Under the pieces are notes generated by a model. That model had not been told where the DNA came from. It worked only from the letters and a program-made list of their open reading frames with translations, and did no database searches. Positions 1-64,000 of a stretch of DNA of 64,000 nucleotides are shown here, piece after piece. Origin of the DNA: an uncultured virus (IMG/VR IMGVR_UViG_3300002835_000128) (taxonomy: Duplodnaviria; Heunggongvirae; Uroviricota; Caudoviricetes). The stretch lies in IMG/VR virus record IMGVR_UViG_3300002835_000128. The stretch is one strand, 5' to 3'. Each line of letters opens with the position of its first letter. The first letter of the stretch is position 1. The position numbers were made by a program, and so were the translations under genes.

Positions 1-80
1 TGTTCTTTTTTTGTGTATTTGCCAGAAATAAATGAAGCTGATGTAATATTTGGCTTTCCCTTAAAGCCTCCATTAAACAT
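1..80 (-). CDS. 5' part of a putative receptor-binding/tip protein (MFNGGFKGKPNITSASFISGKYTKKEQ...), runs off the window
   Basis: ATG at 80 overlaps the TAA of the upstream adaptor ORF (TAATG); frame is open to the window edge; position matches the cassette layout. Confidence 0.6.
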   Translation of the reverse strand, partial: MFNGGFKGKPNITSASFISGKYTKKE

Positions 81-439
81 TATCCAATTTCCTCATACGA
101 ACAAACCGCTTGCAAATCACCTGTGGTATTTGCTACAAGTTGTATTGTGTCTCCCTCTTCTAAGAATATAACAGTATTTTTATCGATAGCAGTAAATGTA
201 GATTTGTTTGGAACATCAATAAATCTTGCTAGATATGCAGCTGTCGAACCACGATTAAAGGCGATTGATACATTTGCTATGTTCGAAGCATTTAAATTTG
301 AAACATAAAGACTGTTTACTTTAAATAACTTATTGCTGTTTCCTAAATTTGCTACAACATTGGCCATCGTGGTTGTCACATTCAACGTGGCTGTTTTACC
401 AAATATCGAAGTCGAGGTTAAAATGTTTGTGTTTGCCAT
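80..439 (-). CDS. Small beta-rich virion adaptor-like protein (MANTNIL...SYEEIG), paralog of 9771..10145
   Basis: Similar length and motifs to 9771..10145 (K(V/L)NS, IDK.T.I(F/Y)L.E, S(Y/W)EEI). Confidence 0.65.
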   Translation of the reverse strand: MANTNILTSTSIFGKTATLNVTTTMANVVANLGNSNKLFKVNSLYVSNLNASNIANVSIAFNRGSTAAYLARFIDVPNKSTFTAIDKNTVIFLEEGDTIQLVANTTGDLQAVCSYEEIG

Positions 440-448
440 TTATAATCC

Positions 449-1174
449 TTAGTATAAAAACATTCCCAAGCCATATGACTGAGCTCTAGTTAGCCCTCCA
501 GTATTTGCTTGATTAAAAGCCGCATTTGCTTGATCGAAGGCTGAGTTGGCGTGGTTTCTTACATACGTATCTGTGGCATTATTTGCGGCAGTAAAAGCAG
601 CATTTGCCGTGATGAAAGCCGCATTAGCCTGGTCAAATGCAGAGTTAGCATATACAGGATCTCCTGGATCTCCTTTAACTCCGTTTGGTCCAAATTCAAC
701 CCATTGAGCAGAATCTTCATCAGTAAACCATGTAAATTCTTTGCCGGTGGTTGAACTAACCCATATGTCTCCGTTCGAATTGTTTGAAGGTGGTGTAGCC
801 GAGAGAGTTATCTTTGCAGCTGATCCTGTTCCCGAACCAGCATTTGCTGTATATTGTTTGGTGCCATCACCAAACTGAATGTATGTGTTAGATGCTACAC
901 TATTAGCACTAACATTATTTGTTCTGAGAGTACCTGAAGATTTTTCGAATGTGAGGCGAGAATTAGCACCTAGACTTCCAGAGTCATTGAACTGGATCTC
1001 ACCATTTAAACCGGAGGGGCTAGCTGGTGCTGTAAACTCTACAACCGTACCATCAGGTTCGGCATAAAAAAGTTTTCCATCCCGTGTATTGATGGAAATT
1101 TCACCATTGGCCAAAGATACAGGAACATTGCCCTGTACAGTTGAGTGTTTAAGCTGTATTACTGTGTTTGCCAT
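449..1174 (-). CDS. Tail fibre stalk segment with an Mtd_N-like N-terminal domain and NAAF coiled-coil repeats
   Basis: N-terminus MANTVIQLKHS...LANGEISINTRDGKLFY; GEIQFND motif; ANxAF repeats; hydrophobic C-terminal peptide. Confidence 0.7.
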   Translation of the reverse strand: MANTVIQLKHSTVQGNVPVSLANGEISINTRDGKLFYAEPDGTVVEFTAPASPSGLNGEIQFNDSGSLGANSRLTFEKSSGTLRTNNVSANSVASNTYIQFGDGTKQYTANAGSGTGSAAKITLSATPPSNNSNGDIWVSSTTGKEFTWFTDEDSAQWVEFGPNGVKGDPGDPVYANSAFDQANAAFITANAAFTAANNATDTYVRNHANSAFDQANAAFNQANTGGLTRAQSYGLGMFLY

Positions 1175-1641
1175 TAGAACGAGCTACCGTCATTAGGTAT
1201 CGTGATAGGAATATCCGGCGCAGGTTCTTCCACTTTTACATTGTTAATTTTTTTCAGTTTGGATACAGGAGCAATTTCTTCAAGTTTTGTAATATACTCT
1301 TTCAACTTGTTTGTCTCCAGTCCTATTTCTTCCAGCTGCTTTTTCAAAACCACATTTTCCTTCATTGAATTATTTAATGCAGTCTGTATTCTTTGTTTTT
1401 CTTGATTTACCGATTCATTTATTTGAGAGACTGTTTTAAATTTTTCCAGTTCATCAAGTTTTGATTTTAAAGAATTAAATGATGCAGCTAATTCATCATA
1501 TTTTACCTGTAATTCATTTTTTTGTTGGCTTACATTTTCAACTAATTTTAATTGAGTTTGAAAAATAAAGTTCTGCTTGATAATCGACATTAAATTATCA
1601 AGCAGAATCTCCTGGTAAGCATTTGAAAACTCTACGCTCAT
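1174..1641 (-). CDS. Coiled-coil protein ending DGSSF
   Basis: 155 aa K/E/Q-rich heptad sequence; coupled to the next gene; CTAAATA upstream. Confidence 0.7.
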   Translation of the reverse strand: MSVEFSNAYQEILLDNLMSIIKQNFIFQTQLKLVENVSQQKNELQVKYDELAASFNSLKSKLDELEKFKTVSQINESVNQEKQRIQTALNNSMKENVVLKKQLEEIGLETNKLKEYITKLEEIAPVSKLKKINNVKVEEPAPDIPITIPNDGSSF

Positions 1642-1667
1642 AACAATTCCTTTTCACAATAGTTTAT

Positions 1668-3173
1668 TTAGAATGTGCCTCCGGATAGATGTGCGAATGT
1701 TGGCACTCCGGCATTATTAATTGTCAATACATGACCTTCTGTCGATGAAGATGCTGTAGTAAATGCACTTGTTCCTTGACCTAGCAAAACACCATTTGCA
1801 GTAAATGATCCAGCTCCTGTACCACCTCTTGGAACAGACAATGTACCAGAATTAATTACCGAAGCATCAATCAGTAACAGAGTTGAATTCGCAGAACTTA
1901 CACGACCATTTGCCTCAAGTTTAAATTGTGGTATATAAGCAACACCGCCAAACACAGCGCCATGATCTGCTGCTGTTGTACTAATTGTAGTGTAGTCAGT
2001 ATTTGCGACGCCTGCTGTTCCATTTGCAAGACTAAACGCTGCATTGGCATGACTAAAAGCCGCATCAGCAGAGTTTTGTGCATTGGTAATGTTGGTGTTT
2101 TGTGTGAGATTTACACCTTGAATTGCTGTGATATCGCCAGAATTTGTATTTGCTTGAGCATAAGCCGCATTTGCCTGATGAAAAGCATTATCAGCTTTTG
2201 TTTGAGCTGTTCCAGCATTTGTTTCTGCGGTGTTTGCTTTGTTGTATGCGTTATCTACATAAGTTTGTAAATCTTGTCCGTTTAATGTAACAGACTGTGA
2301 TTTTAAATTTGCATGTAATGTTGCTACTCTAAAAGATGCATCATTAATATCAATTAAGTTGGCATCTGGTTCTAGTGTGTAGTTATCAAAGATATAGAAT
2401 TCTTTGTTACTTGCTTCACGGAAGAAACCAGTATGTCTTTGTGTCGAACCATCAAAATAGTTAGCAGCAAAACCAATCTCTACAGCGTCACCAGAGTAAT
2501 TGTTTGCAGCAAGATAAATTAATGGATCAGAGATATTGAGAGTTTCAATATTAGTTGTTACTGTATTACCAATAACAGTCAAGTTACCAGTAATAGTTAA
2601 GTTAGCAGCAACTGTAACTGGACCAGTAATTACACCACCAGCATTTGCATTGAGTGAATTATTCGCACGAATAAAAGCAGCATCAGCTGTATCTTTTGAT
2701 GAAGTGATGTTGGTGTTTTGTGTAAGATTTACACCCTGAATTACAGTGATATCGGTTGTGTTGGTATTAGCCTGTGTATACGCCGCATTTGCTTGGTGGA
2801 AAGCATTATCCGCTTTCGTCTGAGCGGTCGTAATATTAGTGTTCTGAGTTGTATTAATACCCTCAAGTTCAGCAATGTCTGTAGCATTAGTATTTGCTTG
2901 GGCATAAGCTGCATTAGCATGGTTAGCTGCATACACAACCAATTCGGAAGAACCGGCTGAATTGGCAGCACTAAACGCCGCATTTACTAAGTTATAAATC
3001 TCTGCTTGCTGGTCAAGATAGAATCTGCCACCAATCGCTATGACGCCATCACTGCCTGGGGTTCCAATAAACAGTGTGTTACTTGTATAGGAATAAGCCG
3101 GTTCGGCAACATTCAGACTAGGAGGTGTTGCCGTGACTGTAGAGTATTTTAGTTGAATTACGGTATTTGCCAT
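1668..3173 (-). CDS. Tail fibre segment (Mtd_N-like N-terminus, NAAF repeats, C-terminal GGTF)
   Basis: MANTVIQLKYS...LNVAEPAYS; ANAAY/F repeats; GNLTVIGNT and RGGTG fibre motifs. Confidence 0.75.
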   Translation of the reverse strand: MANTVIQLKYSTVTATPPSLNVAEPAYSYTSNTLFIGTPGSDGVIAIGGRFYLDQQAEIYNLVNAAFSAANSAGSSELVVYAANHANAAYAQANTNATDIAELEGINTTQNTNITTAQTKADNAFHQANAAYTQANTNTTDITVIQGVNLTQNTNITSSKDTADAAFIRANNSLNANAGGVITGPVTVAANLTITGNLTVIGNTVTTNIETLNISDPLIYLAANNYSGDAVEIGFAANYFDGSTQRHTGFFREASNKEFYIFDNYTLEPDANLIDINDASFRVATLHANLKSQSVTLNGQDLQTYVDNAYNKANTAETNAGTAQTKADNAFHQANAAYAQANTNSGDITAIQGVNLTQNTNITNAQNSADAAFSHANAAFSLANGTAGVANTDYTTISTTAADHGAVFGGVAYIPQFKLEANGRVSSANSTLLLIDASVINSGTLSVPRGGTGAGSFTANGVLLGQGTSAFTTASSSTEGHVLTINNAGVPTFAHLSGGTF

Positions 3174-3212
3174 TTTAGATACCTTTTTTTATAATTATTC
3201 TGTATTTATCCG

Positions 3213-5309
3213 TTAGAATGTTCCACCGGCAATTGTAGTAAATGTGTTAGCAAAGTCGAAGGCTGCATTAGAATGAGCTCGAGCATAGGGGTCAAATGTG
3301 CCAGACAATGCATTATTTGCTGCAATGAAGGCAGCGTTAGCGGTGTTAAACGCCGTATTAGCATAAAATCCAGCACTGTTGGCCGCTCTGAAAGCACTGT
3401 TCGCATAACCACTAGAACTATTAAACTTATCGTCAGCCGTATTAGCAGTGAAGAAAGCGGCGTTCGCATAATTGGATGCCGATAGGGCATTTGATATTGC
3501 TAAATTGGCCTGAGTAAACGCACCGTTTGCATAAATTCTGGCACTAAGGGCAGTGGTGTTTGCCTCATTAAATGCACCATTAGCATATATGCCTGCACTC
3601 GCAGCAACAGAAGCCGCTAAATTTGCTGCAGCAAAAGCACCATTAGCGTAAATACTAGATGAAGTTACCTTCGTATCAATAACATTTGCAGCTGCAAAGG
3701 CGCCATTAGCATATATTCCAGAAGTTATCGCTTTAGCGTCTGCAACATTAGCGGCAACAAAGGCTCCATTGGCATATATTCCTGGAGAAATACCAACAAG
3801 TAGTGCAGAGTTGGCTGTAGAAAACGCTGCATTAGCTTGACTAAATGCTGCTGAAGATGAAGTTACAGCAGTGTTTGCACGAGCATATGCACCGTTAGCA
3901 TACGTTGAGGCTGCATCGGAACCTATTGTAAAATAATTTGTTCCGTCATTCGTGGCCTGCCAAACATCTAGTGTTTCATTCCAAATAAAGAATACGTTAC
4001 TTAAAGCACCACGGTCAATCTCAATACCAGCATCTAAAGTTGGAATTGCCGCTTCAAATATTGAAGCGTTAAGTGTGATGATATTATCTTTTACTACAAC
4101 TGTTTCGGTGTTCGCAAAAATTGCTTGACCGACGATGGTTAGGTTTCCTGTTACTTGAACATCGCCTGATATTGAACCACCACTACTACTAAATTTTGAA
4201 TTCGCAGCGATAAAGGCCGCATTAGCATAATTAGAAGCCGCTAAAGCATTTAAGTCAGTTACATTTGCTTTTGCAAAAGCAGAGTTAGCGTAAATACCCG
4301 CAGAAGTTGCTTTAGTGTCGATTACATTTGCTGCGGCGAAAGCACCATTTGCATATATGCCAGATGTTACAGCCTTCGCATCTGCAATATTGGCCGCAGC
4401 AAAGGCACCGTTGGCATACACACCCGCTGAATTTGCAGCAATAAAGGCCGCATTAGCGTAAGTACCAGGAACTACACCAACTAGAAGTGCTGAGTTTGCT
4501 ACTGCAAAGGCGCCGTTGGCGTATATACTTGCCGAAGATACTTTACTATCAACTACATTGGCTGCAATAAAGGCACCGTTGGCATAAATGCCAGCAGATG
4601 ATGCAGTCGAACTAACAAGATTTGCGGTTGCAAAGGCGCCGTTAGCATATGTGCCTGCTGAGTTTGCAGCTATGAAAGCAGCATTAGCATAATTTTCAGC
4701 CGATACTGCAACAGTTGTTAATGAAGATAAAGCAGAATTTGCTGCAACAAAAGCACCATTTGCATAGATACCGGCCGAGGTGACCTTTGTATCAATAACA
4801 TTTGCAGAAGCGAAGGCTGCATTTGCTTGATTGCTTGCAAATGTAGATTTTTCAAAAGCACTGTTTGCTACAACGAAAGCACCGTTAGCATATACACCAG
4901 AAGATGTGGCAGAAACGGTTGCAGTATTTGCCTGATTATATGCAGCGTTGGCTTTATCAAATGCTAAATTTGCCTTCTCAGTTGAAGCATTGTTTGCTCG
5001 TTCGAAAGCTGCGTTCGCTTGAATAAATGCAGCAGTTACTTTTGCATCTACAACAGCAACATTTGAATTTATTTGATCGACAATTAATGTTGTTGATGCA
5101 TTAGCCTTATCAAATGCTGCATTGGCTAAATTGTAGATGTTTTGTTGTTGATCTACATAGAATTTACCACCAATGGTAATAACACCATTTGATGATGTTC
5201 CGATGAAGAGTGTATTACTTACAAAAGAATAGGCCGGTTCAGCAACATTTAAAGTTGTTGGAGCCGCATTGGTCGTCGAACTCTTTATCTGAATTAAGCT
5301 TGTGCTCAT
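3213..5309 (-). CDS. Tail fibre segment with long ANGAF/ANAAF coiled-coil repeats and C-terminal GGTF
   Basis: N-terminus paralogous to 1668..3173; many YAN(G/A)AF repeats; DNIITLN...AGIEIDRG domain. Confidence 0.75.
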   Translation of the reverse strand: MSTSLIQIKSSTTNAAPTTLNVAEPAYSFVSNTLFIGTSSNGVITIGGKFYVDQQQNIYNLANAAFDKANASTTLIVDQINSNVAVVDAKVTAAFIQANAAFERANNASTEKANLAFDKANAAYNQANTATVSATSSGVYANGAFVVANSAFEKSTFASNQANAAFASANVIDTKVTSAGIYANGAFVAANSALSSLTTVAVSAENYANAAFIAANSAGTYANGAFATANLVSSTASSAGIYANGAFIAANVVDSKVSSASIYANGAFAVANSALLVGVVPGTYANAAFIAANSAGVYANGAFAAANIADAKAVTSGIYANGAFAAANVIDTKATSAGIYANSAFAKANVTDLNALAASNYANAAFIAANSKFSSSGGSISGDVQVTGNLTIVGQAIFANTETVVVKDNIITLNASIFEAAIPTLDAGIEIDRGALSNVFFIWNETLDVWQATNDGTNYFTIGSDAASTYANGAYARANTAVTSSSAAFSQANAAFSTANSALLVGISPGIYANGAFVAANVADAKAITSGIYANGAFAAANVIDTKVTSSSIYANGAFAAANLAASVAASAGIYANGAFNEANTTALSARIYANGAFTQANLAISNALSASNYANAAFFTANTADDKFNSSSGYANSAFRAANSAGFYANTAFNTANAAFIAANNALSGTFDPYARAHSNAAFDFANTFTTIAGGTF

Positions 5310-5552
5310 TTAAAAAGTTCCGCCGTTGACTACTGGTACAGAGACAGTATTTGCTTCATACTTTCCTGTAGCAGAATTAAAGACTAAAGTTTGACCGTTT
5401 TGAACAACGACAGCTTCAACGTCAGCTAATTCAGACACAGCCACATTTGGCTTTGGTGAAAAGTCGGAAGAAACAATTGACGTTTTTATCGGGCTGCTGA
5501 CCTTAGCACGCCCAATGTTTGTTGTCGTGTTTATTTTTGCTATAATTGCCAT
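5310..5552 (-). CDS. Small fibre connector protein ending GGTF
   Basis: LADV...NGQTLVFNSATGKYE fibre motif; C-terminus VNGGTF. Confidence 0.65.
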   Translation of the reverse strand: MAIIAKINTTTNIGRAKVSSPIKTSIVSSDFSPKPNVAVSELADVEAVVVQNGQTLVFNSATGKYEANTVSVPVVNGGTF

Positions 5553-5553
5553 C

Positions 5554-5889
5554 TTATGACTGTGTAACGCCCGGTAATACTACAACAATTCCTTCTACCA
5601 CTCTTGATTTGGTAGAGTCTGGTGCTGTAATAACTAAATCGTAAAGATATCTTCCGGGAGTTAAATTGCCAGTATTGGCAGCAGTCATAGATAAAGTGAT
5701 TTCACCGTTAGCTGTTCCAGTGACAGTAGCAGTAAAATTATTAGCAGTTGATGAATAGTAAGATTTTCGAATTTGAGATGATGCTGTATAACCAAAAAGG
5801 TTTACAGAATCACCTGCGGAATCTTCTACGTTAATCGTAGTAGAAAATGTGGCGTATTGCTCAATAGTAAGTTCAGAAAATGCAGCCAA
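5554..5889 (-). CDS. Ig-like/BppU_N-like virion attachment protein
   Basis: IEQYATF...GYTASSQIRKSY...GRYLYDLVI...RVVEGIVVV pattern; TTG start with GGGAG SD. Confidence 0.6.
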   Translation of the reverse strand: MAAFSELTIEQYATFSTTINVEDSAGDSVNLFGYTASSQIRKSYYSSTANNFTATVTGTANGEITLSMTAANTGNLTPGRYLYDLVITAPDSTKSRVVEGIVVVLPGVTQS

Positions 5890-5895
5890 TTTGGA

Positions 5896-5930
5896 CTCCC
5901 GGTTTTATCGCCTATTTAGTCGACCGGGAG
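5896..5930 (-). promoter_or_regulatory. RBS-sequestering hairpin with a late promoter (CTAAATA, 5913-5919) in its loop
   Basis: 8-bp inverted repeat CTCCCGGT/ACCGGGAG; the 3' arm on the minus strand contains the SD of the 5889 start. Confidence 0.65.
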
Positions 5931-5931
5931 A

Positions 5932-6333
5932 TTAAGGATTATATACGTACCATGATTGATTATCTTCATTCCATTTATACCTTTCTGGACCCTCAGGTTT
6001 TGGAATTGGAGCATCGTAAGCACAAGTTTCTTCATTAAAGATCCAAGAGTTGAAAGGTTTTACTTGCTTACTTTTTTCAATCTTATCTGCTCTTTCTTCG
6101 TCTGTCATTGGTCTTACAATATGAACATCTTTTACTACACCGTCTATCATTTCATATCTGAGGCCATCATAAACTTCATATATTCCTATGCTAGGTTTAG
6201 GTACTCTTTCAAAAGAACAAAAATCGGAAGGTAGATTTTCCAAATTTACATTTGGAAAAGAATAACGCATATTCGATTCGGTTATTGGATGACCAATTGG
6301 TTGGCCATCACTTAACTGTATAAAAAGTCTCAT
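5932..6333 (-). CDS. Putative tail fibre chaperone/accessory protein
   Basis: Follows the tip protein; C-terminal KPFNSW...APIPKP...YKWNE...W motif shared with 14728..15084. Confidence 0.55.
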   Translation of the reverse strand: MRLFIQLSDGQPIGHPITESNMRYSFPNVNLENLPSDFCSFERVPKPSIGIYEVYDGLRYEMIDGVVKDVHIVRPMTDEERADKIEKSKQVKPFNSWIFNEETCAYDAPIPKPEGPERYKWNEDNQSWYVYNP

Positions 6334-9300
6334 TATAAGTCCTGTGTTCTAGTATTTGGAAATGCTCTTCCTGGTCCCCAAATAATTCTTGCAGCACCAG
6401 GAGCACCGCTACCACCAGGAGCACCATCGATTGAAGCGGCTCCTCCACCATAATTTCCACCATTTATATAATCTTGAGCAGATGTAGGAGTTATAGAAAA
6501 TCCGTCATAGTTTCCACCAGGATTTCCTCCTGATCCGCCTTCTCCGGCACTTCCAGGTAAGTTAGCTCCAGCAGGAGGACCGCAGTGGCCGTTGCGACCA
6601 GACCTTCCTTTTCCATATATTCCAACTCCACCTCCGCCGCCGGTATAAAAATCAGTGCCAGTTCCCCCAGCGCCTCCGCCACCACTAACAATAGCTTGGT
6701 GTGCTATGATATTTTGTGGTTGACCTGAGGCTCCTGGTCCGTCATAACCTCCCGCACCACCACCGCCGGCAGCACCGTCAGGAACACCACCGGCGCCGTT
6801 GCCGCCAGCACCTCCGCCTTCTCCAAAAAATCCTCCACCAAGCATTTGCGTTGGAGAAAATCCAGTGTAATCTGATCCACCACCAAATCCAACTAATTCA
6901 TGCAAGTTATATAATGACTTTATATCATAAGAGAAAACGGTGTCATTATTTGAAGGATAAGAACCGGCTTTTAAGAAAAGTCTTTTACCAGAATCCGCAA
7001 AGGTTACAGCTGTTAAAGAATCAGCAGCAATTGTAGTTGTAGAATTAGCAGTATCAAATAAAATGTTCGAGTAAGATAAAGAGTATGATAAGTTTATAGA
7101 TTCTAATCTATATGGTATATCAAGATTCCAAAAATCAATCTTCGTAGATTTATTAGTTGAAACAGCATGGTTGTTCGCAACCACAAAAGATTTTCCGTCT
7201 GGTCTAATATAAAGATCGGATAATCCGCCAGTTAAAGGAAGAAGTCCTCCTGAAAACTCTACCGAAGATTCTTTGAGTAGACCAGTAACATTCCATGGAG
7301 ATGATTGATAATATATGGTACTTAACGTATCTGGTGTGTCCAATTTTGATTGGAATATTGTTTCATCTGTACCTAAAGAAAAATATAGATTTCTGCCATC
7401 AGGACTCAAAAACAGTTGTTCGATATTTGAGTTATTGGATGGTCTTAAAGTATAATTATTTGCCCAAGCATTAAGATTAGAATTTGTTGAACTGAGATTA
7501 CCAGACTCGTTTAAATCATATTGGCGAATAAGCCTTTCGTGTTGTGATGTTGACGATGAAGAAACATAGGATTTTGTAAAATCTGAGTTGAAACAAATTC
7601 CTGTAGTGTCTACGCCGGTGACAGAAGGTATGTTTGCATAAGGTAAATGGTTAGCTAAAGTAAACTTTCTAACCCTATTATATGTGGAACCAACCATGTA
7701 GAAAGTTGTTCCATCTTTCCAATAGAGGGCTGTCGGTGTTTGATCCATATTTACTGTTCCACTAACAGCAACCGTCACATCTGAATAAGACGCTGTATTA
7801 ATATTATATGGATCAGATAAATTGTACTGATTAATATCGTCACCAGTTCCTCCCATAACAAAAAGTTTAGTTCCGTCATTGTTGAAGGAAATAGTGGCTG
7901 GAGTAGATTCTTGAGTTACTACCGATAAGTTTGAAGTAGACTGTACATTGGCTGTTGCTACATTCCATGCTTCAGATAAATTCCAAGAAAAAACTCTATC
8001 ACTCGATGTTCCAGAAACAAATAATTTGGTTCCATCAGGTTTAAAAGTTAATGCAGTTAAATTAGCATCGAATGTGGTTAAAACTATACTGTTATTAACA
8101 CTTTGTGCTGTAAGAGTCTGAGCATTCCAAGCCTCTGTCAACGTAAAAGGATATACTCTATCTGTGCTGTTTCCGATAAGGTAAAATGTTGAACCGTCTT
8201 TGATATACAAATCAGCAACAGAGGTTTCTGCCCACCCTAATGTGGCAGCAGTTTGAGACTGTCTCAAAAATGTGGCACTTTTAACTACCCATGGAGTGCT
8301 TAAATCGTATTCTAATACAGTACCACCAGGTCCAGTAATATACATTTTGGTACCATCGTCTTTAAACGATAATCCTGATGCAACAGTTGTTTGTGGCACA
8401 ACAATTCTTTGGTCACCAGAGTATAAAATTCTTGTAACATTATATTCTGAATTAGCCGTAGATAACGCTAGAGTTTGTATATTCCATGCTTCAGATAAAT
8501 TATATTCAATGACATTGTTTGCTATAGGATGACTTAGATACGCTTTTGTTCCTGTGCCATTAAAAGCCAACTGACTTGCTGGTCCTAAAACATTCGAATC
8601 AATTCCTTTTTCAGAAGTATAAACAGACGTTGCTACATTCCACGGAGTTGATAGAGTATATTGGAATATTCTAGTGTTTGAGTTGGCATTAGCTGGAATA
8701 TCCATTAGGTACATTGTTGTACCATCAGTTTTAAATGCAATTGAATTTGCAGAATAGTTATTTGCACTTAGAGAGTATATTGTTTCTGAAGAAGCTGTGG
8801 TTATATTCCAAGCTTCAGACAGAGAATATTGTGCTACATTTTGTGTTGAAATTGGAACATATAGTTTTGTTCCATCATCTTTAAATGTGAATCCTCTAAC
8901 ATATTCTGTAGGTAAACTTGAAGCTACGTTTAAAGCCGGTACCATTTTATATTGGTATATTTCTGGCTGAGTAGTACGAGTAGCATACAGATATTCTCCA
9001 TTATCACTAATTGTAAACCCATGAGATGACGAGTTAGCCAAAAGTGGTGAATATCTAGTAAGTGAAGAGGTTGTTATATCCCAAGGAGTTGCAAGTGTAT
9101 ATTCGATTATTTTCCGTGAAACTGCACCAGAAACATGCATTTTTCTACCATCATTACTGAAATGTAAAGACTGTGGCGCAGTTTCTCCAGAAGTGGTAGT
9201 TACATTTATATTTGCAGAAAGAGAAGCAGTTGCTACATTCCAAGATTCTGATAAGTTATATTGTAGTATTAAATCTCCGGTTTTACCAACAATATACATT

Positions 9301-9755
9301 TTGCTGCCATCAAGAGAAAAATCCATGCCATGAGCATTGTTATCTTGAGCAGATATATCGAGACTATTACCTTGAGAAAATAGTGTGATAAAGCTGGCGT
9401 TTCCAGTTGTTGTGGCTGGACCAGGAACAAATCCTCCAACTCCACCGGCGCCAACAACAACATTGATGGTTGTTTTAGGAATAACTTGTAATCTATTTCT
9501 CCAACCTAATCCTCCTCCAGAACCTGCATTGTAATTACTAACTGGACCACCGGTTCCACCGCCACCTCCACCAACGACTACAGCGCTGATTTCGGTCACA
9601 TTTTCAGGGACAACAAAGGTGTATTCGCCAGGAGTAGTATACTCAACTTGGCCAGAAAATGGTAATTCGATTGTAGCCTTTTGTGTTTGGTTTAGAAGTC
9701 CATATTCTTCTAATTGTTCCGCAGAAATGTAACCACCACGATAGCGTAAACTCAT
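6333..9755 (-). CDS. Large receptor-binding tip protein: Gly-rich domain interrupted by beta-propeller repeats
   Basis: YTTPGEYTFVVP...VVGGGGGG start; GAARIIWG end; internal repeats of F..DGTK.Y...Y.LS.(A/P)W.(V/I).T. Confidence 0.7.
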   Translation of the reverse strand: MSLRYRGGYISAEQLEEYGLLNQTQKATIELPFSGQVEYTTPGEYTFVVPENVTEISAVVVGGGGGGTGGPVSNYNAGSGGGLGWRNRLQVIPKTTINVVVGAGGVGGFVPGPATTTGNASFITLFSQGNSLDISAQDNNAHGMDFSLDGSKMYIVGKTGDLILQYNLSESWNVATASLSANINVTTTSGETAPQSLHFSNDGRKMHVSGAVSRKIIEYTLATPWDITTSSLTRYSPLLANSSSHGFTISDNGEYLYATRTTQPEIYQYKMVPALNVASSLPTEYVRGFTFKDDGTKLYVPISTQNVAQYSLSEAWNITTASSETIYSLSANNYSANSIAFKTDGTTMYLMDIPANANSNTRIFQYTLSTPWNVATSVYTSEKGIDSNVLGPASQLAFNGTGTKAYLSHPIANNVIEYNLSEAWNIQTLALSTANSEYNVTRILYSGDQRIVVPQTTVASGLSFKDDGTKMYITGPGGTVLEYDLSTPWVVKSATFLRQSQTAATLGWAETSVADLYIKDGSTFYLIGNSTDRVYPFTLTEAWNAQTLTAQSVNNSIVLTTFDANLTALTFKPDGTKLFVSGTSSDRVFSWNLSEAWNVATANVQSTSNLSVVTQESTPATISFNNDGTKLFVMGGTGDDINQYNLSDPYNINTASYSDVTVAVSGTVNMDQTPTALYWKDGTTFYMVGSTYNRVRKFTLANHLPYANIPSVTGVDTTGICFNSDFTKSYVSSSSTSQHERLIRQYDLNESGNLSSTNSNLNAWANNYTLRPSNNSNIEQLFLSPDGRNLYFSLGTDETIFQSKLDTPDTLSTIYYQSSPWNVTGLLKESSVEFSGGLLPLTGGLSDLYIRPDGKSFVVANNHAVSTNKSTKIDFWNLDIPYRLESINLSYSLSYSNILFDTANSTTTIAADSLTAVTFADSGKRLFLKAGSYPSNNDTVFSYDIKSLYNLHELVGFGGGSDYTGFSPTQMLGGGFFGEGGGAGGNGAGGVPDGAAGGGGAGGYDGPGASGQPQNIIAHQAIVSGGGGAGGTGTDFYTGGGGGVGIYGKGRSGRNGHCGPPAGANLPGSAGEGGSGGNPGGNYDGFSITPTSAQDYINGGNYGGGAASIDGAPGGSGAPGAARIIWGPGRAFPNTRTQDL

Positions 9756-9770
9756 TCAGTTCTCCTGGCC

Positions 9771-10145
9771 TTAGCTAATTTCTTCCCAACTTGCAACAAC
9801 AACTATGGTATTAGCTGCATTGCTTGAAGCGCCTATAGATTGATTTTCTTTTAGATATATTCCTGTTGATTTGTCCATGATGATTAATGATGAACGAGCA
9901 GGAACTGAAGCAACAGCAATAATAGGATATCCATTGCCTGCTAAATCATCTTGATCGTAAACCAAAACACTCACATAAGCTGAAGTATTACCTTCCACGT
10001 TAGAGGCTACGATTGAGTTGAGTTTATATACAGCACTACTATTGTCTGGATTATTCACAACAACAGTGTTTGCTGTTCCAGTTAATCTGACAAGTGAGTT
10101 GTTCGCTCTAAGTGTGGCAACATTTACGATGTTTGGGTTTGCCAT
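9771..10145 (-). CDS. Small virion adaptor-like protein (MANPNIVNV...SWEEIS)
   Basis: Paralog of 80..439; weaker similarity to 16058, 18392 and 12812 ORFs. Confidence 0.65.
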   Translation of the reverse strand: MANPNIVNVATLRANNSLVRLTGTANTVVVNNPDNSSAVYKLNSIVASNVEGNTSAYVSVLVYDQDDLAGNGYPIIAVASVPARSSLIIMDKSTGIYLKENQSIGASSNAANTIVVVASWEEIS

Positions 10146-10150
10146 TTAAT

Positions 10151-10357
10151 TTAACCTCCGAATACTATTGAGATGGCAATAGATTTGCCTGTAGTTTCTG
10201 TTGCTAGTTTAGCATTTGTAATTGAGCCGGCTATGATTTGATTTGTGCCAACTGAATTATTGGCTAAATCAGCCAAAATAATTTCACCATTTGCTATAGC
10301 AGCTGAGGTGACTGAGTTGGAAGCAAGACCGTCTACTGTAATTCTTGAAAGTGCCAT
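10151..10357 (-). CDS. Short fibre linker (MALSRI...GKSIAISIVFGG)
   Basis: A.(N/G)S(V/I)T..(K/A)(I/L)A repeats; hydrophobic C-terminal peptide. Confidence 0.6.
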   Translation of the reverse strand: MALSRITVDGLASNSVTSAAIANGEIILADLANNSVGTNQIIAGSITNAKLATETTGKSIAISIVFGG

Positions 10358-10359
10358 TT

Positions 10360-10776
10360 TTATCTAACCAGTTCTGGTGGAGGATCACCTTCTGGTTTTG
10401 GATGATCCTCTTTAATTTTTTTAATTGTTTTGAACCATTCTGAATCTTTTAAATCGATACCATTATTTATAGAGTGCCAAATCATATCGAGTTGCTCAAA
10501 TCCATCTGGGTATTTATGACACCTATCATAAGCATATTGATAATACTCAGCAACTCTTTTTTGCCTATCGACTTCATTCATGATTTCTTCTTTTGATGGA
10601 GGAGGTAAACCATTTGGATCTTCCCATTTTGGCCAAGAGAATTCTCCACCACCAGCAATCATATCGAATTTAGCACCAGGTCTTAGAGCTTTGATTGCAG
10701 TATCTACACCATAAGCTAAACCAGATTGTCCTGTAAAATTTCTCATTAATTCATCCACATTCATTTTAAACTCCAA
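10360..10776 (-). CDS. XkdW-like tail fibre assembly protein
   Basis: AIKALRPGA...W....PS.EEI...Y...R...YP...EQLDMIWH...IK...PKP pattern. Confidence 0.55.
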   Translation of the reverse strand: MEFKMNVDELMRNFTGQSGLAYGVDTAIKALRPGAKFDMIAGGGEFSWPKWEDPNGLPPPSKEEIMNEVDRQKRVAEYYQYAYDRCHKYPDGFEQLDMIWHSINNGIDLKDSEWFKTIKKIKEDHPKPEGDPPPELVR

Positions 10777-10777
10777 A

Positions 10778-11233
10778 TTATAAAGTAGGTTGTGACGGCC
10801 AAGTTATCTCAAACGGGTAATTGGTTTGAGATGGTACTAAAGATAAATCGATTTTGTATTGCTCAAAGACTTCTGCTTTATTTACATTTCTTTCTATATT
10901 TTTATTCGCATAAGCAGTTTCTATTTCTATTCTTATTTGAGCAGAGTTTTCTAACTGAGTTCTTTTTAATTCTAACTCTTCTTCGGTTAAAGATACAATA
11001 TTCTTTACGACTTTAACCAATTTATTTTCTTCATCAACAGTTAAGACTTCACCATCGTACTTTTGATTGTAAGTTAATGGCAAACTTTCATCAACCTCTG
11101 GATACCAACGGCAATCAGAGACACCTAAGTTCGGATCGGTCCAAGAAAGGTCATACAGAGATTCTTGTTTTAATCCCTGTAAAAAGGAAGGAATGTCCTC
11201 TCTTGTTGGAGTATTGTTATGTATCTTAATCAT
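10778..11233 (-). CDS. Tail fibre assembly chaperone-like protein
   Basis: C-terminus Y...L..VP.Q..YP..I.WP..P is typical of phage tail assembly chaperones. Confidence 0.55.
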   Translation of the reverse strand: MIKIHNNTPTREDIPSFLQGLKQESLYDLSWTDPNLGVSDCRWYPEVDESLPLTYNQKYDGEVLTVDEENKLVKVVKNIVSLTEEELELKRTQLENSAQIRIEIETAYANKNIERNVNKAEVFEQYKIDLSLVPSQTNYPFEITWPSQPTL

Positions 11234-12810
11234 TCTGAAGGATAACGGAATTGTGTTTGAACATAAACATCAGGATATGTATTAGCAACGCTAAAAAATG
11301 TTGTTGTTCCGTTTGCAGTTGTAGAAGTTCCAGTTCCTAAAATTATATTTGCTGCATTTGACACCGCAACCGATTCTGTGTAAATGGACAAGCTGTTTAT
11401 TCTGTTTATGAATACCTCATTATCAGAACCTAGTGTTGTATTTGCTCCGCCGTTAGAAGGAGGAAATTTTCCTATAGTTAAATGTGCTTCTGAATCATCA
11501 TCATCACGTAGACTATTAACAGTATATAATTTTTCATCTGCAATAAAACTACCAAAGCCTAGAGTGGAGCCTACTGATCCGGTTCCTCCTGTTGTGTAAT
11601 ATCTATAATGCCATACAGGAACTTTATTATCTATTGATATTCTAGCTTGATTATTGTACGTTCTATAGATGTATTGAGTATCTCCAGTCCAAGTAAAATG
11701 AACAATTACATCTCCATTGCTAGTAATTTTGGCATTAGTGTCTAATAAACTAATATTTTGGTCATCTCCCATACTAAAAGAAATACAGGTTTGTGCAGTA
11801 CCAGTTTCAGATTCTCTGTATATGCAACATCTTGCATAATTTGCTGGAAGACCTCCTGGTCCACTTTTTCTAAAGGTAAGTATTACATTTTTTGAAGAAT
11901 CGGTAAGTATTCCATTTGAGTAAGCGTAGGCATAACCGTAATCTAAACCGGCATCAGGAAGTCTAAGTCTTTTAGTGTAAATGTGGTTTCCATTAGAATC
12001 CATTTTACCAAAGAAAACACCATCAGGAAAAACTGATTGATCGCCGCCAGTGTAATAGATGTTATCATTATCATTTACATCAACATATAAACCTCTTATG
12101 ATAGCGTTTGTAACTACAGGTTTAAGAGTTCTTTCCCAGATTACTGAGCCGTTATTTTTATTAACTTTTACTACAAACGCTTTATTTGCAGAGCTCGATG
12201 CGGTAACAGAAAACTCTCCAGCTACAATGATATTTCCTTCAGAGTCGAAACGCATGTCATAGATAGCTGATCCTCTATTATTGGTACTACCCAATTGATC
12301 TATCTTTAAAGTCCATCTTATGGTTCCTGTTGTACTGAAAGCATATATTGACGCTTCAACGACACCAACAGAAATATTTTCATTAGTTCCTAGATAAACA
12401 TTTCCATCATTATCAATTTTTAAACAATTAAAATTTTGAGGCGAATATACTCTTCCATATCTGTTTCCATCAAATTTGAAACATGAGCTATTTGCTGTAA
12501 CAAAATCAAGAGTATTTTCATCCCAGGTTCTAACCCAAAAAGTTGGAAAATCAGCGCCGTTCATATGAACTGCTTTAGTCAAATCGTCTGAAAAATTGGT
12601 GATTGTAAAACTAGCTATAGTGTTTCCACTAGTTCCTGTTCGCTGATCTATTACCCAATAGCTTTCTAAATCTAGAGGAGTTATTTCTTCTTTAGGTCTA
12701 GGCAATCCACCAACACTCGAAACAGTAGGAAATCCAGTTATAGATTTTGGAGTTACTCTACTGTTTCTTTTTGTTGATGGTGCTAATTTTGAACCAAACT
12801 GATATGGCAT
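11230..12810 (-). CDS. Putative beta-propeller receptor-binding protein
   Basis: D..GN(V/I)Y...K....G...W blade repeats. Confidence 0.55.
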   Translation of the reverse strand: MPYQFGSKLAPSTKRNSRVTPKSITGFPTVSSVGGLPRPKEEITPLDLESYWVIDQRTGTSGNTIASFTITNFSDDLTKAVHMNGADFPTFWVRTWDENTLDFVTANSSCFKFDGNRYGRVYSPQNFNCLKIDNDGNVYLGTNENISVGVVEASIYAFSTTGTIRWTLKIDQLGSTNNRGSAIYDMRFDSEGNIIVAGEFSVTASSSANKAFVVKVNKNNGSVIWERTLKPVVTNAIIRGLYVDVNDNDNIYYTGGDQSVFPDGVFFGKMDSNGNHIYTKRLRLPDAGLDYGYAYAYSNGILTDSSKNVILTFRKSGPGGLPANYARCCIYRESETGTAQTCISFSMGDDQNISLLDTNAKITSNGDVIVHFTWTGDTQYIYRTYNNQARISIDNKVPVWHYRYYTTGGTGSVGSTLGFGSFIADEKLYTVNSLRDDDDSEAHLTIGKFPPSNGGANTTLGSDNEVFINRINSLSIYTESVAVSNAANIILGTGTSTTANGTTTFFSVANTYPDVYVQTQFRYPSE

Positions 12811-12811
12811 C

Positions 12812-13219
12812 TTAGAAGTCTGTGTATTCTGCTTTGAAGATTATACCAATTGGTAAAGCAACTTGTGCTCCAACATAAATCGAATCTGATGCTTCCAATC
12901 TCAGAGGATTAGTCTCTGTGTAATTGAAGTTTGTTGGAGTAATTCCAGATGTTGTACTAACTGTCTGAGCAGCCATAACATTTGCATCAATTAGATTTTT
13001 TGTAACGCCACCATTTTTGCTTAAAAATAAAGCAATCGTTGTAGCAGTCACAGTAGCTGAAGGTAAAGCAGATATTCTAGTCACAACGGAACCGTCTGAG
13101 CCAGCTGTTAGTAAAAGCTGTGTGTTAGCTGGAGTGCTAGATATATTACATGCAGTATTACAGTTTGCTGTGACAGTTTTTGGTGTCTGTGCAAATGGAG
13201 CTGTAAATGTTTTTGCCAT
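12812..13219 (-). CDS. Small virion adaptor-like protein (MAKTFTAPFAQ...AEYTDF)
   Basis: Same cassette position as the other adaptors; LRLEASDSI matches LVLEASDAL of 18392..18712. Confidence 0.6.
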   Translation of the reverse strand: MAKTFTAPFAQTPKTVTANCNTACNISSTPANTQLLLTAGSDGSVVTRISALPSATVTATTIALFLSKNGGVTKNLIDANVMAAQTVSTTSGITPTNFNYTETNPLRLEASDSIYVGAQVALPIGIIFKAEYTDF

Positions 13220-13231
13220 TTTTTATTTCCT

Positions 13232-13801
13232 TTAATTAAAACTTAGAGCTATAGCTTGTGCTTGGGCTAAAGCTGTTGTATTCGAGAATGGAACCTGAGA
13301 AGCTATAGAAACATTAGCTGCGTAAGTTACTCTGCCTGCTGCATCTACATTGATAACAGGAACAGCAGTTGAACTTCCATAGTTACCTGAAGAAACTCCA
13401 GTGTTCGTTAAATTGGTAGAACCAATTGTGTAGGTAGTTATTTTATCGCCAGTAACCGCTGATGGAGCTAGTTTTGGATTTGTAACTGAACCATCAGTTA
13501 AAGTGTCCGTATTAATTGAATCTTGGTCAAGATTATATCTGAGTAATGTATAATTTCTAAATGTAACTATAACATTATTTGAGGCTAAACTTGGAGCTTC
13601 TGTAAACGTAATCGTATTGGATCCGTTTACAGTATACGCTACATCTGGATCCTGTTGAACATTGTTTACAAGGACTTCGATATCGCTAGCATTATGCACT
13701 TCACGACTTAACGTGAATGTTAATGCGCTTCCATCTCCGTTAAACTTTTCTGTTTTAGCGATGAAACTTTGTGTGAGTGGTAAATTACCTAAGTACGGCA
13801 C
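13232..13801 (-). CDS. Fibre linker (MPYLG N-terminus, GDG..T.F domain, VDAAGRVT repeat)
   Basis: Paralog of 16391..16855; GTG start; ends ALAQAQAIALSFN. Confidence 0.65.
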   Translation of the reverse strand: MPYLGNLPLTQSFIAKTEKFNGDGSALTFTLSREVHNASDIEVLVNNVQQDPDVAYTVNGSNTITFTEAPSLASNNVIVTFRNYTLLRYNLDQDSINTDTLTDGSVTNPKLAPSAVTGDKITTYTIGSTNLTNTGVSSGNYGSSTAVPVINVDAAGRVTYAANVSIASQVPFSNTTALAQAQAIALSFN

Positions 13802-13816
13802 TTTTGTTCCTTTAAA

Positions 13817-14725
13817 TTAGTTTATGGTATAAACAAGGCCACCATTGAGAAAGCGAATTATAACTATTCCTGAACCACCCATTCCAGAACCTACTCCATT
13901 ATGACCACCGCCACCTCCACTTCCAGTGTTATTTGCTCCATTTTTTCCTATATTCGTAGGAGTTCCACCGTTTCCACCAATTCCTGATCCACCAAAACCT
14001 GAAGTAGTTCCACCAGAACCGCCTCCTCCGCCAGCGTAGGTTACTGAACTGCCGGATATAGAAGAAGTAGTTCCAGTACCACCGTTGGCTCCAGCATTTT
14101 GACCAGCGGTGCTAACACCAGAAGAACCTGCTCCGCCACCGCCGCCGGCAGCATTTCCTGCACCTTCTCCACTACCTCCAGGATTTCCTTGGCCAGGAAT
14201 TCCTAATCCAACAGGTCCGCCCTGAGCGCCGCCACCTGAACCTCCTGATAGTCCGGCGTTTGTAATACCAGGACCTGGTCCAAATCCACCTCCGCCTCCA
14301 AAAGTGGCAGTAATTGTAGAAAATACAGAATTTGTTCCATTTGAACCTAATCCTGGATTTCCGTTAGCTCTAGCTGCGCCGCCGGCCCCTACTGTAACAG
14401 TTAAAGATACATTAGAGGTTACTGGAAAATTAGATCCTAGTCTATATGCACCAGCACCACCTCCGCCGGCTGCCCAGTTTCCTGGCGCTCCTTCTCCACC
14501 TCCGCCGCCGCCAGCTACAACCAAATATTCTACATTACCCGTAAAATTGGGAATAAAGTTTCCAGAAGATGTGAAAATGTGGGCTGTATTTCCACCATCA
14601 ATGGCTACATTTCCTCCATTAGCAGAAAGACTTGCTACACCAAGTCCTACGGTTAAACCTGCTGGGTATTCGTACCCCTCAGGTCTAAAATTTTGTAACG
14701 AAAATCTTTTTGATGGGTCACTCAT
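13817..14725 (-). CDS. Glycine-rich domain tip protein
   Basis: HIFTSSG...VEYLVVAGGGGGG...GGSGIVIIR. Confidence 0.7.
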   Translation of the reverse strand: MSDPSKRFSLQNFRPEGYEYPAGLTVGLGVASLSANGGNVAIDGGNTAHIFTSSGNFIPNFTGNVEYLVVAGGGGGGEGAPGNWAAGGGGAGAYRLGSNFPVTSNVSLTVTVGAGGAARANGNPGLGSNGTNSVFSTITATFGGGGGFGPGPGITNAGLSGGSGGGAQGGPVGLGIPGQGNPGGSGEGAGNAAGGGGGAGSSGVSTAGQNAGANGGTGTTSSISGSSVTYAGGGGGSGGTTSGFGGSGIGGNGGTPTNIGKNGANNTGSGGGGGHNGVGSGMGGSGIVIIRFLNGGLVYTIN

Positions 14726-14727
14726 AA

Positions 14728-15084
14728 TTAAGCATTCTCTGTAATTTCATCCCAAGTTAATGTATCTTCATTCCAACCATACATTCTTCCATCAGTTGGC
14801 ATATCAACTGGTGGTTTCCATGAGGCTGTATCAACATCTAGTGTCCAACTATTAAATGGTTTAGGAGGCATAAAGATGTCATTTTCAGAATCGTAGATGT
14901 ATCCTATACCTGCATAATTTCCACGTAGAGGAGTTCCTCCTAAAGCGTGAGTATTATTTCTGGTGTTGTACGAAGTTTGGATCCACATTGAGGGATCACC
15001 AACAGCACCAGTGTTAATGAAATCTTGTTCTGCTACAATCACAGAAGTTACAATACCATTTTCAATTTTAGCAAAATGTGACAT
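14728..15084 (-). CDS. Putative chaperone/partner of Gly-rich tip proteins (MSHFAKIENG type)
   Basis: WIQTSYN...RGNYAGIGY.YD...D.F..PKPF.SW motif; lies between two Gly-rich genes. Confidence 0.6.
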   Translation of the reverse strand: MSHFAKIENGIVTSVIVAEQDFINTGAVGDPSMWIQTSYNTRNNTHALGGTPLRGNYAGIGYIYDSENDIFMPPKPFNSWTLDVDTASWKPPVDMPTDGRMYGWNEDTLTWDEITENA

Positions 15085-15105
15085 TTTCTATTTTTCTCCT
15101 ACTTT

Positions 15106-16056
15106 TTAATTTATAGCGTATGTACCAGGTAAACTTATACTACCTTCTGTTATTGGAACTCGAATAATAATTATTCCTGATCCTCCGTTGCCGCCAGCGC
15201 CAACACCGCCATTGTTTCCTCCACTGGCTCCACCTCCACCACCAGTATTATTGGCTCCAGCTTGACCATTTCGGCCAGTATCTCCAAGGCCACTTGCTCC
15301 TCCTCCGCCAGTTCCTCCAGCAGTATTCGACGATGGAGATTCATAAGAATGTCCTCCGCCGCCACCAGCGTAAGCAACATTAGAACCAGATATAGTAGAA
15401 AATAATCCAGCGCCTCCGTTACCACTAGACAAAACGCTAGGATTTCCAAAAGCACCATTAGCAGAAGCGCCGCCGCCACCGCCGCCACGGCCAAATCCTG
15501 TGCTTCCTCCCCCATTATTTCCTTGACCGGAAATACCAGATCCCCCGAAACCACCTCGGCCACCGCCTCCGCCAGAACCTCCTGGTCCTCCAGAAATTCC
15601 GTCTGCCGGTCCTCCCGGAGCTCCACCATAACCTCCACCTTCAGAAGTTATTGTTGAAAAAACGGAATTGCTTCCTTTTATTCCACTAGCTGTAACAGCC
15701 GGAACTCCTGGCCCACCTTGAGATGCTCCAGAACCGCCGGCACCAACAGTTATCGCATAAGTGGTGCCTTCTGAAACAGGAAATCCTGAACCTGTTCTAA
15801 AACCACCTGCTCCACCGCCTCCAGCAATCCCAGCGCCGCCTCCTCCTCCACCGGCAACAACGAGGTATTCAACAGAACCATAAAACTGTACTGTTAAATT
15901 TCCTGAGCTGGTAAAAGTATGAATAACATTATCACCAATAACAGTTTGTGTTCCTCCAGTCATTAACAATGCGGTGTTAAGCGTTTTTACTGAAACTGGA
16001 GTTAACCCTATAGGAAAGGCATATCCTTTCGGTCTTCCGATTGTTTTAATCGACAT
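15106..16056 (-). CDS. Glycine-rich domain tip protein
   Basis: HTFTSSG...VEYLVVAGGGGGG...GGSGIIIIR; paralog of 13817..14725. Confidence 0.7.
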   Translation of the reverse strand: MSIKTIGRPKGYAFPIGLTPVSVKTLNTALLMTGGTQTVIGDNVIHTFTSSGNLTVQFYGSVEYLVVAGGGGGGAGIAGGGGAGGFRTGSGFPVSEGTTYAITVGAGGSGASQGGPGVPAVTASGIKGSNSVFSTITSEGGGYGGAPGGPADGISGGPGGSGGGGGRGGFGGSGISGQGNNGGGSTGFGRGGGGGGASANGAFGNPSVLSSGNGGAGLFSTISGSNVAYAGGGGGHSYESPSSNTAGGTGGGGASGLGDTGRNGQAGANNTGGGGGASGGNNGGVGAGGNGGSGIIIIRVPITEGSISLPGTYAIN

Positions 16057-16057
16057 A

Positions 16058-16387
16058 TTAAGTTATCTCAGAACCAAAAATACTAAATGAAACGCTGTTA
16101 TTATTTGTGTTTGCTCTTACTTGATCGCCTGCATCAATCGTCAATCCTAGAGTGATTGCTATTGAATCTGCAGCAGGCACAACGCCGCCACGAATTATAT
16201 AGTGTTTAACATTATCAGCTTCAGCATTTGGTGCCACAGCAATACTATAAGAAGTGTTTATCGCTGTTTGGTTACAGATTGTAATTGTAGATATAACTGC
16301 TTGAGTCGCTGCAGGAACTGTATAAACATTCGATAGCGTATTCGCCGCTGGGTTTATTTGTCCTAATACTTTATATGTTGTTGGCAT
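16058..16387 (-). CDS. Small virion adaptor-like protein (MPTTYKVLGQ...FGSEIT)
   Basis: VYTVPA...ISTITICN...SFSIFGSEIT; cassette position. Confidence 0.65.
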   Translation of the reverse strand: MPTTYKVLGQINPAANTLSNVYTVPAATQAVISTITICNQTAINTSYSIAVAPNAEADNVKHYIIRGGVVPAADSIAITLGLTIDAGDQVRANTNNNSVSFSIFGSEIT

Positions 16388-16390
16388 TTG

Positions 16391-16855
16391 TTACATTCCT
16401 GATAGTAAAAATGGATTAAATCCTGTTTCAATAGCTACGTTTGAAGCGGAAGTAATTCTTCCTTGAGCATCTACTGTAAATGAAGATACATTCGAAGCAC
16501 CACCATATAAACCAGCTGACACTCCTGTTGTTGTTAGTCTTACTGAGGTGATACTGTTCGCAGCAATTGTTCTATCTGTTACCGATAAATCTGATGGTAC
16601 AGAAGAAACACCAAATAATCCAAGATAGACAATTTGAATATTGTTTGTTCCTGTTGGAGGTGCTTCTGTAAAAATTATATTTCTTCCGCTTAGATAATAA
16701 CTATCTATGTTTTGACGAATTCCTCCAACGAAAACCATTATTGAGCTAGTAGCCGCAACAGCTTCACGCATCACAAAAGATGTGGTGCTGTTATCGCCGC
16801 TAAAGACATCAATATAGAATGTCGTTGATTTTGGTATGCTTCCTAAGTATCCCAT
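16391..16855 (-). CDS. Fibre linker (MGYLG N-terminus, GDNSTTSF domain, VDAQGRIT repeat)
   Basis: Paralog of 13232..13801; ends FNPFLLSGM. Confidence 0.65.
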   Translation of the reverse strand: MGYLGSIPKSTTFYIDVFSGDNSTTSFVMREAVAATSSIMVFVGGIRQNIDSYYLSGRNIIFTEAPPTGTNNIQIVYLGLFGVSSVPSDLSVTDRTIAANSITSVRLTTTGVSAGLYGGASNVSSFTVDAQGRITSASNVAIETGFNPFLLSGM

Positions 16856-16884
16856 AATTCTTTATTTATTTGTGTTTTAGCTCT

Positions 16885-17799
16885 TTAGTAAGTAAAAGAA
16901 CCAGAATTTGCAAATGTATGATATGTATAACCACCACTTGAAACTATATTACCACCATTAGCTTTTGTTATTCCTTGATATCTCACAATGACTACACCTG
17001 AACCACCTGAGCCTCCGATTCGCTGATATGGAGCAGTATCGGATCCACTTCCACCACCGCCTGATCCAGTTTTTTCAGTAGCTGGCCCACCGTTAGTTTC
17101 ATTATTGCCACCATTTCCAGCACCACCTCCTCCACCCGAAGCACCAGATTGAACTGGACTTCCGCCGGCACCTCCGCCACCAGCGTAAGATCCTCCAGAT
17201 CCAGTAGAAGTTGCTGTAGCCCAAGTTGAATAAGCAGCCGTTGCTGACCCTCCGGTACCAAAATAAACTGGTGGTGCTGTAGCATTTTGTCCAGCAGCAT
17301 TTGCTCCACCACCACCGCCTGCTGCACCCCAGTTAGCTGACCAGTTTGCAGCATCACCACCTTTATTTCCTTGTCCGGGAGTACCAGAACCTCCTGTTAT
17401 TGCACCTACAGGAGCTGGTGCGAATGATGTTGATCCTCCACCAGATCCTCCAGAAAAACCAAATCTACCAGTTCCACCACCTTCACCACAAGCACCGCCA
17501 CCTCCACCGGTGGCAGTTTGTGTTGAAAAATAAGATGGACTTCCATTAGCCCCAAAAGTTGCTGGTCCAGGAGTTGAACCAGTATCTGGTCCACCTCCGG
17601 CTCCTCCACCTCCAACGACTACTGTGTATGTTCCTTTTTTTATTTTTAAGTTATTGACATACAAAACACCACCCGCACCACCACCAGCTCCAGATATAGT
17701 TTGTCCTGAAGAACCACCACCACCGCCACCAGCGATAACTAAAAGTTCTAATTTTAATTCACTTGTTAAAGCTTGATTAAATTTTCTATGAGAAAACAT
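16885..17799 (-). CDS. Glycine-rich domain tip protein
   Basis: LLVIAGGGGGG...GGSGVVIVRY...YTYHTF..SGSFT. Confidence 0.7.
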   Translation of the reverse strand: MFSHRKFNQALTSELKLELLVIAGGGGGGSSGQTISGAGGGAGGVLYVNNLKIKKGTYTVVVGGGGAGGGPDTGSTPGPATFGANGSPSYFSTQTATGGGGGACGEGGGTGRFGFSGGSGGGSTSFAPAPVGAITGGSGTPGQGNKGGDAANWSANWGAAGGGGGANAAGQNATAPPVYFGTGGSATAAYSTWATATSTGSGGSYAGGGGAGGSPVQSGASGGGGGAGNGGNNETNGGPATEKTGSGGGGSGSDTAPYQRIGGSGGSGVVIVRYQGITKANGGNIVSSGGYTYHTFANSGSFTY

Positions 17800-18377
17800 T
17801 ATAAGTAATAATCTTGTGAAACAGTTCCGTACCAGTTAGTTCCATCGGATATAAATGAAATTATATCCAAACGATTCAAAGATGTTGTAAACGCTGGAGC
17901 ACTATTTGATGGCCATTTAACAGAGGTAAATGTGGCAGTTAAGTTATTAGCCCCAATTCTCATTAAAACTGTAAAGCTTTTGCCTGCTGAAACAGAAGGC
18001 ATTGTGAACGTACAATTTTGTGTTAGGTTAACAGTTTGTAATGTGCCGTTCGTTAATGATATTGTTTGTGAAGCACCAGAACTACCAATTGCAACAACAG
18101 ATTCAGTATAATTTGTGTACGTAGAATTTGTTAATGTTAAATTACTGACAGAAGTAACATTAGCTGAATAAGTAACTCTACCATCTTGACCAATGGTTAA
18201 AGTTGGTATGCCTGTTGAACCACCGTAAACTCCAGAAGTAACACCGGTGTTTACTAAGTTCGAAGAACCGATTGTATACGGAGCTATTCTGTCGCCAGTA
18301 AAAGTACCAAGTTCAAAAAGATTACCAGTTATGGTGCCACTTGATATTAAGTTACCGTAAACTCTTGTGAGTGCCAT
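17799..18377 (-). CDS. Fibre protein (MALTRV N-terminus, C-terminal beta-sandwich)
   Basis: TGVTSGVYG...DGRVT repeat; C-terminal VKWP...P......DIISF.SDGTNWYG. Confidence 0.65.
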   Translation of the reverse strand: MALTRVYGNLISSGTITGNLFELGTFTGDRIAPYTIGSSNLVNTGVTSGVYGGSTGIPTLTIGQDGRVTYSANVTSVSNLTLTNSTYTNYTESVVAIGSSGASQTISLTNGTLQTVNLTQNCTFTMPSVSAGKSFTVLMRIGANNLTATFTSVKWPSNSAPAFTTSLNRLDIISFISDGTNWYGTVSQDYYL

Positions 18378-18391
18378 TTATAATCTCTCTA

Positions 18392-18712
18392 TTAACTGAT
18401 TTCTAATACTGAGCAAATGACATCAGCGTTTGCTGAAGCTGACACTTTTAATGCATCGCTCGCTTCAAGAACCAATTTTTGGTCTCCACCTATTGGCACG
18501 AAAGAACCTCCAGCTGCAATCGTAACTTCTTTGATTAAATAATAATCGGTTCCACCTGCCGTCAAATATACATTTGCAGATATGGGAGAGTTAGTCATAT
18601 TTGCTACACTCATACCAATCACCGTGGCCTGAACACCACCACCTGCGGTAAACACTGTTTGTGGCGTAGTGTTAGCGTTTTTAATTAAATAATTTTTAAA
18701 GGTGTTTGCCAT
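18392..18712 (-). CDS. Small virion adaptor-like protein (MANTFKN...SVLEIS)
   Basis: TVIGMSVAN...GGDQKLVLEASD.L.V...SVLEIS. Confidence 0.65.
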   Translation of the reverse strand: MANTFKNYLIKNANTTPQTVFTAGGGVQATVIGMSVANMTNSPISANVYLTAGGTDYYLIKEVTIAAGGSFVPIGGDQKLVLEASDALKVSASANADVICSVLEIS

Positions 18713-18749
18713 TTTTTACTATCCTTGATGATCTATTTATGTGTTTGTT

Positions 18750-19295
18750 TTATCCTAAAGCAATCGACAGAGCAACTGCATCATTTAAAGCTGTATTGGC
18801 TGAATTGTAAGCCGCATTAGCATGGTCGTAAGACGAATTTGCTTGAATGAAAGCAGAATTAGCATAAGAACCAGAAATTGTCGCAGCAGAGGTTGAAATA
18901 GTTTGTGCTGCAGTGATACTAGAATAAATTAAAGTGTTCGCTGAACCAGTAAGAAAAGTTACATTAGCTGTTTGGAAATTACCATAATTTACTGAGGCAT
19001 TTGCCAGAGTAGTATTTCCTCCAACTGTAAGATTGTTGGCAAATGATGCCGAACCATTCGAATTAATGTCATCGAAACTTACGGAATCTAATACGATATT
19101 GCCCGAAACAGTTAAATCACCGCCAATTGTAAGGTTGTTCGCTACCGATAAGTTTGTATTGGCATAAAATGTCGTACTGCCTGGCCCACCAGGACCACCA
19201 TCAGTTAAATCATTTACCTTTGTAATAAGGTTTTGAGTGGCGGTTAACCATTGGCTAAACGTATTCGAGGTGCTTATTTGTGCAATAATAGCCAT
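18750..19295 (-). CDS. Fibre root/stalk protein ending AVALSIALG
   Basis: N-terminal NTFSQW...T..L motif; NAAF repeats. Confidence 0.6.
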   Translation of the reverse strand: MAIIAQISTSNTFSQWLTATQNLITKVNDLTDGGPGGPGSTTFYANTNLSVANNLTIGGDLTVSGNIVLDSVSFDDINSNGSASFANNLTVGGNTTLANASVNYGNFQTANVTFLTGSANTLIYSSITAAQTISTSAATISGSYANSAFIQANSSYDHANAAYNSANTALNDAVALSIALG

Positions 19296-19525
19296 TATTT
19301 TTCCTGATTTGCGGCAAGCTTGTACAACAACTGTTTAATTTCTTGCATATCTTGTTCTAATTGTCCTATTCGATTTACGGTCTTTTCTTCTTCAAGCTGC
19401 TTCTTCTTAGCAATCGCTCTCTCTGTATAATACTCTTCTAAAGAGGATCGGTCAGTATTTAGAATGGCTTTTGAATGTGTATCCCTTACGAATTGTGGTG
19501 CATCTTTTACTTTTAAATATGCCAT
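19295..19525 (-). CDS. Small conserved virion-associated protein (MAYLKVKD...RD..SKAILNTD)
   Basis: ATG 19525 directly after the upstream stop; C-terminal coiled coil. Confidence 0.6.
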   Translation of the reverse strand: MAYLKVKDAPQFVRDTHSKAILNTDRSSLEEYYTERAIAKKKQLEEEKTVNRIGQLEQDMQEIKQLLYKLAANQEK

Positions 19526-19526
19526 A

Positions 19527-22500
19527 TTAACCCGCTGGTAAAGCAATTATACGAAGATCGGAAACTATTGGTACGTCAACAGTTGTTGTGCCCGACATAA
19601 CAATCTTAATTGCAAAGGTTCTAAATGTTGAATATGAAGTCGAACCAGATACGTAATTAACACTGTTATTCGCTGATCCACCAGAGCCTGGAGAGAACAC
19701 TAAATCTCTATAATCATCAGGATTAGAAGATACAAAGTTCTCATTTCCCAATTCAGTCATTAACTGATAGTTCTTGTCATCAAATAAATCTGGATCAGAT
19801 TTAGAAAGAATCTTATAGTAGACAAGTATATTTGATCCTGATGGTTTATAGGCGTTCATATAAACACGAAGGTCTCCAGAATCAAAACCATCCGCTAATG
19901 TTACTTGTCTTGTCATGTAGCGAACATCAGAATTGCCACCAGATTTCTTATCTTCACCGTTATAAGTTACAGATGCGCCAGAACCACCACCAGAGCCTGG
20001 AGTTATGGTAATTATTGGTGAAGTTGTATATCCTGATCCACCGTCAATGATGTAAACGGCATCAATTGTATTAGCTACAACATTAGCGACCGCAGTAGCA
20101 CCTGACCCTCCGCCTCCAGAAATTGTAACAGTAACATCTGAAGAGTTTGCATATCCTGAACCGGAAGAAGCGACTACAACATCGGCGTTTCTTAGAGGTA
20201 GGTTATTAATTATGTTACCAATTGCTACCACAGAAACACGATCAATGTCAATTGCCGGACTAATTGCTGATGAGAGGGTGGTCAGAGAAGCACGGATTTT
20301 AAATGAAGATGGAGAAGAAGTTATTACTCTTCTACCAAAACCATCAGTCATCTCATAGTTTTCAACCGGATCAAACACTTTATATCCAGCTGAAGCTCCT
20401 GTTCCGTCTACTGTCGAATTAAATTCATAAACAATCGATGTATTTCCTATTACAAATTCTCCAATAATTGGGCGAATCAAATCGAAAGGAACATTTGCCG
20501 ATGGAGGAATTAAGTTAAATTGTGCTACGCCAGTTGTTGTGGAGAACGTATTTCTGATAACTCTAAACATCATGTCGAAGGTCTGTTCTGCTGTCCAGGT
20601 ATAAGCATTTTGTGACTTGAAGAAAGAGCCAATATATGGTTGTTCTGATATCAATCGGCCTGTTACCAAGTCGAAAGCGCCAGTTTCAGCATAATATGTG
20701 AAATACTTATTCGAGTTTGCTAGAAGAACAAAGCTATACTCGTTTGGTTCTAGATAAACTGGTTGGTCAAAAATAAAATCAGTATACTTCGTAGGATTAT
20801 CAAGGTCTGGAGAAGTAGTTATATTAACTCTATCTGGTGTCAATGTAACATCAGCATAAACCGTTGAGCTAGATGGATAACCATTTACCGTAGGACGAAG
20901 TTGTAAGGTCACAGGAACAGTATCATCTTTCGATCTAAAACAAACTCGAATCCTATCGATGAATATTCCATCAGGATACAATTGACCGTCAACAAAGAAA
21001 GTCTGAGCAATTGGATCTATAGGGGGTGGAGCCACACTTGTTATAGCTGTTGTTGATCTTGAAGAGCTTCTTGATGTTGTAATTGTTCTTTCTTCTGTTA
21101 CCTCAGTTCTTTCCACTCTTGGAACCACAGTAGAAAGAATTTCTTCTTGAACGGTTTGTAGAGTTCCTTGTGCAAAGAATCTGGTATCACCGTTTGATAA
21201 CGATGTGAAGGTATCATTTGTATTATTATCAATCAGTCTAAAGCGTTTTTCACCTGTTCTGAAAGTAGATGTTGGGACATAGAATGTACCAGCAATTGAC
21301 CCTGCCTCATCACTAACAAGTCTACCAATAGAGTATATCGAGTTAGCAGAAATTGGTGTTGTTGTCCATGTTCCACTAATAGTTACATTTCTAGTTACCG
21401 GATCATAAGACTGTATTGTAGCTGATTGACCGGCACCTTCTCCAGAAACAATGAATATAACCGATGCATTGTAATCAGTAATATTATTAGCGAACCCTGC
21501 ATCTGGCGCTAAAGTAATTGTGCTAGAATCAGCACCCGATACAAAACCAGAGTAATGTTCATACGAAGTTATTGTTGCAACAGTGCCTGTATTAGAACCA
21601 ACAACAGAGCTTCTATTCTGACGGAATCCAGTCGTAGCATTTACATCGGTAACAAAAGCTCTCGTATTCGATGTTTTAATAATATTAAAGGATCCATTTG
21701 TCGTTAAGGTAACATTATCTGTTACATTAGCACTTTCAAAATCACCGATTGTAGTTTTGAATAATAGGTTGTTATTAGCAAAAACAAACTTATTAGCTCT
21801 TGCAGTATAGTTTTCTACAGCGATGCCATCAAAGAATGAATACAGTGTTGTGTTCGGTGCAAAACTTGAGCCAACAAAAATAACTGTTTTCGCTCTCATG
21901 AAAGGAATAATTGATAGATCAAGAATTCTATCACCAAGAGATTGGAGAACTGTATCACCAACCAATCTTGTTACCACACCAGTTCTTACCTGTCCTTCAG
22001 TTGTAGTTCTTCTTCTTCTTCTACGTCTTGTGGTAAAGGTCGTTATAGGTGAAACACTAAATGATTGTACACTTTGTGTTGATGTTGTTGTTCTCGATCT
22101 AGAACTTGTTGTTGACCAAACAGTCTCCCAAGCTCCCCATTCGAATTCCCAAGGAGTATTATTAATCTGTTCCCAAACATCATTATTGTTTTCATTGTTT
22201 ATAATGACAGAAGGATTTCTAAGAGTGTCTACCCAAACATCACTTGTAGGAGAAAGTTCAACTTTACCCAAATAGCTTACTACATTAAATGGGTTAATGT
22301 TTACAGTTCCCGATGTTCTTGGTTGATCGATGAAAGTAGCTAAAGATGTTGTTGTGGTTACAAAGAAACCGTTTTGTGAAATGCCCGAAGAATTAGCAGC
22401 ATCAAACTCAAGAGAGTATGAAGCAATATTAAAAGAGGGTCTTAACTCATTTTCGATTCTATCAATCGATGCTTTATAATCTAATTTAAAAACATCTGCT

Positions 22501-25500
22501 ACCGAATGACCAACAAAAGAGTCCACTAAAATTCCGTTTTTAGCTCTAGGAACATTCTGAGAATCTAGAATTGTTAAATCTTGTTGATTTAATGCTTGTA
22601 GTTCAGAAAATGTTAATGAAGTGTAATACTCTAAACTTTCGACACGTTTTTCAATTGTGCCGATATCTCTCATACGATAACGCTTGTGGCTTTCTGTTTG
22701 AGTCGAAACATTTGAAACATTTAAAACATATGCAGGACTCTCTAATGTAAACAGAGTCATAGCACCATCTTTGTCTTTAGGTATTTGTGGTGTTAAAGAT
22801 GGAACACCAGTTACCAGTTCAAATGTTCTATTTTTATTTAATACGATCTTATCATTTCTTGGTAAATAATAAGAGTAGTCTAAAATTATATCCGATCCGT
22901 TTTCGGGAATTTTAGGACCAGTAGTAGATGAATCAACATCAAAGACAACTGAATTTGCTGTTGCCGCTGTAGCTGCACTTCTTACTGGTCTAAAGTCAAA
23001 AACATCCCTCAATTCATACTTAATACCCGATGAAGATGTGTATGAAGGTATCGAAGAATAATTGTAACCGTTATAAGAATCTACAGTGAAATAACCGGCA
23101 CCCGAAGAATCGAACTTATTTACTTTGACTGCAAGAGGACCTTTTGGAGCAACAACACCAGATTTTAGCTTAATCGAAGCATGGTCATAATAAGAGTCTC
23201 TTTGTCCATTGTCTAAAGTGTACTTAGAAGTTACATCAATAGCCGATGAAGCATTTGAAACAGAAATTTGATTTCCGTTAAAATCTAAAACGGAAATCAA
23301 ACTAACAACATCAGGCATATAAAGAGATTGTGCTGTCGATGGAGTTTTAACAACAGAGTTTGCAGAAATGTGTACTTGACCATTAGCAGCGAACAACTGA
23401 ACAGATCCATTTCCAAAAAGATTAACGCCACCAGAAACTAATATTTGGTTGTTTCCAGCATTGTATGTTTTAGTTTTCTGTGTTGGAGTTCCAGCGTCAA
23501 TCGTAGCGATAATATTTGCTGTCATATTATTACCGTTTGTAACGGTAATTTTTCTAGTAGAGGTATCTACTGTGAACAGATCAGCCGGAATAATCTGTCC
23601 GACTTTATAAGGTGATGTTCCTGCAGCGGTAACAACAACCATATAATTATCTTGTCTCGAAGATGTTGATGATCCCGATGCTAAGGTTTCACCTGTTCCT
23701 ACAGATAGTGCTGGAGATTGGCTTGTAGCAAATGTTTGAGATTCATACAGTCTACGATGCGACATGGTAACATCAGCAATCGTGCTGTTTGCAATGAAAT
23801 TTTCACCAATTCTAAACAGTAGCGGTTCTAATGTCGTATCAGAGATGAAAGTATCCCCGTAAGGTGAAGCATAATCCTTAGAACGGTCATCTATGTCTGC
23901 CGCAGCAACTCTAGTTGTTCCGTTAATGACAGCTAAAGACTTAACATCATTAAATTCGAAATCAATTGACCATGCCGACGAATTATCGAGTGTTGCTGTG
24001 AAAGGCTCGGATAGTTCTACAGTTTGATTTAGCCAGTTATAATTAGTAATTGTTTTTGGTAATTCGCCGGTTCCTGGTCCAGAAGTAATTCTAAATTTAG
24101 CACCAACATAAGCATTATTAGAAGAAGCGGCATAACTGCTCGAAATTAAAGTGTTTGCAATCTGAACAGTTGAAATATTAATTGCCGAATTAACTGTTCC
24201 TGTTAATGATCCAACGTCAACATCAAATAAGAATAGTTTGTATTCATATGTTGAAGAGTTTGAAGTATTTGCAGCCGAATCAAAAGCTATGGACTTGACT
24301 CTCGCTGTTCCAACTTTAGTATTAGAAACTGTTGCGGTCGTCGATACATTAATTAAAGAGTTTGACACACAATGTAAATCTACAGTTGCCAAACTATTAA
24401 TTGGGAAAGTGCCATACAAAGTATTGGCATAAACATAGTAACCGTAATCTGTAGTGATTCTTTTGTTTGTTACCGCTGTTGTCGTTCTAGGTTTTGGAAC
24501 TATTAATCTTGTTGGTGAAATTGTTTCAAACTCATAACCATAAACGTAGGCTTTTCCTGGTGAGATAACAGCAACCATATTTGCAGAGTTTGCTGTAGAT
24601 TCTTCAACAACCATTCTAAATGGTTTTACTGTATAATTTCCAGATTCGTCATATGTTCTACGAGCTAAAGTATCTTCAATAACTGAATATTGAGGATATC
24701 TTGCTAACGTAATTACTTCACCATTTTCTATTCTAGAGATTTCTATAAACTTAGTATCATCAGTAGATGATAATGATCTTGTTGATAGAACTAAATCAAT
24801 TTTAAAACGATCTGATCCCGGAGCTTGATAATTGGATGCATCTAAAGCTGGATCTAAGAGTGATGTATCTGAAGAGGATGAAACGATGGTTTCTGTAATT
24901 TCAAAACCAACTCTTACATTACTTGCTGTTGTATATTTTGATGTGGCTATAGTTTGTGCCGACGATTTGACAAAAAAGCCATCATAGAAATATACACCAT
25001 CATCTATGGAAAATGTTTGTCCGGTGCCGGTTCCTCCAGCAGCAATTGTAGCAGAAACGGTATCTTGAGCGGATTCAAAAGTTTTAATTATTTCACCAGC
25101 ATTAAAAGTTCCATAAATTTCTTTAACAAGTAAAGTTTTTGGATCTCCGGTGCCAGCATCCGCATCATAGACTTTAATAACTTCAGCTCTTTTTGTTGGA
25201 ATAGAAATATTATCGACAATTGTTTTACCAACAAAATCGTTAATGTCTACAGCAACACCACCAAAAGAAGTTTCTAGTTTTAAGAACTTAACATTTTGGA
25301 AAAAGGACTGGCCGCCAGTAACAACTGAACCGTTTTGAAAAATATGATTACCAAATCTTTCAACTTGTTTCTGTAAAATCGTTTGTATCTGGGTTAGTTC
25401 ACGAGCCTGAACGGCATAACCTGGCTTAAATAGTAAACGAAGATACTTTTTATCTTCATCAAAATCATCATAGTAAGGATTTACGTTAAAATTTGTGTCA

Positions 25501-25508
25501 AGTGCCAT
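19527..25508 (-). CDS. Large virion structural protein (DUF4815/VrlC-like)
   Basis: NVNPYYDDFD...LFKPGYAVQARELTQIQ start; RRTYDESGNY, LEYYTSL, NGILVDSF and DPIAQTF motifs. Confidence 0.8.
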   Translation of the reverse strand: MALDTNFNVNPYYDDFDEDKKYLRLLFKPGYAVQARELTQIQTILQKQVERFGNHIFQNGSVVTGGQSFFQNVKFLKLETSFGGVAVDINDFVGKTIVDNISIPTKRAEVIKVYDADAGTGDPKTLLVKEIYGTFNAGEIIKTFESAQDTVSATIAAGGTGTGQTFSIDDGVYFYDGFFVKSSAQTIATSKYTTASNVRVGFEITETIVSSSSDTSLLDPALDASNYQAPGSDRFKIDLVLSTRSLSSTDDTKFIEISRIENGEVITLARYPQYSVIEDTLARRTYDESGNYTVKPFRMVVEESTANSANMVAVISPGKAYVYGYEFETISPTRLIVPKPRTTTAVTNKRITTDYGYYVYANTLYGTFPINSLATVDLHCVSNSLINVSTTATVSNTKVGTARVKSIAFDSAANTSNSSTYEYKLFLFDVDVGSLTGTVNSAINISTVQIANTLISSSYAASSNNAYVGAKFRITSGPGTGELPKTITNYNWLNQTVELSEPFTATLDNSSAWSIDFEFNDVKSLAVINGTTRVAAADIDDRSKDYASPYGDTFISDTTLEPLLFRIGENFIANSTIADVTMSHRRLYESQTFATSQSPALSVGTGETLASGSSTSSRQDNYMVVVTAAGTSPYKVGQIIPADLFTVDTSTRKITVTNGNNMTANIIATIDAGTPTQKTKTYNAGNNQILVSGGVNLFGNGSVQLFAANGQVHISANSVVKTPSTAQSLYMPDVVSLISVLDFNGNQISVSNASSAIDVTSKYTLDNGQRDSYYDHASIKLKSGVVAPKGPLAVKVNKFDSSGAGYFTVDSYNGYNYSSIPSYTSSSGIKYELRDVFDFRPVRSAATAATANSVVFDVDSSTTGPKIPENGSDIILDYSYYLPRNDKIVLNKNRTFELVTGVPSLTPQIPKDKDGAMTLFTLESPAYVLNVSNVSTQTESHKRYRMRDIGTIEKRVESLEYYTSLTFSELQALNQQDLTILDSQNVPRAKNGILVDSFVGHSVADVFKLDYKASIDRIENELRPSFNIASYSLEFDAANSSGISQNGFFVTTTTSLATFIDQPRTSGTVNINPFNVVSYLGKVELSPTSDVWVDTLRNPSVIINNENNNDVWEQINNTPWEFEWGAWETVWSTTSSRSRTTTSTQSVQSFSVSPITTFTTRRRRRRRTTTEGQVRTGVVTRLVGDTVLQSLGDRILDLSIIPFMRAKTVIFVGSSFAPNTTLYSFFDGIAVENYTARANKFVFANNNLLFKTTIGDFESANVTDNVTLTTNGSFNIIKTSNTRAFVTDVNATTGFRQNRSSVVGSNTGTVATITSYEHYSGFVSGADSSTITLAPDAGFANNITDYNASVIFIVSGEGAGQSATIQSYDPVTRNVTISGTWTTTPISANSIYSIGRLVSDEAGSIAGTFYVPTSTFRTGEKRFRLIDNNTNDTFTSLSNGDTRFFAQGTLQTVQEEILSTVVPRVERTEVTEERTITTSRSSSRSTTAITSVAPPPIDPIAQTFFVDGQLYPDGIFIDRIRVCFRSKDDTVPVTLQLRPTVNGYPSSSTVYADVTLTPDRVNITTSPDLDNPTKYTDFIFDQPVYLEPNEYSFVLLANSNKYFTYYAETGAFDLVTGRLISEQPYIGSFFKSQNAYTWTAEQTFDMMFRVIRNTFSTTTGVAQFNLIPPSANVPFDLIRPIIGEFVIGNTSIVYEFNSTVDGTGASAGYKVFDPVENYEMTDGFGRRVITSSPSSFKIRASLTTLSSAISPAIDIDRVSVVAIGNIINNLPLRNADVVVASSGSGYANSSDVTVTISGGGGSGATAVANVVANTIDAVYIIDGGSGYTTSPIITITPGSGGGSGASVTYNGEDKKSGGNSDVRYMTRQVTLADGFDSGDLRVYMNAYKPSGSNILVYYKILSKSDPDLFDDKNYQLMTELGNENFVSSNPDDYRDLVFSPGSGGSANNSVNYVSGSTSYSTFRTFAIKIVMSGTTTVDVPIVSDLRIIALPAG

Positions 25509-25517
25509 GCACAGTCC

Positions 25518-27119
25518 TTAGAAGCTTATAATTAATCTAATATTTTCAGCTTGACCGTCTGCTCGGTCAACTTTTGTTGTGTTTTCTACGTACAATATAT
25601 CACCACTATATGGCTCAAACTCTGGGTTTGCAACTCCAGTAACAGTTCTAGAGCGACCAGAAGTTAATCCAATTAAAGGCAAACCTGTTGTAAACGTGCC
25701 TTTTGCTTTACTTATTCTTACTTTATTACTAGTTTGAGCGTGAACAAAACCATATGCTGTGGGGTTATCTAATGAGCTTTGATAAACATATTCATTCAAG
25801 GCATAAGGAAAACCAGCCACCACATCCAAATCTGTTGTTTGAGAAATCACAGAATTAGCCGTGGATGTATTTGCTACATTTGATGATCCATATTTATACG
25901 GGCTTCTTAGAAGTCCATACTGCCTAAATGAGGTGTCAATAGATATTTTTCCACCCTCGGTCGAGTCTATTTCTCCAATTCTCACCGAAACCATAACATT
26001 GTTGGCTCCAAGTTCTTTGGCTGGATTGAAACCGTGGCCAAATTTTGGAGGTAAAATAACTCTGGCATTAGCTCCAGAACCAGAGCCAAAGATGAAAGCG
26101 TTCGCTCTTGTATATCCTGTTCCAATCGTATCTACTGTAACTTTGGAGATATTTGCTAAAGATGAATCAACACCAACTAAAGTGTTTGATATTGTGGCGT
26201 TAGCTGCAACTCCAATACCATCTCCCGCTATATAAACTCTAGTTGCAATCGTAATGTTATTGGCGTTTCCACCAGAACCCGTTGTCGCTTCAGATAAAGT
26301 AATTACACCAGTTACGTTAGATATTGAACTTATGTAAACATCAGCCGAAATCCCTGTTCCAGATATTGACATATTAGCTAAATTAGCTAAACTTGGAATA
26401 TTAAAAATAGATAAAACATTAGCGGTGTTTGATAGTCGGATTGTAGACTGGGAAGAATTGAAACCGTCCACCCGAATAGTTGAAGATTGACGATAGTTTT
26501 GTCCTTTACTTGTTACAACGATACTGGTCAATTCTCCATCGACAATTCCAGTTGAATTTATCCCATAGTCCAGTGCAGCAGATGAAACTGGAGTTGGCAT
26601 CCATGAAGAGTTTAAAAACTTGTTAGATGGTTTAACATTGAAAAGATATTTCCAAACATAACCGTCGGCTGTACCAATATTACCGTTCGAAGTCGTGTAG
26701 TCACCTGTTGGTTCTACTGTAGAATTTGCAGAGGCATTATTCGATACACACAGATAAACATTTCTATCTGTAGTGATAATGTACATGGGTTTCAAATTCT
26801 GAGTCGAATTGGCAGACAACAGAGTTTCTATGCCAATTGTGTCATCATATTGGCGATATTTTGTGTTTGAGGTCCAATTAACTCTAGGAACAACCAGATG
26901 CACATCATTTCCGGTTACTCTTTTTGCAGCAAAAACATTGTCCCATATTTCTTTTTCTGAATAACTTGTATCAACAATTGAATCTGGAGATGATTCATTG
27001 GCATAAGGAACATGGTTTCCTAAAAACACATACGCTATTGTAGGATCGTTTTCGGAGAAAGATTCTTTAAACTGTTCAGCTGTATTGAAAGCCAGTTTTT
27101 TAGTGATTAACTTTGTCAT
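25518..27119 (-). CDS. gp8: Baseplate wedge subunit gp8-like
   Basis: VVPRVNW...VYLCVSN...S..EP...DGYVWKYLF; ends SGDILYVEN...R...Q.E.I.LII.F. Confidence 0.8.
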   Translation of the reverse strand: MTKLITKKLAFNTAEQFKESFSENDPTIAYVFLGNHVPYANESSPDSIVDTSYSEKEIWDNVFAAKRVTGNDVHLVVPRVNWTSNTKYRQYDDTIGIETLLSANSTQNLKPMYIITTDRNVYLCVSNNASANSTVEPTGDYTTSNGNIGTADGYVWKYLFNVKPSNKFLNSSWMPTPVSSAALDYGINSTGIVDGELTSIVVTSKGQNYRQSSTIRVDGFNSSQSTIRLSNTANVLSIFNIPSLANLANMSISGTGISADVYISSISNVTGVITLSEATTGSGGNANNITIATRVYIAGDGIGVAANATISNTLVGVDSSLANISKVTVDTIGTGYTRANAFIFGSGSGANARVILPPKFGHGFNPAKELGANNVMVSVRIGEIDSTEGGKISIDTSFRQYGLLRSPYKYGSSNVANTSTANSVISQTTDLDVVAGFPYALNEYVYQSSLDNPTAYGFVHAQTSNKVRISKAKGTFTTGLPLIGLTSGRSRTVTGVANPEFEPYSGDILYVENTTKVDRADGQAENIRLIISF

Positions 27120-27128
27120 AAGTCTTAT

Positions 27129-29666
27129 TTATGTCACTATAATAAGTGTTTGTGCAGAAGCATTTGTGGTAAATGCTGAAGATACTGAAATATTTGTATT
27201 GCTAATTATATTATTAACTATTCTTAATTCTCCGTTCACAGCAATACTTGTACCAATCGTTAGTGTTCCACGTGAATTGGAAATATTGAACGAAGTGTTT
27301 GTACCTGTAACAAATATGGATCCATTTGTAACAGACACTTTACCAGAAACTACATTTTCAGTTATAGAAGATACAGTTACAACATCAGACTGCACTATTG
27401 TTGTTTTATTGTAATCGGCGTAATTTACAAAGCCTGCTGGATGCAGAAGTTCACGGAGTATTGTTTTGTACTTCGTGAATTCGGTCAATGAAGATGTTAC
27501 ATAAGAATAGTCAACATAATAATTTCCACCTTGCAATCTTCTTTCATTGCTTGAGATGATAGAATCGGATGTTGTCCATCTGCCTGGGAAAGTTTGATAC
27601 GAAGAACCTATAACGGCATTTGCAACAGCTGATCCATCTCCACTATTAGTTAAATCGATTTGCGGAATATATTCGTAACTTGTTCCACCAGTCAAAACTC
27701 TAATCGACTGTATTTGACCAACAATCGAATCTGTTAAGGCTGTCAGTATTTCTCCGTCACCCATTAGAGAGGTAATAGCAATATTGGCTCCAGAACCTCC
27801 ACTTACGTTTGAAACACTAACTGTTGGGAAAATTCCTTGAGTGTAATTTACTCCACCCACAAACCCTCTAGAGTAAGAACCTATTGGATAATTATTTGCC
27901 CAAGTTGTAGTATCACTAAAATTAAATGGGACATTAACTGTAGCAGTAGTTGATGAAGTTATAGCATTAATAAATCGTTCTTGACTTCGAATAACAATTT
28001 TATCACCAACAACAACATCAACACCAAAGTCTGTATTTGTTCCCGTAATGGTAATGGAGTTATTTAATATGTTGGCTGTTCCACCAATTCTTTGTGGTTG
28101 TATTTGAACCTTCTCTACAGCACCATTTGCTGCAACTTGTAAGACCGCTGCAGCAGCTCCATATCCACTAGTTCCAGGCGGATTGGTGCCAAATATAATT
28201 TCATCACCGACTTTATATCCTGTTCCGCCAGCGTAAACGTCGATTCTTCCAACAGAACGGAATGTTTTTATATCTTGGAATGTGTTTCCTAATTGGAACT
28301 TAGCACCTTCAGAATCTATCGATGAGGTGTTTATTGATGTATTTGAGAATAATATTTTAGCATTTGTTATTGGGCCGAGATCAGTAACCACAGTTGAAGT
28401 TAAACTGTCGTATATTCTGGAATTAACATTTTCTCCAGTTGGTATAATAGAAGATGGAAATCCATAGTCTGAAGAAGAAATTAAAATGCTAGCGTAGTTT
28501 TCGATTAATTCATCGGTAACAACATAAAAATTATTTGTATAAACTCCCGAAGTGTCTATTCCATCAAGAGCGCCACGAATAAGTGTCAATGGTATTTCAC
28601 TCTCAAATTCACTAGCAACTTTAAATCCAGCACCACCATAATCAACTCTTATTCTATTTGTAAATCCAGAAGAAATTCTTTCAACTTCAGCAGTAGCAGG
28701 AGTCTCAGCACCACCTCCAAGAACTAAAACTGGATCACCAACATTATAATTTGATCCACCATTAGTAACAACAATCGAAGTTAAAATAGAAAAAGTATCT
28801 GCTGTTAAATCGATCTTCAGTCCGTTTGAATCGATAATATCAACCGAAATTTCTTCACCATTAGAAAAATTGCCACTTAAAGTTTTTGAATTAATAAACA
28901 ATTCAAAAGGCAATCCAAGGTTTAATCTATCAGTAATAATTTTTTTAGTAGAGCTTTCTACAATCGCTGTAGCACCAGATTTTAGACCAGTAACTTTTCT
29001 ATTATTAAATAGTTCAATATCAAAATCTGAATAAACAACTTTAACTTGAGAATTCGAAGATGGAGCTGTGTTGAATATTAGTTTTCTAGATTCTTTACGA
29101 ATAAGGTAATCTGTTCCTACAGTTTTTAAAACTCCATCAATATAAACTTCAACTTCATCATTATCTACTTGTTGTGCCAAATAAAATGTTGTGTTTGAGC
29201 CGTTCGCTGTATAAACGCTTCGTACATCAGTTTCCAACTTTAAGATATTGTCAATTACCCATTTACCGTCGGAAGCACGGAGAACATTGTTTTTAGGTAA
29301 AAGAACTTCAACCTCATCATTAAACAAAAGTCTAAAGAGGAGTTTAAAAGACTTCTCATTGCCTCTTGCTAAGTACAAAGGTAAAACATTTTTAATTAAA
29401 ACTTCTTTGCTTACTTCAACATCTCTTGGGAAAAGAGAAGCATACATGTTAAAGAAACTCTCTTCAAAAGAAGATATTGAAGAATCTACATCAGAAACAT
29501 ATCTTAATTCTTTAGCCTTTACCGTCAGATCATTTTTATCTGTACCTTGAGCATTTTCCAAATATTCGTAGTAAGCTTCCAAAAAGGTAACGAATAGTGG
29601 ATATTCAGTCCTTACAAATTCAGGAACTTGTTTATTTACAAGTAAAGATGTTTTTAAATCAGTCAT
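27129..29666 (-). CDS. gp7: Baseplate wedge subunit gp7-like
   Basis: QVPEFV...FLEAYYEYLE...Y.ARG.E.S...LFR; LQ...YY..YSY...LLHPAG; lies between gp6 and gp8. Confidence 0.7.
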   Translation of the reverse strand: MTDLKTSLLVNKQVPEFVRTEYPLFVTFLEAYYEYLENAQGTDKNDLTVKAKELRYVSDVDSSISSFEESFFNMYASLFPRDVEVSKEVLIKNVLPLYLARGNEKSFKLLFRLLFNDEVEVLLPKNNVLRASDGKWVIDNILKLETDVRSVYTANGSNTTFYLAQQVDNDEVEVYIDGVLKTVGTDYLIRKESRKLIFNTAPSSNSQVKVVYSDFDIELFNNRKVTGLKSGATAIVESSTKKIITDRLNLGLPFELFINSKTLSGNFSNGEEISVDIIDSNGLKIDLTADTFSILTSIVVTNGGSNYNVGDPVLVLGGGAETPATAEVERISSGFTNRIRVDYGGAGFKVASEFESEIPLTLIRGALDGIDTSGVYTNNFYVVTDELIENYASILISSSDYGFPSSIIPTGENVNSRIYDSLTSTVVTDLGPITNAKILFSNTSINTSSIDSEGAKFQLGNTFQDIKTFRSVGRIDVYAGGTGYKVGDEIIFGTNPPGTSGYGAAAAVLQVAANGAVEKVQIQPQRIGGTANILNNSITITGTNTDFGVDVVVGDKIVIRSQERFINAITSSTTATVNVPFNFSDTTTWANNYPIGSYSRGFVGGVNYTQGIFPTVSVSNVSGGSGANIAITSLMGDGEILTALTDSIVGQIQSIRVLTGGTSYEYIPQIDLTNSGDGSAVANAVIGSSYQTFPGRWTTSDSIISSNERRLQGGNYYVDYSYVTSSLTEFTKYKTILRELLHPAGFVNYADYNKTTIVQSDVVTVSSITENVVSGKVSVTNGSIFVTGTNTSFNISNSRGTLTIGTSIAVNGELRIVNNIISNTNISVSSAFTTNASAQTLIIVT

Positions 29667-31711
29667 TAAACTTTAACTAATTCCGTTGTAATTGATGAAG
29701 AGTCTGTTTCATCAATAGTTATAATTGTATTTTTAACAGACTCAACAATCCCTCTTTCAGATTCTATGTCAAGTCTTATGTAGCCATCCGTAGAAGAAAC
29801 CGAAAGTATTTTTATATCCGATATATTTAAGATGCCATTATCATAGTCTATTGTTCCAACGTTTTCATTAACAATTTGTTTCTCTGCATTACTATCGTAA
29901 TATATTGTAGAGAGTTGACCAGTTCTAGCATCAATAACAGCAATAGCAGAAGCACCTGATCCATTTCCACCAGTTATTGTTACAATAGCTCTTGTATAGT
30001 TTATTCCTCTTTTTGTGACATTTATTTTTTCTATTTTTCCATTAACAATTACAGCTTCAGCCGTAGCACCAGTTCCATCTCCAGTTATGGTCACTGTAGG
30101 ACTCTGTGTATATCCAGAACCAGAATTAGTTACACTTATAGAAGAAATACCGGAGTATGCTTGAGAAACTTCTTCGAAAATAACTGTTCTTTCAACACCA
30201 TCTGAATCCAATACATTGAATGTTGAAGAGGTCAATCTATTACTAATTGTTCCTCTATGTAAAGGAGAATTAAAAGCTATTATATAACTTTTGTTCGTAT
30301 TCAGTGAAGGTAAAAATCTTTTCTGTAATCTTACAGTTACCTCTGAACCTATGATCGAATTTAAACTTGTACCATCAACATCATCTTGCATCTTTGAAAG
30401 AACAAATGTTGCTCCAAACTTATTTAAATTAATATCTCTATAATTAATGATGGCATTTCTGATAGAAGTTTTTAAGGCATCTTCAGATAAAACAGTTTTT
30501 CTAGAATCATACTTTACATAAGAGTTTACTAGAAGATACAGATATTCCGGGTCAACAATTTCCGATTGAACGGCAACAATTGACTTTGGCGTGATTATGT
30601 CATCAATGATTCTTTGCTTTTCTGCTTCTGAAATATAATAGTTAGATTTCGGTTTAATCGAAATGTAAACTTTACCATAAACTGGTGGAGTTTCATCTTC
30701 TCCACCCCAAACAGAAATAGAATCTAAAGATGGATAATTTTGGCTTATATAAGTTTCATAGTCTTTAAAAGTTACCAATCTATTTTGTGTAGCAAACTGA
30801 GAAGTCGCTGAAGATTTAATAGAATCAACGCTTTCTCTATCTGAGCCTCCAGCTGCAGCACTTACAACATTTACTGTAAAGTCGGTCAATCCAGATAACG
30901 ATGTACTAGCAACAAATCCTGCAACTCCATTTGGATCGGCGCCACTAGAAATAAGATATGACATTGTGATTACCGATCCATCTCCCAATTTTTTGCCTAC
31001 AACACCATCTCCAAAGTAGATTTGAAATTTACCATTTCTGGCTTCTTGTAAAAAATAAACTTCGGAACTAGAACTAATATCTAAGATATCAGTAACCTTA
31101 TTATATGTCGATATTTCAGTATTTGAAGTAGATGGTCTAACAGTTACCTTTAATGTTGTTGTGTCAATGTTAGCATCAGGTAAAGTAAACACCTGCTTTG
31201 GATTTGAGGCATTATCTTGTACAAATTGTATAGAATTATACTGGCCCTCAAATAAATTTAAGTTTTCAAAATAGTAGCTAGTATTAGATTTCGTAACAGT
31301 TACATCATCTAAAACTATAAAGTTATAAGTGGTGTTATTGAGTGTTTCGGATAAAAATGTAAATCCTCTAGGAATGGTCAATGTTCCCGATGAAGTAGAA
31401 GTGGTGCCTACAGTTACATTACATATAGCTCTAGCTGATCTTGTCGAAAAGGGAGTATAACCTAAAGTTTTAGCATGAGAAACCACCGATTCTCTGAGAA
31501 TAGCAGTATCTAAAAACGATTCATTTGCCACCATATTTAAATAGTAGGCATTGTAATGTGTATTATAAGCTAAAACATCCAATAAAACACTTAAACCAGA
31601 TCCATCAAAATCGTAATCTGTGAATTCGGATTGTTGTTTTAAATAGTCTTTTAAGTTTTGTTTAATTGAGTCGAAGTCTAGTTCAGACAACACTAATCGG
31701 TTTGTCGCCAT
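29666..31711 (-). CDS. gp6: Baseplate wedge subunit gp6
   Basis: LDFDSIK...FTDYDFDGSGLSVLLDVLAYNTHY; QNRLVT..DY; VWGGED. Confidence 0.9.
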   Translation of the reverse strand: MATNRLVLSELDFDSIKQNLKDYLKQQSEFTDYDFDGSGLSVLLDVLAYNTHYNAYYLNMVANESFLDTAILRESVVSHAKTLGYTPFSTRSARAICNVTVGTTSTSSGTLTIPRGFTFLSETLNNTTYNFIVLDDVTVTKSNTSYYFENLNLFEGQYNSIQFVQDNASNPKQVFTLPDANIDTTTLKVTVRPSTSNTEISTYNKVTDILDISSSSEVYFLQEARNGKFQIYFGDGVVGKKLGDGSVITMSYLISSGADPNGVAGFVASTSLSGLTDFTVNVVSAAAGGSDRESVDSIKSSATSQFATQNRLVTFKDYETYISQNYPSLDSISVWGGEDETPPVYGKVYISIKPKSNYYISEAEKQRIIDDIITPKSIVAVQSEIVDPEYLYLLVNSYVKYDSRKTVLSEDALKTSIRNAIINYRDINLNKFGATFVLSKMQDDVDGTSLNSIIGSEVTVRLQKRFLPSLNTNKSYIIAFNSPLHRGTISNRLTSSTFNVLDSDGVERTVIFEEVSQAYSGISSISVTNSGSGYTQSPTVTITGDGTGATAEAVIVNGKIEKINVTKRGINYTRAIVTITGGNGSGASAIAVIDARTGQLSTIYYDSNAEKQIVNENVGTIDYDNGILNISDIKILSVSSTDGYIRLDIESERGIVESVKNTIITIDETDSSSITTELVKV

Positions 31712-32121
31712 TATCTTACCCGTTCAAGGAAAAAATTTATTGATATTGGTTCTGTTCTGTTCACAATAAAAAATTCCAATTCTACTTTGTATCCATTGTT
31801 ATCGTAATCTGGAATTAAAGTGGTAGTTTTTATTCTTGCTCTTGGTTCGTAACTTCCAATAACAGATTCTATTTCTCTTTCTATGCTTGCGGAAGTAACT
31901 GTATCGAGAGGTTCAAATAGTAGTCTTTGAATATTACTTCCAATATCTGGCTGAAAAGGCCTCTCATAATGATTTGTAGAAATTAAATTTTTAACAGAAT
32001 TAATTACAGCATATTCTCCAATATGCTTATTCACATCCTTTTTGACAGGATGAATATTAAAAAATAAGTCCAGGTCTTTATAAGTTCTGGATATGTTACT
32101 ATTTACAGTTGTAGTTGCCAT
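31711..32121 (-). CDS. gp25: Baseplate wedge subunit gp25
   Basis: YKDLDL.F..HP...SVKNLI.T..YERPFQP..GS...YEPR. Confidence 0.9.
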   Translation of the reverse strand: MATTTVNSNISRTYKDLDLFFNIHPVKKDVNKHIGEYAVINSVKNLISTNHYERPFQPDIGSNIQRLLFEPLDTVTSASIEREIESVIGSYEPRARIKTTTLIPDYDNNGYKVELEFFIVNRTEPISINFFLERVR

Positions 32122-32132
32122 GTATTATTTAT

Positions 32133-32444
32133 TCAACCTCCGACAAAGACGTTGGGGGAACCTTGCGTAATTATATTTGGTCCATACTCATCACCAATTC
32201 TTCCCATTCCTTTTCCACCTATACTCACAGAACTGGAAAATGATGATAATGTTGAGGTGTCTGTCGTACATCCACGTTTTGGGTGAGCCGCAATTCTATT
32301 GCCGGCTACAACGATTAATTTTCCGTTAGCATAAACACCCTTGTCGTTTACTTGTCCGACCGAAGTTCTCATGGGAGATTTACATTTTTTGCCGGATCCA
32401 TCTCTCGACATAACGCTATCGCCCGATCTTGAAACTGCTGGCAT
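32133..32444 (-). CDS. PAAR-repeat spike tip protein (gp5.4-like)
   Basis: MPAVSR.GD...RIGD...QGSPNVFVG; Cys/His ligands. Confidence 0.8.
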   Translation of the reverse strand: MPAVSRSGDSVMSRDGSGKKCKSPMRTSVGQVNDKGVYANGKLIVVAGNRIAAHPKRGCTTDTSTLSSFSSSVSIGGKGMGRIGDEYGPNIITQGSPNVFVGG

Positions 32445-33010
32445 TAGTTTTTTCCTTTAGATACTAGTTCTATAATTTTGTTTCTAGCTGGATCATATTG
32501 CCAATAATGCCATTGAAACAAGTCAACATCTGTTTCTTGTTCAGGCTCCGTTCCGCCAGCCGCAGTTCTTATTTTTGTTGGATAAGTTAGTTCTAATTCT
32601 GTCGGTTCTGGCATTACGTACTTGTTTAAACCATAAAAATCTTCTTTTGTATCTGGAGGTAAAACTTTTTCTTCATAATTGGGCATTGTAAATTGAAAAA
32701 ATGTTCCAGGAAAAACATTTGAAGTTGTTCCACTTATTCTAATTGTATCGTTACTTATTTGTTCTGAAGTCAGCCCTATTTTTGGAAAATCATAAAGAAC
32801 CTTTATCGACAAAACATCTAAGTAGACTTTGGTCGAAAGAAGGATATAATACCCTCTAAACGTAAGATCAACAGAAAAGGTATTTCCCTCATAGACAGAG
32901 GGTAAGTATCTTTCTTTTAAATCAAGTTCAAAAATATCTTCTCTATCGTCGTCGGGTATTGTTACAAACCCAACTAAATTCGATTGAGTTACTTCAAAGC
33001 TTACAGCCAT
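32444..33010 (-). CDS. Hypothetical baseplate-region protein between gp5 and PAAR
   Basis: 188 aa ORF coupled to its neighbours. Confidence 0.55.
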   Translation of the reverse strand: MAVSFEVTQSNLVGFVTIPDDDREDIFELDLKERYLPSVYEGNTFSVDLTFRGYYILLSTKVYLDVLSIKVLYDFPKIGLTSEQISNDTIRISGTTSNVFPGTFFQFTMPNYEEKVLPPDTKEDFYGLNKYVMPEPTELELTYPTKIRTAAGGTEPEQETDVDLFQWHYWQYDPARNKIIELVSKGKN

Positions 33011-33011
33011 G

Positions 33012-33863
33012 TTAGTTGAAATCTATACGTGGTGCATTGAACGTCATATTTCCTTCAGAGCTAATATCGCAAGTTCCGCCGATATCAACTTTAAAGTTTC
33101 CTCCAACTTCCATGTTTACATTACCATCGACATAAACGGTAACATCACCCTTGACATATACTTGGTCATTCCCAACAACGACTTCGAATTTATTTCTCTG
33201 TATTCTTTCCGCTCTGTCACCTTCTGGCCCCCACTCAATATAAGAACCCGCTCGATGATACAAATGAATTCTCTCCGCACCTTTCGTATCATCAAATTCT
33301 AATGCATGACCTGACTCAGATTCATACACATTGTTGTAAGGATACTTGGCGTTATAATACGGATCAGGTTCAACCTTACTTTCTTTTTTTGTCTTTTTAG
33401 CTTCAACAATTTCAGATTTATAATCACCATCATTTCGTGCAAGTCTTGACGTTGTTGGTTCATCCAGTTTACGTGGATAATTTGTAGCAGATTCATATGG
33501 TTTTACTGGAGCCGAACCTAGTTGGTCACCTTCTCTTGGATCACTAAATGCTTCCTGTGGATTTGAAGGATTAATTGGTATCGAAGGAAAAACTCCAATA
33601 ATAATTGGTGCTTGAGCGTTTTCGGAATCCATAAAGAAACCAAAAACCATATCACCTTCTTTCGGCGCATAAGTGTTTGTGTTATTTGGAGGAAATATTG
33701 GTTGAGCCCAAGGCAAACTTGCGGTCGGTAGTTGAGCTTTATTTGATGAGTGCCATCCAACAATTCTAACTTTGCAACGACCTAATTTTAAAGGATCATT
33801 TCTATCTTCAACAACTCCTGTCCACCAAACAAAGCCACTTAAACCAGCAACGTCTTTAGTCAT
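33012..33863 (-). CDS. gp5: Baseplate central spike gp5 (OB fold plus beta-helix, no lysozyme domain)
   Basis: WWTGVVEDRNDPLKLGRCKVRIVG; YPYNNVYESESGH..EFDDT.G.ERI. Confidence 0.9.
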   Translation of the reverse strand: MTKDVAGLSGFVWWTGVVEDRNDPLKLGRCKVRIVGWHSSNKAQLPTASLPWAQPIFPPNNTNTYAPKEGDMVFGFFMDSENAQAPIIIGVFPSIPINPSNPQEAFSDPREGDQLGSAPVKPYESATNYPRKLDEPTTSRLARNDGDYKSEIVEAKKTKKESKVEPDPYYNAKYPYNNVYESESGHALEFDDTKGAERIHLYHRAGSYIEWGPEGDRAERIQRNKFEVVVGNDQVYVKGDVTVYVDGNVNMEVGGNFKVDIGGTCDISSEGNMTFNAPRIDFN

Positions 33864-35221
33864 TATGCTGTTACCTCTCCATAATTCAGTGCAGCATCTC
33901 TAAATTCAGAATTATCCGCTGATGTGTAAGATTTAGCATTAGAGTTTTTACAAACTTCAATAAGAGTTTCATGCCTATCATAACGAATGATGTGTCTTGT
34001 TCCAACTACCAAGTATTTTCCATAAAGTGTTCGATCAAAATTATCTCCGCCTTCACAGAAACCTCCATCGTCATGAATAGCCCTAGATGGAACTTTTAAA
34101 AATAAATTGAAACCGGAACTAACAGCAAAGTTTCCTGGTAAAGTTATTCTCACTCTTTGTTGCAGAAGGTTTGCAAATATTGTTTTTCTTTGGAAGATAT
34201 AGTTATGTGTATCATCTAAAGAATTGATAGATTTTGGATCTTTTGCTTTTATGTACGAACTAAGTCTCTGTGATTCATTAAAGTACCATATTGATTTTCT
34301 TGAATCATAGGCTTCGAAGTTATCTTTATTATCTCTATTTTTAAAATACAGCAGATTTGGTGTTTCGTTACCAGTTTTAACTTTGCCTTGAGTATCTAAG
34401 AAAGAAAGGTTTCTCGTTTCTATTTTATTGGTAATGGGATCAAACCCAAGAAATTGTCCAGCGGCCACACCAGACTTGGTAAAATCTATCAAGTCATACG
34501 AGCTTATAACTCTTATGTCTCTGGCGCCAGTAAGTTCGTTTGCCGTAGAATCTTCGATGTTTTTAGGATCAAAGTTAACCTGAAAGATTTCTGGCCAAAC
34601 TAAAAGAGATGATAATGAAACAAAGTTGTATCCGTTTCTATTCTGAAAAAACAAAAAGTCTGGAATCATATTTTCATTAACCGATCTTTTTGCCATCCAC
34701 TCTATAGCTTCTATTGGGTGCAAATTAGGTATAACAAAGCTTTTGATTCCTGATGTTTTCGTAAACACACCTTTGATCCAAGAATCTGTCGGCGCTTTAA
34801 GTTTCTCTGTTAGTATTTTAATGGCTATTTCAAAGTAAGTGCCTTCAAAACCGGAATTAATTAATTGTTGTTGTGAGAAGATATATTCATCTGAGACAAA
34901 ATGCAAAAGATACATCTCACTAGTTTGATTTATGTTTTTTCTAGTTGACTGTTTGTATATTCTAAATGATTTTTTTAATCTAAGATCATCAGCATCTTTT
35001 CCGATATCCATGACGATGAATTCACTGCCGTCTAAAAGAAGTTTACTCGACAAACCAATAGCATCGGTAATTAATATATTACCTGACATGCATGGCTGCA
35101 AAATTGAATCAAAGATATTCAACTCATCAAATAAATTTTGTATATCAATCTTTCCGCCTTTTGTGACGATAGCCAATTCATTTATTTGAAACTGTGTTGT
35201 TTGGGATAATGATAAAGACAT
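33863..35221 (-). CDS. Baseplate hub protein (gp27-like)
   Basis: IFDSI..P..SG.I.I.D...; FLFFQNR.G.NF.SL; G.YL....RH; lies between gp53 and gp5. Confidence 0.6.
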   Translation of the reverse strand: MSLSLSQTTQFQINELAIVTKGGKIDIQNLFDELNIFDSILQPCMSGNILITDAIGLSSKLLLDGSEFIVMDIGKDADDLRLKKSFRIYKQSTRKNINQTSEMYLLHFVSDEYIFSQQQLINSGFEGTYFEIAIKILTEKLKAPTDSWIKGVFTKTSGIKSFVIPNLHPIEAIEWMAKRSVNENMIPDFLFFQNRNGYNFVSLSSLLVWPEIFQVNFDPKNIEDSTANELTGARDIRVISSYDLIDFTKSGVAAGQFLGFDPITNKIETRNLSFLDTQGKVKTGNETPNLLYFKNRDNKDNFEAYDSRKSIWYFNESQRLSSYIKAKDPKSINSLDDTHNYIFQRKTIFANLLQQRVRITLPGNFAVSSGFNLFLKVPSRAIHDDGGFCEGGDNFDRTLYGKYLVVGTRHIIRYDRHETLIEVCKNSNAKSYTSADNSEFRDAALNYGEVTA

Positions 35222-35222
35222 T

Positions 35223-35861
35223 TTAGCTTCCTGAACTTAATCGTTTTATTTCTTTGTCTAAAGCGGACACAAATTCAGGCCTTAACAGCTTAATTGTTCT
35301 CTTCTTTTCGTTTTCTTCAATCTCGTAATCATAATATGATTTTGTTTCTTTTGTCAAATCTATTTTAACCAATTTACCATCACTCAATGTTTTTGTTACG
35401 GCACTTGTTGTTGTATTAGCATATGTTGAAGAATCTGTTTCGTATTTTACAATCACAGGATCTTCACCTGTTAAGGTTTTGGTTTCAACAATCAGGTATT
35501 GTTTATAATTAGCTTTTGCCCAATCTGTTCCCGTTTGTACTCCAGTTGCATTAGCCGAATATTTCTCATCAATAAATTTAATCAGTGTTCTTTGATCTAA
35601 TGGCCAATCCCACATAGGATCAATAACATCATTTAACATTAAAATGACCCAATGCTTTTCTGGTGAATCATAAATTTTAGAAGCAATAATTTCTGGAGTA
35701 TCACTATCTTGTATGTCATACTCATAATAAAAAACTGAATTATCTTTAAACTCTTGTTCAAATTTAAATCGTGTCAGTATGTTGGTTACAACATCAAGAC
35801 TTGAGGAATCTAAATGTGAAAAATAATAAGTCTTTGGAAAATATTTAAAATATCTGGCCAA
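35223..35861 (-). CDS. gp53: Baseplate wedge component gp53
   Basis: YF..FP...Y.I.D.DTPEIIA.K.Y....HW.IL..N...DP..DWP; YDYE...NE.KR.I.L. Confidence 0.85.
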   Translation of the reverse strand: MARYFKYFPKTYYFSHLDSSSLDVVTNILTRFKFEQEFKDNSVFYYEYDIQDSDTPEIIASKIYDSPEKHWVILMLNDVIDPMWDWPLDQRTLIKFIDEKYSANATGVQTGTDWAKANYKQYLIVETKTLTGEDPVIVKYETDSSTYANTTTSAVTKTLSDGKLVKIDLTKETKSYYDYEIEENEKKRTIKLLRPEFVSALDKEIKRLSSGS

Positions 35862-35863
35862 AA

Positions 35864-37093
35864 TTAACCTCTCTGTGAACCAAATGTTCTGGTGAACGAA
35901 TCTTTTGTGAGGATTTCAGTCTCTTCAAAGTCTAATGAGAGAGTTATACCGACAGGCATACCGGTTTTACCTAACTCCGGTTTACCATCTAAAGTTTCGT
36001 AAGCTGACCATCCATTTGGTGCATAATTGATGTCGATACCTTTTAATACACAGGTTGATATTCTTGGTATATTTGGATTTTCATATCCGTTGTAATAGAA
36101 CTTTATATCAAACTCAGAAGGAGGAACAAGAAAGAAACCACCAGTATTTGATTTTATTTCTGGTGCTTGATGAAATCTGAGCCTTTCTAAGATATTCTGT
36201 ACTTCTAATGCTTCTCTTTCATCTCTTGGATAAAACACAAAATCGAATCTAAACTGTCTGAATTGTGGAGAAGAGTATATCATTTCCATCATTGGGTTCA
36301 TGGCAAGTCCTGTGCCAGCAGCAAACAAAACATTTCCCAAATCACCCTGTGTTTTAGCTAAAGCAGCGAAAGCAAAAGGTGCCAAATTTTTCGTCATCTC
36401 TTTACTAATTTCTTCTCCACTTTTTCCCGAAGCAGACATGTTTTTATAAGTTTCGGCTGCAGCAGTGCCAGCTGCCAAAGCGCCAGTGAGAGCTCCCGAA
36501 AGAGCTGGTGTAGAATACTGTTGGTTATATTGGAAAACCAAAGTGTCTGGCATATAAAGAGCAATCGTATCGGTTGTTCTACGAATTGTTCTCGTAAATG
36601 AACCGCTTGTAATTCCAGAAATGGCAGATTGTATTGACTCACTGGCACCCTCAGAAGCACCACCAAGTATTGAAGAGAGAGTTGATCCCGCTTGACTTTG
36701 GCCAAAAATGTTTTTTACACTGGAAACTCCATCAGAAACAGCACCACCTATTGATTTTACTGTATCGTTGTCCGAAATTCTTTTCCAAGCATCAGAAGAA
36801 ACCTCTGAAATTGTCTTTATGTTTCCACCTAGATTTGTTGATCCCCTGATAGCACTTTGAGAATTTTTATTGCTGATTACCGTAGGAATATCACTCGTTG
36901 TTTTGCCTTTAAACTGCGTTTCTCTCTGCTCATTAATATGAATAACCATGTAATGACCCTTGTCATAATTTCCAAGGTCTAGAGGATAACGAAATGTGTT
37001 ATAGTTGTATTGGGATCCAACCAGTTTATCGGCGGATCCACCAACTCTTTGTTTGTTATTAATTTTAATGTCGGTAAGAGAGAAAAGAGCCAT
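35864..37093 (-). CDS. gp48: Baseplate tail-tube cap gp48
   Basis: IALYMP...NP..E..Y..P.FR.F.FDF.F.PR...E; CVL..I..NY.P; L.F.E.EILTK. Confidence 0.8.
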   Translation of the reverse strand: MALFSLTDIKINNKQRVGGSADKLVGSQYNYNTFRYPLDLGNYDKGHYMVIHINEQRETQFKGKTTSDIPTVISNKNSQSAIRGSTNLGGNIKTISEVSSDAWKRISDNDTVKSIGGAVSDGVSSVKNIFGQSQAGSTLSSILGGASEGASESIQSAISGITSGSFTRTIRRTTDTIALYMPDTLVFQYNQQYSTPALSGALTGALAAGTAAAETYKNMSASGKSGEEISKEMTKNLAPFAFAALAKTQGDLGNVLFAAGTGLAMNPMMEMIYSSPQFRQFRFDFVFYPRDEREALEVQNILERLRFHQAPEIKSNTGGFFLVPPSEFDIKFYYNGYENPNIPRISTCVLKGIDINYAPNGWSAYETLDGKPELGKTGMPVGITLSLDFEETEILTKDSFTRTFGSQRG

Positions 37094-37112
37094 TTTTTGC
37101 CTTTTATGTTGA

Positions 37113-37127
37113 CTAGATACTATTTAT
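37113..37127. promoter_or_regulatory. Divergent late-promoter region: ATAAATA on minus (37121-37127), possible CTAGATA on plus (37113-37119)
   Basis: T4-type late consensus in the 32-bp gap between divergent gp48 and gp4. Confidence 0.5.
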
Positions 37128-37560
37128 GTCTTATTCAGGAACATTTTCACCCAGAAATCCGTCAAAATATAACGGAAACTCAAATAACATAATCTACAGG
37201 TCCAACTGGGAACTTAGGGTTATGAAATACTTCGATGATAATCCAAATGTAATTTGGTGGGCTTCTGAAGAAATTTCTATACCTTATAAGTCTCCAGTAG
37301 ACAATAGGGTACACAGATATTTTCCAGATTTTATAGCCAAGATAAGAACAAAAGATGGAAAAGAAAAAACTTATATGCTAGAGGTCAAACCAGAGGCTCA
37401 AACTAAAATGCCAAAGCAAAGGAAGCGAACAAAAAGAATGATCCAGGAAGTGGCGACTTATGCCATCAACCAAGAAAAATGGAGAGCCGCTGATCTGTTT
37501 TGTCGAGAGCATGGCTGGGAGTTTATGTTAATCACAGAAAAAGAACTTGGTCTGACATAA
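37126..37560 (+). CDS. gp4: Head completion nuclease gp4 (TnsA-like)
   Basis: P.NP.KY.G....I.YRS.WE...W.SEE..IPY.SP.D...HRYFPDF...EVKP..QT. Confidence 0.9.
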   Translation: MSYSGTFSPRNPSKYNGNSNNIIYRSNWELRVMKYFDDNPNVIWWASEEISIPYKSPVDNRVHRYFPDFIAKIRTKDGKEKTYMLEVKPEAQTKMPKQRKRTKRMIQEVATYAINQEKWRAADLFCREHGWEFMLITEKELGLT

Positions 37561-37568
37561 ATACTGTA

Positions 37569-38147
37569 ATGGCGTATCTTTTAGACAGAATAAATCAATC
37601 ACTAAGAAAAGAAGGGTTGGTCCCAAGAACCAACAAAGCTCGCTCTTGGCTTCAAACAAAAATTAAAAACTTGAAGCCAACTCGGCAAGCATTAATGTCG
37701 GATCGATCTCGTCTTAAAGGAAACACCATAATTGGGAGAATGTACTTTTATTATTATGATCCCAAGACAAAAGATTCGTTGCCATATTACGACAGGTTCC
37801 CTTTGGTTCTACCAATAGAACAATACGCCGATGGTTTTTTAGGGTTGAATTTACATTACATTCACCCAAAGCAACGAATTATTTTGTTAGACAAATTGAG
37901 CGAATTCGCCAATAATAAAAAATATGATGCTTCAACCAGACTTAGGTTATCTTATGATGCATTAAGATCGGCGTCCAAAGTTTTTGAAGCTCAGGCTTGT
38001 TTGAAGAGATATCTGTTCTCCCATGTTCAATCTAGGTTTCTAGAAATAGATGCTGACGAATGGGATATTGCTGCTCTGTTGCCTATGGAGTCCTTTGTTG
38101 GAGCAACGACAAGCCAAGTATATGCCGATTCAAGGAAAAAATTCTAA
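37569..38147 (+). CDS. gp2: DNA end protector gp2
   Basis: G.MYF..YDPK.K..LPYYDRFPLV...GFLGLNLHY; start ATG 37569 follows late promoter ATAAATA 37557-37563. Confidence 0.9.
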   Translation: MAYLLDRINQSLRKEGLVPRTNKARSWLQTKIKNLKPTRQALMSDRSRLKGNTIIGRMYFYYYDPKTKDSLPYYDRFPLVLPIEQYADGFLGLNLHYIHPKQRIILLDKLSEFANNKKYDASTRLRLSYDALRSASKVFEAQACLKRYLFSHVQSRFLEIDADEWDIAALLPMESFVGATTSQVYADSRKKF

Positions 38148-38932
38148 TGTCTTTTTCACCGCAATTATTTTTATCAAACATTAAAGCGAAAGATGGTTTA
38201 GCGAAGAGTAATCGTTTTGAGGTTATCTTGCCTATACCATCTTATATTAATAATTTTGTAGAATCTTCATTACTAGAAAAAATTCTTAATGCTCCTAATT
38301 CACTTTTTACAGATGTTTCGAGTGCCATTGGAAAACTAATAGGTGGAACAGGCAACACACCTCAAGACGAACAATCTAAAACAAGTAACTCCTCGGTCAG
38401 TAGATATTTAGCACTACAATGCGAGAGTGCTGAATTACCAGGCAAAACTTTACAAACAGCTGATGTTAAAATTTATGGCCCAACATTTAAAGTGCCATAT
38501 CAAACACAGTATACAGAGACAACATTAGGCTTCTTATGTACAAACGAATTCTATGAAAGAAAATTGTTTGATCGTTGGATCGAAGCCATTATGCCAACAG
38601 ATACAAACAATTTAAGATTTCCACGTGGTCAAGAAACAAGATACTTGACCAATATAAAAATTATACAGTACGATGAATTTATCAAGCAGATTTATGCTGT
38701 CGAATTGATTGATGCTTTTCCAGTAGGCATAGCATCTCAACCTTTAAGTTGGTCAGAAGAAGGTTTTCACCGTTTGTCGGTGCAGTTCTCTTATCAAAGA
38801 TATCGTGTCATCTATGCCGGTCGTTACGATTTGGCTGCTGCGGCTGGAGCCCTCTTTGGTGTGGCAGGGTCTAGACTATTTGACGGTGTGGTCGGCGGCG
38901 CCACTAATTCTGTATTGAGAGCAATATTCTAA
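38147..38932 (+). CDS. Tail tube initiator gp54-like (gp19 family)
   Basis: GLAKSNRFEV; CESAELPG..L.T; ER..FD.W; L.DAFP......L.W; ATG overlaps the gp2 stop. Confidence 0.75.
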   Translation: MSFSPQLFLSNIKAKDGLAKSNRFEVILPIPSYINNFVESSLLEKILNAPNSLFTDVSSAIGKLIGGTGNTPQDEQSKTSNSSVSRYLALQCESAELPGKTLQTADVKIYGPTFKVPYQTQYTETTLGFLCTNEFYERKLFDRWIEAIMPTDTNNLRFPRGQETRYLTNIKIIQYDEFIKQIYAVELIDAFPVGIASQPLSWSEEGFHRLSVQFSYQRYRVIYAGRYDLAAAAGALFGVAGSRLFDGVVGGATNSVLRAIF

Positions 38933-38949
38933 ATTAAAGTGAGGATACT

Positions 38950-39684
38950 ATGGCATTACCAAAAATTGATTTACCTATTTACGAAACTGAATTAATCTCT
39001 TTAAACAAAAAAGTAAGATTTAGACCTTTTCTAGTTAAAGAACAAAAGCTGTTTTTAATGGCAGCTCAGTCTGATGAGTTTCAAGATACAGTTAAATCTA
39101 TAAAACAAGTTTTAAAAAATTGTGTTTTAGATGAACTAGATGTAGATTCTTTACCTCTTTTTGAACTTGAACATTTGTTTTTACAATTGAGAGCAAGGTC
39201 TGTTGGAGAAGTTGTCAGTCTAAGATACACTTGCAACAATGATGTAAAAGGTGAGGGTGAAAACGAAACAAAAAAATGTGGTGGCGTGGTTAAAATAGAT
39301 ATAAATCTATTGAACATTCATCCCTCAAAAAAAGAAAATCACAACAAGGTAATACAATTAACAGAGAAGTTAGGAGTAACAATGAGGTATCCTAGCTTCT
39401 CAATTTTAGAAAACTTAAAAATAGAATCTGAATCAGATTTAATTAAGCTTGTTGTAGCTTGTATCGATAACATATATGATGAAGATCAAGTTTACTATGC
39501 AAAGGATGCTTCAGAGGAAGAATTGATAGAGTTTGTTGATAACCTTCAACAGGCAGACATACAAAAAATCCAGGAATTTTTCTTAACTATGCCAAAACTG
39601 GAAAAGAGTGTGGATTTTGATTGTCCAAAATGTGGGTATCATGAAGAAATAAATGTGGAAGGAATTCAAAATTTTTTCGTATAA
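38950..39684 (+). CDS. gp26: Baseplate hub assembly protein gp26
   Basis: MALPKI..P.Y...RPFLVKEQK.L.MA; FL.LRARSVGE; FF.TMPKL; C..C...EG...FF. Confidence 0.85.
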   Translation: MALPKIDLPIYETELISLNKKVRFRPFLVKEQKLFLMAAQSDEFQDTVKSIKQVLKNCVLDELDVDSLPLFELEHLFLQLRARSVGEVVSLRYTCNNDVKGEGENETKKCGGVVKIDINLLNIHPSKKENHNKVIQLTEKLGVTMRYPSFSILENLKIESESDLIKLVVACIDNIYDEDQVYYAKDASEEELIEFVDNLQQADIQKIQEFFLTMPKLEKSVDFDCPKCGYHEEINVEGIQNFFV

Positions 39685-39866
39685 GTCTTTCTCATGAAAC
39701 CTTAGGAAATCATTATCAAACTAATTTTGCTTTGATCCAGCACCACAAATACAGTTTAACAGAATTAGATGAAATGATTCCATGGGAAAGACAAATTTAT
39801 CTTGATATGTTAATTAAGTATTTGGAAGAAGAGAGAGAAAGAATAAAAAATCAAAAGAAGGCGTAA
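39681..39866 (+). CDS. gp51: gp51-like reading frame in the -1 frame of gp26, with no ATG before the conserved part (ISLSHETLGNHYQTNFALIQHHKYSLTELDEMIPWERQIYLDMLIKYLEEERERIKNQKKA)
   Basis: Translated by hand (absent from the ORF track); NFAL.QHHKYSL.E...MIPWER..Y motif; probably reached by frameshift. Confidence 0.8.
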   Translation: MSLSHETLGNHYQTNFALIQHHKYSLTELDEMIPWERQIYLDMLIKYLEEERERIKNQKKA

Positions 39867-39869
39867 TAA

Positions 39870-42254
39870 ATGGCAAAAGCTAAAACATCAAGACTTACAG
39901 AAATATACTTAGCCCAAAAATCTACTGGTGGCGGACTTGCTTCTGCCTTAGCAGAAAGAGCTAAAGAAAAATATGATCCTCGACAGGTATTCAACCAAAG
40001 TGGATTGTTGGCCGCTCTTTTACCTTCGGTATTCAAAGCATATAAGTCACCATCAAAATCTGCACTGAAAAGACCAAGTTCAATGGTCGATAAAAGTCTA
40101 GCGTCATCTTTTTCTCCTACTCTAGAAAATAAGATTGATCTTTTAGCCAATGAATCTAAAATAACTCAAATAAACACAAAGATAACAGCCAAAAACTCTT
40201 CTGTATTGCCAATGATGGCAAGAGATATGAATTTAACTCGTCAAAATATACAGAAGATAGCAAAAATACAGGCAGGATCAGCCGCAACAAAAGCAGATAT
40301 GTTTTTTAAAAGATCGGCTGAGAGGGAAAAGGAATATGAATCTAAAAAAGGAAAAGAAGTTGCTCTAGGAAAAACTGCATCTACTGGAAAAGATTCTAAA
40401 GGTGGTTTGGGAATAATGGGATTATTAGGTGGAGCTGCAAGTGGAATAGGAGGCGCTTTAAGTGGCGTTGCAGGAATTGCCGGTGGGGTTTTAGGAAGTT
40501 TAGGTGGAATTGTAACTTCGATTCTTGGTGGAATAGGAAGTCTTGTTGGTGGTGCTTTCTCAGGAATCTTTAGTGTTCTAGGAAGTGCTTTAGGTGGAAT
40601 GGGAATCTACGGAGTAATTCTTGCTGGTGTTGTTGGATTTTCTTTGTACTCATTATGGAAAAGTCTTGACTTTTCAGGAGTTGGTTCTGGTATAGGAGAT
40701 TCTTTAAGTTCAATCAAAGAAGCATTATCTGGTCTTTATGATGAGTTGGACAAAATGACCGGTGGTAAACTAAGTGAGTTCGTTGAAGATACGAAAAAAA
40801 TGTTTCAAGGAACAATAAACAAAATTGCTGCTGGCCTTGATACTGCTATAAGTTTATTTAAAGATTTAGGTACAGCTGTACTGAAAGATATGTACGGTTT
40901 TATGACGAATCTATTCCAAGAAAACAAAGGAAAAATACTTGGAATGATTGCAATTGGTGCTATGGGCGCCATGGGTGGTTTCAGTACATTGACTGGAGCA
41001 GCCGTATCGTTAGCTGTTGCTGCAGCAATGGCAGCTTACGGTAAGATGACTGGTGAAAAAACCGTTGACGAAGCAAAATCAGAAAATGAAGCCCTAAAAC
41101 TTGAGTTGCAGAAAACGATGAAAGAAGGTAAACAAGTTGCGACTTATGATGAAATGGGTAATGTCACAGGTTATACTACAGCCGGCGGTCGAGCAGCTGA
41201 ATTAGAAGAAAAGATAAAAGCAAACGAAGCTTTCATTAGAGAAAAAGAAGCAAGAACAAGTAACACTCAACAAGCATTAGGAAGATTTAGTGGAGGAAAT
41301 ATTGCTGATGAGTATGGAAGAAATCTTGCTATCAGAGAAGGAACATCTCCAACTCCTATTTTTGGACAAGAAGGTCCTGCTACAGAGAAACAAAGAACAA
41401 CAGCTGTTTCAACAGCAAAAGAATTTGCAGGAAAAACCGGTGCCGATTTTATTGCATCGATGGAAGGATTTGCAGGTAAAGCATATCTTGACCCTCCAGG
41501 AAACACAAAAGGCCAATACTCAGTTGGATATGGTCATTTAATTACAGAAGCGGAAGCAAAACAAGGATTCATCAATTTAGGTGATGGTAAAAAAATTACT
41601 GTAAAAGGTCCTGGCGGAAAAGACACCGTAGTTTCTAAAGAAGAAGCCAAAGCATTACTCAATTCAGATTTACCAAAATATGAAGCTGTAGCATCAAAAG
41701 GAGTTGGTGTAGATGCTTGGACAAAACTAAATCAAGATCAAAGAAACGCTCTTACATCACTAGCGTATAACGGTGGTCCTGGCCAAATCAATTATTTGGT
41801 TAAACAAGGATTAAGAGATGCTATTCTCAAAGGTGATAATGCTGCCGCTTCAAAAATAATTTATGAAAAAGGATGGAAAACTTCTGGTGGAAAATATCTT
41901 GCAGGTCTTGATACACGAAGATTAAAAGAATCCACATTATTTGGTGGTGGAGTGATGGAAGCGCCGACTCAAATGGCTCAATCTCCAACACCAGCAAAAG
42001 AAACACCGGGCAAGAAAGTTGAGAAACCTGTTCAAACAGCTTCGATGACTTTCCCACTTACACCATCTTCAGGAAAAGAAGTATCAGATGGAACAGTTCG
42101 AGTTGCTGAAGCAAAAACAATAGCCAAAGAAACACCAGCAAATATAACTAATATCACAAACAACAATGTTAGATCGTCATCAGGTTCTGGTGCAACTGCT
42201 AGTGCTTCTGTATATGATGATTTGTTTGCTAACTTAGTAGCAAGAGCTATATAA
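39870..42254 (+). CDS. Tape-measure-like protein with a GH24 lysozyme domain
   Basis: G/A/L-rich hydrophobic helices; EGF...AY.D......SVGYGH...NQ.Q..AL.SL.YN.G...RR..E..LF; follows gp26/gp51. Confidence 0.7.
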   Translation: MAKAKTSRLTEIYLAQKSTGGGLASALAERAKEKYDPRQVFNQSGLLAALLPSVFKAYKSPSKSALKRPSSMVDKSLASSFSPTLENKIDLLANESKITQINTKITAKNSSVLPMMARDMNLTRQNIQKIAKIQAGSAATKADMFFKRSAEREKEYESKKGKEVALGKTASTGKDSKGGLGIMGLLGGAASGIGGALSGVAGIAGGVLGSLGGIVTSILGGIGSLVGGAFSGIFSVLGSALGGMGIYGVILAGVVGFSLYSLWKSLDFSGVGSGIGDSLSSIKEALSGLYDELDKMTGGKLSEFVEDTKKMFQGTINKIAAGLDTAISLFKDLGTAVLKDMYGFMTNLFQENKGKILGMIAIGAMGAMGGFSTLTGAAVSLAVAAAMAAYGKMTGEKTVDEAKSENEALKLELQKTMKEGKQVATYDEMGNVTGYTTAGGRAAELEEKIKANEAFIREKEARTSNTQQALGRFSGGNIADEYGRNLAIREGTSPTPIFGQEGPATEKQRTTAVSTAKEFAGKTGADFIASMEGFAGKAYLDPPGNTKGQYSVGYGHLITEAEAKQGFINLGDGKKITVKGPGGKDTVVSKEEAKALLNSDLPKYEAVASKGVGVDAWTKLNQDQRNALTSLAYNGGPGQINYLVKQGLRDAILKGDNAAASKIIYEKGWKTSGGKYLAGLDTRRLKESTLFGGGVMEAPTQMAQSPTPAKETPGKKVEKPVQTASMTFPLTPSSGKEVSDGTVRVAEAKTIAKETPANITNITNNNVRSSSGSGATASASVYDDLFANLVARAI

Positions 42255-42276
42255 AAACCCCGCCGAAGCGGGGTTT
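42253..42276. terminator. Intrinsic terminator between convergent operons (UUCG loop on the minus strand)
   Basis: AAACCCCGC-CGAA-GCGGGGTTT with A/T tails. Confidence 0.85.
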
Positions 42277-42280
42277 AAAA

Positions 42281-43171
42281 TTAATCTGATTCTGCTAGTG
42301 ATTTAAAGTAATCTAACTCGTCATCACCACTTGATTTTGCTGCATCGAATGGAGTATCTTCGAGGTCAGGCGAAAGAGTTGGAACAAAATCTTCAGCTTT
42401 TGTTTTAGCAACAGGTGCACCATCAAAACCAAGAACTTTATCCAATCTCGACTTTAATTGGTCGTATGGTTTAAAGTTTTTCTTGTCAGTGAATTCTTTG
42501 AGAGAATATTCCTTTTTCCAAAGAGATTCAAGTTTCTCATCATCACCATCAAAGAGTGCAGACTTATCTGCAAATTCTGATTTATCATAATTACGATAAC
42601 CTTCAACATTACGGATCTTCAGTTTGAAGTTAGCGCCTTCCCATAGATCAAATGGGTTAACGGGAGTTTCATCAGCAAATTCTGGATTCATAGCTTCAGT
42701 AATCTTATCGAAGATTTTTTTGCCAAACTTGAATAGTTTGATTTGACCTTCGTTTTCTGGATTACTTGGATCAGAGATGACAAGAATGTTAGCAACATAA
42801 GATAGCTTACGCTTTTGTTTACGTGCAACATCTTTGTTAGCTTCGATACCAGAATTCCAAAGAGTGTTATTATGTTCACAAACAGGACACTTATCATTCA
42901 AGGTTGTCAGACAGTTATCAATGAACCATCCGCCTGGTCCTTGAAAACCGTGGCTGAATACTCTAACCCAGGGAAGAGCGTCATCACCATCAACACCAGG
43001 TGCTGGCAAGAAACGAATGATCGCCATACCGTTACCCGCTTTATCAACTTCTGGCTGCCAAAAACGATTATCGTCTTTTGACCCCTCGCCGGAAGATTGT
43101 GTTGCTTCGACTGCTTTGGAGAGTTTTTCGAGAGAGCTGCGATTGCGCTTGAGATTTGCAAAACTAGACAT
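42281..43171 (-). CDS. gp32: Single-stranded DNA-binding protein gp32
   Basis: D.RFW.P..DK.GNG.A.IRFLP; H.FQGPGGW.I.NC.TT...CPVCE; NPFD.W.GANFKLK; acidic tail. Confidence 0.95.
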   Translation of the reverse strand: MSSFANLKRNRSSLEKLSKAVEATQSSGEGSKDDNRFWQPEVDKAGNGMAIIRFLPAPGVDGDDALPWVRVFSHGFQGPGGWFIDNCLTTLNDKCPVCEHNNTLWNSGIEANKDVARKQKRKLSYVANILVISDPSNPENEGQIKLFKFGKKIFDKITEAMNPEFADETPVNPFDLWEGANFKLKIRNVEGYRNYDKSEFADKSALFDGDDEKLESLWKKEYSLKEFTDKKNFKPYDQLKSRLDKVLGFDGAPVAKTKAEDFVPTLSPDLEDTPFDAAKSSGDDELDYFKSLAESD

Positions 43172-43234
43172 ATTACTTCCTTTCGTATAAACGATGTATT
43201 AACGTAGTATAAAACGACTTATCCACAAAAACAT

Positions 43235-43263
43235 AATATAAACTTATTTAGTGTCTTTGTCAA
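43235..43263 (-). promoter_or_regulatory. Composite gp32 promoter: sigma70 TTGACA-17-TATATT with late CTAAATA inside the spacer
   Basis: -35 at 43258-43263, -10 at 43235-43240, late box at 43245-43251. Confidence 0.7.
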
Positions 43264-43750
43264 GCAGAACTTTCAACTTTTCCAGAGTTTTCTTTATATC
43301 TTTGTGAAGTATGCCGATGCCACCAGCTAAATCAAACCCATCGATTACATCTTCGGTATCATCGATAAGAATTGTTGTCGGAGTGGCATAGTTCTTTTTT
43401 AAACTTCTACCTGGAACAATATTTGCTTGATAATTGATTCCATGTTTTTTGAGCCAATATTTTTTTTGCTTTTTGACCTCTTCATGATATTTTTCTCCAC
43501 CAGAGGAAGAAAGTATTTCAACCTTGACATGTGGATATTTTTTTAAAAATTCAATCAATTCTTTACCGCCAGGAAACCAATTCAAATTTTTAAACTCACC
43601 CTGATGGATAAAGTTTGGCCAATTTTCATTAAAGTTTTTCCTGTCTCTCATACCCATACCATAGGCACCTTTTCCAAATAGTTCTATGAACCTATCTTCA
43701 AAATCACAAAGAACTCCATCCATGTCCAAATAAATCTTAGTTATTTTCAT
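43244..43750 (-). CDS. HAD-family 5'(3')-deoxyribonucleotidase-like protein
   Basis: IYLDMDGVLCDF; ILSS; K..W; ILIDD. Confidence 0.8.
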   Translation of the reverse strand: MKITKIYLDMDGVLCDFEDRFIELFGKGAYGMGMRDRKNFNENWPNFIHQGEFKNLNWFPGGKELIEFLKKYPHVKVEILSSSGGEKYHEEVKKQKKYWLKKHGINYQANIVPGRSLKKNYATPTTILIDDTEDVIDGFDLAGGIGILHKDIKKTLEKLKVLLDKDTK

Positions 43751-44340
43751 TTATCAATTACTTTCTTCAATATTAGTTTATACTTTGTGGCGTCTTTTGG
43801 TAAAAAAGGAGTATACTTTAAAACTTTAATCCTGAAATTTGGCCAATGAATCGTATCATTGATTTTCTTTGACCAAACAGGTATAAAGTTTAAAATATTG
43901 TTCAACAAGCAAAGACTCTCAATATGAATTTCTTTTCTCAAGGCACTCTTCAAAAGAATAGGATAATCACCGTCAGTTTTTAATACAACATTTGGATCTT
44001 CTATGCCTTCGAAAATACTTTTACAATCGTTTTCAAACATGTATGAAAGTGATTGAACTACCTTTTGATGTTTTCGATAGTTCATTTCAGCTTCATCTTG
44101 TAGAAGCGAGCCGACCCAAGTTTTTTCATTCTCGACAAAGTTAGACACAATAAACTCAATCATATCATCTTTATCCGAGTAACGCCGAGATAATTTATGA
44201 AAATGATATTTGTCTTTACGATTATCAAAGGAATTTAAACTGACATTAGACTTACCATTATATTTGAAGAAGTCATAAGATTCTTGAGAAAAGTGGAGTT
44301 TGATTGCTTGATATAAACCGAATGTTTCGTATCCCGTCAT
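43747..44340 (-). CDS. gp59: Helicase loader gp59
   Basis: Y.AIKLHF....YDFFKYNGK...F..RKDKY.F.KL; KY.PFL; adjacent to gp33. Confidence 0.85.
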   Translation of the reverse strand: MTGYETFGLYQAIKLHFSQESYDFFKYNGKSNVSLNSFDNRKDKYHFHKLSRRYSDKDDMIEFIVSNFVENEKTWVGSLLQDEAEMNYRKHQKVVQSLSYMFENDCKSIFEGIEDPNVVLKTDGDYPILLKSALRKEIHIESLCLLNNILNFIPVWSKKINDTIHWPNFRIKVLKYTPFLPKDATKYKLILKKVIDK

Positions 44341-44561
44341 ATTGGCAATCTAGACCCTTTCTCTTTTAGCATGTTATTATCCATAGCATCATTCTCAATC
44401 TTAGCTTTCAAATTTTGATTGACAAGAGTGGCAGCAACTTCAAGTTCAAGTCCTGTTTCTTTACAATATTCAACTATAGCTTCAATATAATTATAGTCTG
44501 TTCTGGCAACCAAAGAATCGATAGCCTTGGCGAATTTAGCCATTTCTTCTCTTGTTGGCAT
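44337..44561 (-). CDS. gp33: Late transcription coactivator gp33
   Basis: Y.EAIV.YC....LE.E....L....LK.KIE..A...N.L......LP. Confidence 0.85.
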   Translation of the reverse strand: MPTREEMAKFAKAIDSLVARTDYNYIEAIVEYCKETGLELEVAATLVNQNLKAKIENDAMDNNMLKEKGSRLPI

Positions 44562-44929
44562 TATCCGTTTAATCCACAGTTTTCTTCAAAGCACTTATGA
44601 CGGCTCATGACTTCTTTTGGTAATTTGCAAACAGGGCAAACAGGATCATCATCCAGAATGAAAGTTTCACCATCAATTTTGTCCATCGTAATTGGATTTG
44701 TGGACAGATCGTTTACCATATGAGAGAATACATCTGGATTATATTCTGGTTCAAGGTAGATTTCATCTTCTAAGTTTTCATTTTCATCAATGTTTTCATC
44801 AAGAACAAATCCTGCACCTTTGAGAAACAGGTCAACATTTTCTCTAATAGTTTCGAGAAATTCGGCTTCAAATGTTACAGTATTTTTGAAACCATCCCAA
44901 CTTTCACATTCAAGATAGAATTTAGGCAT
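44561..44929 (-). CDS. Hypothetical protein
   Basis: F.AE.L........FLKG.GF motif; C-terminal Cys cluster. Confidence 0.6.
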   Translation of the reverse strand: MPKFYLECESWDGFKNTVTFEAEFLETIRENVDLFLKGAGFVLDENIDENENLEDEIYLEPEYNPDVFSHMVNDLSTNPITMDKIDGETFILDDDPVCPVCKLPKEVMSRHKCFEENCGLNG

Positions 44930-45201
44930 TATTTTACCACCGTTTCGTAAAGAGTTTCGAATTGCTCATGTGTAGCAACTTCTTCATCATAGTTTTGTTT
45001 ATGATATACTTTAACCATCTTAGATACAATCTTTTTTGGTAGTTGCAAATTTTTGGAAGTATTCGTAACAACTTCACGAATAAATTCTTTTTCTGCTTCC
45101 ATCCTGACCATAGAATCAGAGCACTCTTTTAATGCAGTAAGAAGGCTTTCTCGATCTTTTGGATTGGATAACACATTAACTGATAACTGCTGAACTGCCA
45201 T
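44929..45201 (-). CDS. T4 DsbA-like double-stranded DNA-binding protein
   Basis: R..AEK..I........K...KM.K.YH.Q...EE....E.FE.LYE; near gp33. Confidence 0.65.
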   Translation of the reverse strand: MAVQQLSVNVLSNPKDRESLLTALKECSDSMVRMEAEKEFIREVVTNTSKNLQLPKKIVSKMVKVYHKQNYDEEVATHEQFETLYETVVK

Positions 45202-45213
45202 AATATATCTCCT

Positions 45214-45450
45214 TTATTTACGATTAGAAGCATGAGCTATACAAACAATGTCATCACTTTTAGCGTATGAACATCTAACAGAAAGGGGATCCACCCCTTT
45301 TGCAATAGCATTTTCAATGTTTGCTGCCATAAGTTTACGCTCGTTAAGGCCGTAAATACAAACAGCTGCAACGATTGAAAGTAAAACCAAAGTAATCGAA
45401 ATCATAGCAATTGATACTGTGGTTATACTACTCAATCCTTTCTCCATCAC
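45214..45450 (-). CDS. Small membrane protein
   Basis: N-terminal TM helix; G.DP..VRC motif. Confidence 0.6.
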   Translation of the reverse strand: MMEKGLSSITTVSIAMISITLVLLSIVAAVCIYGLNERKLMAANIENAIAKGVDPLSVRCSYAKSDDIVCIAHASNRK

Positions 45451-45473
45451 TTTCTCCTTTTCACTTGATAAAA

Positions 45474-46025
45474 TTACGAACTTTTCTTTACCTTGTTGTA
45501 GAATAAATGTCTACCTATCTGTGTAGTGTATCTCATATTATTCCAACCCGGTTTCACATAGTTAGCGTGAAAGAATAAAGCTCCTCTTGTTGGATCTTTA
45601 AACTTTTCAGTATAAAGGTAGAACGACAACGCTAATTCAGTTACACTATTATACAACGAATTAGTCTCAGTTGTCAAGAGTCCTTTTCGCATCATATCCT
45701 TTGGGCGATTTTCGCACACCCATGAGAACTGGCAAACTGTACCGACTTTTTGTTTTACTACGCCACAGTATGTGTCTGGAAAAACTCCAGATTGCATACG
45801 ATTGTGTGTAACAAATGCTACGGCGATTTGTCCAAGTCTTGGTTCTAGACCGGCTTCGAAATACATGTTCTGTGCAAGACATTCGACTTCCGATCTTGCT
45901 TGCGGTGATAAATCTTCTAGTTGAACTTTTGGATCAACTGGTATGTTTATTTGCGCTGCGGCGTGACCAACATAAAGAATAAATGCCGCAAATATACTAC
46001 AAAGTAATAGTGTGATGTAACGCAT
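45474..46025 (-). CDS. SleB-like cell wall hydrolase (Hydrolase_2)
   Basis: Signal peptide; CLA.N.YFEA..E...G..AV..V..NR; CQFSW; DPT.GA.FFHA.YV.P.W; IG.H.FY. Confidence 0.85.
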   Translation of the reverse strand: MRYITLLLCSIFAAFILYVGHAAAQINIPVDPKVQLEDLSPQARSEVECLAQNMYFEAGLEPRLGQIAVAFVTHNRMQSGVFPDTYCGVVKQKVGTVCQFSWVCENRPKDMMRKGLLTTETNSLYNSVTELALSFYLYTEKFKDPTRGALFFHANYVKPGWNNMRYTTQIGRHLFYNKVKKSS

Positions 46026-46044
46026 ACTTTCTCCTATAAGTTAG

Positions 46045-46064
46045 GAGTGTGCCGGAGCACACTC
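46045..46064 (-). promoter_or_regulatory. 8-bp hairpin with a UNCG-type loop between 46072..46344 and the SleB-like gene
   Basis: GAGTGTGC-TCCG-GCACACTC on the minus strand; no U-tract. Confidence 0.5.
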
Positions 46065-46071
46065 GGTCCCA

Positions 46072-46344
46072 TCAGGCAGATTTTTTGCTCTGTGATTTTT
46101 CTGCTGTAATGTTCGAAACGAATCCATTCAAAGACATTGCTTTGGTAATGATATCGTTTTCTGAGGGATAAGTTGGAAAGGCTGGATGTTCAGGTATTGC
46201 TTGCCCGTTTAGTTTAGCGGACTCTACCTTTACTTGCCATTCATTGATTAGGCGATCTTTGTTGGAGTGATACTCTTCCAACAAAAGGTCTTTTGCCATT
46301 TTTAGAAGTTCAAGACGAATCTCGAACGGTGTCAGATTACTCAT
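46072..46344 (-). CDS. Conserved phage protein (TPFEIRLELLKMAK type)
   Basis: AGGAG SD; late box CTAAATA at 46402-46408. Confidence 0.75.
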   Translation of the reverse strand: MSNLTPFEIRLELLKMAKDLLLEEYHSNKDRLINEWQVKVESAKLNGQAIPEHPAFPTYPSENDIITKAMSLNGFVSNITAEKSQSKKSA

Positions 46345-46421
46345 TTGCTTCTCCTGTGTTGTGTGTGTTTACTGGCGAAGTGTGTGTGGTGCCAGTACAT
46401 ATATTTAGTGATTTTATTCGT

Positions 46422-47090
46422 TCAATCCCACAAGTTACGGTAGTATTTGCCAAACAAACGCAGTCCATTATCTATACGCTCATACACCTTGCGTAAACCG
46501 TCATAGTCACAAACATATGTGTGATTAGGTCCATATTCCATAGTAGACGAGTGTGGATTATCTTCATTCTTGACAAACTTGTAATCAATTTCACCCGAAC
46601 TATATTCTTGTTCCCATGAATCATCAACAAGATGCTCAAAGGCAAAAATCATTTCATCAAGTACCCAGTTCCAACGTGCATGAATATCTGCTTCACCTTC
46701 TTTGATTTCATGTTCACTATAGAAATCAAATGATTTTTGTGAATCCCAATCTTCTTTTGTTGTGTAACGAAGATGTGGCGGTACATCTTCTAAATCAACA
46801 AAGCCAGAACCATGTTTTGTTTCTCTGAGTTTCTTCAACATCGGAAGAATGATTGGTGAGAGTGTGTGATCCATATTCCACACATCCCAATAATCAATCT
46901 TAACATATTGAATTCGTGGATGAACAAAGTCAAGAAACTTCATCCATGCGTTAGAAAACGGGTGAAGAATATCTGAGAGTTTTTTGATGATTGGCTCATC
47001 ATAATCAATTTCACGCCAAAAGAAAACTTTCTCCAGTATTGTATATGGAGAAATCCAATGATTACGATAATTTGACGAATAGACTTTCAC
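46422..47090 (-). CDS. Conserved hypothetical phage protein
   Basis: ID.WD.W.MD.TL..II.PML; RW.WVLDEMIFAFE; GL.LFGKYY..LWD. Confidence 0.7.
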   Translation of the reverse strand: MKVYSSNYRNHWISPYTILEKVFFWREIDYDEPIIKKLSDILHPFSNAWMKFLDFVHPRIQYVKIDYWDVWNMDHTLSPIILPMLKKLRETKHGSGFVDLEDVPPHLRYTTKEDWDSQKSFDFYSEHEIKEGEADIHARWNWVLDEMIFAFEHLVDDSWEQEYSSGEIDYKFVKNEDNPHSSTMEYGPNHTYVCDYDGLRKVYERIDNGLRLFGKYYRNLWD

Positions 47091-47092
47091 TT

Positions 47093-47461
47093 TTATACCT
47101 TGTGATTAACTTGAGAATCTCCAGGAAAAACCCGATGATTATCTTCAACAGAATCGGGAGTGGAAACTTCTATTACTGTTCCTTTTACAAAACAAATGAG
47201 TTGATGAGGAAATAAAGGAGGATTGTGCCAAGTCATTCCTGGTGTTAATCTGGAACTTTTCACTTCGGCAGTTTTAGTATCTATCCAGTTTACTTGAAAT
47301 TCTCCAGATAGAATATACCAAGTTTCATCTTTCTCAGCATGAAAATGCATACTAAACTTAGCACCCTCATTGAAATGCATCATCTTACCACAGTATTTGT
47401 CGTTGGTGCACCAAATTTCTTCGTGACCCCAACCTTTTTTAACTTTACCGTCAAGTCTCAT
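47093..47461 (-). CDS. Cupin-domain protein (sugar isomerase-like)
   Basis: KGWGHEEIW; SMHFH..K.ETWY; H.L....EVST. Confidence 0.7.
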   Translation of the reverse strand: MRLDGKVKKGWGHEEIWCTNDKYCGKMMHFNEGAKFSMHFHAEKDETWYILSGEFQVNWIDTKTAEVKSSRLTPGMTWHNPPLFPHQLICFVKGTVIEVSTPDSVEDNHRVFPGDSQVNHKV

Positions 47462-47477
47462 AATTTATCTCACTTAC

Positions 47478-47520
47478 AAAAATGATGCAAGGTGTTTTGG
47501 TTATAAGGCACACCTTGCGA
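47478..47520 (-). terminator. Terminator-like hairpin at the 3' end of the tmRNA coding piece
   Basis: GCAAGGTGT...ACACCTTGC followed by ATCATTTTT on the minus strand. Confidence 0.6.
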
Positions 47521-47806
47521 ACCCTCATCTAGCTATTTTAGGCAGCTAGAGCGTAACGCTCATCGTTTGCGTTTACTTGTTTTGCTCGGATTACGTCCGT
47601 CGCCTTTCGTGTTGCCTTCTCCACTATCTCACCCTGTCGAAACCATGTCTGGCCCATCAGAAGTGTCCTGCTGTTCACAGGTCGGGAATTCCAATCCTCA
47701 GAGTCTTGTTAAACTCTTACATATCACCCTAAACAACACTTCTGGTGGACCAGGTGGGAGTCGAACCCACGTCCAGAATGCCTTCACTTTGAAGGGATTA
47801 CAACAA
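47480..47806 (-). ncRNA. ssrA: Circularly permuted (two-piece) tmRNA with tag ANDERYALAA
   Basis: Acceptor piece first: T-arm GTGGGTTCGACTCCCAC then CTGGTCC-ACCA ending at 47743; 87-nt intervening segment; coding piece starts GGGCCAG at 47655 (G3.U70 pair); tag GCA...GCC TAA at 47570-47538; outer ends approximate. Confidence 0.92.
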
Positions 47807-47807
47807 T

Positions 47808-48275
47808 TCAAACCTTATCAACTGCTACCCAAAACTCAAATTCTTTATTATCTGTATCAGATAATCTTTTTATTGTATGTATAGTTCCATTAACATTCCA
47901 TGAATGAGATTCACCTTCACTCAAACGAACGGAGTCATATTTCGTTTCATCAAATGCAGCAGTTCCCATACCACCGTCATTAATCAAAGCTATTGGATAT
48001 CCCATAGATGGATTAAAAACGGAAAAAGATACAATGTATTTTCCTTGTTCAAGAATTTGTCCGTCTACATCACCCCATACATTGTCATTTCTTTTTGACC
48101 ACCACCATCGGGTGCTATCATTATACCCAACTTTTTCATGACAAGTTCCCCATTCTGTTGTACCATCTTCATCTGTTGGACATCCACCATTGTCTACAGT
48201 GATAAGCCATGGTTCAGCCCACTCAGGATCACAAAATTTTCCGGCTCTTAATACCACTCTACATGCTTTTGTCAT
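47808..48275 (-). CDS. Hypothetical protein
   Basis: 155 aa ORF with GGAG SD; no motif recognised. Confidence 0.6.
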   Translation of the reverse strand: MTKACRVVLRAGKFCDPEWAEPWLITVDNGGCPTDEDGTTEWGTCHEKVGYNDSTRWWWSKRNDNVWGDVDGQILEQGKYIVSFSVFNPSMGYPIALINDGGMGTAAFDETKYDSVRLSEGESHSWNVNGTIHTIKRLSDTDNKEFEFWVAVDKV

Positions 48276-48453
48276 TGTTCACTCCATTATTTTTACTTTC
48301 AACTCTCACACATCTTGCGGTGATGTTGTCTCTACCTCTTACCAGTATTGTTGCTGCCTCTAAACACTCTTCAAACCTATCGTAAGTTTTCCATTTTGTT
48401 TCGGTCGGAGAACTTCCGGCAATTATTACTGTTACGAAAAGAGCGTAAAACAT
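48259..48453 (-). CDS. Small exported/membrane protein
   Basis: Hydrophobic N-terminus, EEC...A...ARCV; directly downstream of a sigma70 promoter. Confidence 0.55.
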   Translation of the reverse strand: MFYALFVTVIIAGSSPTETKWKTYDRFEECLEAATILVRGRDNITARCVRVESKNNGVNNDKSM

Positions 48454-48470
48454 TTAAATATCCTTGATCG

Positions 48471-48499
48471 ATCATAACAGAATAATTTCACTTTGTCAA
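48471..48499 (-). promoter_or_regulatory. Sigma70-type promoter TTGACA-17-TATGAT with TGn extension
   Basis: -35 at 48494-48499, -10 at 48471-48476; probably drives two ORFs and possibly the tmRNA. Confidence 0.7.
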
Positions 48500-49159
48500 G
48501 AAATATTTATCAATGTACGCCTTTAAACCAGGCAAATAGTCACCCTTTTGTTCAATAAAAACTTGTGGATCTTCATTCTCTACAGCAATGGCGATTACAA
48601 TTTGGTCAATTGCTATACCAGTTATTTCTTCAAACATGACAGCGTAACCCGCCGCTTGCATGAAGTAATTTTCAATATGGTCTTTTTCTTTTTTGTAGTT
48701 TGCTGTTTTCCAGTCAACAATAGAAAGAACACCATCCCACTCAGCAATACAGTCACAACGGCCTGCTATTCTTAACTTATCACTGTAAAGTGGTTGTTCT
48801 ATACCGTAAACATCTTCAATATTTTTATCAAGTAACGGTCGTATCTTTAAAAAGAGTTCCTTTGTATCTGGCATCATCATGCTAATTTTCATATCTGACA
48901 TTTCATTTAGCAGATATTTTTCACAAACATTATGAAGCTTTGTTCCTCTACCAGAAGCTTTTTTGGATATTCTATTAGCTTCTTCTTCACCAACTCTTCG
49001 ACGCCATTCAAAAATGGCCTTTCTATTGTACTCTGAAAGAACTGTAGTGATTGATGGGTAGGACCTACCCTCCTTCGTTTTATATGTCCTACCCTTTTCT
49101 GTTGTCTCTGATTCCAAATCGAAATTGAGAGATTCAAGTTTTATGTGATTAAAATTCAT
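48488..49159 (-). CDS. PD-(D/E)XK (Cas4/RecB-like) exonuclease
   Basis: YPSITTVL...WR.RVG..EA...RGT..H; AGR.DCIAE.DG..SI.D.KT; YF.Q...YA.M.EE. Confidence 0.85.
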   Translation of the reverse strand: MNFNHIKLESLNFDLESETTEKGRTYKTKEGRSYPSITTVLSEYNRKAIFEWRRRVGEEEANRISKKASGRGTKLHNVCEKYLLNEMSDMKISMMMPDTKELFLKIRPLLDKNIEDVYGIEQPLYSDKLRIAGRCDCIAEWDGVLSIVDWKTANYKKEKDHIENYFMQAAGYAVMFEEITGIAIDQIVIAIAVENEDPQVFIEQKGDYLPGLKAYIDKYFLTK

Positions 49160-49160
49160 T

Positions 49161-49325
49161 CTATACTATTCTGGGTGGCGATCCCATTTTTTCTCCCATG
49201 TTTTCTTCACTTCGATATATCTCATTTAATTCTTTTCTCATAATTTTTTTTGCTGTTGCTGTTGATTTACCAAAATATCTTTGAATTAATGCAATTCGCT
49301 TGGTAACATCTTTAGTTTTCGCCAT
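49161..49325 (-). CDS. Small basic hypothetical protein
   Basis: AGGAG SD before ATG 49325. Confidence 0.5.
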   Translation of the reverse strand: MAKTKDVTKRIALIQRYFGKSTATAKKIMRKELNEIYRSEENMGEKMGSPPRIV

Positions 49326-49371
49326 ATATTCTCCTTTACAGCAAGTTATCATGACAAAAATTTTCTCACAA

Positions 49372-49665
49372 TTATCCTATGTGTTTTTTAATTAACTCCT
49401 TTGTCTTAATTTGATTGATTGTTTTTTTACCGTATCTTTCACCAACAGGACTTGATGGGTGAGCTTCTGCTACTTTAGATAAAACTTCTTTCCAAGTGCT
49501 GTCTGTTTTTGAGTCCAGACTTCCTTGCATTGATACGATTCCGGTAGGAGTGTGATATCTTTCAATGTGTGGATTATCCACCATGTATTGCTCATAAACG
49601 GATATTCTCATACTCTCTTCAAAAATATCACCAGTTTCTTTATTACGCAGAGTGTAGGTTGGCAT
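49372..49665 (-). CDS. FmdB-like small regulatory protein
   Basis: MPTY......TG...E..M.IS....Y...NP; W.EVLSK....HP. Confidence 0.6.
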   Translation of the reverse strand: MPTYTLRNKETGDIFEESMRISVYEQYMVDNPHIERYHTPTGIVSMQGSLDSKTDSTWKEVLSKVAEAHPSSPVGERYGKKTINQIKTKELIKKHIG

Positions 49666-50209
49666 GCTTTAGTCCTTCAGTATACCATTCAGGTATTTCA
49701 CGTTTTGTCCACTTAGCAAAGTGGTTCTTATTATGTATATAGTATTGATGATAAGACTTCAAAGAATCGCCGGGAATTTTTCGATCATCAGGCATTGCTG
49801 GTGTTGGTTCAGAAAATGGTTTTTCAGAAATATTTTTTGGCAAAACCATCAAATCATTTAGCAATCTAGCGCAAGAATGAACCTTACCGTAACGATGAGT
49901 ATATTCGGTTAATAGGCACCACCACATACTAAACAACCAAGTATAATTCGAATCAGAAGCTCGAGTCCAGATACCTGAAGGATGATTAATGTGTGAAGCT
50001 TTCATCAATCTACCTTCACGATCATCATTCAAACGCCAACGCTTGATTCTTCGGCCATTAGCCGTTAAATCGGTATATTCTTCGCCATCTAAAATACGAT
50101 GCGCCGTTGACATAAGCTGAGCGTATTCGATAATCATTTTCACCACATGTTTATCAAGGTGCATTTCAGCACATTTTTTAGGATCTTTATCTAGATAAAA
50201 TATATTCAT
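49643..50209 (-). CDS. Pyrimidine-dimer DNA glycosylase (DenV)-like protein
   Basis: MNIF.LD.DP...A..H.DKHVVKM..E.AQL.STAH; H.NHP...W; EYT.RYGK.H. Confidence 0.7.
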   Translation of the reverse strand: MNIFYLDKDPKKCAEMHLDKHVVKMIIEYAQLMSTAHRILDGEEYTDLTANGRRIKRWRLNDDREGRLMKASHINHPSGIWTRASDSNYTWLFSMWWCLLTEYTHRYGKVHSCARLLNDLMVLPKNISEKPFSEPTPAMPDDRKIPGDSLKSYHQYYIHNKNHFAKWTKREIPEWYTEGLKHANLHSA

Positions 50210-51172
50210 TTAGTCACACTCAGTTGATACCGTCATAGAAATAGTTTGAATCGATTTCAATTTTTCACGTTCGATTTTGAGAACTCTTTGCCTTGAAACA
50301 CCGTAAATATCAATAGCAAAAATACTAAAGTCAATATTCAAATTGTCACAAACTTTGAATTCATTAAACTTGACATATGTTGGTTGATGCATACTTTTTC
50401 TTACCATCTGGTAAAATTTTTCATCATGTGTATTAAATGTAACTTTATTTTCGAATAAACCAGTTGTATCCCATTGTACATGAATTTGGTGTGGAGCATC
50501 AACTTGTGTATCTTTCTCCATTTTTTTCAGGAAACGAATGAACTCTTTTTTGAATTCTTCATTCCATTTTATCTCATATTCAACAAGTATTGAAGCAAAC
50601 TTTTCAGTTGTGGGTACTACTTCAACCTTCTTAATCTTTGCCTCTATTCCAGATTGCCTAACTTGAAAGAGGTAATATTCCATTACCCTTTGTCTTTGAT
50701 ACATGACATTTCTGGCAGTAGCGTCTTGAGCATAAAAATCGTTTCCATTCACTTTGACGGAATTAGAATTACCCTCAAGTTTACGAATAAATTTCCATGG
50801 CGCCACTTTAGCTTTTATTTCACAAGTAATAGGCTCAAAAGTGTTACATTGAACAACATTATAACTATTAACTACACCAGAGGCATATTGTGCCGACAAG
50901 TTCCTAACAACTTTATCATTTGATACTGTTTGATCGGAAATGACCAAGACACCAATACCTTTCTGGACAGCTTCAGTTAAAGCATTTTCAATAGCTTGCT
51001 CTCTAGTTTTTCCAGAGCCTTTAGCGGTCACACTTATTTCTTTAGGCACAGGTTCAGAGGCAAAAAATTTGACCCCTTGATAAACTATACTGATATAGTC
51101 CAAAGGGGTCAAAGTAATCTGAGCAAAAGCCTGATTTGATACTAAAATCAGGCTTAATAATAGTTTACGCAT
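50210..51172 (-). CDS. Secreted/periplasmic protein with an LPP20/FlgT_N-like domain
   Basis: Signal peptide ending AFA; G.G.T.E.A..NAL..AV....G. Confidence 0.55.
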   Translation of the reverse strand: MRKLLLSLILVSNQAFAQITLTPLDYISIVYQGVKFFASEPVPKEISVTAKGSGKTREQAIENALTEAVQKGIGVLVISDQTVSNDKVVRNLSAQYASGVVNSYNVVQCNTFEPITCEIKAKVAPWKFIRKLEGNSNSVKVNGNDFYAQDATARNVMYQRQRVMEYYLFQVRQSGIEAKIKKVEVVPTTEKFASILVEYEIKWNEEFKKEFIRFLKKMEKDTQVDAPHQIHVQWDTTGLFENKVTFNTHDEKFYQMVRKSMHQPTYVKFNEFKVCDNLNIDFSIFAIDIYGVSRQRVLKIEREKLKSIQTISMTVSTECD

Positions 51173-51708
51173 TAATTACCCATCATACGTGCCAACTGTT
51201 TAGAGGTATCCAAGTCACGCAGGCTTGTTTTTACAATCACTTTTACCGTGCGAGTTGAGGGGTCGTATGTTTTACTTTCAACATAAGTTCCTTTCAACAA
51301 GGCCTTACTGTTTTGTCGAATATTATCCTGAACATCTGAAGCAATCTTCGCTGATACATTCGACTTAACTGTTTTGTCCGATTCACTTTCAGAATCTTGC
51401 AAAGTCTTTGATACAGCAGTAACAAAGCTAGTGCTTTCAAGTTCTACTTTCATAAACTCAACCAGTTGCTTTCGAGCCTGAAGTGTAGCAACAAGATAAG
51501 CTTCATCAGGCGCTGAAGGCAAGGTACTTGTTACTTTTGCCACACCACTTGACGTTACAGATTCTAAATCACCCGAAAGTGTATAACTTACTTTGATACT
51601 TCCACCCATAAACTCAGTGTTTACCTTAGGTTCATCTTTCTTACTTGAAAATGTTGAGCAAGCAGAGAGCAGAACAGCCAAAGAGACAACTAAAAATTTA
51701 AGTTTCAT
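51172..51708 (-). CDS. Lipoprotein (LPP20-like)
   Basis: Lipobox LSAC; A...A.L.AR..L..F; L.G...... Confidence 0.65.
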   Translation of the reverse strand: MKLKFLVVSLAVLLSACSTFSSKKDEPKVNTEFMGGSIKVSYTLSGDLESVTSSGVAKVTSTLPSAPDEAYLVATLQARKQLVEFMKVELESTSFVTAVSKTLQDSESESDKTVKSNVSAKIASDVQDNIRQNSKALLKGTYVESKTYDPSTRTVKVIVKTSLRDLDTSKQLARMMGN

Positions 51709-52151
51709 TTTAAATTCACCTTTTCACCAATTTTAGTAAATAAAGTTTCTATCTTTTTTTCTTTAGGCCATGATTTTAGATAGTCATTATCTCCATCACA
51801 AATTTTAATTGCTTCCTCAAGGTCAACAACACGGTGATTTGTAATGATTTCATCTAAATGTTGTTGACTAAATTCTTTGGCTTCTCCACATACAACAGTA
51901 TCAAGAGCCCACTCAGCTTTGCCTTTTGGTACTTCGACACAGTATCGATGGCGAAACATCTGAACGGTTTCTACCAGAACCCATTCTGTTTCGGGTTCCA
52001 CTTTGCAAAGAGAATATGATCCGTCTAAATTATCTTTCCAATCTAAAGTATCACCTTCAGACCAATCCAAATCATCTAGCATTTCTTGAGGCAATGGAAG
52101 AATCAAATCACCATTTCCATCTTCTTCAAGTTTAACCACAAATGATTTCAT
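51705..52151 (-). CDS. AbrB/MazE-like N-terminal domain protein
   Basis: LILPLP.E.L..L.W.EGD.L.W. Confidence 0.6.
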   Translation of the reverse strand: MKSFVVKLEEDGNGDLILPLPQEMLDDLDWSEGDTLDWKDNLDGSYSLCKVEPETEWVLVETVQMFRHRYCVEVPKGKAEWALDTVVCGEAKEFSQQHLDEIITNHRVVDLEEAIKICDGDNDYLKSWPKEKKIETLFTKIGEKVNLK

Positions 52152-52165
52152 AAGAACTCCTTAAA

Positions 52166-52188
52166 CTCCGCCAGGCGAACTGGCGGAG
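52166..52188. terminator. GC-rich hairpin (terminator or processing stem)
   Basis: CTCCGCCAG-GCGAA-CTGGCGGAG. Confidence 0.55.
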
Positions 52189-52199
52189 GACTTTTTTGA

Positions 52200-52595
52200 T
52201 TAAGCATCAACAACTTCGGTAACAACAACTTCTTCAACAACTGGTGCTACAACAGGTTGTGCATCAAGGTCTTTGAGTTTAGAAACTTTCTTAGCCTTGG
52301 TTTCTTTTGTTGCAGGCGTTGCTGCAGCTTGAGTAACACCAACACGGTCCATATATTTCTTCACTTCAGAAACATTGACCAGCTGATATGCTGTCACTTT
52401 GCGACCATCTTTGATAGGTCGAATGACGCCTTCAGCGTTGGTTTTAATATGCCACATATAAGTGGACAAGCGATACATTTGAATCTCTGAGCCAAATGCA
52501 TCGTCAATCTCCTGAATGGAGACAGGCTTACCACTGATTAACAGTGTAAGAATTTTTTGAAAAGGTTTAAGTTTAATAGATTTACCACGAGCCAT
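52200..52595 (-). CDS. Early protein, possible winged-HTH
   Basis: AGGAG SD and its own promoter; YRLSTY.W.IK...I...K.GRKV..YQL. Confidence 0.6.
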   Translation of the reverse strand: MARGKSIKLKPFQKILTLLISGKPVSIQEIDDAFGSEIQMYRLSTYMWHIKTNAEGVIRPIKDGRKVTAYQLVNVSEVKKYMDRVGVTQAAATPATKETKAKKVSKLKDLDAQPVVAPVVEEVVVTEVVDA

Positions 52596-52626
52596 AATAA
52601 AAACTCCTATTGTTAAAAGGAAAGTC

Positions 52627-52655
52627 AGTGTAACACAAACAGGTCACATTGTCAA
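52627..52655 (-). promoter_or_regulatory. Sigma70-type early promoter TTGACA-17-TACACT
   Basis: -35 at 52650-52655, -10 at 52627-52632. Confidence 0.7.
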
Positions 52656-52717
52656 GGTCACCTGCCACAATTGCCCATTCATCTGTTGTTTGGGCACAAC
52701 AAACTTTGGAAAAAGAA

Positions 52718-52921
52718 TTATACACTTTCTATTTTCCAAAGCTTGAAAGTTTTCCGTTTGATCTTATCAAACGGAATTTTATTTCTTTTGCAGTAGAACC
52801 AAGCATCCAAATAAAATTCAAAAATATTGTCCTCTGTAGTATCAACAAATTTTGTTTCTTCGGATCCAGGTAATCGCCACTCTTTTCTTGAGGTTTCAGT
52901 CCATTGCATAGTCATCTCCAT
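52718..52921 (-). CDS. Small hypothetical protein
   Basis: Coupled to the upstream ORF. Confidence 0.5.
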   Translation of the reverse strand: MEMTMQWTETSRKEWRLPGSEETKFVDTTEDNIFEFYLDAWFYCKRNKIPFDKIKRKTFKLWKIESV

Positions 52922-53146
52922 TAGCCTTTTTCTAAAATAACATAATCACCAAAATAATTATCAAAAACATTTATCAAATTATCATAATCACCAGAACGCA
53001 TTTCTTCGGTGATTTTTTCATAATCGAGATTCAATTGTTTACTAAAAGTTTTAGCATATCCCATCAGAACAAAGGCATTGCCTTGAGGGCCCGTCAGGTC
53101 AATTGTAAACTTACCTGTGGCTAATTTTTTCCTCACGATGGTCATA
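52921..53146 (-). CDS. Small conserved phage protein (IDLTGP.GNAF.L.G)
   Basis: M..GDY..L...F...FG motif; ATG 53146 directly after the upstream stop. Confidence 0.65.
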
Positions 53147-53383
53147 TTAACCCCAATCTTTTTTGTCGCCAAACTTTTCATTGTAATCATAACCTGCATT
53201 GTAAGCTAAGATTTCAGCGAAACTCATTTGTTCTTTTTTTACTTCCTCGGAATTATAGGTATCACCCTTAAAGTAATGCGGGTTTCGAGGACGATGGTAG
53301 TAACTATCAGCAGAGCCACGATCAAATGGACCTCCGTGGCGAGTATCGAAAGAATCACGAATATTTTCCCATTCCTTAAGCAT
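53147..53383 (-). CDS. Small conserved phage protein (HGGPFDRGSADSYY.R...PHY...KDWG)
   Basis: Recognisable motif; GGAG SD before ATG 53383. Confidence 0.65.
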   Translation of the reverse strand: MLKEWENIRDSFDTRHGGPFDRGSADSYYHRPRNPHYFKGDTYNSEEVKKEQMSFAEILAYNAGYDYNEKFGDKKDWG

Positions 53384-53609
53384 AAGATTCATCTCCATAA
53401 TAACCATAATCTTCATCGGTGCCGAAACCAGCAGAAGTCATAGCAGAATCAAAATCACCATCCATTGATTCATCATAAGAATCTTGGATTGCCATTTCAT
53501 CCGCAATTAAGTTTACATCAGCATAAGGCACATTAAACTTTTCAGCAATTTCTTGAAACGATAAATCACCAATCATAATTTCTTCTTGAATTTTTTGCAC
53601 AATATTCAT
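53376..53609 (-). CDS. Small acidic protein (DESMDGDFDSAMTSAGFGTDEDYG)
   Basis: HTH-like N-terminus; conserved-looking acidic C-terminal motif. Confidence 0.6.
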   Translation of the reverse strand: MNIVQKIQEEIMIGDLSFQEIAEKFNVPYADVNLIADEMAIQDSYDESMDGDFDSAMTSAGFGTDEDYGYYGDESYA

Positions 53610-53610
53610 A

Positions 53611-54360
53611 TCAAGCCGCCTTCATCATAATTGTAGGAAACTTTACAAAGCCAGAAGTATCTTTTTTGGCTTTACCCTTTGCATACAGACCAACAACCAC
53701 ACCTTTTGGATCAAGGAATCGCAAGTCAGAATCATCACCATTAAACACAGGCCGACCGTTGTACGATTCAGGCATCGCTTCTGTTTTTTTCAAACCGAAC
53801 ACCGTTGCTACATTCAAACCTTCAGCAATTGCACGGAGAACATCCAGATCATTACCATCAGCTGCCGAAAAGGTCAAGTGATAATTTGGAATATCTTTTA
53901 CTTTGCGACCAAGAATTTTGGTGTAATCGTAAAATTGAACATCAGGAAAAGCCGCAAAGATATTTTTGTAAACAATACCTTTACGAACAACCTCATATTT
54001 TTCCCACGCTAGGTCGGAAGTACCGTTCAAGCGGAAAACCGGAATCAGATTTTTCTTGGCAGATTGTTTAATCGCCAATTCGATATCAGCAACCAACCAC
54101 TCCATAAAACCAGCTCGCTCTTCGAAAAAGAATAGCGTTTTGCGCTTGCGGGCTTCTTGAATTACGTTAGTAGATTCGCCTTTTTTGAACATACCGCCAC
54201 GACCTGCTGTATTCAAGCAAGCAGCGGTACAGCCCGCTGTACGTTTTGGACATGTTTCAAAACCAGAAACATTAGCGGGTGCTAAGTGTAGAATGTAGGT
54301 GTTATAACCTTGTTTCATTCCTTTTAACACTTTTGGGTTACCAGTAGAAAGAAGTTTCAT
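53611..54360 (-). CDS. Gene product 88 (GP88)-like Cys-cluster protein
   Basis: CP....GC...CL..AGRG; RLNGTSD..WE; QFYDYTK; NYHLTFS; GD..DLRFLD. Confidence 0.7.
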   Translation of the reverse strand: MKLLSTGNPKVLKGMKQGYNTYILHLAPANVSGFETCPKRTAGCTAACLNTAGRGGMFKKGESTNVIQEARKRKTLFFFEERAGFMEWLVADIELAIKQSAKKNLIPVFRLNGTSDLAWEKYEVVRKGIVYKNIFAAFPDVQFYDYTKILGRKVKDIPNYHLTFSAADGNDLDVLRAIAEGLNVATVFGLKKTEAMPESYNGRPVFNGDDSDLRFLDPKGVVVGLYAKGKAKKDTSGFVKFPTIMMKAA

Positions 54361-54391
54361 AATTTATATCGCCTTATCAATCACAGGAACC

Positions 54392-54440
54392 ATTATACAG
54401 ATTCCACGGCAAATGTCAAGCGTGTTGTGAAAATACAACA
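54392..54440 (-). promoter_or_regulatory. Early promoter TTGACA-16-TATAAT with upstream palindrome TGTTG-N8-CAACA
   Basis: -10 at 54392-54397, -35 at 54414-54419, palindrome at 54423-54440. Confidence 0.75.
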
Positions 54441-54481
54441 GTTTTCTTTTTGATAACAAAGTTGCATTTTTGAAAATGTTG

Positions 54482-54832
54482 TCATCTCCGCATGGCTGCC
54501 TGGTCTTTGGCTTCCTGGTCAGTGAAAATGGGAACAGCATTACTTTTATGCAAGGTTCCGATACCCTTCATTTTCGTACCAGTGTAAACTTTGCCATACA
54601 CAGGCTTTGTCGCCGAACCTTTACCACTGTCAACGCTAGGATAATTTTTAGGATTCCTTGCTTCAGGAATCTCCAACTTTGGCATTTTGGTAGATTTTTT
54701 GAAACCGCCAAGTTTCTTGATAGCGAAGGTCGTTTTTTGCGACCCTACGCTATCGAGCCATTTTTGGTATTCCTCGATTTCCTTTTTGGTCTTATTTTTC
54801 TTTTTCGACCGTTGATTGGTGTAAATTATCAT
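54482..54832 (-). CDS. Basic conserved phage protein (YTGT...GI.T.HKSNAVP)
   Basis: C-terminal motif ...A.D.A.MRR; start uncertain. Confidence 0.65.
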   Translation of the reverse strand: MIIYTNQRSKKKNKTKKEIEEYQKWLDSVGSQKTTFAIKKLGGFKKSTKMPKLEIPEARNPKNYPSVDSGKGSATKPVYGKVYTGTKMKGIGTLHKSNAVPIFTDQEAKDQAAMRR

Positions 54833-55215
54833 GATAATTGATACGGCTTGTTCCACTTACCAATGTTTACATCGATATACCAACCGACATTGAAATAATC
54901 GACCTGAATATCAGACTTATCCCAGTTACCTTCATTCATTGCTGGAATCACTTCACTCAAAAAGTGGTATGCTTCACCATTGAAGTGGTTTTTGTAATGA
55001 TATGGATTCACTTGAATTCCGAATTTCTCAGCATCAGCACGAGCTTCTGGTGTATCACCGTAATCATTAATAAAATCCACTTTACCAGATTTTACATTCA
55101 GCACCAATGTCATATTGTTACGGACTGCAAGGCTGGCTTTTACGCCATATTTTTTGCAGATTGCCTTAATCTTAGGTGCCAGACTTGCCTTCAAATCTTG
55201 AGAAACGTAAGCCAT
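54829..55215 (-). CDS. Conserved early phage protein (D.SD.Q.DYF..GWY....IG.W.KPY)
   Basis: GAGG SD; motif pattern. Confidence 0.65.
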   Translation of the reverse strand: MAYVSQDLKASLAPKIKAICKKYGVKASLAVRNNMTLVLNVKSGKVDFINDYGDTPEARADAEKFGIQVNPYHYKNHFNGEAYHFLSEVIPAMNEGNWDKSDIQVDYFNVGWYIDVNIGKWNKPYQLS

Positions 55216-55217
55216 AA

Positions 55218-55418
55218 TTAACCTCTCACTTGAACAATTTCAGAATGATTCAAAATAACCCGTTCACGGATGGCTCCGTAAACATTAATCGGGCTGTCTA
55301 ATACTACATGATGCGAAACCTCTCCACCATATTTGACCCTTGAAAGGTCTACCGTACCAGAAACAGTAATGTCATTCATATACATTCCGACAACTTGCAT
55401 ACCTTCAAGATTCCACAT
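55218..55418 (-). CDS. Small conserved protein (SRVKYGG.V.H.V.L)
   Basis: Directly downstream of an early promoter. Confidence 0.6.
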   Translation of the reverse strand: MWNLEGMQVVGMYMNDITVSGTVDLSRVKYGGEVSHHVVLDSPINVYGAIRERVILNHSEIVQVRG

Positions 55419-55448
55419 AATTCGCTCTCTAATCAATCAACAAAGACC

Positions 55449-55497
55449 ATTATACAGATTTAGGCAGGAATGTCAAGCCTGTTGTTTTTCTGCAACA
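55449..55497 (-). promoter_or_regulatory. Early promoter TTGACA-16-TATAAT with upstream palindrome TGTTG-N8-CAACA
   Basis: -10 at 55449-55454, -35 at 55471-55476, palindrome at 55480-55497. Confidence 0.75.
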
Positions 55498-55889
55498 GCC
55501 TTAACATGTGAACAAGTCCTGCGATATCCAAAACCCGTACAATTGCAATTATAGAAATTTCCTGAAATGTTGTAAGAAACGTAATATTCTTTACCTTTTG
55601 ATAAGACTTTGAAATTACGTATATTTGCGGATTTGACAAGTTGCGGTTTCTGCAACTTTTCTTCTTGATAATCTTTTGGTATCAATTTTGATAATGCAGG
55701 ATTTTTAACTTCGATAAACTTTCGATAACGCTTATCAAAATCCCAACCATTTTTCAATTTGACAATTTCGCCTGTTGTTTCATTTGCAAAGGCGATAACC
55801 TTGTTTTTCGGACTTATCAAATAGGTATGATTGCAAACTTGATAATCGCAACCTGACCAGTCCGTAACTTCCTGTAGAATTTTAAACAT
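55473..55889 (-). CDS. SWIM zinc-finger protein
   Basis: C-terminal CNCTGF.YR..C.H; probable leaderless ATG at 55889. Confidence 0.7.
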   Translation of the reverse strand: MFKILQEVTDWSGCDYQVCNHTYLISPKNKVIAFANETTGEIVKLKNGWDFDKRYRKFIEVKNPALSKLIPKDYQEEKLQKPQLVKSANIRNFKVLSKGKEYYVSYNISGNFYNCNCTGFGYRRTCSHVKAVAEKQQA

Positions 55890-55895
55890 GCCACT

Positions 55896-55947
55896 ATTGT
55901 ACACTAACCAATGGCATTGTCAAGGGGGCTGTTGTATTTTTACAACA
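55896..55947 (-). promoter_or_regulatory. Early promoter TTGACA-16-TACAAT with upstream palindrome TGTTG-N8-CAACA
   Basis: -10 at 55896-55901, -35 at 55918-55923, palindrome at 55930-55947. Confidence 0.7.
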
Positions 55948-56124
55948 TTATCCCTTCAACAATTGTTGGCTACTTTCAGTACGCATATCTTCCTCAAAAT
56001 CCTGTAAATTTAAACGTGCTAATTCTGAGCGTAGGCTGTCTAATTGAACCTTATCGATATTGGACTCAGCTATCTTTGCTTCTAGCTCAATGATTCGTTT
56101 TTTGATTTGATCTCTATACGACAT
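55948..56124 (-). CDS. 58-aa coiled-coil protein (MSYRDQIKKRIIELEAK...QQLLKG)
   Basis: Translated by hand; GAGGAG SD; below the ORF-track cutoff. Confidence 0.6.
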   Translation of the reverse strand: MSYRDQIKKRIIELEAKIAESNIDKVQLDSLRSELARLNLQDFEEDMRTESSQQLLKG

Positions 56125-56263
56125 TTTCTTTCTCCTCTCGCATCAAACGATAAAAAGATTTATCGTGGTGCTTTTGTTTTTTAGAACCTTGACCTTCACG
56201 TTCTTGGTTCTTTCTAAATTTAGTTTTTTGTGTCTTTTCTATTTTTTTACCGCCAGTAAACAT
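56114..56263 (-). CDS. 49-aa basic protein (MFTGGKKIEKTQKTKFRK...)
   Basis: Translated by hand; GGGAG SD. Confidence 0.5.
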   Translation of the reverse strand: MFTGGKKIEKTQKTKFRKNQEREGQGSKKQKHHDKSFYRLMREEKENVV

Positions 56264-56272
56264 ACGCTCCCT

Positions 56273-56833
56273 CTAAAAGATATCGTCAGCGACACCCAAT
56301 TCTACAAGTTCATCAGCCGTAAGCCAAACATCAGTAGGACATAAAAGCTTACTTTTGATTGTTCTTGCATCCAACTCTGTACACTCTTCCAAGATTTTAA
56401 TCATTCTATTATTCACCAATTCATTTTCACGAATTGATGCTTTAAGGTCATGGTATTTTCCGGAATGTTCATTACTAAACTGATGGCATAAAATAGTTGT
56501 ATTTTTACCAATCAATCTTTTTCCTTTATGACCAGCTGCAAAAATCAAAAATGCAGAAGAGCAAACAGAACCTATTCCAATAGTTGTAATAGGATTGTTA
56601 GATTTTTTCATAACTTCAATTAAAGCAAAAGCGTCTGGCAAATTGCCTCCGTTGGAATTAATCATCAATTGAAGTTCTTTATTTGTACCAGAAAGATTCT
56701 CATGTATTATCCACTTTATCACTTCGGCTGTGTTTTGTTCATCTATATCGCCGTAAAGATAATGTATGTGATTTTTTAAAAGAGTGTTTTGAATTTTTTC
56801 CACAACACCTATCGAATCATCATCCTTTTTCAT
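56273..56833 (-). CDS. clpP: ClpP-like protease subunit
   Basis: INSNGG; G.G...S.A..I..AG.KG.R; HQ; D.WL.A.E..E.G..D; Ser/His/Asp triad positions present. Confidence 0.8.
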   Translation of the reverse strand: MKKDDDSIGVVEKIQNTLLKNHIHYLYGDIDEQNTAEVIKWIIHENLSGTNKELQLMINSNGGNLPDAFALIEVMKKSNNPITTIGIGSVCSSAFLIFAAGHKGKRLIGKNTTILCHQFSNEHSGKYHDLKASIRENELVNNRMIKILEECTELDARTIKSKLLCPTDVWLTADELVELGVADDIF

Positions 56834-57773
56834 TTTTGTGCCAAAGTCTCGCCGTTTGAATTATGTCGGTTAAAGTATATTTTGGTTGATATTGAATAGT
56901 TTGTTCTGCTAACGATATGTCGGCTACTAACCTGGGAGGGTCGCCTGGGCGGCGAGAGTGAAAATTGATTTTTATGTTTTCTTTTGTAAGTTCTTTTACC
57001 TTGTTTACTACTTCCAAAACGGATTGACCTTTACCTGTTCCTAGGTTCATAGTAATTGAATCTTTTCCTTCAAAAAGGTATTCAGCCGCTTTCAAATGCG
57101 CTGTTGATACATCGTTTACATGCACATAATCACGAATACAGGTCCCATCTGGTGTATTGTAATCGTTTCCATATATCTTAATCATATTTAGATTTTGCAA
57201 TATTTTTGGAATCAGATGTGTTTCTGGTTCGTGATCTTCACCTATTAAACCAGATTCATCAGCGCCAGCTAGATTGAAATATCTGAATATCACATGTTTG
57301 ATGTCTGAATTTCGAATTGATATTTCTGAGCAGTATTTACTAGCCGCATAGGGATTGTTATCTGGATTTAGTGGAGATTTTTCAGTGAGTGGTTCTTCAC
57401 TCGATCTGTACAATCCAGCAGTTGATGAATAAATTATTTTATCGACTTTGAAGTTTCTCATCACCTCTAAAACGACAGAGGTTCCTGCAGCGTTGTTTAA
57501 AAAATACTTTGATGGAAAAGAAACGGATTCTGCTATGTCTATTAAACCAGCAAGGTGAAAAACCACATCAACATCTGGAGCCAACCAGAAAGAATGAGTT
57601 AATTCCTTTTTGTTACAAACATCACCGCAAAAGGAATGATTCCAGTATGGATGGGTAGGTTTCTTAATATCAAAAACGGAAACAGTCCATCCATTTTCAA
57701 TTAACATCTTGCATAGATGAGAACCAAGATAACCGAAACCTCCGGTCACGAAAGCAGATTTTGATTTAGCCAT
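56820..57773 (-). CDS. galE: UDP-glucose 4-epimerase
   Basis: TGG.GY.GSH; V.HLAG....ES; YAASK; RYFN.AGA; PETHLIP; DGTCIRDYVHV. Confidence 0.85.
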   Translation of the reverse strand: MAKSKSAFVTGGFGYLGSHLCKMLIENGWTVSVFDIKKPTHPYWNHSFCGDVCNKKELTHSFWLAPDVDVVFHLAGLIDIAESVSFPSKYFLNNAAGTSVVLEVMRNFKVDKIIYSSTAGLYRSSEEPLTEKSPLNPDNNPYAASKYCSEISIRNSDIKHVIFRYFNLAGADESGLIGEDHEPETHLIPKILQNLNMIKIYGNDYNTPDGTCIRDYVHVNDVSTAHLKAAEYLFEGKDSITMNLGTGKGQSVLEVVNKVKELTKENIKINFHSRRPGDPPRLVADISLAEQTIQYQPKYTLTDIIQTARLWHKNEKG

Positions 57774-58263
57774 CACGTTCAGATAATATTGGATGTTTTA
57801 TCGGCCAGTATATTCCATATCTATCATCGTTCCACTTGATGGTAAACTGTGTTGACCTTTCATAATGAGCGTCCAGTTTATAACTGAATACACATTCATC
57901 AGACATTACCAAATGAGCATTACCACATCCAGGTGGAACTAAAACTTGGTGTTTGTTTCGATCTGATAAAGTAAAAGATATCCATTGATTGAATGTTTTG
58001 GAATCTTCTCTTTTATCAAGAACAACAAAGTAAATAGTTCCATACAAGCACGATATCAATTTAGTTGTTCTAGAATCTCCATGAATGCCACGAAGCACAT
58101 GTTTACGAGAAGTTGAAATACTATCTACCACAAAAGATTCTGTTATACCATCATGATGATATTCAAACTTATTGAACGATTCAAAGTTTGTGCCACGAAA
58201 ATCTTCATGCACAACTGGCTTAATTAATTTAACACCAGATATTTCAGTATCTTCAACTATCAT
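57766..58263 (-). CDS. rmlC: dTDP-4-dehydrorhamnose 3,5-epimerase-like protein
   Basis: D.RG...ESF; S...VLRG.H; KL..C..G.I..V..D.R..S; VPPG....H; I.WND....I.WP....ILS..D. Confidence 0.8.
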   Translation of the reverse strand: MIVEDTEISGVKLIKPVVHEDFRGTNFESFNKFEYHHDGITESFVVDSISTSRKHVLRGIHGDSRTTKLISCLYGTIYFVVLDKREDSKTFNQWISFTLSDRNKHQVLVPPGCGNAHLVMSDECVFSYKLDAHYERSTQFTIKWNDDRYGIYWPIKHPILSERDG

Positions 58264-59012
58264 TTCAAAATTCTTAGACCAGGAGCAATCTCTACCTTAG
58301 TGTAATTACTTTCTTTTTTCCAAGGAAAATCTTCTCCATATTTTTCTTGCATAACAGAATTTCCGTTGTCGAAAAATTCTTTATTTACAGAATTAGGATT
58401 TCCATCTAAACGATAACACAAAGAATGTTTATTTGTGCAATCATATCGGGTGAAGTGTGTTTTTAATGTTTGGAAAAACTGTCTATCGGCGCCCCACTGG
58501 CCGTACCAAGCATGCCCAATCCTAACAGCAACATCACGACGAATAGCAAAACTTGAGGTATCAATATGGAATACCGAATCATTAAAATATACAGGCCATT
58601 TACCAAGCGATTCACAGTTGTCCTCACAAATGTAGTTACCATCTTTATCATAGATTTTTCTTAAAGAGTATGCCCAGTCATTTCCTTGTTGAATCTTCTG
58701 TACAAGGTTCTCAACATGATTAGGCTCGATCCAATTGTCCTCATCGAGATAACATATAACATCAGCATTAACAAGAAAGCTACATGCAGCATATACACGA
58801 TGACCATACCAACCTTTTCCAACATTTTCTTCAAGACGGATCGTTTTGATCTTTGATGCGCCTTCAAGTTGATGCCAAATTTTACTTTCATATTCTCTAC
58901 CATCAAGAAAAAGATAATGAACTAAATCTTCATGTGTTTGCGAATCAACAGATTGAATACAATCACTTAGTGTCTTTGCTCCGATTGTTGGAGTTACTAC
59001 TGCTACTTTCAT
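58260..59012 (-). CDS. Glycosyltransferase family 2
   Basis: V.TPT.G...L..CI.SV..Q; YLDEDNW; IDT. Confidence 0.75.
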   Translation of the reverse strand: MKVAVVTPTIGAKTLSDCIQSVDSQTHEDLVHYLFLDGREYESKIWHQLEGASKIKTIRLEENVGKGWYGHRVYAACSFLVNADVICYLDEDNWIEPNHVENLVQKIQQGNDWAYSLRKIYDKDGNYICEDNCESLGKWPVYFNDSVFHIDTSSFAIRRDVAVRIGHAWYGQWGADRQFFQTLKTHFTRYDCTNKHSLCYRLDGNPNSVNKEFFDNGNSVMQEKYGEDFPWKKESNYTKVEIAPGLRILK

Positions 59013-59112
59013 TTTTCACCTTTTTACCAAAAATTTTATCCCAGTTATCGTTGAATTTTTCACGGGGTATTTCAATAGGTCTAGGTTTTGAACCTTTTCC
59101 ACCATCATTCAT
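58963..59112 (-). CDS. 49-aa microprotein MNDGGKGSKPRPIEIPREKFNDNWDKIFGKK...
   Basis: Translated by hand; GAGG SD; GKGS.PRP...NWD.IF pattern. Confidence 0.55.
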   Translation of the reverse strand: MNDGGKGSKPRPIEIPREKFNDNWDKIFGKKVKNESSSSNSNNRSKDTK

Positions 59113-59545
59113 TCCATTTCCTCAATAACCAAGATGATGAATTTCTTTTGTCACTGCCACCAACTCCATATACAAACTTAACTCCCTGAACTTTTATTTC
59201 TGCATTGTTCGATTCGTTTCTATCTCCACCATTTGCAAAAATGATTTCTAAAGGAATATAAATCGGCATAATTTTTTTGTAGTGTCCCATAACCGATTCG
59301 ATTAATTCACAAGCGCTATCGTCAGAATCATCAAATTCCCACACTTCATCAATCCATTTGATTGATTCTAGAACAACTTTTCTTTCTTTTAGTGGCATGA
59401 ATGGTTTACCTTTTTTGCGGGTTAACCATTCATCTGAATTTACACCAACAATGAGTTTGTCACCAAGACCAGCTGCCTCACGAAAAAGTGCTATGTGGCC
59501 AGAATGTACAGGATCAAAACCACCAGAAACAATGACAATTTTCAT
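59105..59545 (-). CDS. Cytidylyltransferase-family nucleotidyltransferase (TagD/RfaE-like)
   Basis: SGGFDP.HSGH; GVNSD.WL.RKKG; FANGGDR; K.NSSS. Confidence 0.85.
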   Translation of the reverse strand: MKIVIVSGGFDPVHSGHIALFREAAGLGDKLIVGVNSDEWLTRKKGKPFMPLKERKVVLESIKWIDEVWEFDDSDDSACELIESVMGHYKKIMPIYIPLEIIFANGGDRNESNNAEIKVQGVKFVYGVGGSDKRNSSSWLLRKWNE

Positions 59546-59546
59546 T

Positions 59547-59969
59547 TTATTTTCCGTATGCTTCTTCTAAGATTTTTTCGGTGAGAAATTTAATACTCAA
59601 ATCTTTCTTAATCATCTTAACCAAGAGAATTGCTTCATCTTTGTGTAAAGATTCCAGTAAGACAAGAATATCTTGTGTTTGTTTTTTCCCAGTATAACCA
59701 GCCGGCCTTTTTGGATGATTCTTGATAAACTTGTATAGTTTTGGAACTTCGATATGTAGGTAAGAATAATTCAGACCAGCGGGTTCTGGCGCCGGCCTGT
59801 ATTTTTCTGGTAAAACAACATCAAACTCTATTTGTGGGTCGAAACAATATCTAAGAAATTCACGGAACCTTTCGTGACCATATTCTCTCAATACTGCAAT
59901 TTTATCCGCTCGAGTTTTAGCTTCATCAAACTCTTGTAGGATTTCGGTATATAATTTATTTTTTAGCAT
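59547..59969 (-). CDS. Conserved T4-like phage hypothetical protein
   Basis: EIL...K...L...FD....F.LP; LLESLH..EA..L; directly downstream of rnh. Confidence 0.65.
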   Translation of the reverse strand: MLKNKLYTEILQEFDEAKTRADKIAVLREYGHERFREFLRYCFDPQIEFDVVLPEKYRPAPEPAGLNYSYLHIEVPKLYKFIKNHPKRPAGYTGKKQTQDILVLLESLHKDEAILLVKMIKKDLSIKFLTEKILEEAYGK

Positions 59970-60817
59970 TAGAATTCATCAATCACTTCAATTAAGTTTT
60001 TTAGGCGGTTTTCAATCATGTAGGTCATGAACCTCTGTTTAGAATTAGCCTTTGTGTTTTCAAAGCTATCTAGTATCGATTCTTTCAGACTTCCGGGTAT
60101 TTTAGTTAAATCAATTAGCGTTTCATTACGTGAAAAATTACGAAGCATTTCTTCATTACAAAAATCTACTGGTGCTTGATTCATCCACTTGATAATTTTT
60201 TCCTCAGTAATTGGTCGTTGTCGGCCACCAGAAACAAAAACATCATCGTTTGAGAGAATGTTTGGAATACCATCACCTTTATCACCACGAATAATCAATT
60301 GTTTAAGTTGTGCGGCAGGAAAGGGTTCTTTGATATATTTTTTCAGAATAGGAGAAAATTGTTCAACATTAGGAAACTTTTGTAGTTGAGCAAAATCCTT
60401 ATCTGAAGAAAGAATCATAACTTTCTGTGAAGCAGAATATTTCATCGTCAAAACAGCAATGATATCATCCGCTTCGCATGTATCAACATCAATCACTTTG
60501 TATGGAGAATAATCTTTTAGCTCTTGTTTGATTTTGGCAAGACAGTCAAAGATCGTAGCCCAATCGTGACCAGATGATTCACGAATTTTTTTTCTACTTG
60601 CTTTATAATTAGGAAAAATCTCACGGCGCCAGTATTTTTTGTTGTCGCAGGCAATGACAACTTCTGGCCCATGAGATTCTTTGAACTTTTTTACATAAGT
60701 TCGAATGGTATTCAAAATCATGTGGCGAACAAGGTTCTCTTCAACTTGTGTTTTTGAGGAACCAATCTGTTCCATGAGATTGGAAATTGCAACTTGGTTG
60801 AAATCGAAAATTATCAT
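59969..60817 (-). CDS. rnh: T4-type RNase H (5'-3' exonuclease)
   Basis: RHMILN.IR; YWRR..FP.YK..R; EADDII; SSDKDF.QL; GDKGDGIPN. Confidence 0.92.
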   Translation of the reverse strand: MIIFDFNQVAISNLMEQIGSSKTQVEENLVRHMILNTIRTYVKKFKESHGPEVVIACDNKKYWRREIFPNYKASRKKIRESSGHDWATIFDCLAKIKQELKDYSPYKVIDVDTCEADDIIAVLTMKYSASQKVMILSSDKDFAQLQKFPNVEQFSPILKKYIKEPFPAAQLKQLIIRGDKGDGIPNILSNDDVFVSGGRQRPITEEKIIKWMNQAPVDFCNEEMLRNFSRNETLIDLTKIPGSLKESILDSFENTKANSKQRFMTYMIENRLKNLIEVIDEF

Positions 60818-60857
60818 GAGGAAATTATATCACTATTTTAATGATAAAGAGGCAATA

Positions 60858-61289
60858 TTATTCGTATGTTTTTTTATGTATTTCTGTTATTAGATTGTAT
60901 ATAAACCCATGATCTAATTCGGTAGAATTGTTATCTTCAAATGGGATAACTTCCACTTCATCGTTTTCTAAATCGTACCAAGCCCAAATGCAAACTTCTT
61001 CCTTTGGTCTATGTATCAGAGCCCAAGGAGTTAGTTCATGTGGTGGAAACTCTTCCGTCAAAGAATTCTTATGTATAAAAACGGCAAAAGACATCATATT
61101 TGGATTCGAGTTTTCTTCGTTGGTATCTTCATCATATCCGTAACCATCAAATATGATTTTGACACCAAATGGAGAAAACCCAGAATCATCACCAGGTTCA
61201 AACCATTCACCATCCATCGTATTGTAAAAGTAACGAACCCACTCTTCAATCATCGGAGAATAGTCACGTTCATCATCAAGATATATCAT
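60858..61289 (-). CDS. Acidic hypothetical protein
   Basis: 143 aa ORF with GGAG SD. Confidence 0.6.
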   Translation of the reverse strand: MIYLDDERDYSPMIEEWVRYFYNTMDGEWFEPGDDSGFSPFGVKIIFDGYGYDEDTNEENSNPNMMSFAVFIHKNSLTEEFPPHELTPWALIHRPKEEVCIWAWYDLENDEVEVIPFEDNNSTELDHGFIYNLITEIHKKTYE

Positions 61290-62141
61290 TTAAATCTCCA
61301 CGTATTTTAGTTTAAATTCATCAGCACGAGCTTCATAGTTTATGTATCCTCTTGGATTACAAACAATGCGGGTTGTGCCAATCATGTAGTCGAAACTCTC
61401 ATGCGTATGGCCATGAGTCCATAATTTAATCTGCCTACGGTCAAGAATATACTCATCCAAATTGCTACTGTATGCACCATTTACGATAAACTCACTTTTG
61501 TATCGAGGATGTGTACTTGCTTTACTCGGAGCATGGTGGCCACAAACAACAACAGGCAAATTAGGATTCAATTCTAAAATCTCATCCAGTTTACTGAGAA
61601 AAGCTTTATGGTCTTCCACAGAATCCTCTGGTATGAAATTGATATAATCCTTATCATCAGTTTTAATACCATTTTTAACACAATTAAAATCGTTCATTGT
61701 AAAACGAATCTGTGCAAGTGTAATTGGATCCTCACGGTTCATATCAGTCCATAATGTACCACCAAAGAAAAGAATACCATTAATGATAGTCCATTCTTTG
61801 TCTAGGAAATACACATTGTGAAGATCACCAAAAGTCCCACGAATAGTCTTAGCACTTTTCTGAAAGTCTCCATGATAATGTTCATGGTTACCCATGATAA
61901 GAATTACATGAGGGAATCTTTCCGAACAACGAACTACAAAATCATAATATTTTTTTGCACGTTCACGAACACTTTGTGTTGCAGGAATAATTGCACTTTC
62001 GTATTCATCATATACGAAATCGGTTAGCTCAGAGGCAATTAAAATATCTCCACTCAGAACCAATACATCAGCACCCTCATCATTATGAAAGTCTAAATCT
62101 CCAAATTCCAAATGAAGGTCGGAACAGACAGCGATTTTCAT
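61290..62141 (-). CDS. Calcineurin-like metallophosphoesterase
   Basis: SDLHLE; GD; GNHEHY; HHAP; HGHTH; NPRGY. Confidence 0.9.
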   Translation of the reverse strand: MKIAVCSDLHLEFGDLDFHNDEGADVLVLSGDILIASELTDFVYDEYESAIIPATQSVRERAKKYYDFVVRCSERFPHVILIMGNHEHYHGDFQKSAKTIRGTFGDLHNVYFLDKEWTIINGILFFGGTLWTDMNREDPITLAQIRFTMNDFNCVKNGIKTDDKDYINFIPEDSVEDHKAFLSKLDEILELNPNLPVVVCGHHAPSKASTHPRYKSEFIVNGAYSSNLDEYILDRRQIKLWTHGHTHESFDYMIGTTRIVCNPRGYINYEARADEFKLKYVEI

Positions 62142-63220
62142 TTGCTTACCTTTAATAAAATAGTATCTTCGTTTATTCTTCCAGTCAAAGCAGAAGGAAC
62201 AGCTTTGATTCCGTCAATTACATTCCGAAGAAAAACTTTACCACCAGACATAACCTCTGGTATCGTCACTTCGGGTTTTCTAAGCTTTTTCTGAATAGAT
62301 TTTGTTTCGTTAAAATTTTGTATCGTGGAACCTTTTACAGTTAAACCACCAGCATCTTCTGCATGATAACAACCTAGTTTTCTTGTTTTCGTATTATACA
62401 CCCAAAGTTGCATAACACCAACAATCAATTTAGGTTCAACAGATTTAATCTTTAATTCTTCAAACTCAGCACAATACTTCATTTTACCGACAAGCTGTTC
62501 AGCAGTTTTTACTTTTCTCTTTCGAGGCTTTCTAGTCTTAGCTGCTTCACCAGTAACTTTACCACAATCTAGAATAATTTGGTCACAATAAGCAATTAGC
62601 TTCTTTAATTGTGTTTTTGTGAAGTTAGAATAACCTTCTTTTAAATCCTTATCATCGGTATTCATCACTTCATCAAATTCATTTCTTTTTTTCTTGAACT
62701 CTTCAAGAATCATTTTAACATGAACCGATTTTATATCAAGGGTGTTCATCACAGCATAAGGTGAAACATTTGCTTTAAAATCTGTTTCGATTAATTGATC
62801 GATTTGTGATTCCAACTCAGCAATACATTCAGAAGATTTTTCTTTTATTCGGTCTTGAATGGTCACTTTATTTGAATCATCGACCTTGACAATTACCTTA
62901 ACTTTATTTTGTTCAAGTTTTTTCTTTACACTTTCAACCTCATCCTGAAACCAATTTCTGTATTGAATTGGTAATTCGCCCCCATTCAAAAGTATTCTAC
63001 AAACAAAACCAAAAGTTGGAGATTTTCCATCTAAAGCATCTTCAGCATTTAGTTTTAATTTTTTCTTAAAATAGTCCGAAGCATATTTGTATGAATCTTT
63101 TGTAACTTTATTTTGAGCATACCAAGATAAAGTTTTCATTAAGTCCAAATTAGTGAGCTCACCATTGAACTTTGGCTCATTACCTGCAAAAACAGAATTA
63201 GCATCCAATATTCTAGCCAT
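62138..63220 (-). CDS. Conserved T4-like phage hypothetical protein
   Basis: EGYS; LWVYNTKTRKL..Y; VKG.T...F....S..K.LRKP; GRIN...ILL. Confidence 0.7.
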   Translation of the reverse strand: MARILDANSVFAGNEPKFNGELTNLDLMKTLSWYAQNKVTKDSYKYASDYFKKKLKLNAEDALDGKSPTFGFVCRILLNGGELPIQYRNWFQDEVESVKKKLEQNKVKVIVKVDDSNKVTIQDRIKEKSSECIAELESQIDQLIETDFKANVSPYAVMNTLDIKSVHVKMILEEFKKKRNEFDEVMNTDDKDLKEGYSNFTKTQLKKLIAYCDQIILDCGKVTGEAAKTRKPRKRKVKTAEQLVGKMKYCAEFEELKIKSVEPKLIVGVMQLWVYNTKTRKLGCYHAEDAGGLTVKGSTIQNFNETKSIQKKLRKPEVTIPEVMSGGKVFLRNVIDGIKAVPSALTGRINEDTILLKVSK

Positions 63221-63488
63221 TTTTATTTCCTATAATGTCCGAAAAAGAAAAGTTTTTGCCTTGTTTGAGTAAACATATGCCATCATCGGTTTCAATATAT
63301 TTGTGAGATAAAGCCCTGGCAACATCCATAGCATCCGAGAGGCTATCATGAACCTCTGCATTTCCAAAGCAATCTTTTACACCTTCGCCTTCTAACTCTC
63401 CAAAAAGATTAACAAATTCGTAATATTTCTTGGAGTAAATTACCCTGTATCCGTCTAATGTTTCTAAAATGTAAATACCGTCTGACAT
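63213..63488 (-). CDS. Hypothetical early protein
   Basis: GGAGGAG SD; promoter upstream. Confidence 0.6.
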   Translation of the reverse strand: MSDGIYILETLDGYRVIYSKKYYEFVNLFGELEGEGVKDCFGNAEVHDSLSDAMDVARALSHKYIETDDGICLLKQGKNFSFSDIIGNKNG

Positions 63489-63511
63489 TACTCCTCCACA
63501 AAAGAATTACA

Positions 63512-63540
63512 ATAATAACACACTCCAACGGGTTTGTCAA
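63512..63540 (-). promoter_or_regulatory. Sigma70-type promoter TTGACA-17-TATTAT
   Basis: -35 at 63535-63540, -10 at 63512-63517; heads the minus-strand operon. Confidence 0.65.
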
Positions 63541-63600
63541 CCTTGTTTTTTTGATACTTTAGATAAATAGTGGTTGTTATCAACCCTTTAACAGGAAGAA

Positions 63601-63672
63601 ATGTACCACAAAAAGCGGGCAGTTTTCCCCCTTTTTGTTATGCAACATATCGCCTTTCTAGGGAGGCGATAA
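63601..63672 (+). CDS. 23-aa upstream ORF MYHKKRAVFPLFVMQHIAFLGRR
   Basis: Late box ATAAATA at 63563-63569; AGGA SD; TAA abuts the next TTG start. Confidence 0.5.
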   Translation: MYHKKRAVFPLFVMQHIAFLGRR

Positions 63673-64000
63673 TTGGATCCACTAACACTATTTGCACTGG
63701 CAAACGGTGCGGTCGCTGCTGTCAAAAAAGGTTGCGAGCTATACAAAGAAATAGCTAGCGCAGCAGGTGACGTAAAGGGTGTCCTCAAAGACCTAGAAGA
63801 GCAGTTTAACTCCCGCCATAAAGATAATCCTCCAACAGTTGCTGAGCGAAATCAGTACATCGAAGAAAAAAATCGAGTAATAGAATTAAGCAAGCAGCAG
63901 CCTAATGATATTTACACAACCATTGGTGAAGAGCTTGGTGTTTATTTTGAAAATTATGCCAAATGTACCGCCATCTTTGAAGAAGAAGAAAAAAACGCAC
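63673..64000 (+). CDS. Partial ORF MDPLTLFALANGAVAAVKKGCELYKEI..., helical, function unknown
   Basis: TTG start with GGAGG SD; open to the window end. Confidence 0.7.
   Translation, partial: MDPLTLFALANGAVAAVKKGCELYKEIASAAGDVKGVLKDLEEQFNSRHKDNPPTVAERNQYIEEKNRVIELSKQQPNDIYTTIGEELGVYFENYAKCTAIFEEEEKNA

What the first reader, a model, noticed from the sequence alone, without database searches (positions are those of the whole stretch)
1..19295. Repeated peptide/adaptor cassettes suggest a plug-and-socket code for building branched tail appendages
Seen: five cassettes share one order, stalk with a short hydrophobic C-terminal peptide, then a 106-135 aa beta-rich adaptor, then tip protein(s), with chaperone-like genes in three cassettes. 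The pairs are AVALSIALG(18750)/MANTFK(18392), FNPFLLSGM(16391)/MPTTYKVLGQ(16058), AQAIALSFN(13232)/MAKTFTAPF(12812), KSIAISIVFGG(10151)/MANPNIV(9771) and YGLGMFLY(449)/MANTNIL(80). The adaptors look like divergent paralogs (LE..D-like motif; four end EI(S/T/G)). The two closest adaptors both precede tips starting with (R/N)GG(Y/F). Inference: each adaptor binds its own stalk peptide and its own tip N-terminus, giving orthogonal connectors that let one virion display at least five swappable receptor-binding heads. I do not know of a description of this code.
Basis: partly seen in the sequence, partly recalled or inferred. Interest (0 to 1): 0.8.

Follow-up and report, generated by a model that had tools for sequence, protein, structure and literature searches.

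The report
Peptide-matched connectors in phage tail fibres
This T4-like aquatic phage encodes five small related proteins, each placed between a fibre gene ending in a short greasy peptide and a following fibre or tip gene; the peptide type tracks the small-protein type across hundreds of phages, so they are probably snap-together joints of a branched fibre, although binding has not been shown.

Summary
The five peptide/adaptor pairs are at the stated coordinates, in the fibre region of a T4-like phage. The adaptors are one unnamed family of small beta-sandwich (jelly-roll-like) proteins in four classes; the fifth is a divergent class-D member. The covariation test passed: in 282 distinct pairs from 286 IMG/VR loci plus the window, the upstream C-terminal peptide predicted its adaptor class 220 times, a wrong class 0 times, none 62 times. 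Stalk bodies are shared between classes, and conservation is at protein level. One correction: the cassettes look nested, not parallel. Class A precedes 'Y-I/L-G' stalks that themselves end in B or D peptides (C in this window), so A is probably a hub. Binding, orthogonality and joint display on one virion are not shown. Virion evidence is mixed: a homologue is labelled virion protein in S-SCSM1 but was not detected in YerA41. A few adaptors lack a cognate peptide. This scan noted the same grammar on other genomes. My ten paper searches found no description. Verdict: probably a real, undescribed peptide-coded fibre joint (about 0.7).

The parts
18750..19295 (-). Root stalk (181 aa) ending in the class-A peptide ...ALSIALG; second gene after the 1993-aa DUF4815 baseplate-region protein
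   Evidence: class-A profile score 24.3
18392..18712 (-). Adaptor A (106 aa), jelly-roll-like; inferred hub for Y-I/L-G stalks
   Evidence: model pLDDT 94; folds; context
17799..18377 (-). Stalk (192 aa) starting MALTRV, with a C-terminal tail-fibre domain (phrog_9017); no Y-I/L-G..P plug, attachment unexplained
   Evidence: homologue in L016 does not follow an A adaptor
16885..17799 (-). Glycine-rich tip (304 aa, PF21722)
16391..16855 (-). Second-level stalk (154 aa): N-terminal MGYLGSIP (A-type plug), C-terminal class-B peptide ...PFLLSGM
16058..16387 (-). Adaptor B (109 aa)
   Evidence: hhalign A-B 96%; phrog_1276 N-terminal domain
15106..16056 (-). Glycine-rich tip 1 of the B cassette (316 aa), leader RPKGYAFPIGL
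14728..15084 (-). Tip-associated small protein (118 aa, phrog_7759, unnamed; chaperone role inferred)
13817..14725 (-). Glycine-rich tip 2 of the B cassette (302 aa), leader RPEGYEYPAGL shared with tip 1
13232..13801 (-). Second-level stalk (189 aa): N-terminal PYLGNLP (A-type plug), C-terminal class-C peptide ...AQAIALSFN
12812..13219 (-). Adaptor C (135 aa), the most divergent
   Evidence: model pLDDT 92.5; shares BFVD hits with A; hhalign A-C 77%
11230..12810 (-). Tip (526 aa), propeller-like repeats (Reg_prop), not glycine-rich
10778..11233 (-). Tail-fibre-assembly-like protein (151 aa)
   Evidence: phrog_4628, phrog_8746
10360..10776 (-). Small fibre-associated protein (138 aa, phrog_9114, unnamed)
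10151..10357 (-). Mini-stalk (68 aa) starting MALSRI, ending in class-D peptide GKSIAISIVFGG
9771..10145 (-). Adaptor D (124 aa)
   Evidence: hhalign A-D 96%
6333..9755 (-). Tip (1140 aa): leader RYRGGYI, glycine-rich and beta-propeller domains
5932..6333 (-). Tip-associated small protein (133 aa, partial phrog_7759)
5554..5889 (-). Protein like the T5-type L-shaped fibre assembly protein (phrog_3304); possible anchor of the second fibre chain
   Evidence: anchor role inferred
1668..5552 (-). Three chained fibre genes (80, 698, 501 aa), each ending GGTF; the two longer ones and the 449 stalk start with an IQ.K leader
449..1174 (-). Stalk (241 aa) starting MANTVIQLKHS, ending ...SYGLGMFLY
   Evidence: RSY[AG]LGMFLY kept in close relatives
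80..439 (-). Adaptor E (119 aa), long-branch member of class D
   Evidence: 30% identical to D; tree
1..80 (-). Start of the E tip (MFNGGFKG...), cut by the window edge; 317 aa with a C-terminus like those of the glycine-rich tips in sister contig L306, followed by a second tip

Best explanation
The five small genes encode free-standing, two-faced virion connectors. SHOWN (sequence and models): they are one family of about 110-aa beta-sandwich proteins; each class follows a gene whose last 9-11 residues form a class-specific hydrophobic peptide, whatever the rest of that gene is; the next gene's N-terminus is also class-biased. INFERRED: the hydrophobic C-termini of a trimeric stalk plug into one face of the adaptor, probably an adaptor trimer that replaces the knob a fibre would otherwise carry in cis, and the other face holds the N-terminal leader of the next protein. 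INFERRED wiring in this phage: root stalk 18750 - adaptor A (hub) - Y-I/L-G stalks 16391 and 13232 - adaptors B and C - their tips; D caps mini-stalk 10151, whose own anchor is unexplained; E caps a separate GGTF/IQ.K fibre chain. Different classes keep several branches from mis-assembling and let recombination swap peptide+adaptor+tip as a unit onto the same stalk body.
For: Leave-one-body-family-out classification of 282 pairs: A 56/58, B 44/83, C 39/41, D 81/100 right, 0 cross-class; control window 15 residues upstream 23 right, 8 wrong, 251 unassigned. Reverse scan: of 253 ORFs with a class peptide, 245 are directly followed by the same class, 6 within 1.2 kb, 0 by another class, 2 by none detected. 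Later-fetched loci: 23 of 29 right, 0 wrong. One body family holds stalks of all four classes; 10 cross-class pairs have bodies 55-70% identical but switch peptide and adaptor together. Synonymous codons vary freely in the peptides, and 44 of 44 class-A stalks with a gap of 20 nt or more still end IALG. Same triad in HMO-2011, S-TIM5, Melnitz, YerA41, OspM_OC, RHph_Y65. Seven B domains are fused to the N-terminus of longer proteins, and loci L111 and L134 have three B domains after one B peptide, as a heterotrimer would need. Y-I/L-G..P proteins occur in 73 of 86 loci with an A adaptor and 4 of 201 without; of 68 distinct ones 29 end in a B peptide, 8 in a D peptide, 31 in none. In G005 a B peptide and a lone B adaptor lie about 6.8 kb apart. 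S-SCSM1 ORF27 (HMM A 37.7 bits) is labelled 'virion protein' in its record.
Against: All support is genomic context and modelling of single chains; neighbouring genes are inherited together, and loci were chosen around adaptors, so the reverse scan is partly circular. In YerA41 neither the adaptor (g041, 104 aa) nor its stalk (g040) is marked as particle-associated, though both Y-L-G proteins are (PMC7354516 Table S2; several tail genes are unmarked too). Lone B/D adaptors in L033, L049, L054 and L100 have no cognate peptide in nearly all of their contigs (contigs 17-34% complete); L055, L139 and L184 have none in the fetched stretch. 62 of 282 pairs were unassigned. The window's A adaptor is followed by a gene without the Y-I/L-G..P leader. 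The tip-side signal is weaker and partly carried by body homology. Oligomeric state is unknown.
Confidence: 0.7

Rival explanations
1. The small proteins are class-specific assembly chaperones: they shield the hydrophobic C-terminal peptide, trigger trimerisation or hand the stalk to the tip, and then leave. The code is real but the adaptor is not part of the virion.
For: Explains the peptide/class covariation equally well. YerA41 g041 not detected in particles. C-terminal chaperones are common for phage fibres (general knowledge; PMC10579305 seen only as a search listing).
Against: B domains fused to tips up to 1185 aa; S-SCSM1 homologue labelled virion protein; separate assembly-type genes are already present in the cassettes; a class-biased leader on the downstream gene suggests a second, lasting contact.
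Confidence: 0.13
2. The adaptor is only a stalk cap (a detached C1q/TNF-like knob, possibly itself receptor-binding). It binds the upstream peptide, while tips attach elsewhere; tip-leader bias comes from linkage.
For: Stalk-side signal is far cleaner than tip-side. The fold resembles C1q/TNF heads at Z about 7.5. In S-SCSM1 the next gene has no Y-I/L-G leader.
Against: Y-I/L-G leaders recur on non-adjacent genes in A-bearing phages (HMO-2011, YerA41, Y65, Melnitz; 17 loci with two); B-tip fusions; two B tips share one leader.
Confidence: 0.1
3. No code: the triads are co-inherited blocks, and peptide conservation reflects linkage or an overlapping ribosome-binding site; adaptors bind promiscuously.
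For: Genes are adjacent (median gaps 10 and 1 nt); GGA is the favoured terminal Gly codon in B and D (41 of 59, 53 of 87); some adaptors persist without a peptide.
Against: Conservation rises sharply in the last 11 residues while bodies differ; synonymous variation, and IALG kept at long gaps; the rule holds across podoviruses and myoviruses and across inserted genes.
Confidence: 0.07

Closest known systems
gp38 adhesin on the gp37 trimer tip of S16/T2-type long tail fibres (PDB 6F45; PMC6851490, passages of section 2.7 read)
   Same: A separately encoded part caps the C-terminal end of a trimeric fibre by hydrophobic contacts; tips carry glycine-rich (polyglycine) domains, as four tips here do (PF21722).
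   Different: gp38 binds gp37 directly through its own helical N-terminal domain with three tryptophans; here a third, all-beta protein sits between stalk and tip, and several paralogous classes coexist.
Branched RBP systems with T4gp10-like docking domains (phiKp24, CBA120, G7C; PMC9700779, four passages read)
   Same: Hierarchical, multi-tip fibre tree in which secondary fibres dock by N-terminal domains or short peptides.
   Different: There the docking site is a domain inside the primary fibre; here it is a free gene matched to a C-terminal peptide. No T4gp10-like hit for the adaptors.
T5/DT57C LtfC collar holding LtfA N-terminal strands (PMC10713586, passages read)
   Same: A small beta protein grips fibre N-termini by strand addition; window gene 5554-5889 matches that assembly family (phrog_3304).
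   Different: LtfC is a 12-mer ring on the tail that anchors the fibre root; it is not a stalk-to-tip joint, and the five adaptors do not match it.
Bacillus endospore appendage subunits Ena1/Ena3A with docking ruffle L-BclA (PDB 7a02, 8pdz; PMC11362473, passages read)
   Same: Small jelly-roll domain (Z 9.4 and 9.1, rmsd 2.3-2.4) whose oligomer receives N-terminal connector peptides and a separately encoded tip.
   Different: 9-12% identity; disulfide-linked polymer on spores; a fold likeness shared with many jelly rolls (KHP40 cement Z 9.9, nucleoplasmin Z 9.2), not evidence of kinship or function.
N-terminal 'adapter' domains of Klebsiella/Acinetobacter RBPs (bioRxiv 10.64898/2026.02.20.706991, abstract and outline only)
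   Same: Compatibility classes that decide which receptor-binding module fits which scaffold.
   Different: Those adapters are N-terminal domains of the RBP itself, not separate two-sided connectors.

Membership tests
gp38-type adhesin joint (S16/T2) | Tip with polyglycine (Gly-rich) sandwich domain | tested here: met
   PF21722 above cut-off in 16885, 15106, 13817, 6333; not in 11230
gp38-type adhesin joint (S16/T2) | Capping part is helical and joins the fibre directly, gene next to the fibre gene | tested here: not met
   The gene next to each stalk is an all-beta protein of 106-135 aa (models for A and C); tips come one gene later
T4gp10-like branching system (CBA120/G7C/phiKp24) | T4gp10-like docking domain within the primary fibre | tested here: inconclusive
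   No such hit for adaptors or stalks in Pfam, PHROGs or PDB sequences; stalks were not folded
T4gp10-like branching system (CBA120/G7C/phiKp24) | Several tips displayed on one virion | not testable with these tools
   Only gene content is known; at least six tip genes
T5/DT57C LtfC collar | Homology to LtfC/p132 family | tested here: not met
   phrog_3304 hits 5554-5889 (E 3.7e-24) and weakly stalk 449, but none of the five adaptors
Ena/DUF3992 jelly-roll appendage subunits | Small jelly-roll fold | tested here: met
   Z 9.4 to 7a02_A, rmsd 2.3 over 91 residues, tied with unrelated jelly rolls
Ena/DUF3992 jelly-roll appendage subunits | Sequence membership and cysteine-bearing N-terminal connector | tested here: not met
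   0 Pfam families for all five adaptors; no cysteine in the first 14 residues of four adaptors, one in C at position 21
C1q/TNF-like trimeric head | C1q fold and trimer | tested here: inconclusive
   Z 7.5-7.6 to C1q heads, within the background for jelly rolls; no Pfam C1q hit; one depositor's label 'c1q globular head like' on a homologue; oligomer not determined
Virion structural protein | Detected in purified particles | tested here: inconclusive
   S-SCSM1 ORF27 labelled virion protein (45 proteins by MS in PMC9602691; Fig. 2 not seen, supplement does not list it); YerA41 g041 not marked

The most novel reading that the evidence does not exclude
Aquatic podo- and myoviruses share a general, orthogonal peptide-socket-peptide assembly language: a family of free jelly-roll connectors, each class reading one C-terminal and one N-terminal tag, with class A as a trimeric hub, paralogues forming heterotrimers that carry different tips, and further tag pairs (GGxF/IQ.K, MAL[ST][RK][IV]) completing a tree whose wiring can be read from sequence alone.
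Probability: 0.4. Interest if true: 0.85.

Novelty: new variant of a known kind. Interest (0 to 1): 0.68.

Why it matters
Fibre regions of abundant marine and freshwater phages (pelagiphages, HMO-2011-type, cyanomyoviruses) are long runs of 'hypothetical' genes. A tag-and-connector rule would let their fibre trees be reconstructed from sequence, explain how receptor-binding tips are exchanged between unrelated phages without breaking assembly, and name a large unannotated family (1128 proteins for class A alone). If the classes are orthogonal, they are a natural set of short protein-assembly tags. The hypothesis can be tested with a few small recombinant proteins and with phages already in culture.

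Tried and rejected
Complex prediction of adaptor A x3 with the last 40 residues of stalk 18750 x3 gave no verdict (0.24 and 0.28, mark 0.32, controls not folded); it is no evidence either way, and cognate versus non-cognate modelling could not be run. No whole genome is held for the window; the nearest record G001 has no match to window 1-20000. PDB sequence search with the five-adaptor profile gave one hit at E 0.32. ESM Atlas gave only unnamed viral clusters. Adaptor C had no tblastn match among cultured phages. A wide structural search for the C model was queued but unfinished at four collections, so C was compared only with BFVD. The 7-7-1 tail-fibre hit (9rkv) is a jelly-roll domain inside a fibre (PMC12796354, passages), not a free connector. 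The OspM_OC paper (PMC7139368, two passages) does not mention the adaptor gene and has no 'mass spectrometry' occurrence. Ribosome-binding-site explanation rejected for class A, partly possible for the last glycine of B and D. A fifth orthogonal class for E is not established: only 3 full-length close relatives (90-100%) and 2 partial ones were found; the tree places E on a long branch among class-D sequences, and that tree held D sequences only (49 of 98 after 85% clustering). Within-class co-divergence of adaptor and peptide scores was positive for C and D but absent for A and B (kin not corrected). The GGxF/IQ.K pairing was only lightly tested: 7 of 26 GGxF ends are followed by the strict leader, against 14 of 2590 others. 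Ten paper searches found no description of the triad; subscription journals and bioRxiv supplements were not visible, and the virion proteomes of HMO-2011 and S-TIM5 were not seen.


Full report
Setting. The window is part of a T4-like phage genome: baseplate wedge, hub, tail tube, gp32-like and helicase-loader genes match PHROGs. No whole genome is held. Positions 1-19295 are a run of minus-strand fibre, tip and small genes that follows the 1993-aa DUF4815 protein.

Observation. All five peptide/adaptor pairs are present as described. None of the five adaptors has a Pfam family; A and B have weak hits to unnamed PHROGs. Pairwise they are 22-30% identical; D and E are closest (E 9e-16). Profile comparison links A-B and A-D at 96% probability and A-C at 46-77%. 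Models of A and C are confident and all-beta (pLDDT 94.3 and 92.5), and at least a dozen of the same BFVD proteins appear in both hit lists, so C shares the fold. The best solved matches to A are small jelly rolls at Z 9-10 (KHP40 cement trimer, Ena1, an HFTV1 turret protein, nucleoplasmin), at 8-13% identity: a common fold, no close relative.

Covariation, stalk side. Five scans of IMG/VR gave 286 loci (for A and D only the best 80 of 446 and 559 were returned). Class HMMs found 420 candidate ORFs; 389 passed score 60 and 70% coverage, and 282 distinct adaptor+peptide pairs with an upstream gene remained, the window's five included. Profiles of the last 11 residues were trained with each stalk-body family (95 families at 50% identity) left out in turn: A 56 of 58, B 44 of 83, C 39 of 41, D 81 of 100 were assigned to the right class, none to a wrong class, 62 to none. 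A window 15 residues further upstream gave 23 right, 8 wrong, 251 none. Relative entropy rises from mostly under 1 bit to 2-4 bits in the last 11 positions. Consensus: A .A.A[FL][AS]IALG; B .P[F]LL.G[MA]; C LA..[QH]A.AL[SC]F; D K.IA.A[MI][IV]FG. Many unassigned B and D cases are visible variants (AFLFGGM, GSIIFGA); 28 rows scored under 3 and were inspected. In the reverse direction, 253 distinct ORFs among 10411 scanned end in a class peptide; 245 are followed directly by that class, 6 within 1.2 kb (four across genes that look like homing endonucleases, my reading of their motifs, not a call), 2 by none, 0 by another class; this scan reuses the training loci. In loci fetched afterwards (cultured phages, metagenome and genome contigs) 23 of 29 were right, 0 wrong, 6 unassigned (some metagenome contigs repeat IMG/VR ones).

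Is it more than linkage? One body family of 148 stalks contains all four classes. Ten cross-class pairs have bodies 55-70% identical yet switch peptide and adaptor together, including the window's own C stalk against D stalks. Peptide codons vary synonymously, and all 44 class-A stalks whose stop lies 20 nt or more before the adaptor start still end IALG, so an overlapping ribosome-binding site cannot explain class A; GGA bias in B and D leaves a part for it. The A triad is intact in the podovirus HMO-2011 and in S-TIM5, Melnitz, YerA41, OspM_OC and RHph_Y65 (virus types as in the records and general knowledge). These points argue for selection on a protein-level partner, but kin share labels and none of this is binding.

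Tip side. N-terminal profiles assigned 151 of 274 downstream genes correctly and 3 wrongly; a control 25 residues inside gave 49 right, 2 wrong. A loose YxG pattern fits 54 of 58 genes after A, 0 of 76 after B, 15 of 40 after C, 2 of 100 after D; a GG-aromatic/aliphatic pattern fits 62 of 100 after D and none elsewhere. Seven B domains are fused to the front of proteins of 206-1185 aa, which puts the adaptor in the position of the tip's attachment end.

Hierarchy. Genes after A usually start M[AS]Y[IL]G..P and are stalks. A strict pattern finds such ORFs in 73 of 86 loci with an A adaptor (17 have two) and 4 of 201 without; two of these four are shown to hold a divergent A-like adaptor. Of 68 distinct such proteins, 29 end in a B peptide, 8 in a D peptide, 31 in none. 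HMO-2011, YerA41, Y65 and Melnitz each have further Y[IL]G proteins away from the adaptor. In the window the two Y-L-G stalks are 16391 (B peptide) and 13232 (C peptide), neither adjacent to A. I infer root stalk - A - two branches - B and C - tips. Both tips of the B cassette share the leader RP.GY..P.GL, a motif found only in loci with a B adaptor (17 of 17 hits). L111 and L134 carry three B domains after one B peptide, L139 four with no peptide in view, L018 two after one: this fits a heterotrimeric connector, but alternative subunits would look the same. Stalks 17799 and 10151 start MAL[ST]R[IV]; their anchor is unexplained. Stalk 449 belongs to a chain of genes ending GGTF and starting IQ.K, headed by a T5-type fibre-assembly homologue. 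E is a long-branch class-D sequence with its own peptide, kept as RSY[AG]LGMFLY in close relatives; whether it is orthogonal to D is open.

Results against. Adaptors in L033, L049, L054 and L100 have no cognate peptide in their stretch or in the rest of the contig as fetched; the contigs are 17-34% complete and three end in or near the fibre region. For L095 the missing B peptide was found about 6.8 kb upstream with no adaptor behind it, which favours pairing in trans. In YerA41, Table S2 of PMC7354516 (part 1 of the supplement read; genes matched by the run of protein lengths) does not mark the adaptor or its stalk as particle-associated, while both Y-L-G proteins are marked; several other tail genes are also unmarked. 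In S-SCSM1 a distant homologue (ORF27, between two fibre genes) is labelled 'virion protein' while a neighbour is 'hypothetical'; the paper reports 45 proteins by mass spectrometry (passages), but I could not see the figure that marks them, so MS detection is my inference. 'Virion structural protein' labels on other homologues are of unknown origin.

Comparison with what is known. It works like the gp37-gp38 cap of S16 (PMC6851490, passages), the docking trees of phiKp24/CBA120 (PMC9700779, passages), and the strand-gripping collar LtfC (PMC10713586, passages), but is a member of none by the features tested. Ten searches of the paper library found no description of a free jelly-roll connector matched to a C-terminal fibre peptide; subscription journals are mostly missing. 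The scan's own notes describe the same grammar on at least seven other windows; they are unchecked AI notes, not independent support, and I read them after my own counts were done; one gave the lead to the DT57C paper.

Verdict. Observation confirmed; interpretation partly supported. A lasting two-sided connector is the best reading (0.7), a transient chaperone (0.13) or a stalk cap only (0.1) remain, pure linkage is unlikely (0.07). New variant of a known kind (modular, branched receptor-binding fibres) with an undescribed joint; interest 0.68.

Noticed in passing
window 449-5889 (-): A second tag pair: three genes end GGTF and the following fibre genes start with an IQ.K leader; 7 of 26 GGxF ends in the loci are followed by that leader, and several others by a related 'TPI.LY' leader.
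   Followed up: partly
window 1174-1641 (-): A 155-aa coiled-coil-like gene with no family interrupts the GGTF chain; it ends DGSSF and homologues sit in the same place in L114, L326, L327.
   Followed up: partly
window 17799-18377 and 10151-10357 (-): Both stalks start MAL[ST]R[IV]; similar starts recur in L016, L095, L111 and Melnitz. Possibly a third leader class with an unknown socket.
   Followed up: no
window 18750-19295 and 5310-5552 (-): The two chain-heading genes both start MAIIA.I, hinting at a shared anchoring mode.
   Followed up: no
L219, L239, L251, L025 (just upstream of the matched adaptor): Genes of 162-198 aa that look like homing endonucleases are inserted between the stalk peptide and its adaptor (identity judged by eye).
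   Followed up: partly
L033, L049, L054 (stalks upstream of lone adaptors): Stalks carry a C-terminal domain of about 130-150 aa in place of the peptide and are followed directly by a glycine-rich tip, like window 17799/16885: a second, adaptor-free way to attach a tip.
   Followed up: partly
window 56820-58263 (-): Nucleotide-sugar epimerase and dTDP-4-dehydrorhamnose 3,5-epimerase genes, suggesting phage-encoded glycosylation.
   Followed up: no
window 56273-56833 (-): ClpP-like/head maturation protease family gene.
   Followed up: no
L329-L331: The only 3 class-A matches in the collection of one genome per prokaryote species lie on contigs of metagenome-assembled genomes and look phage-derived; all keep the IALG - adaptor - Y[IL]G triad.
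   Followed up: partly
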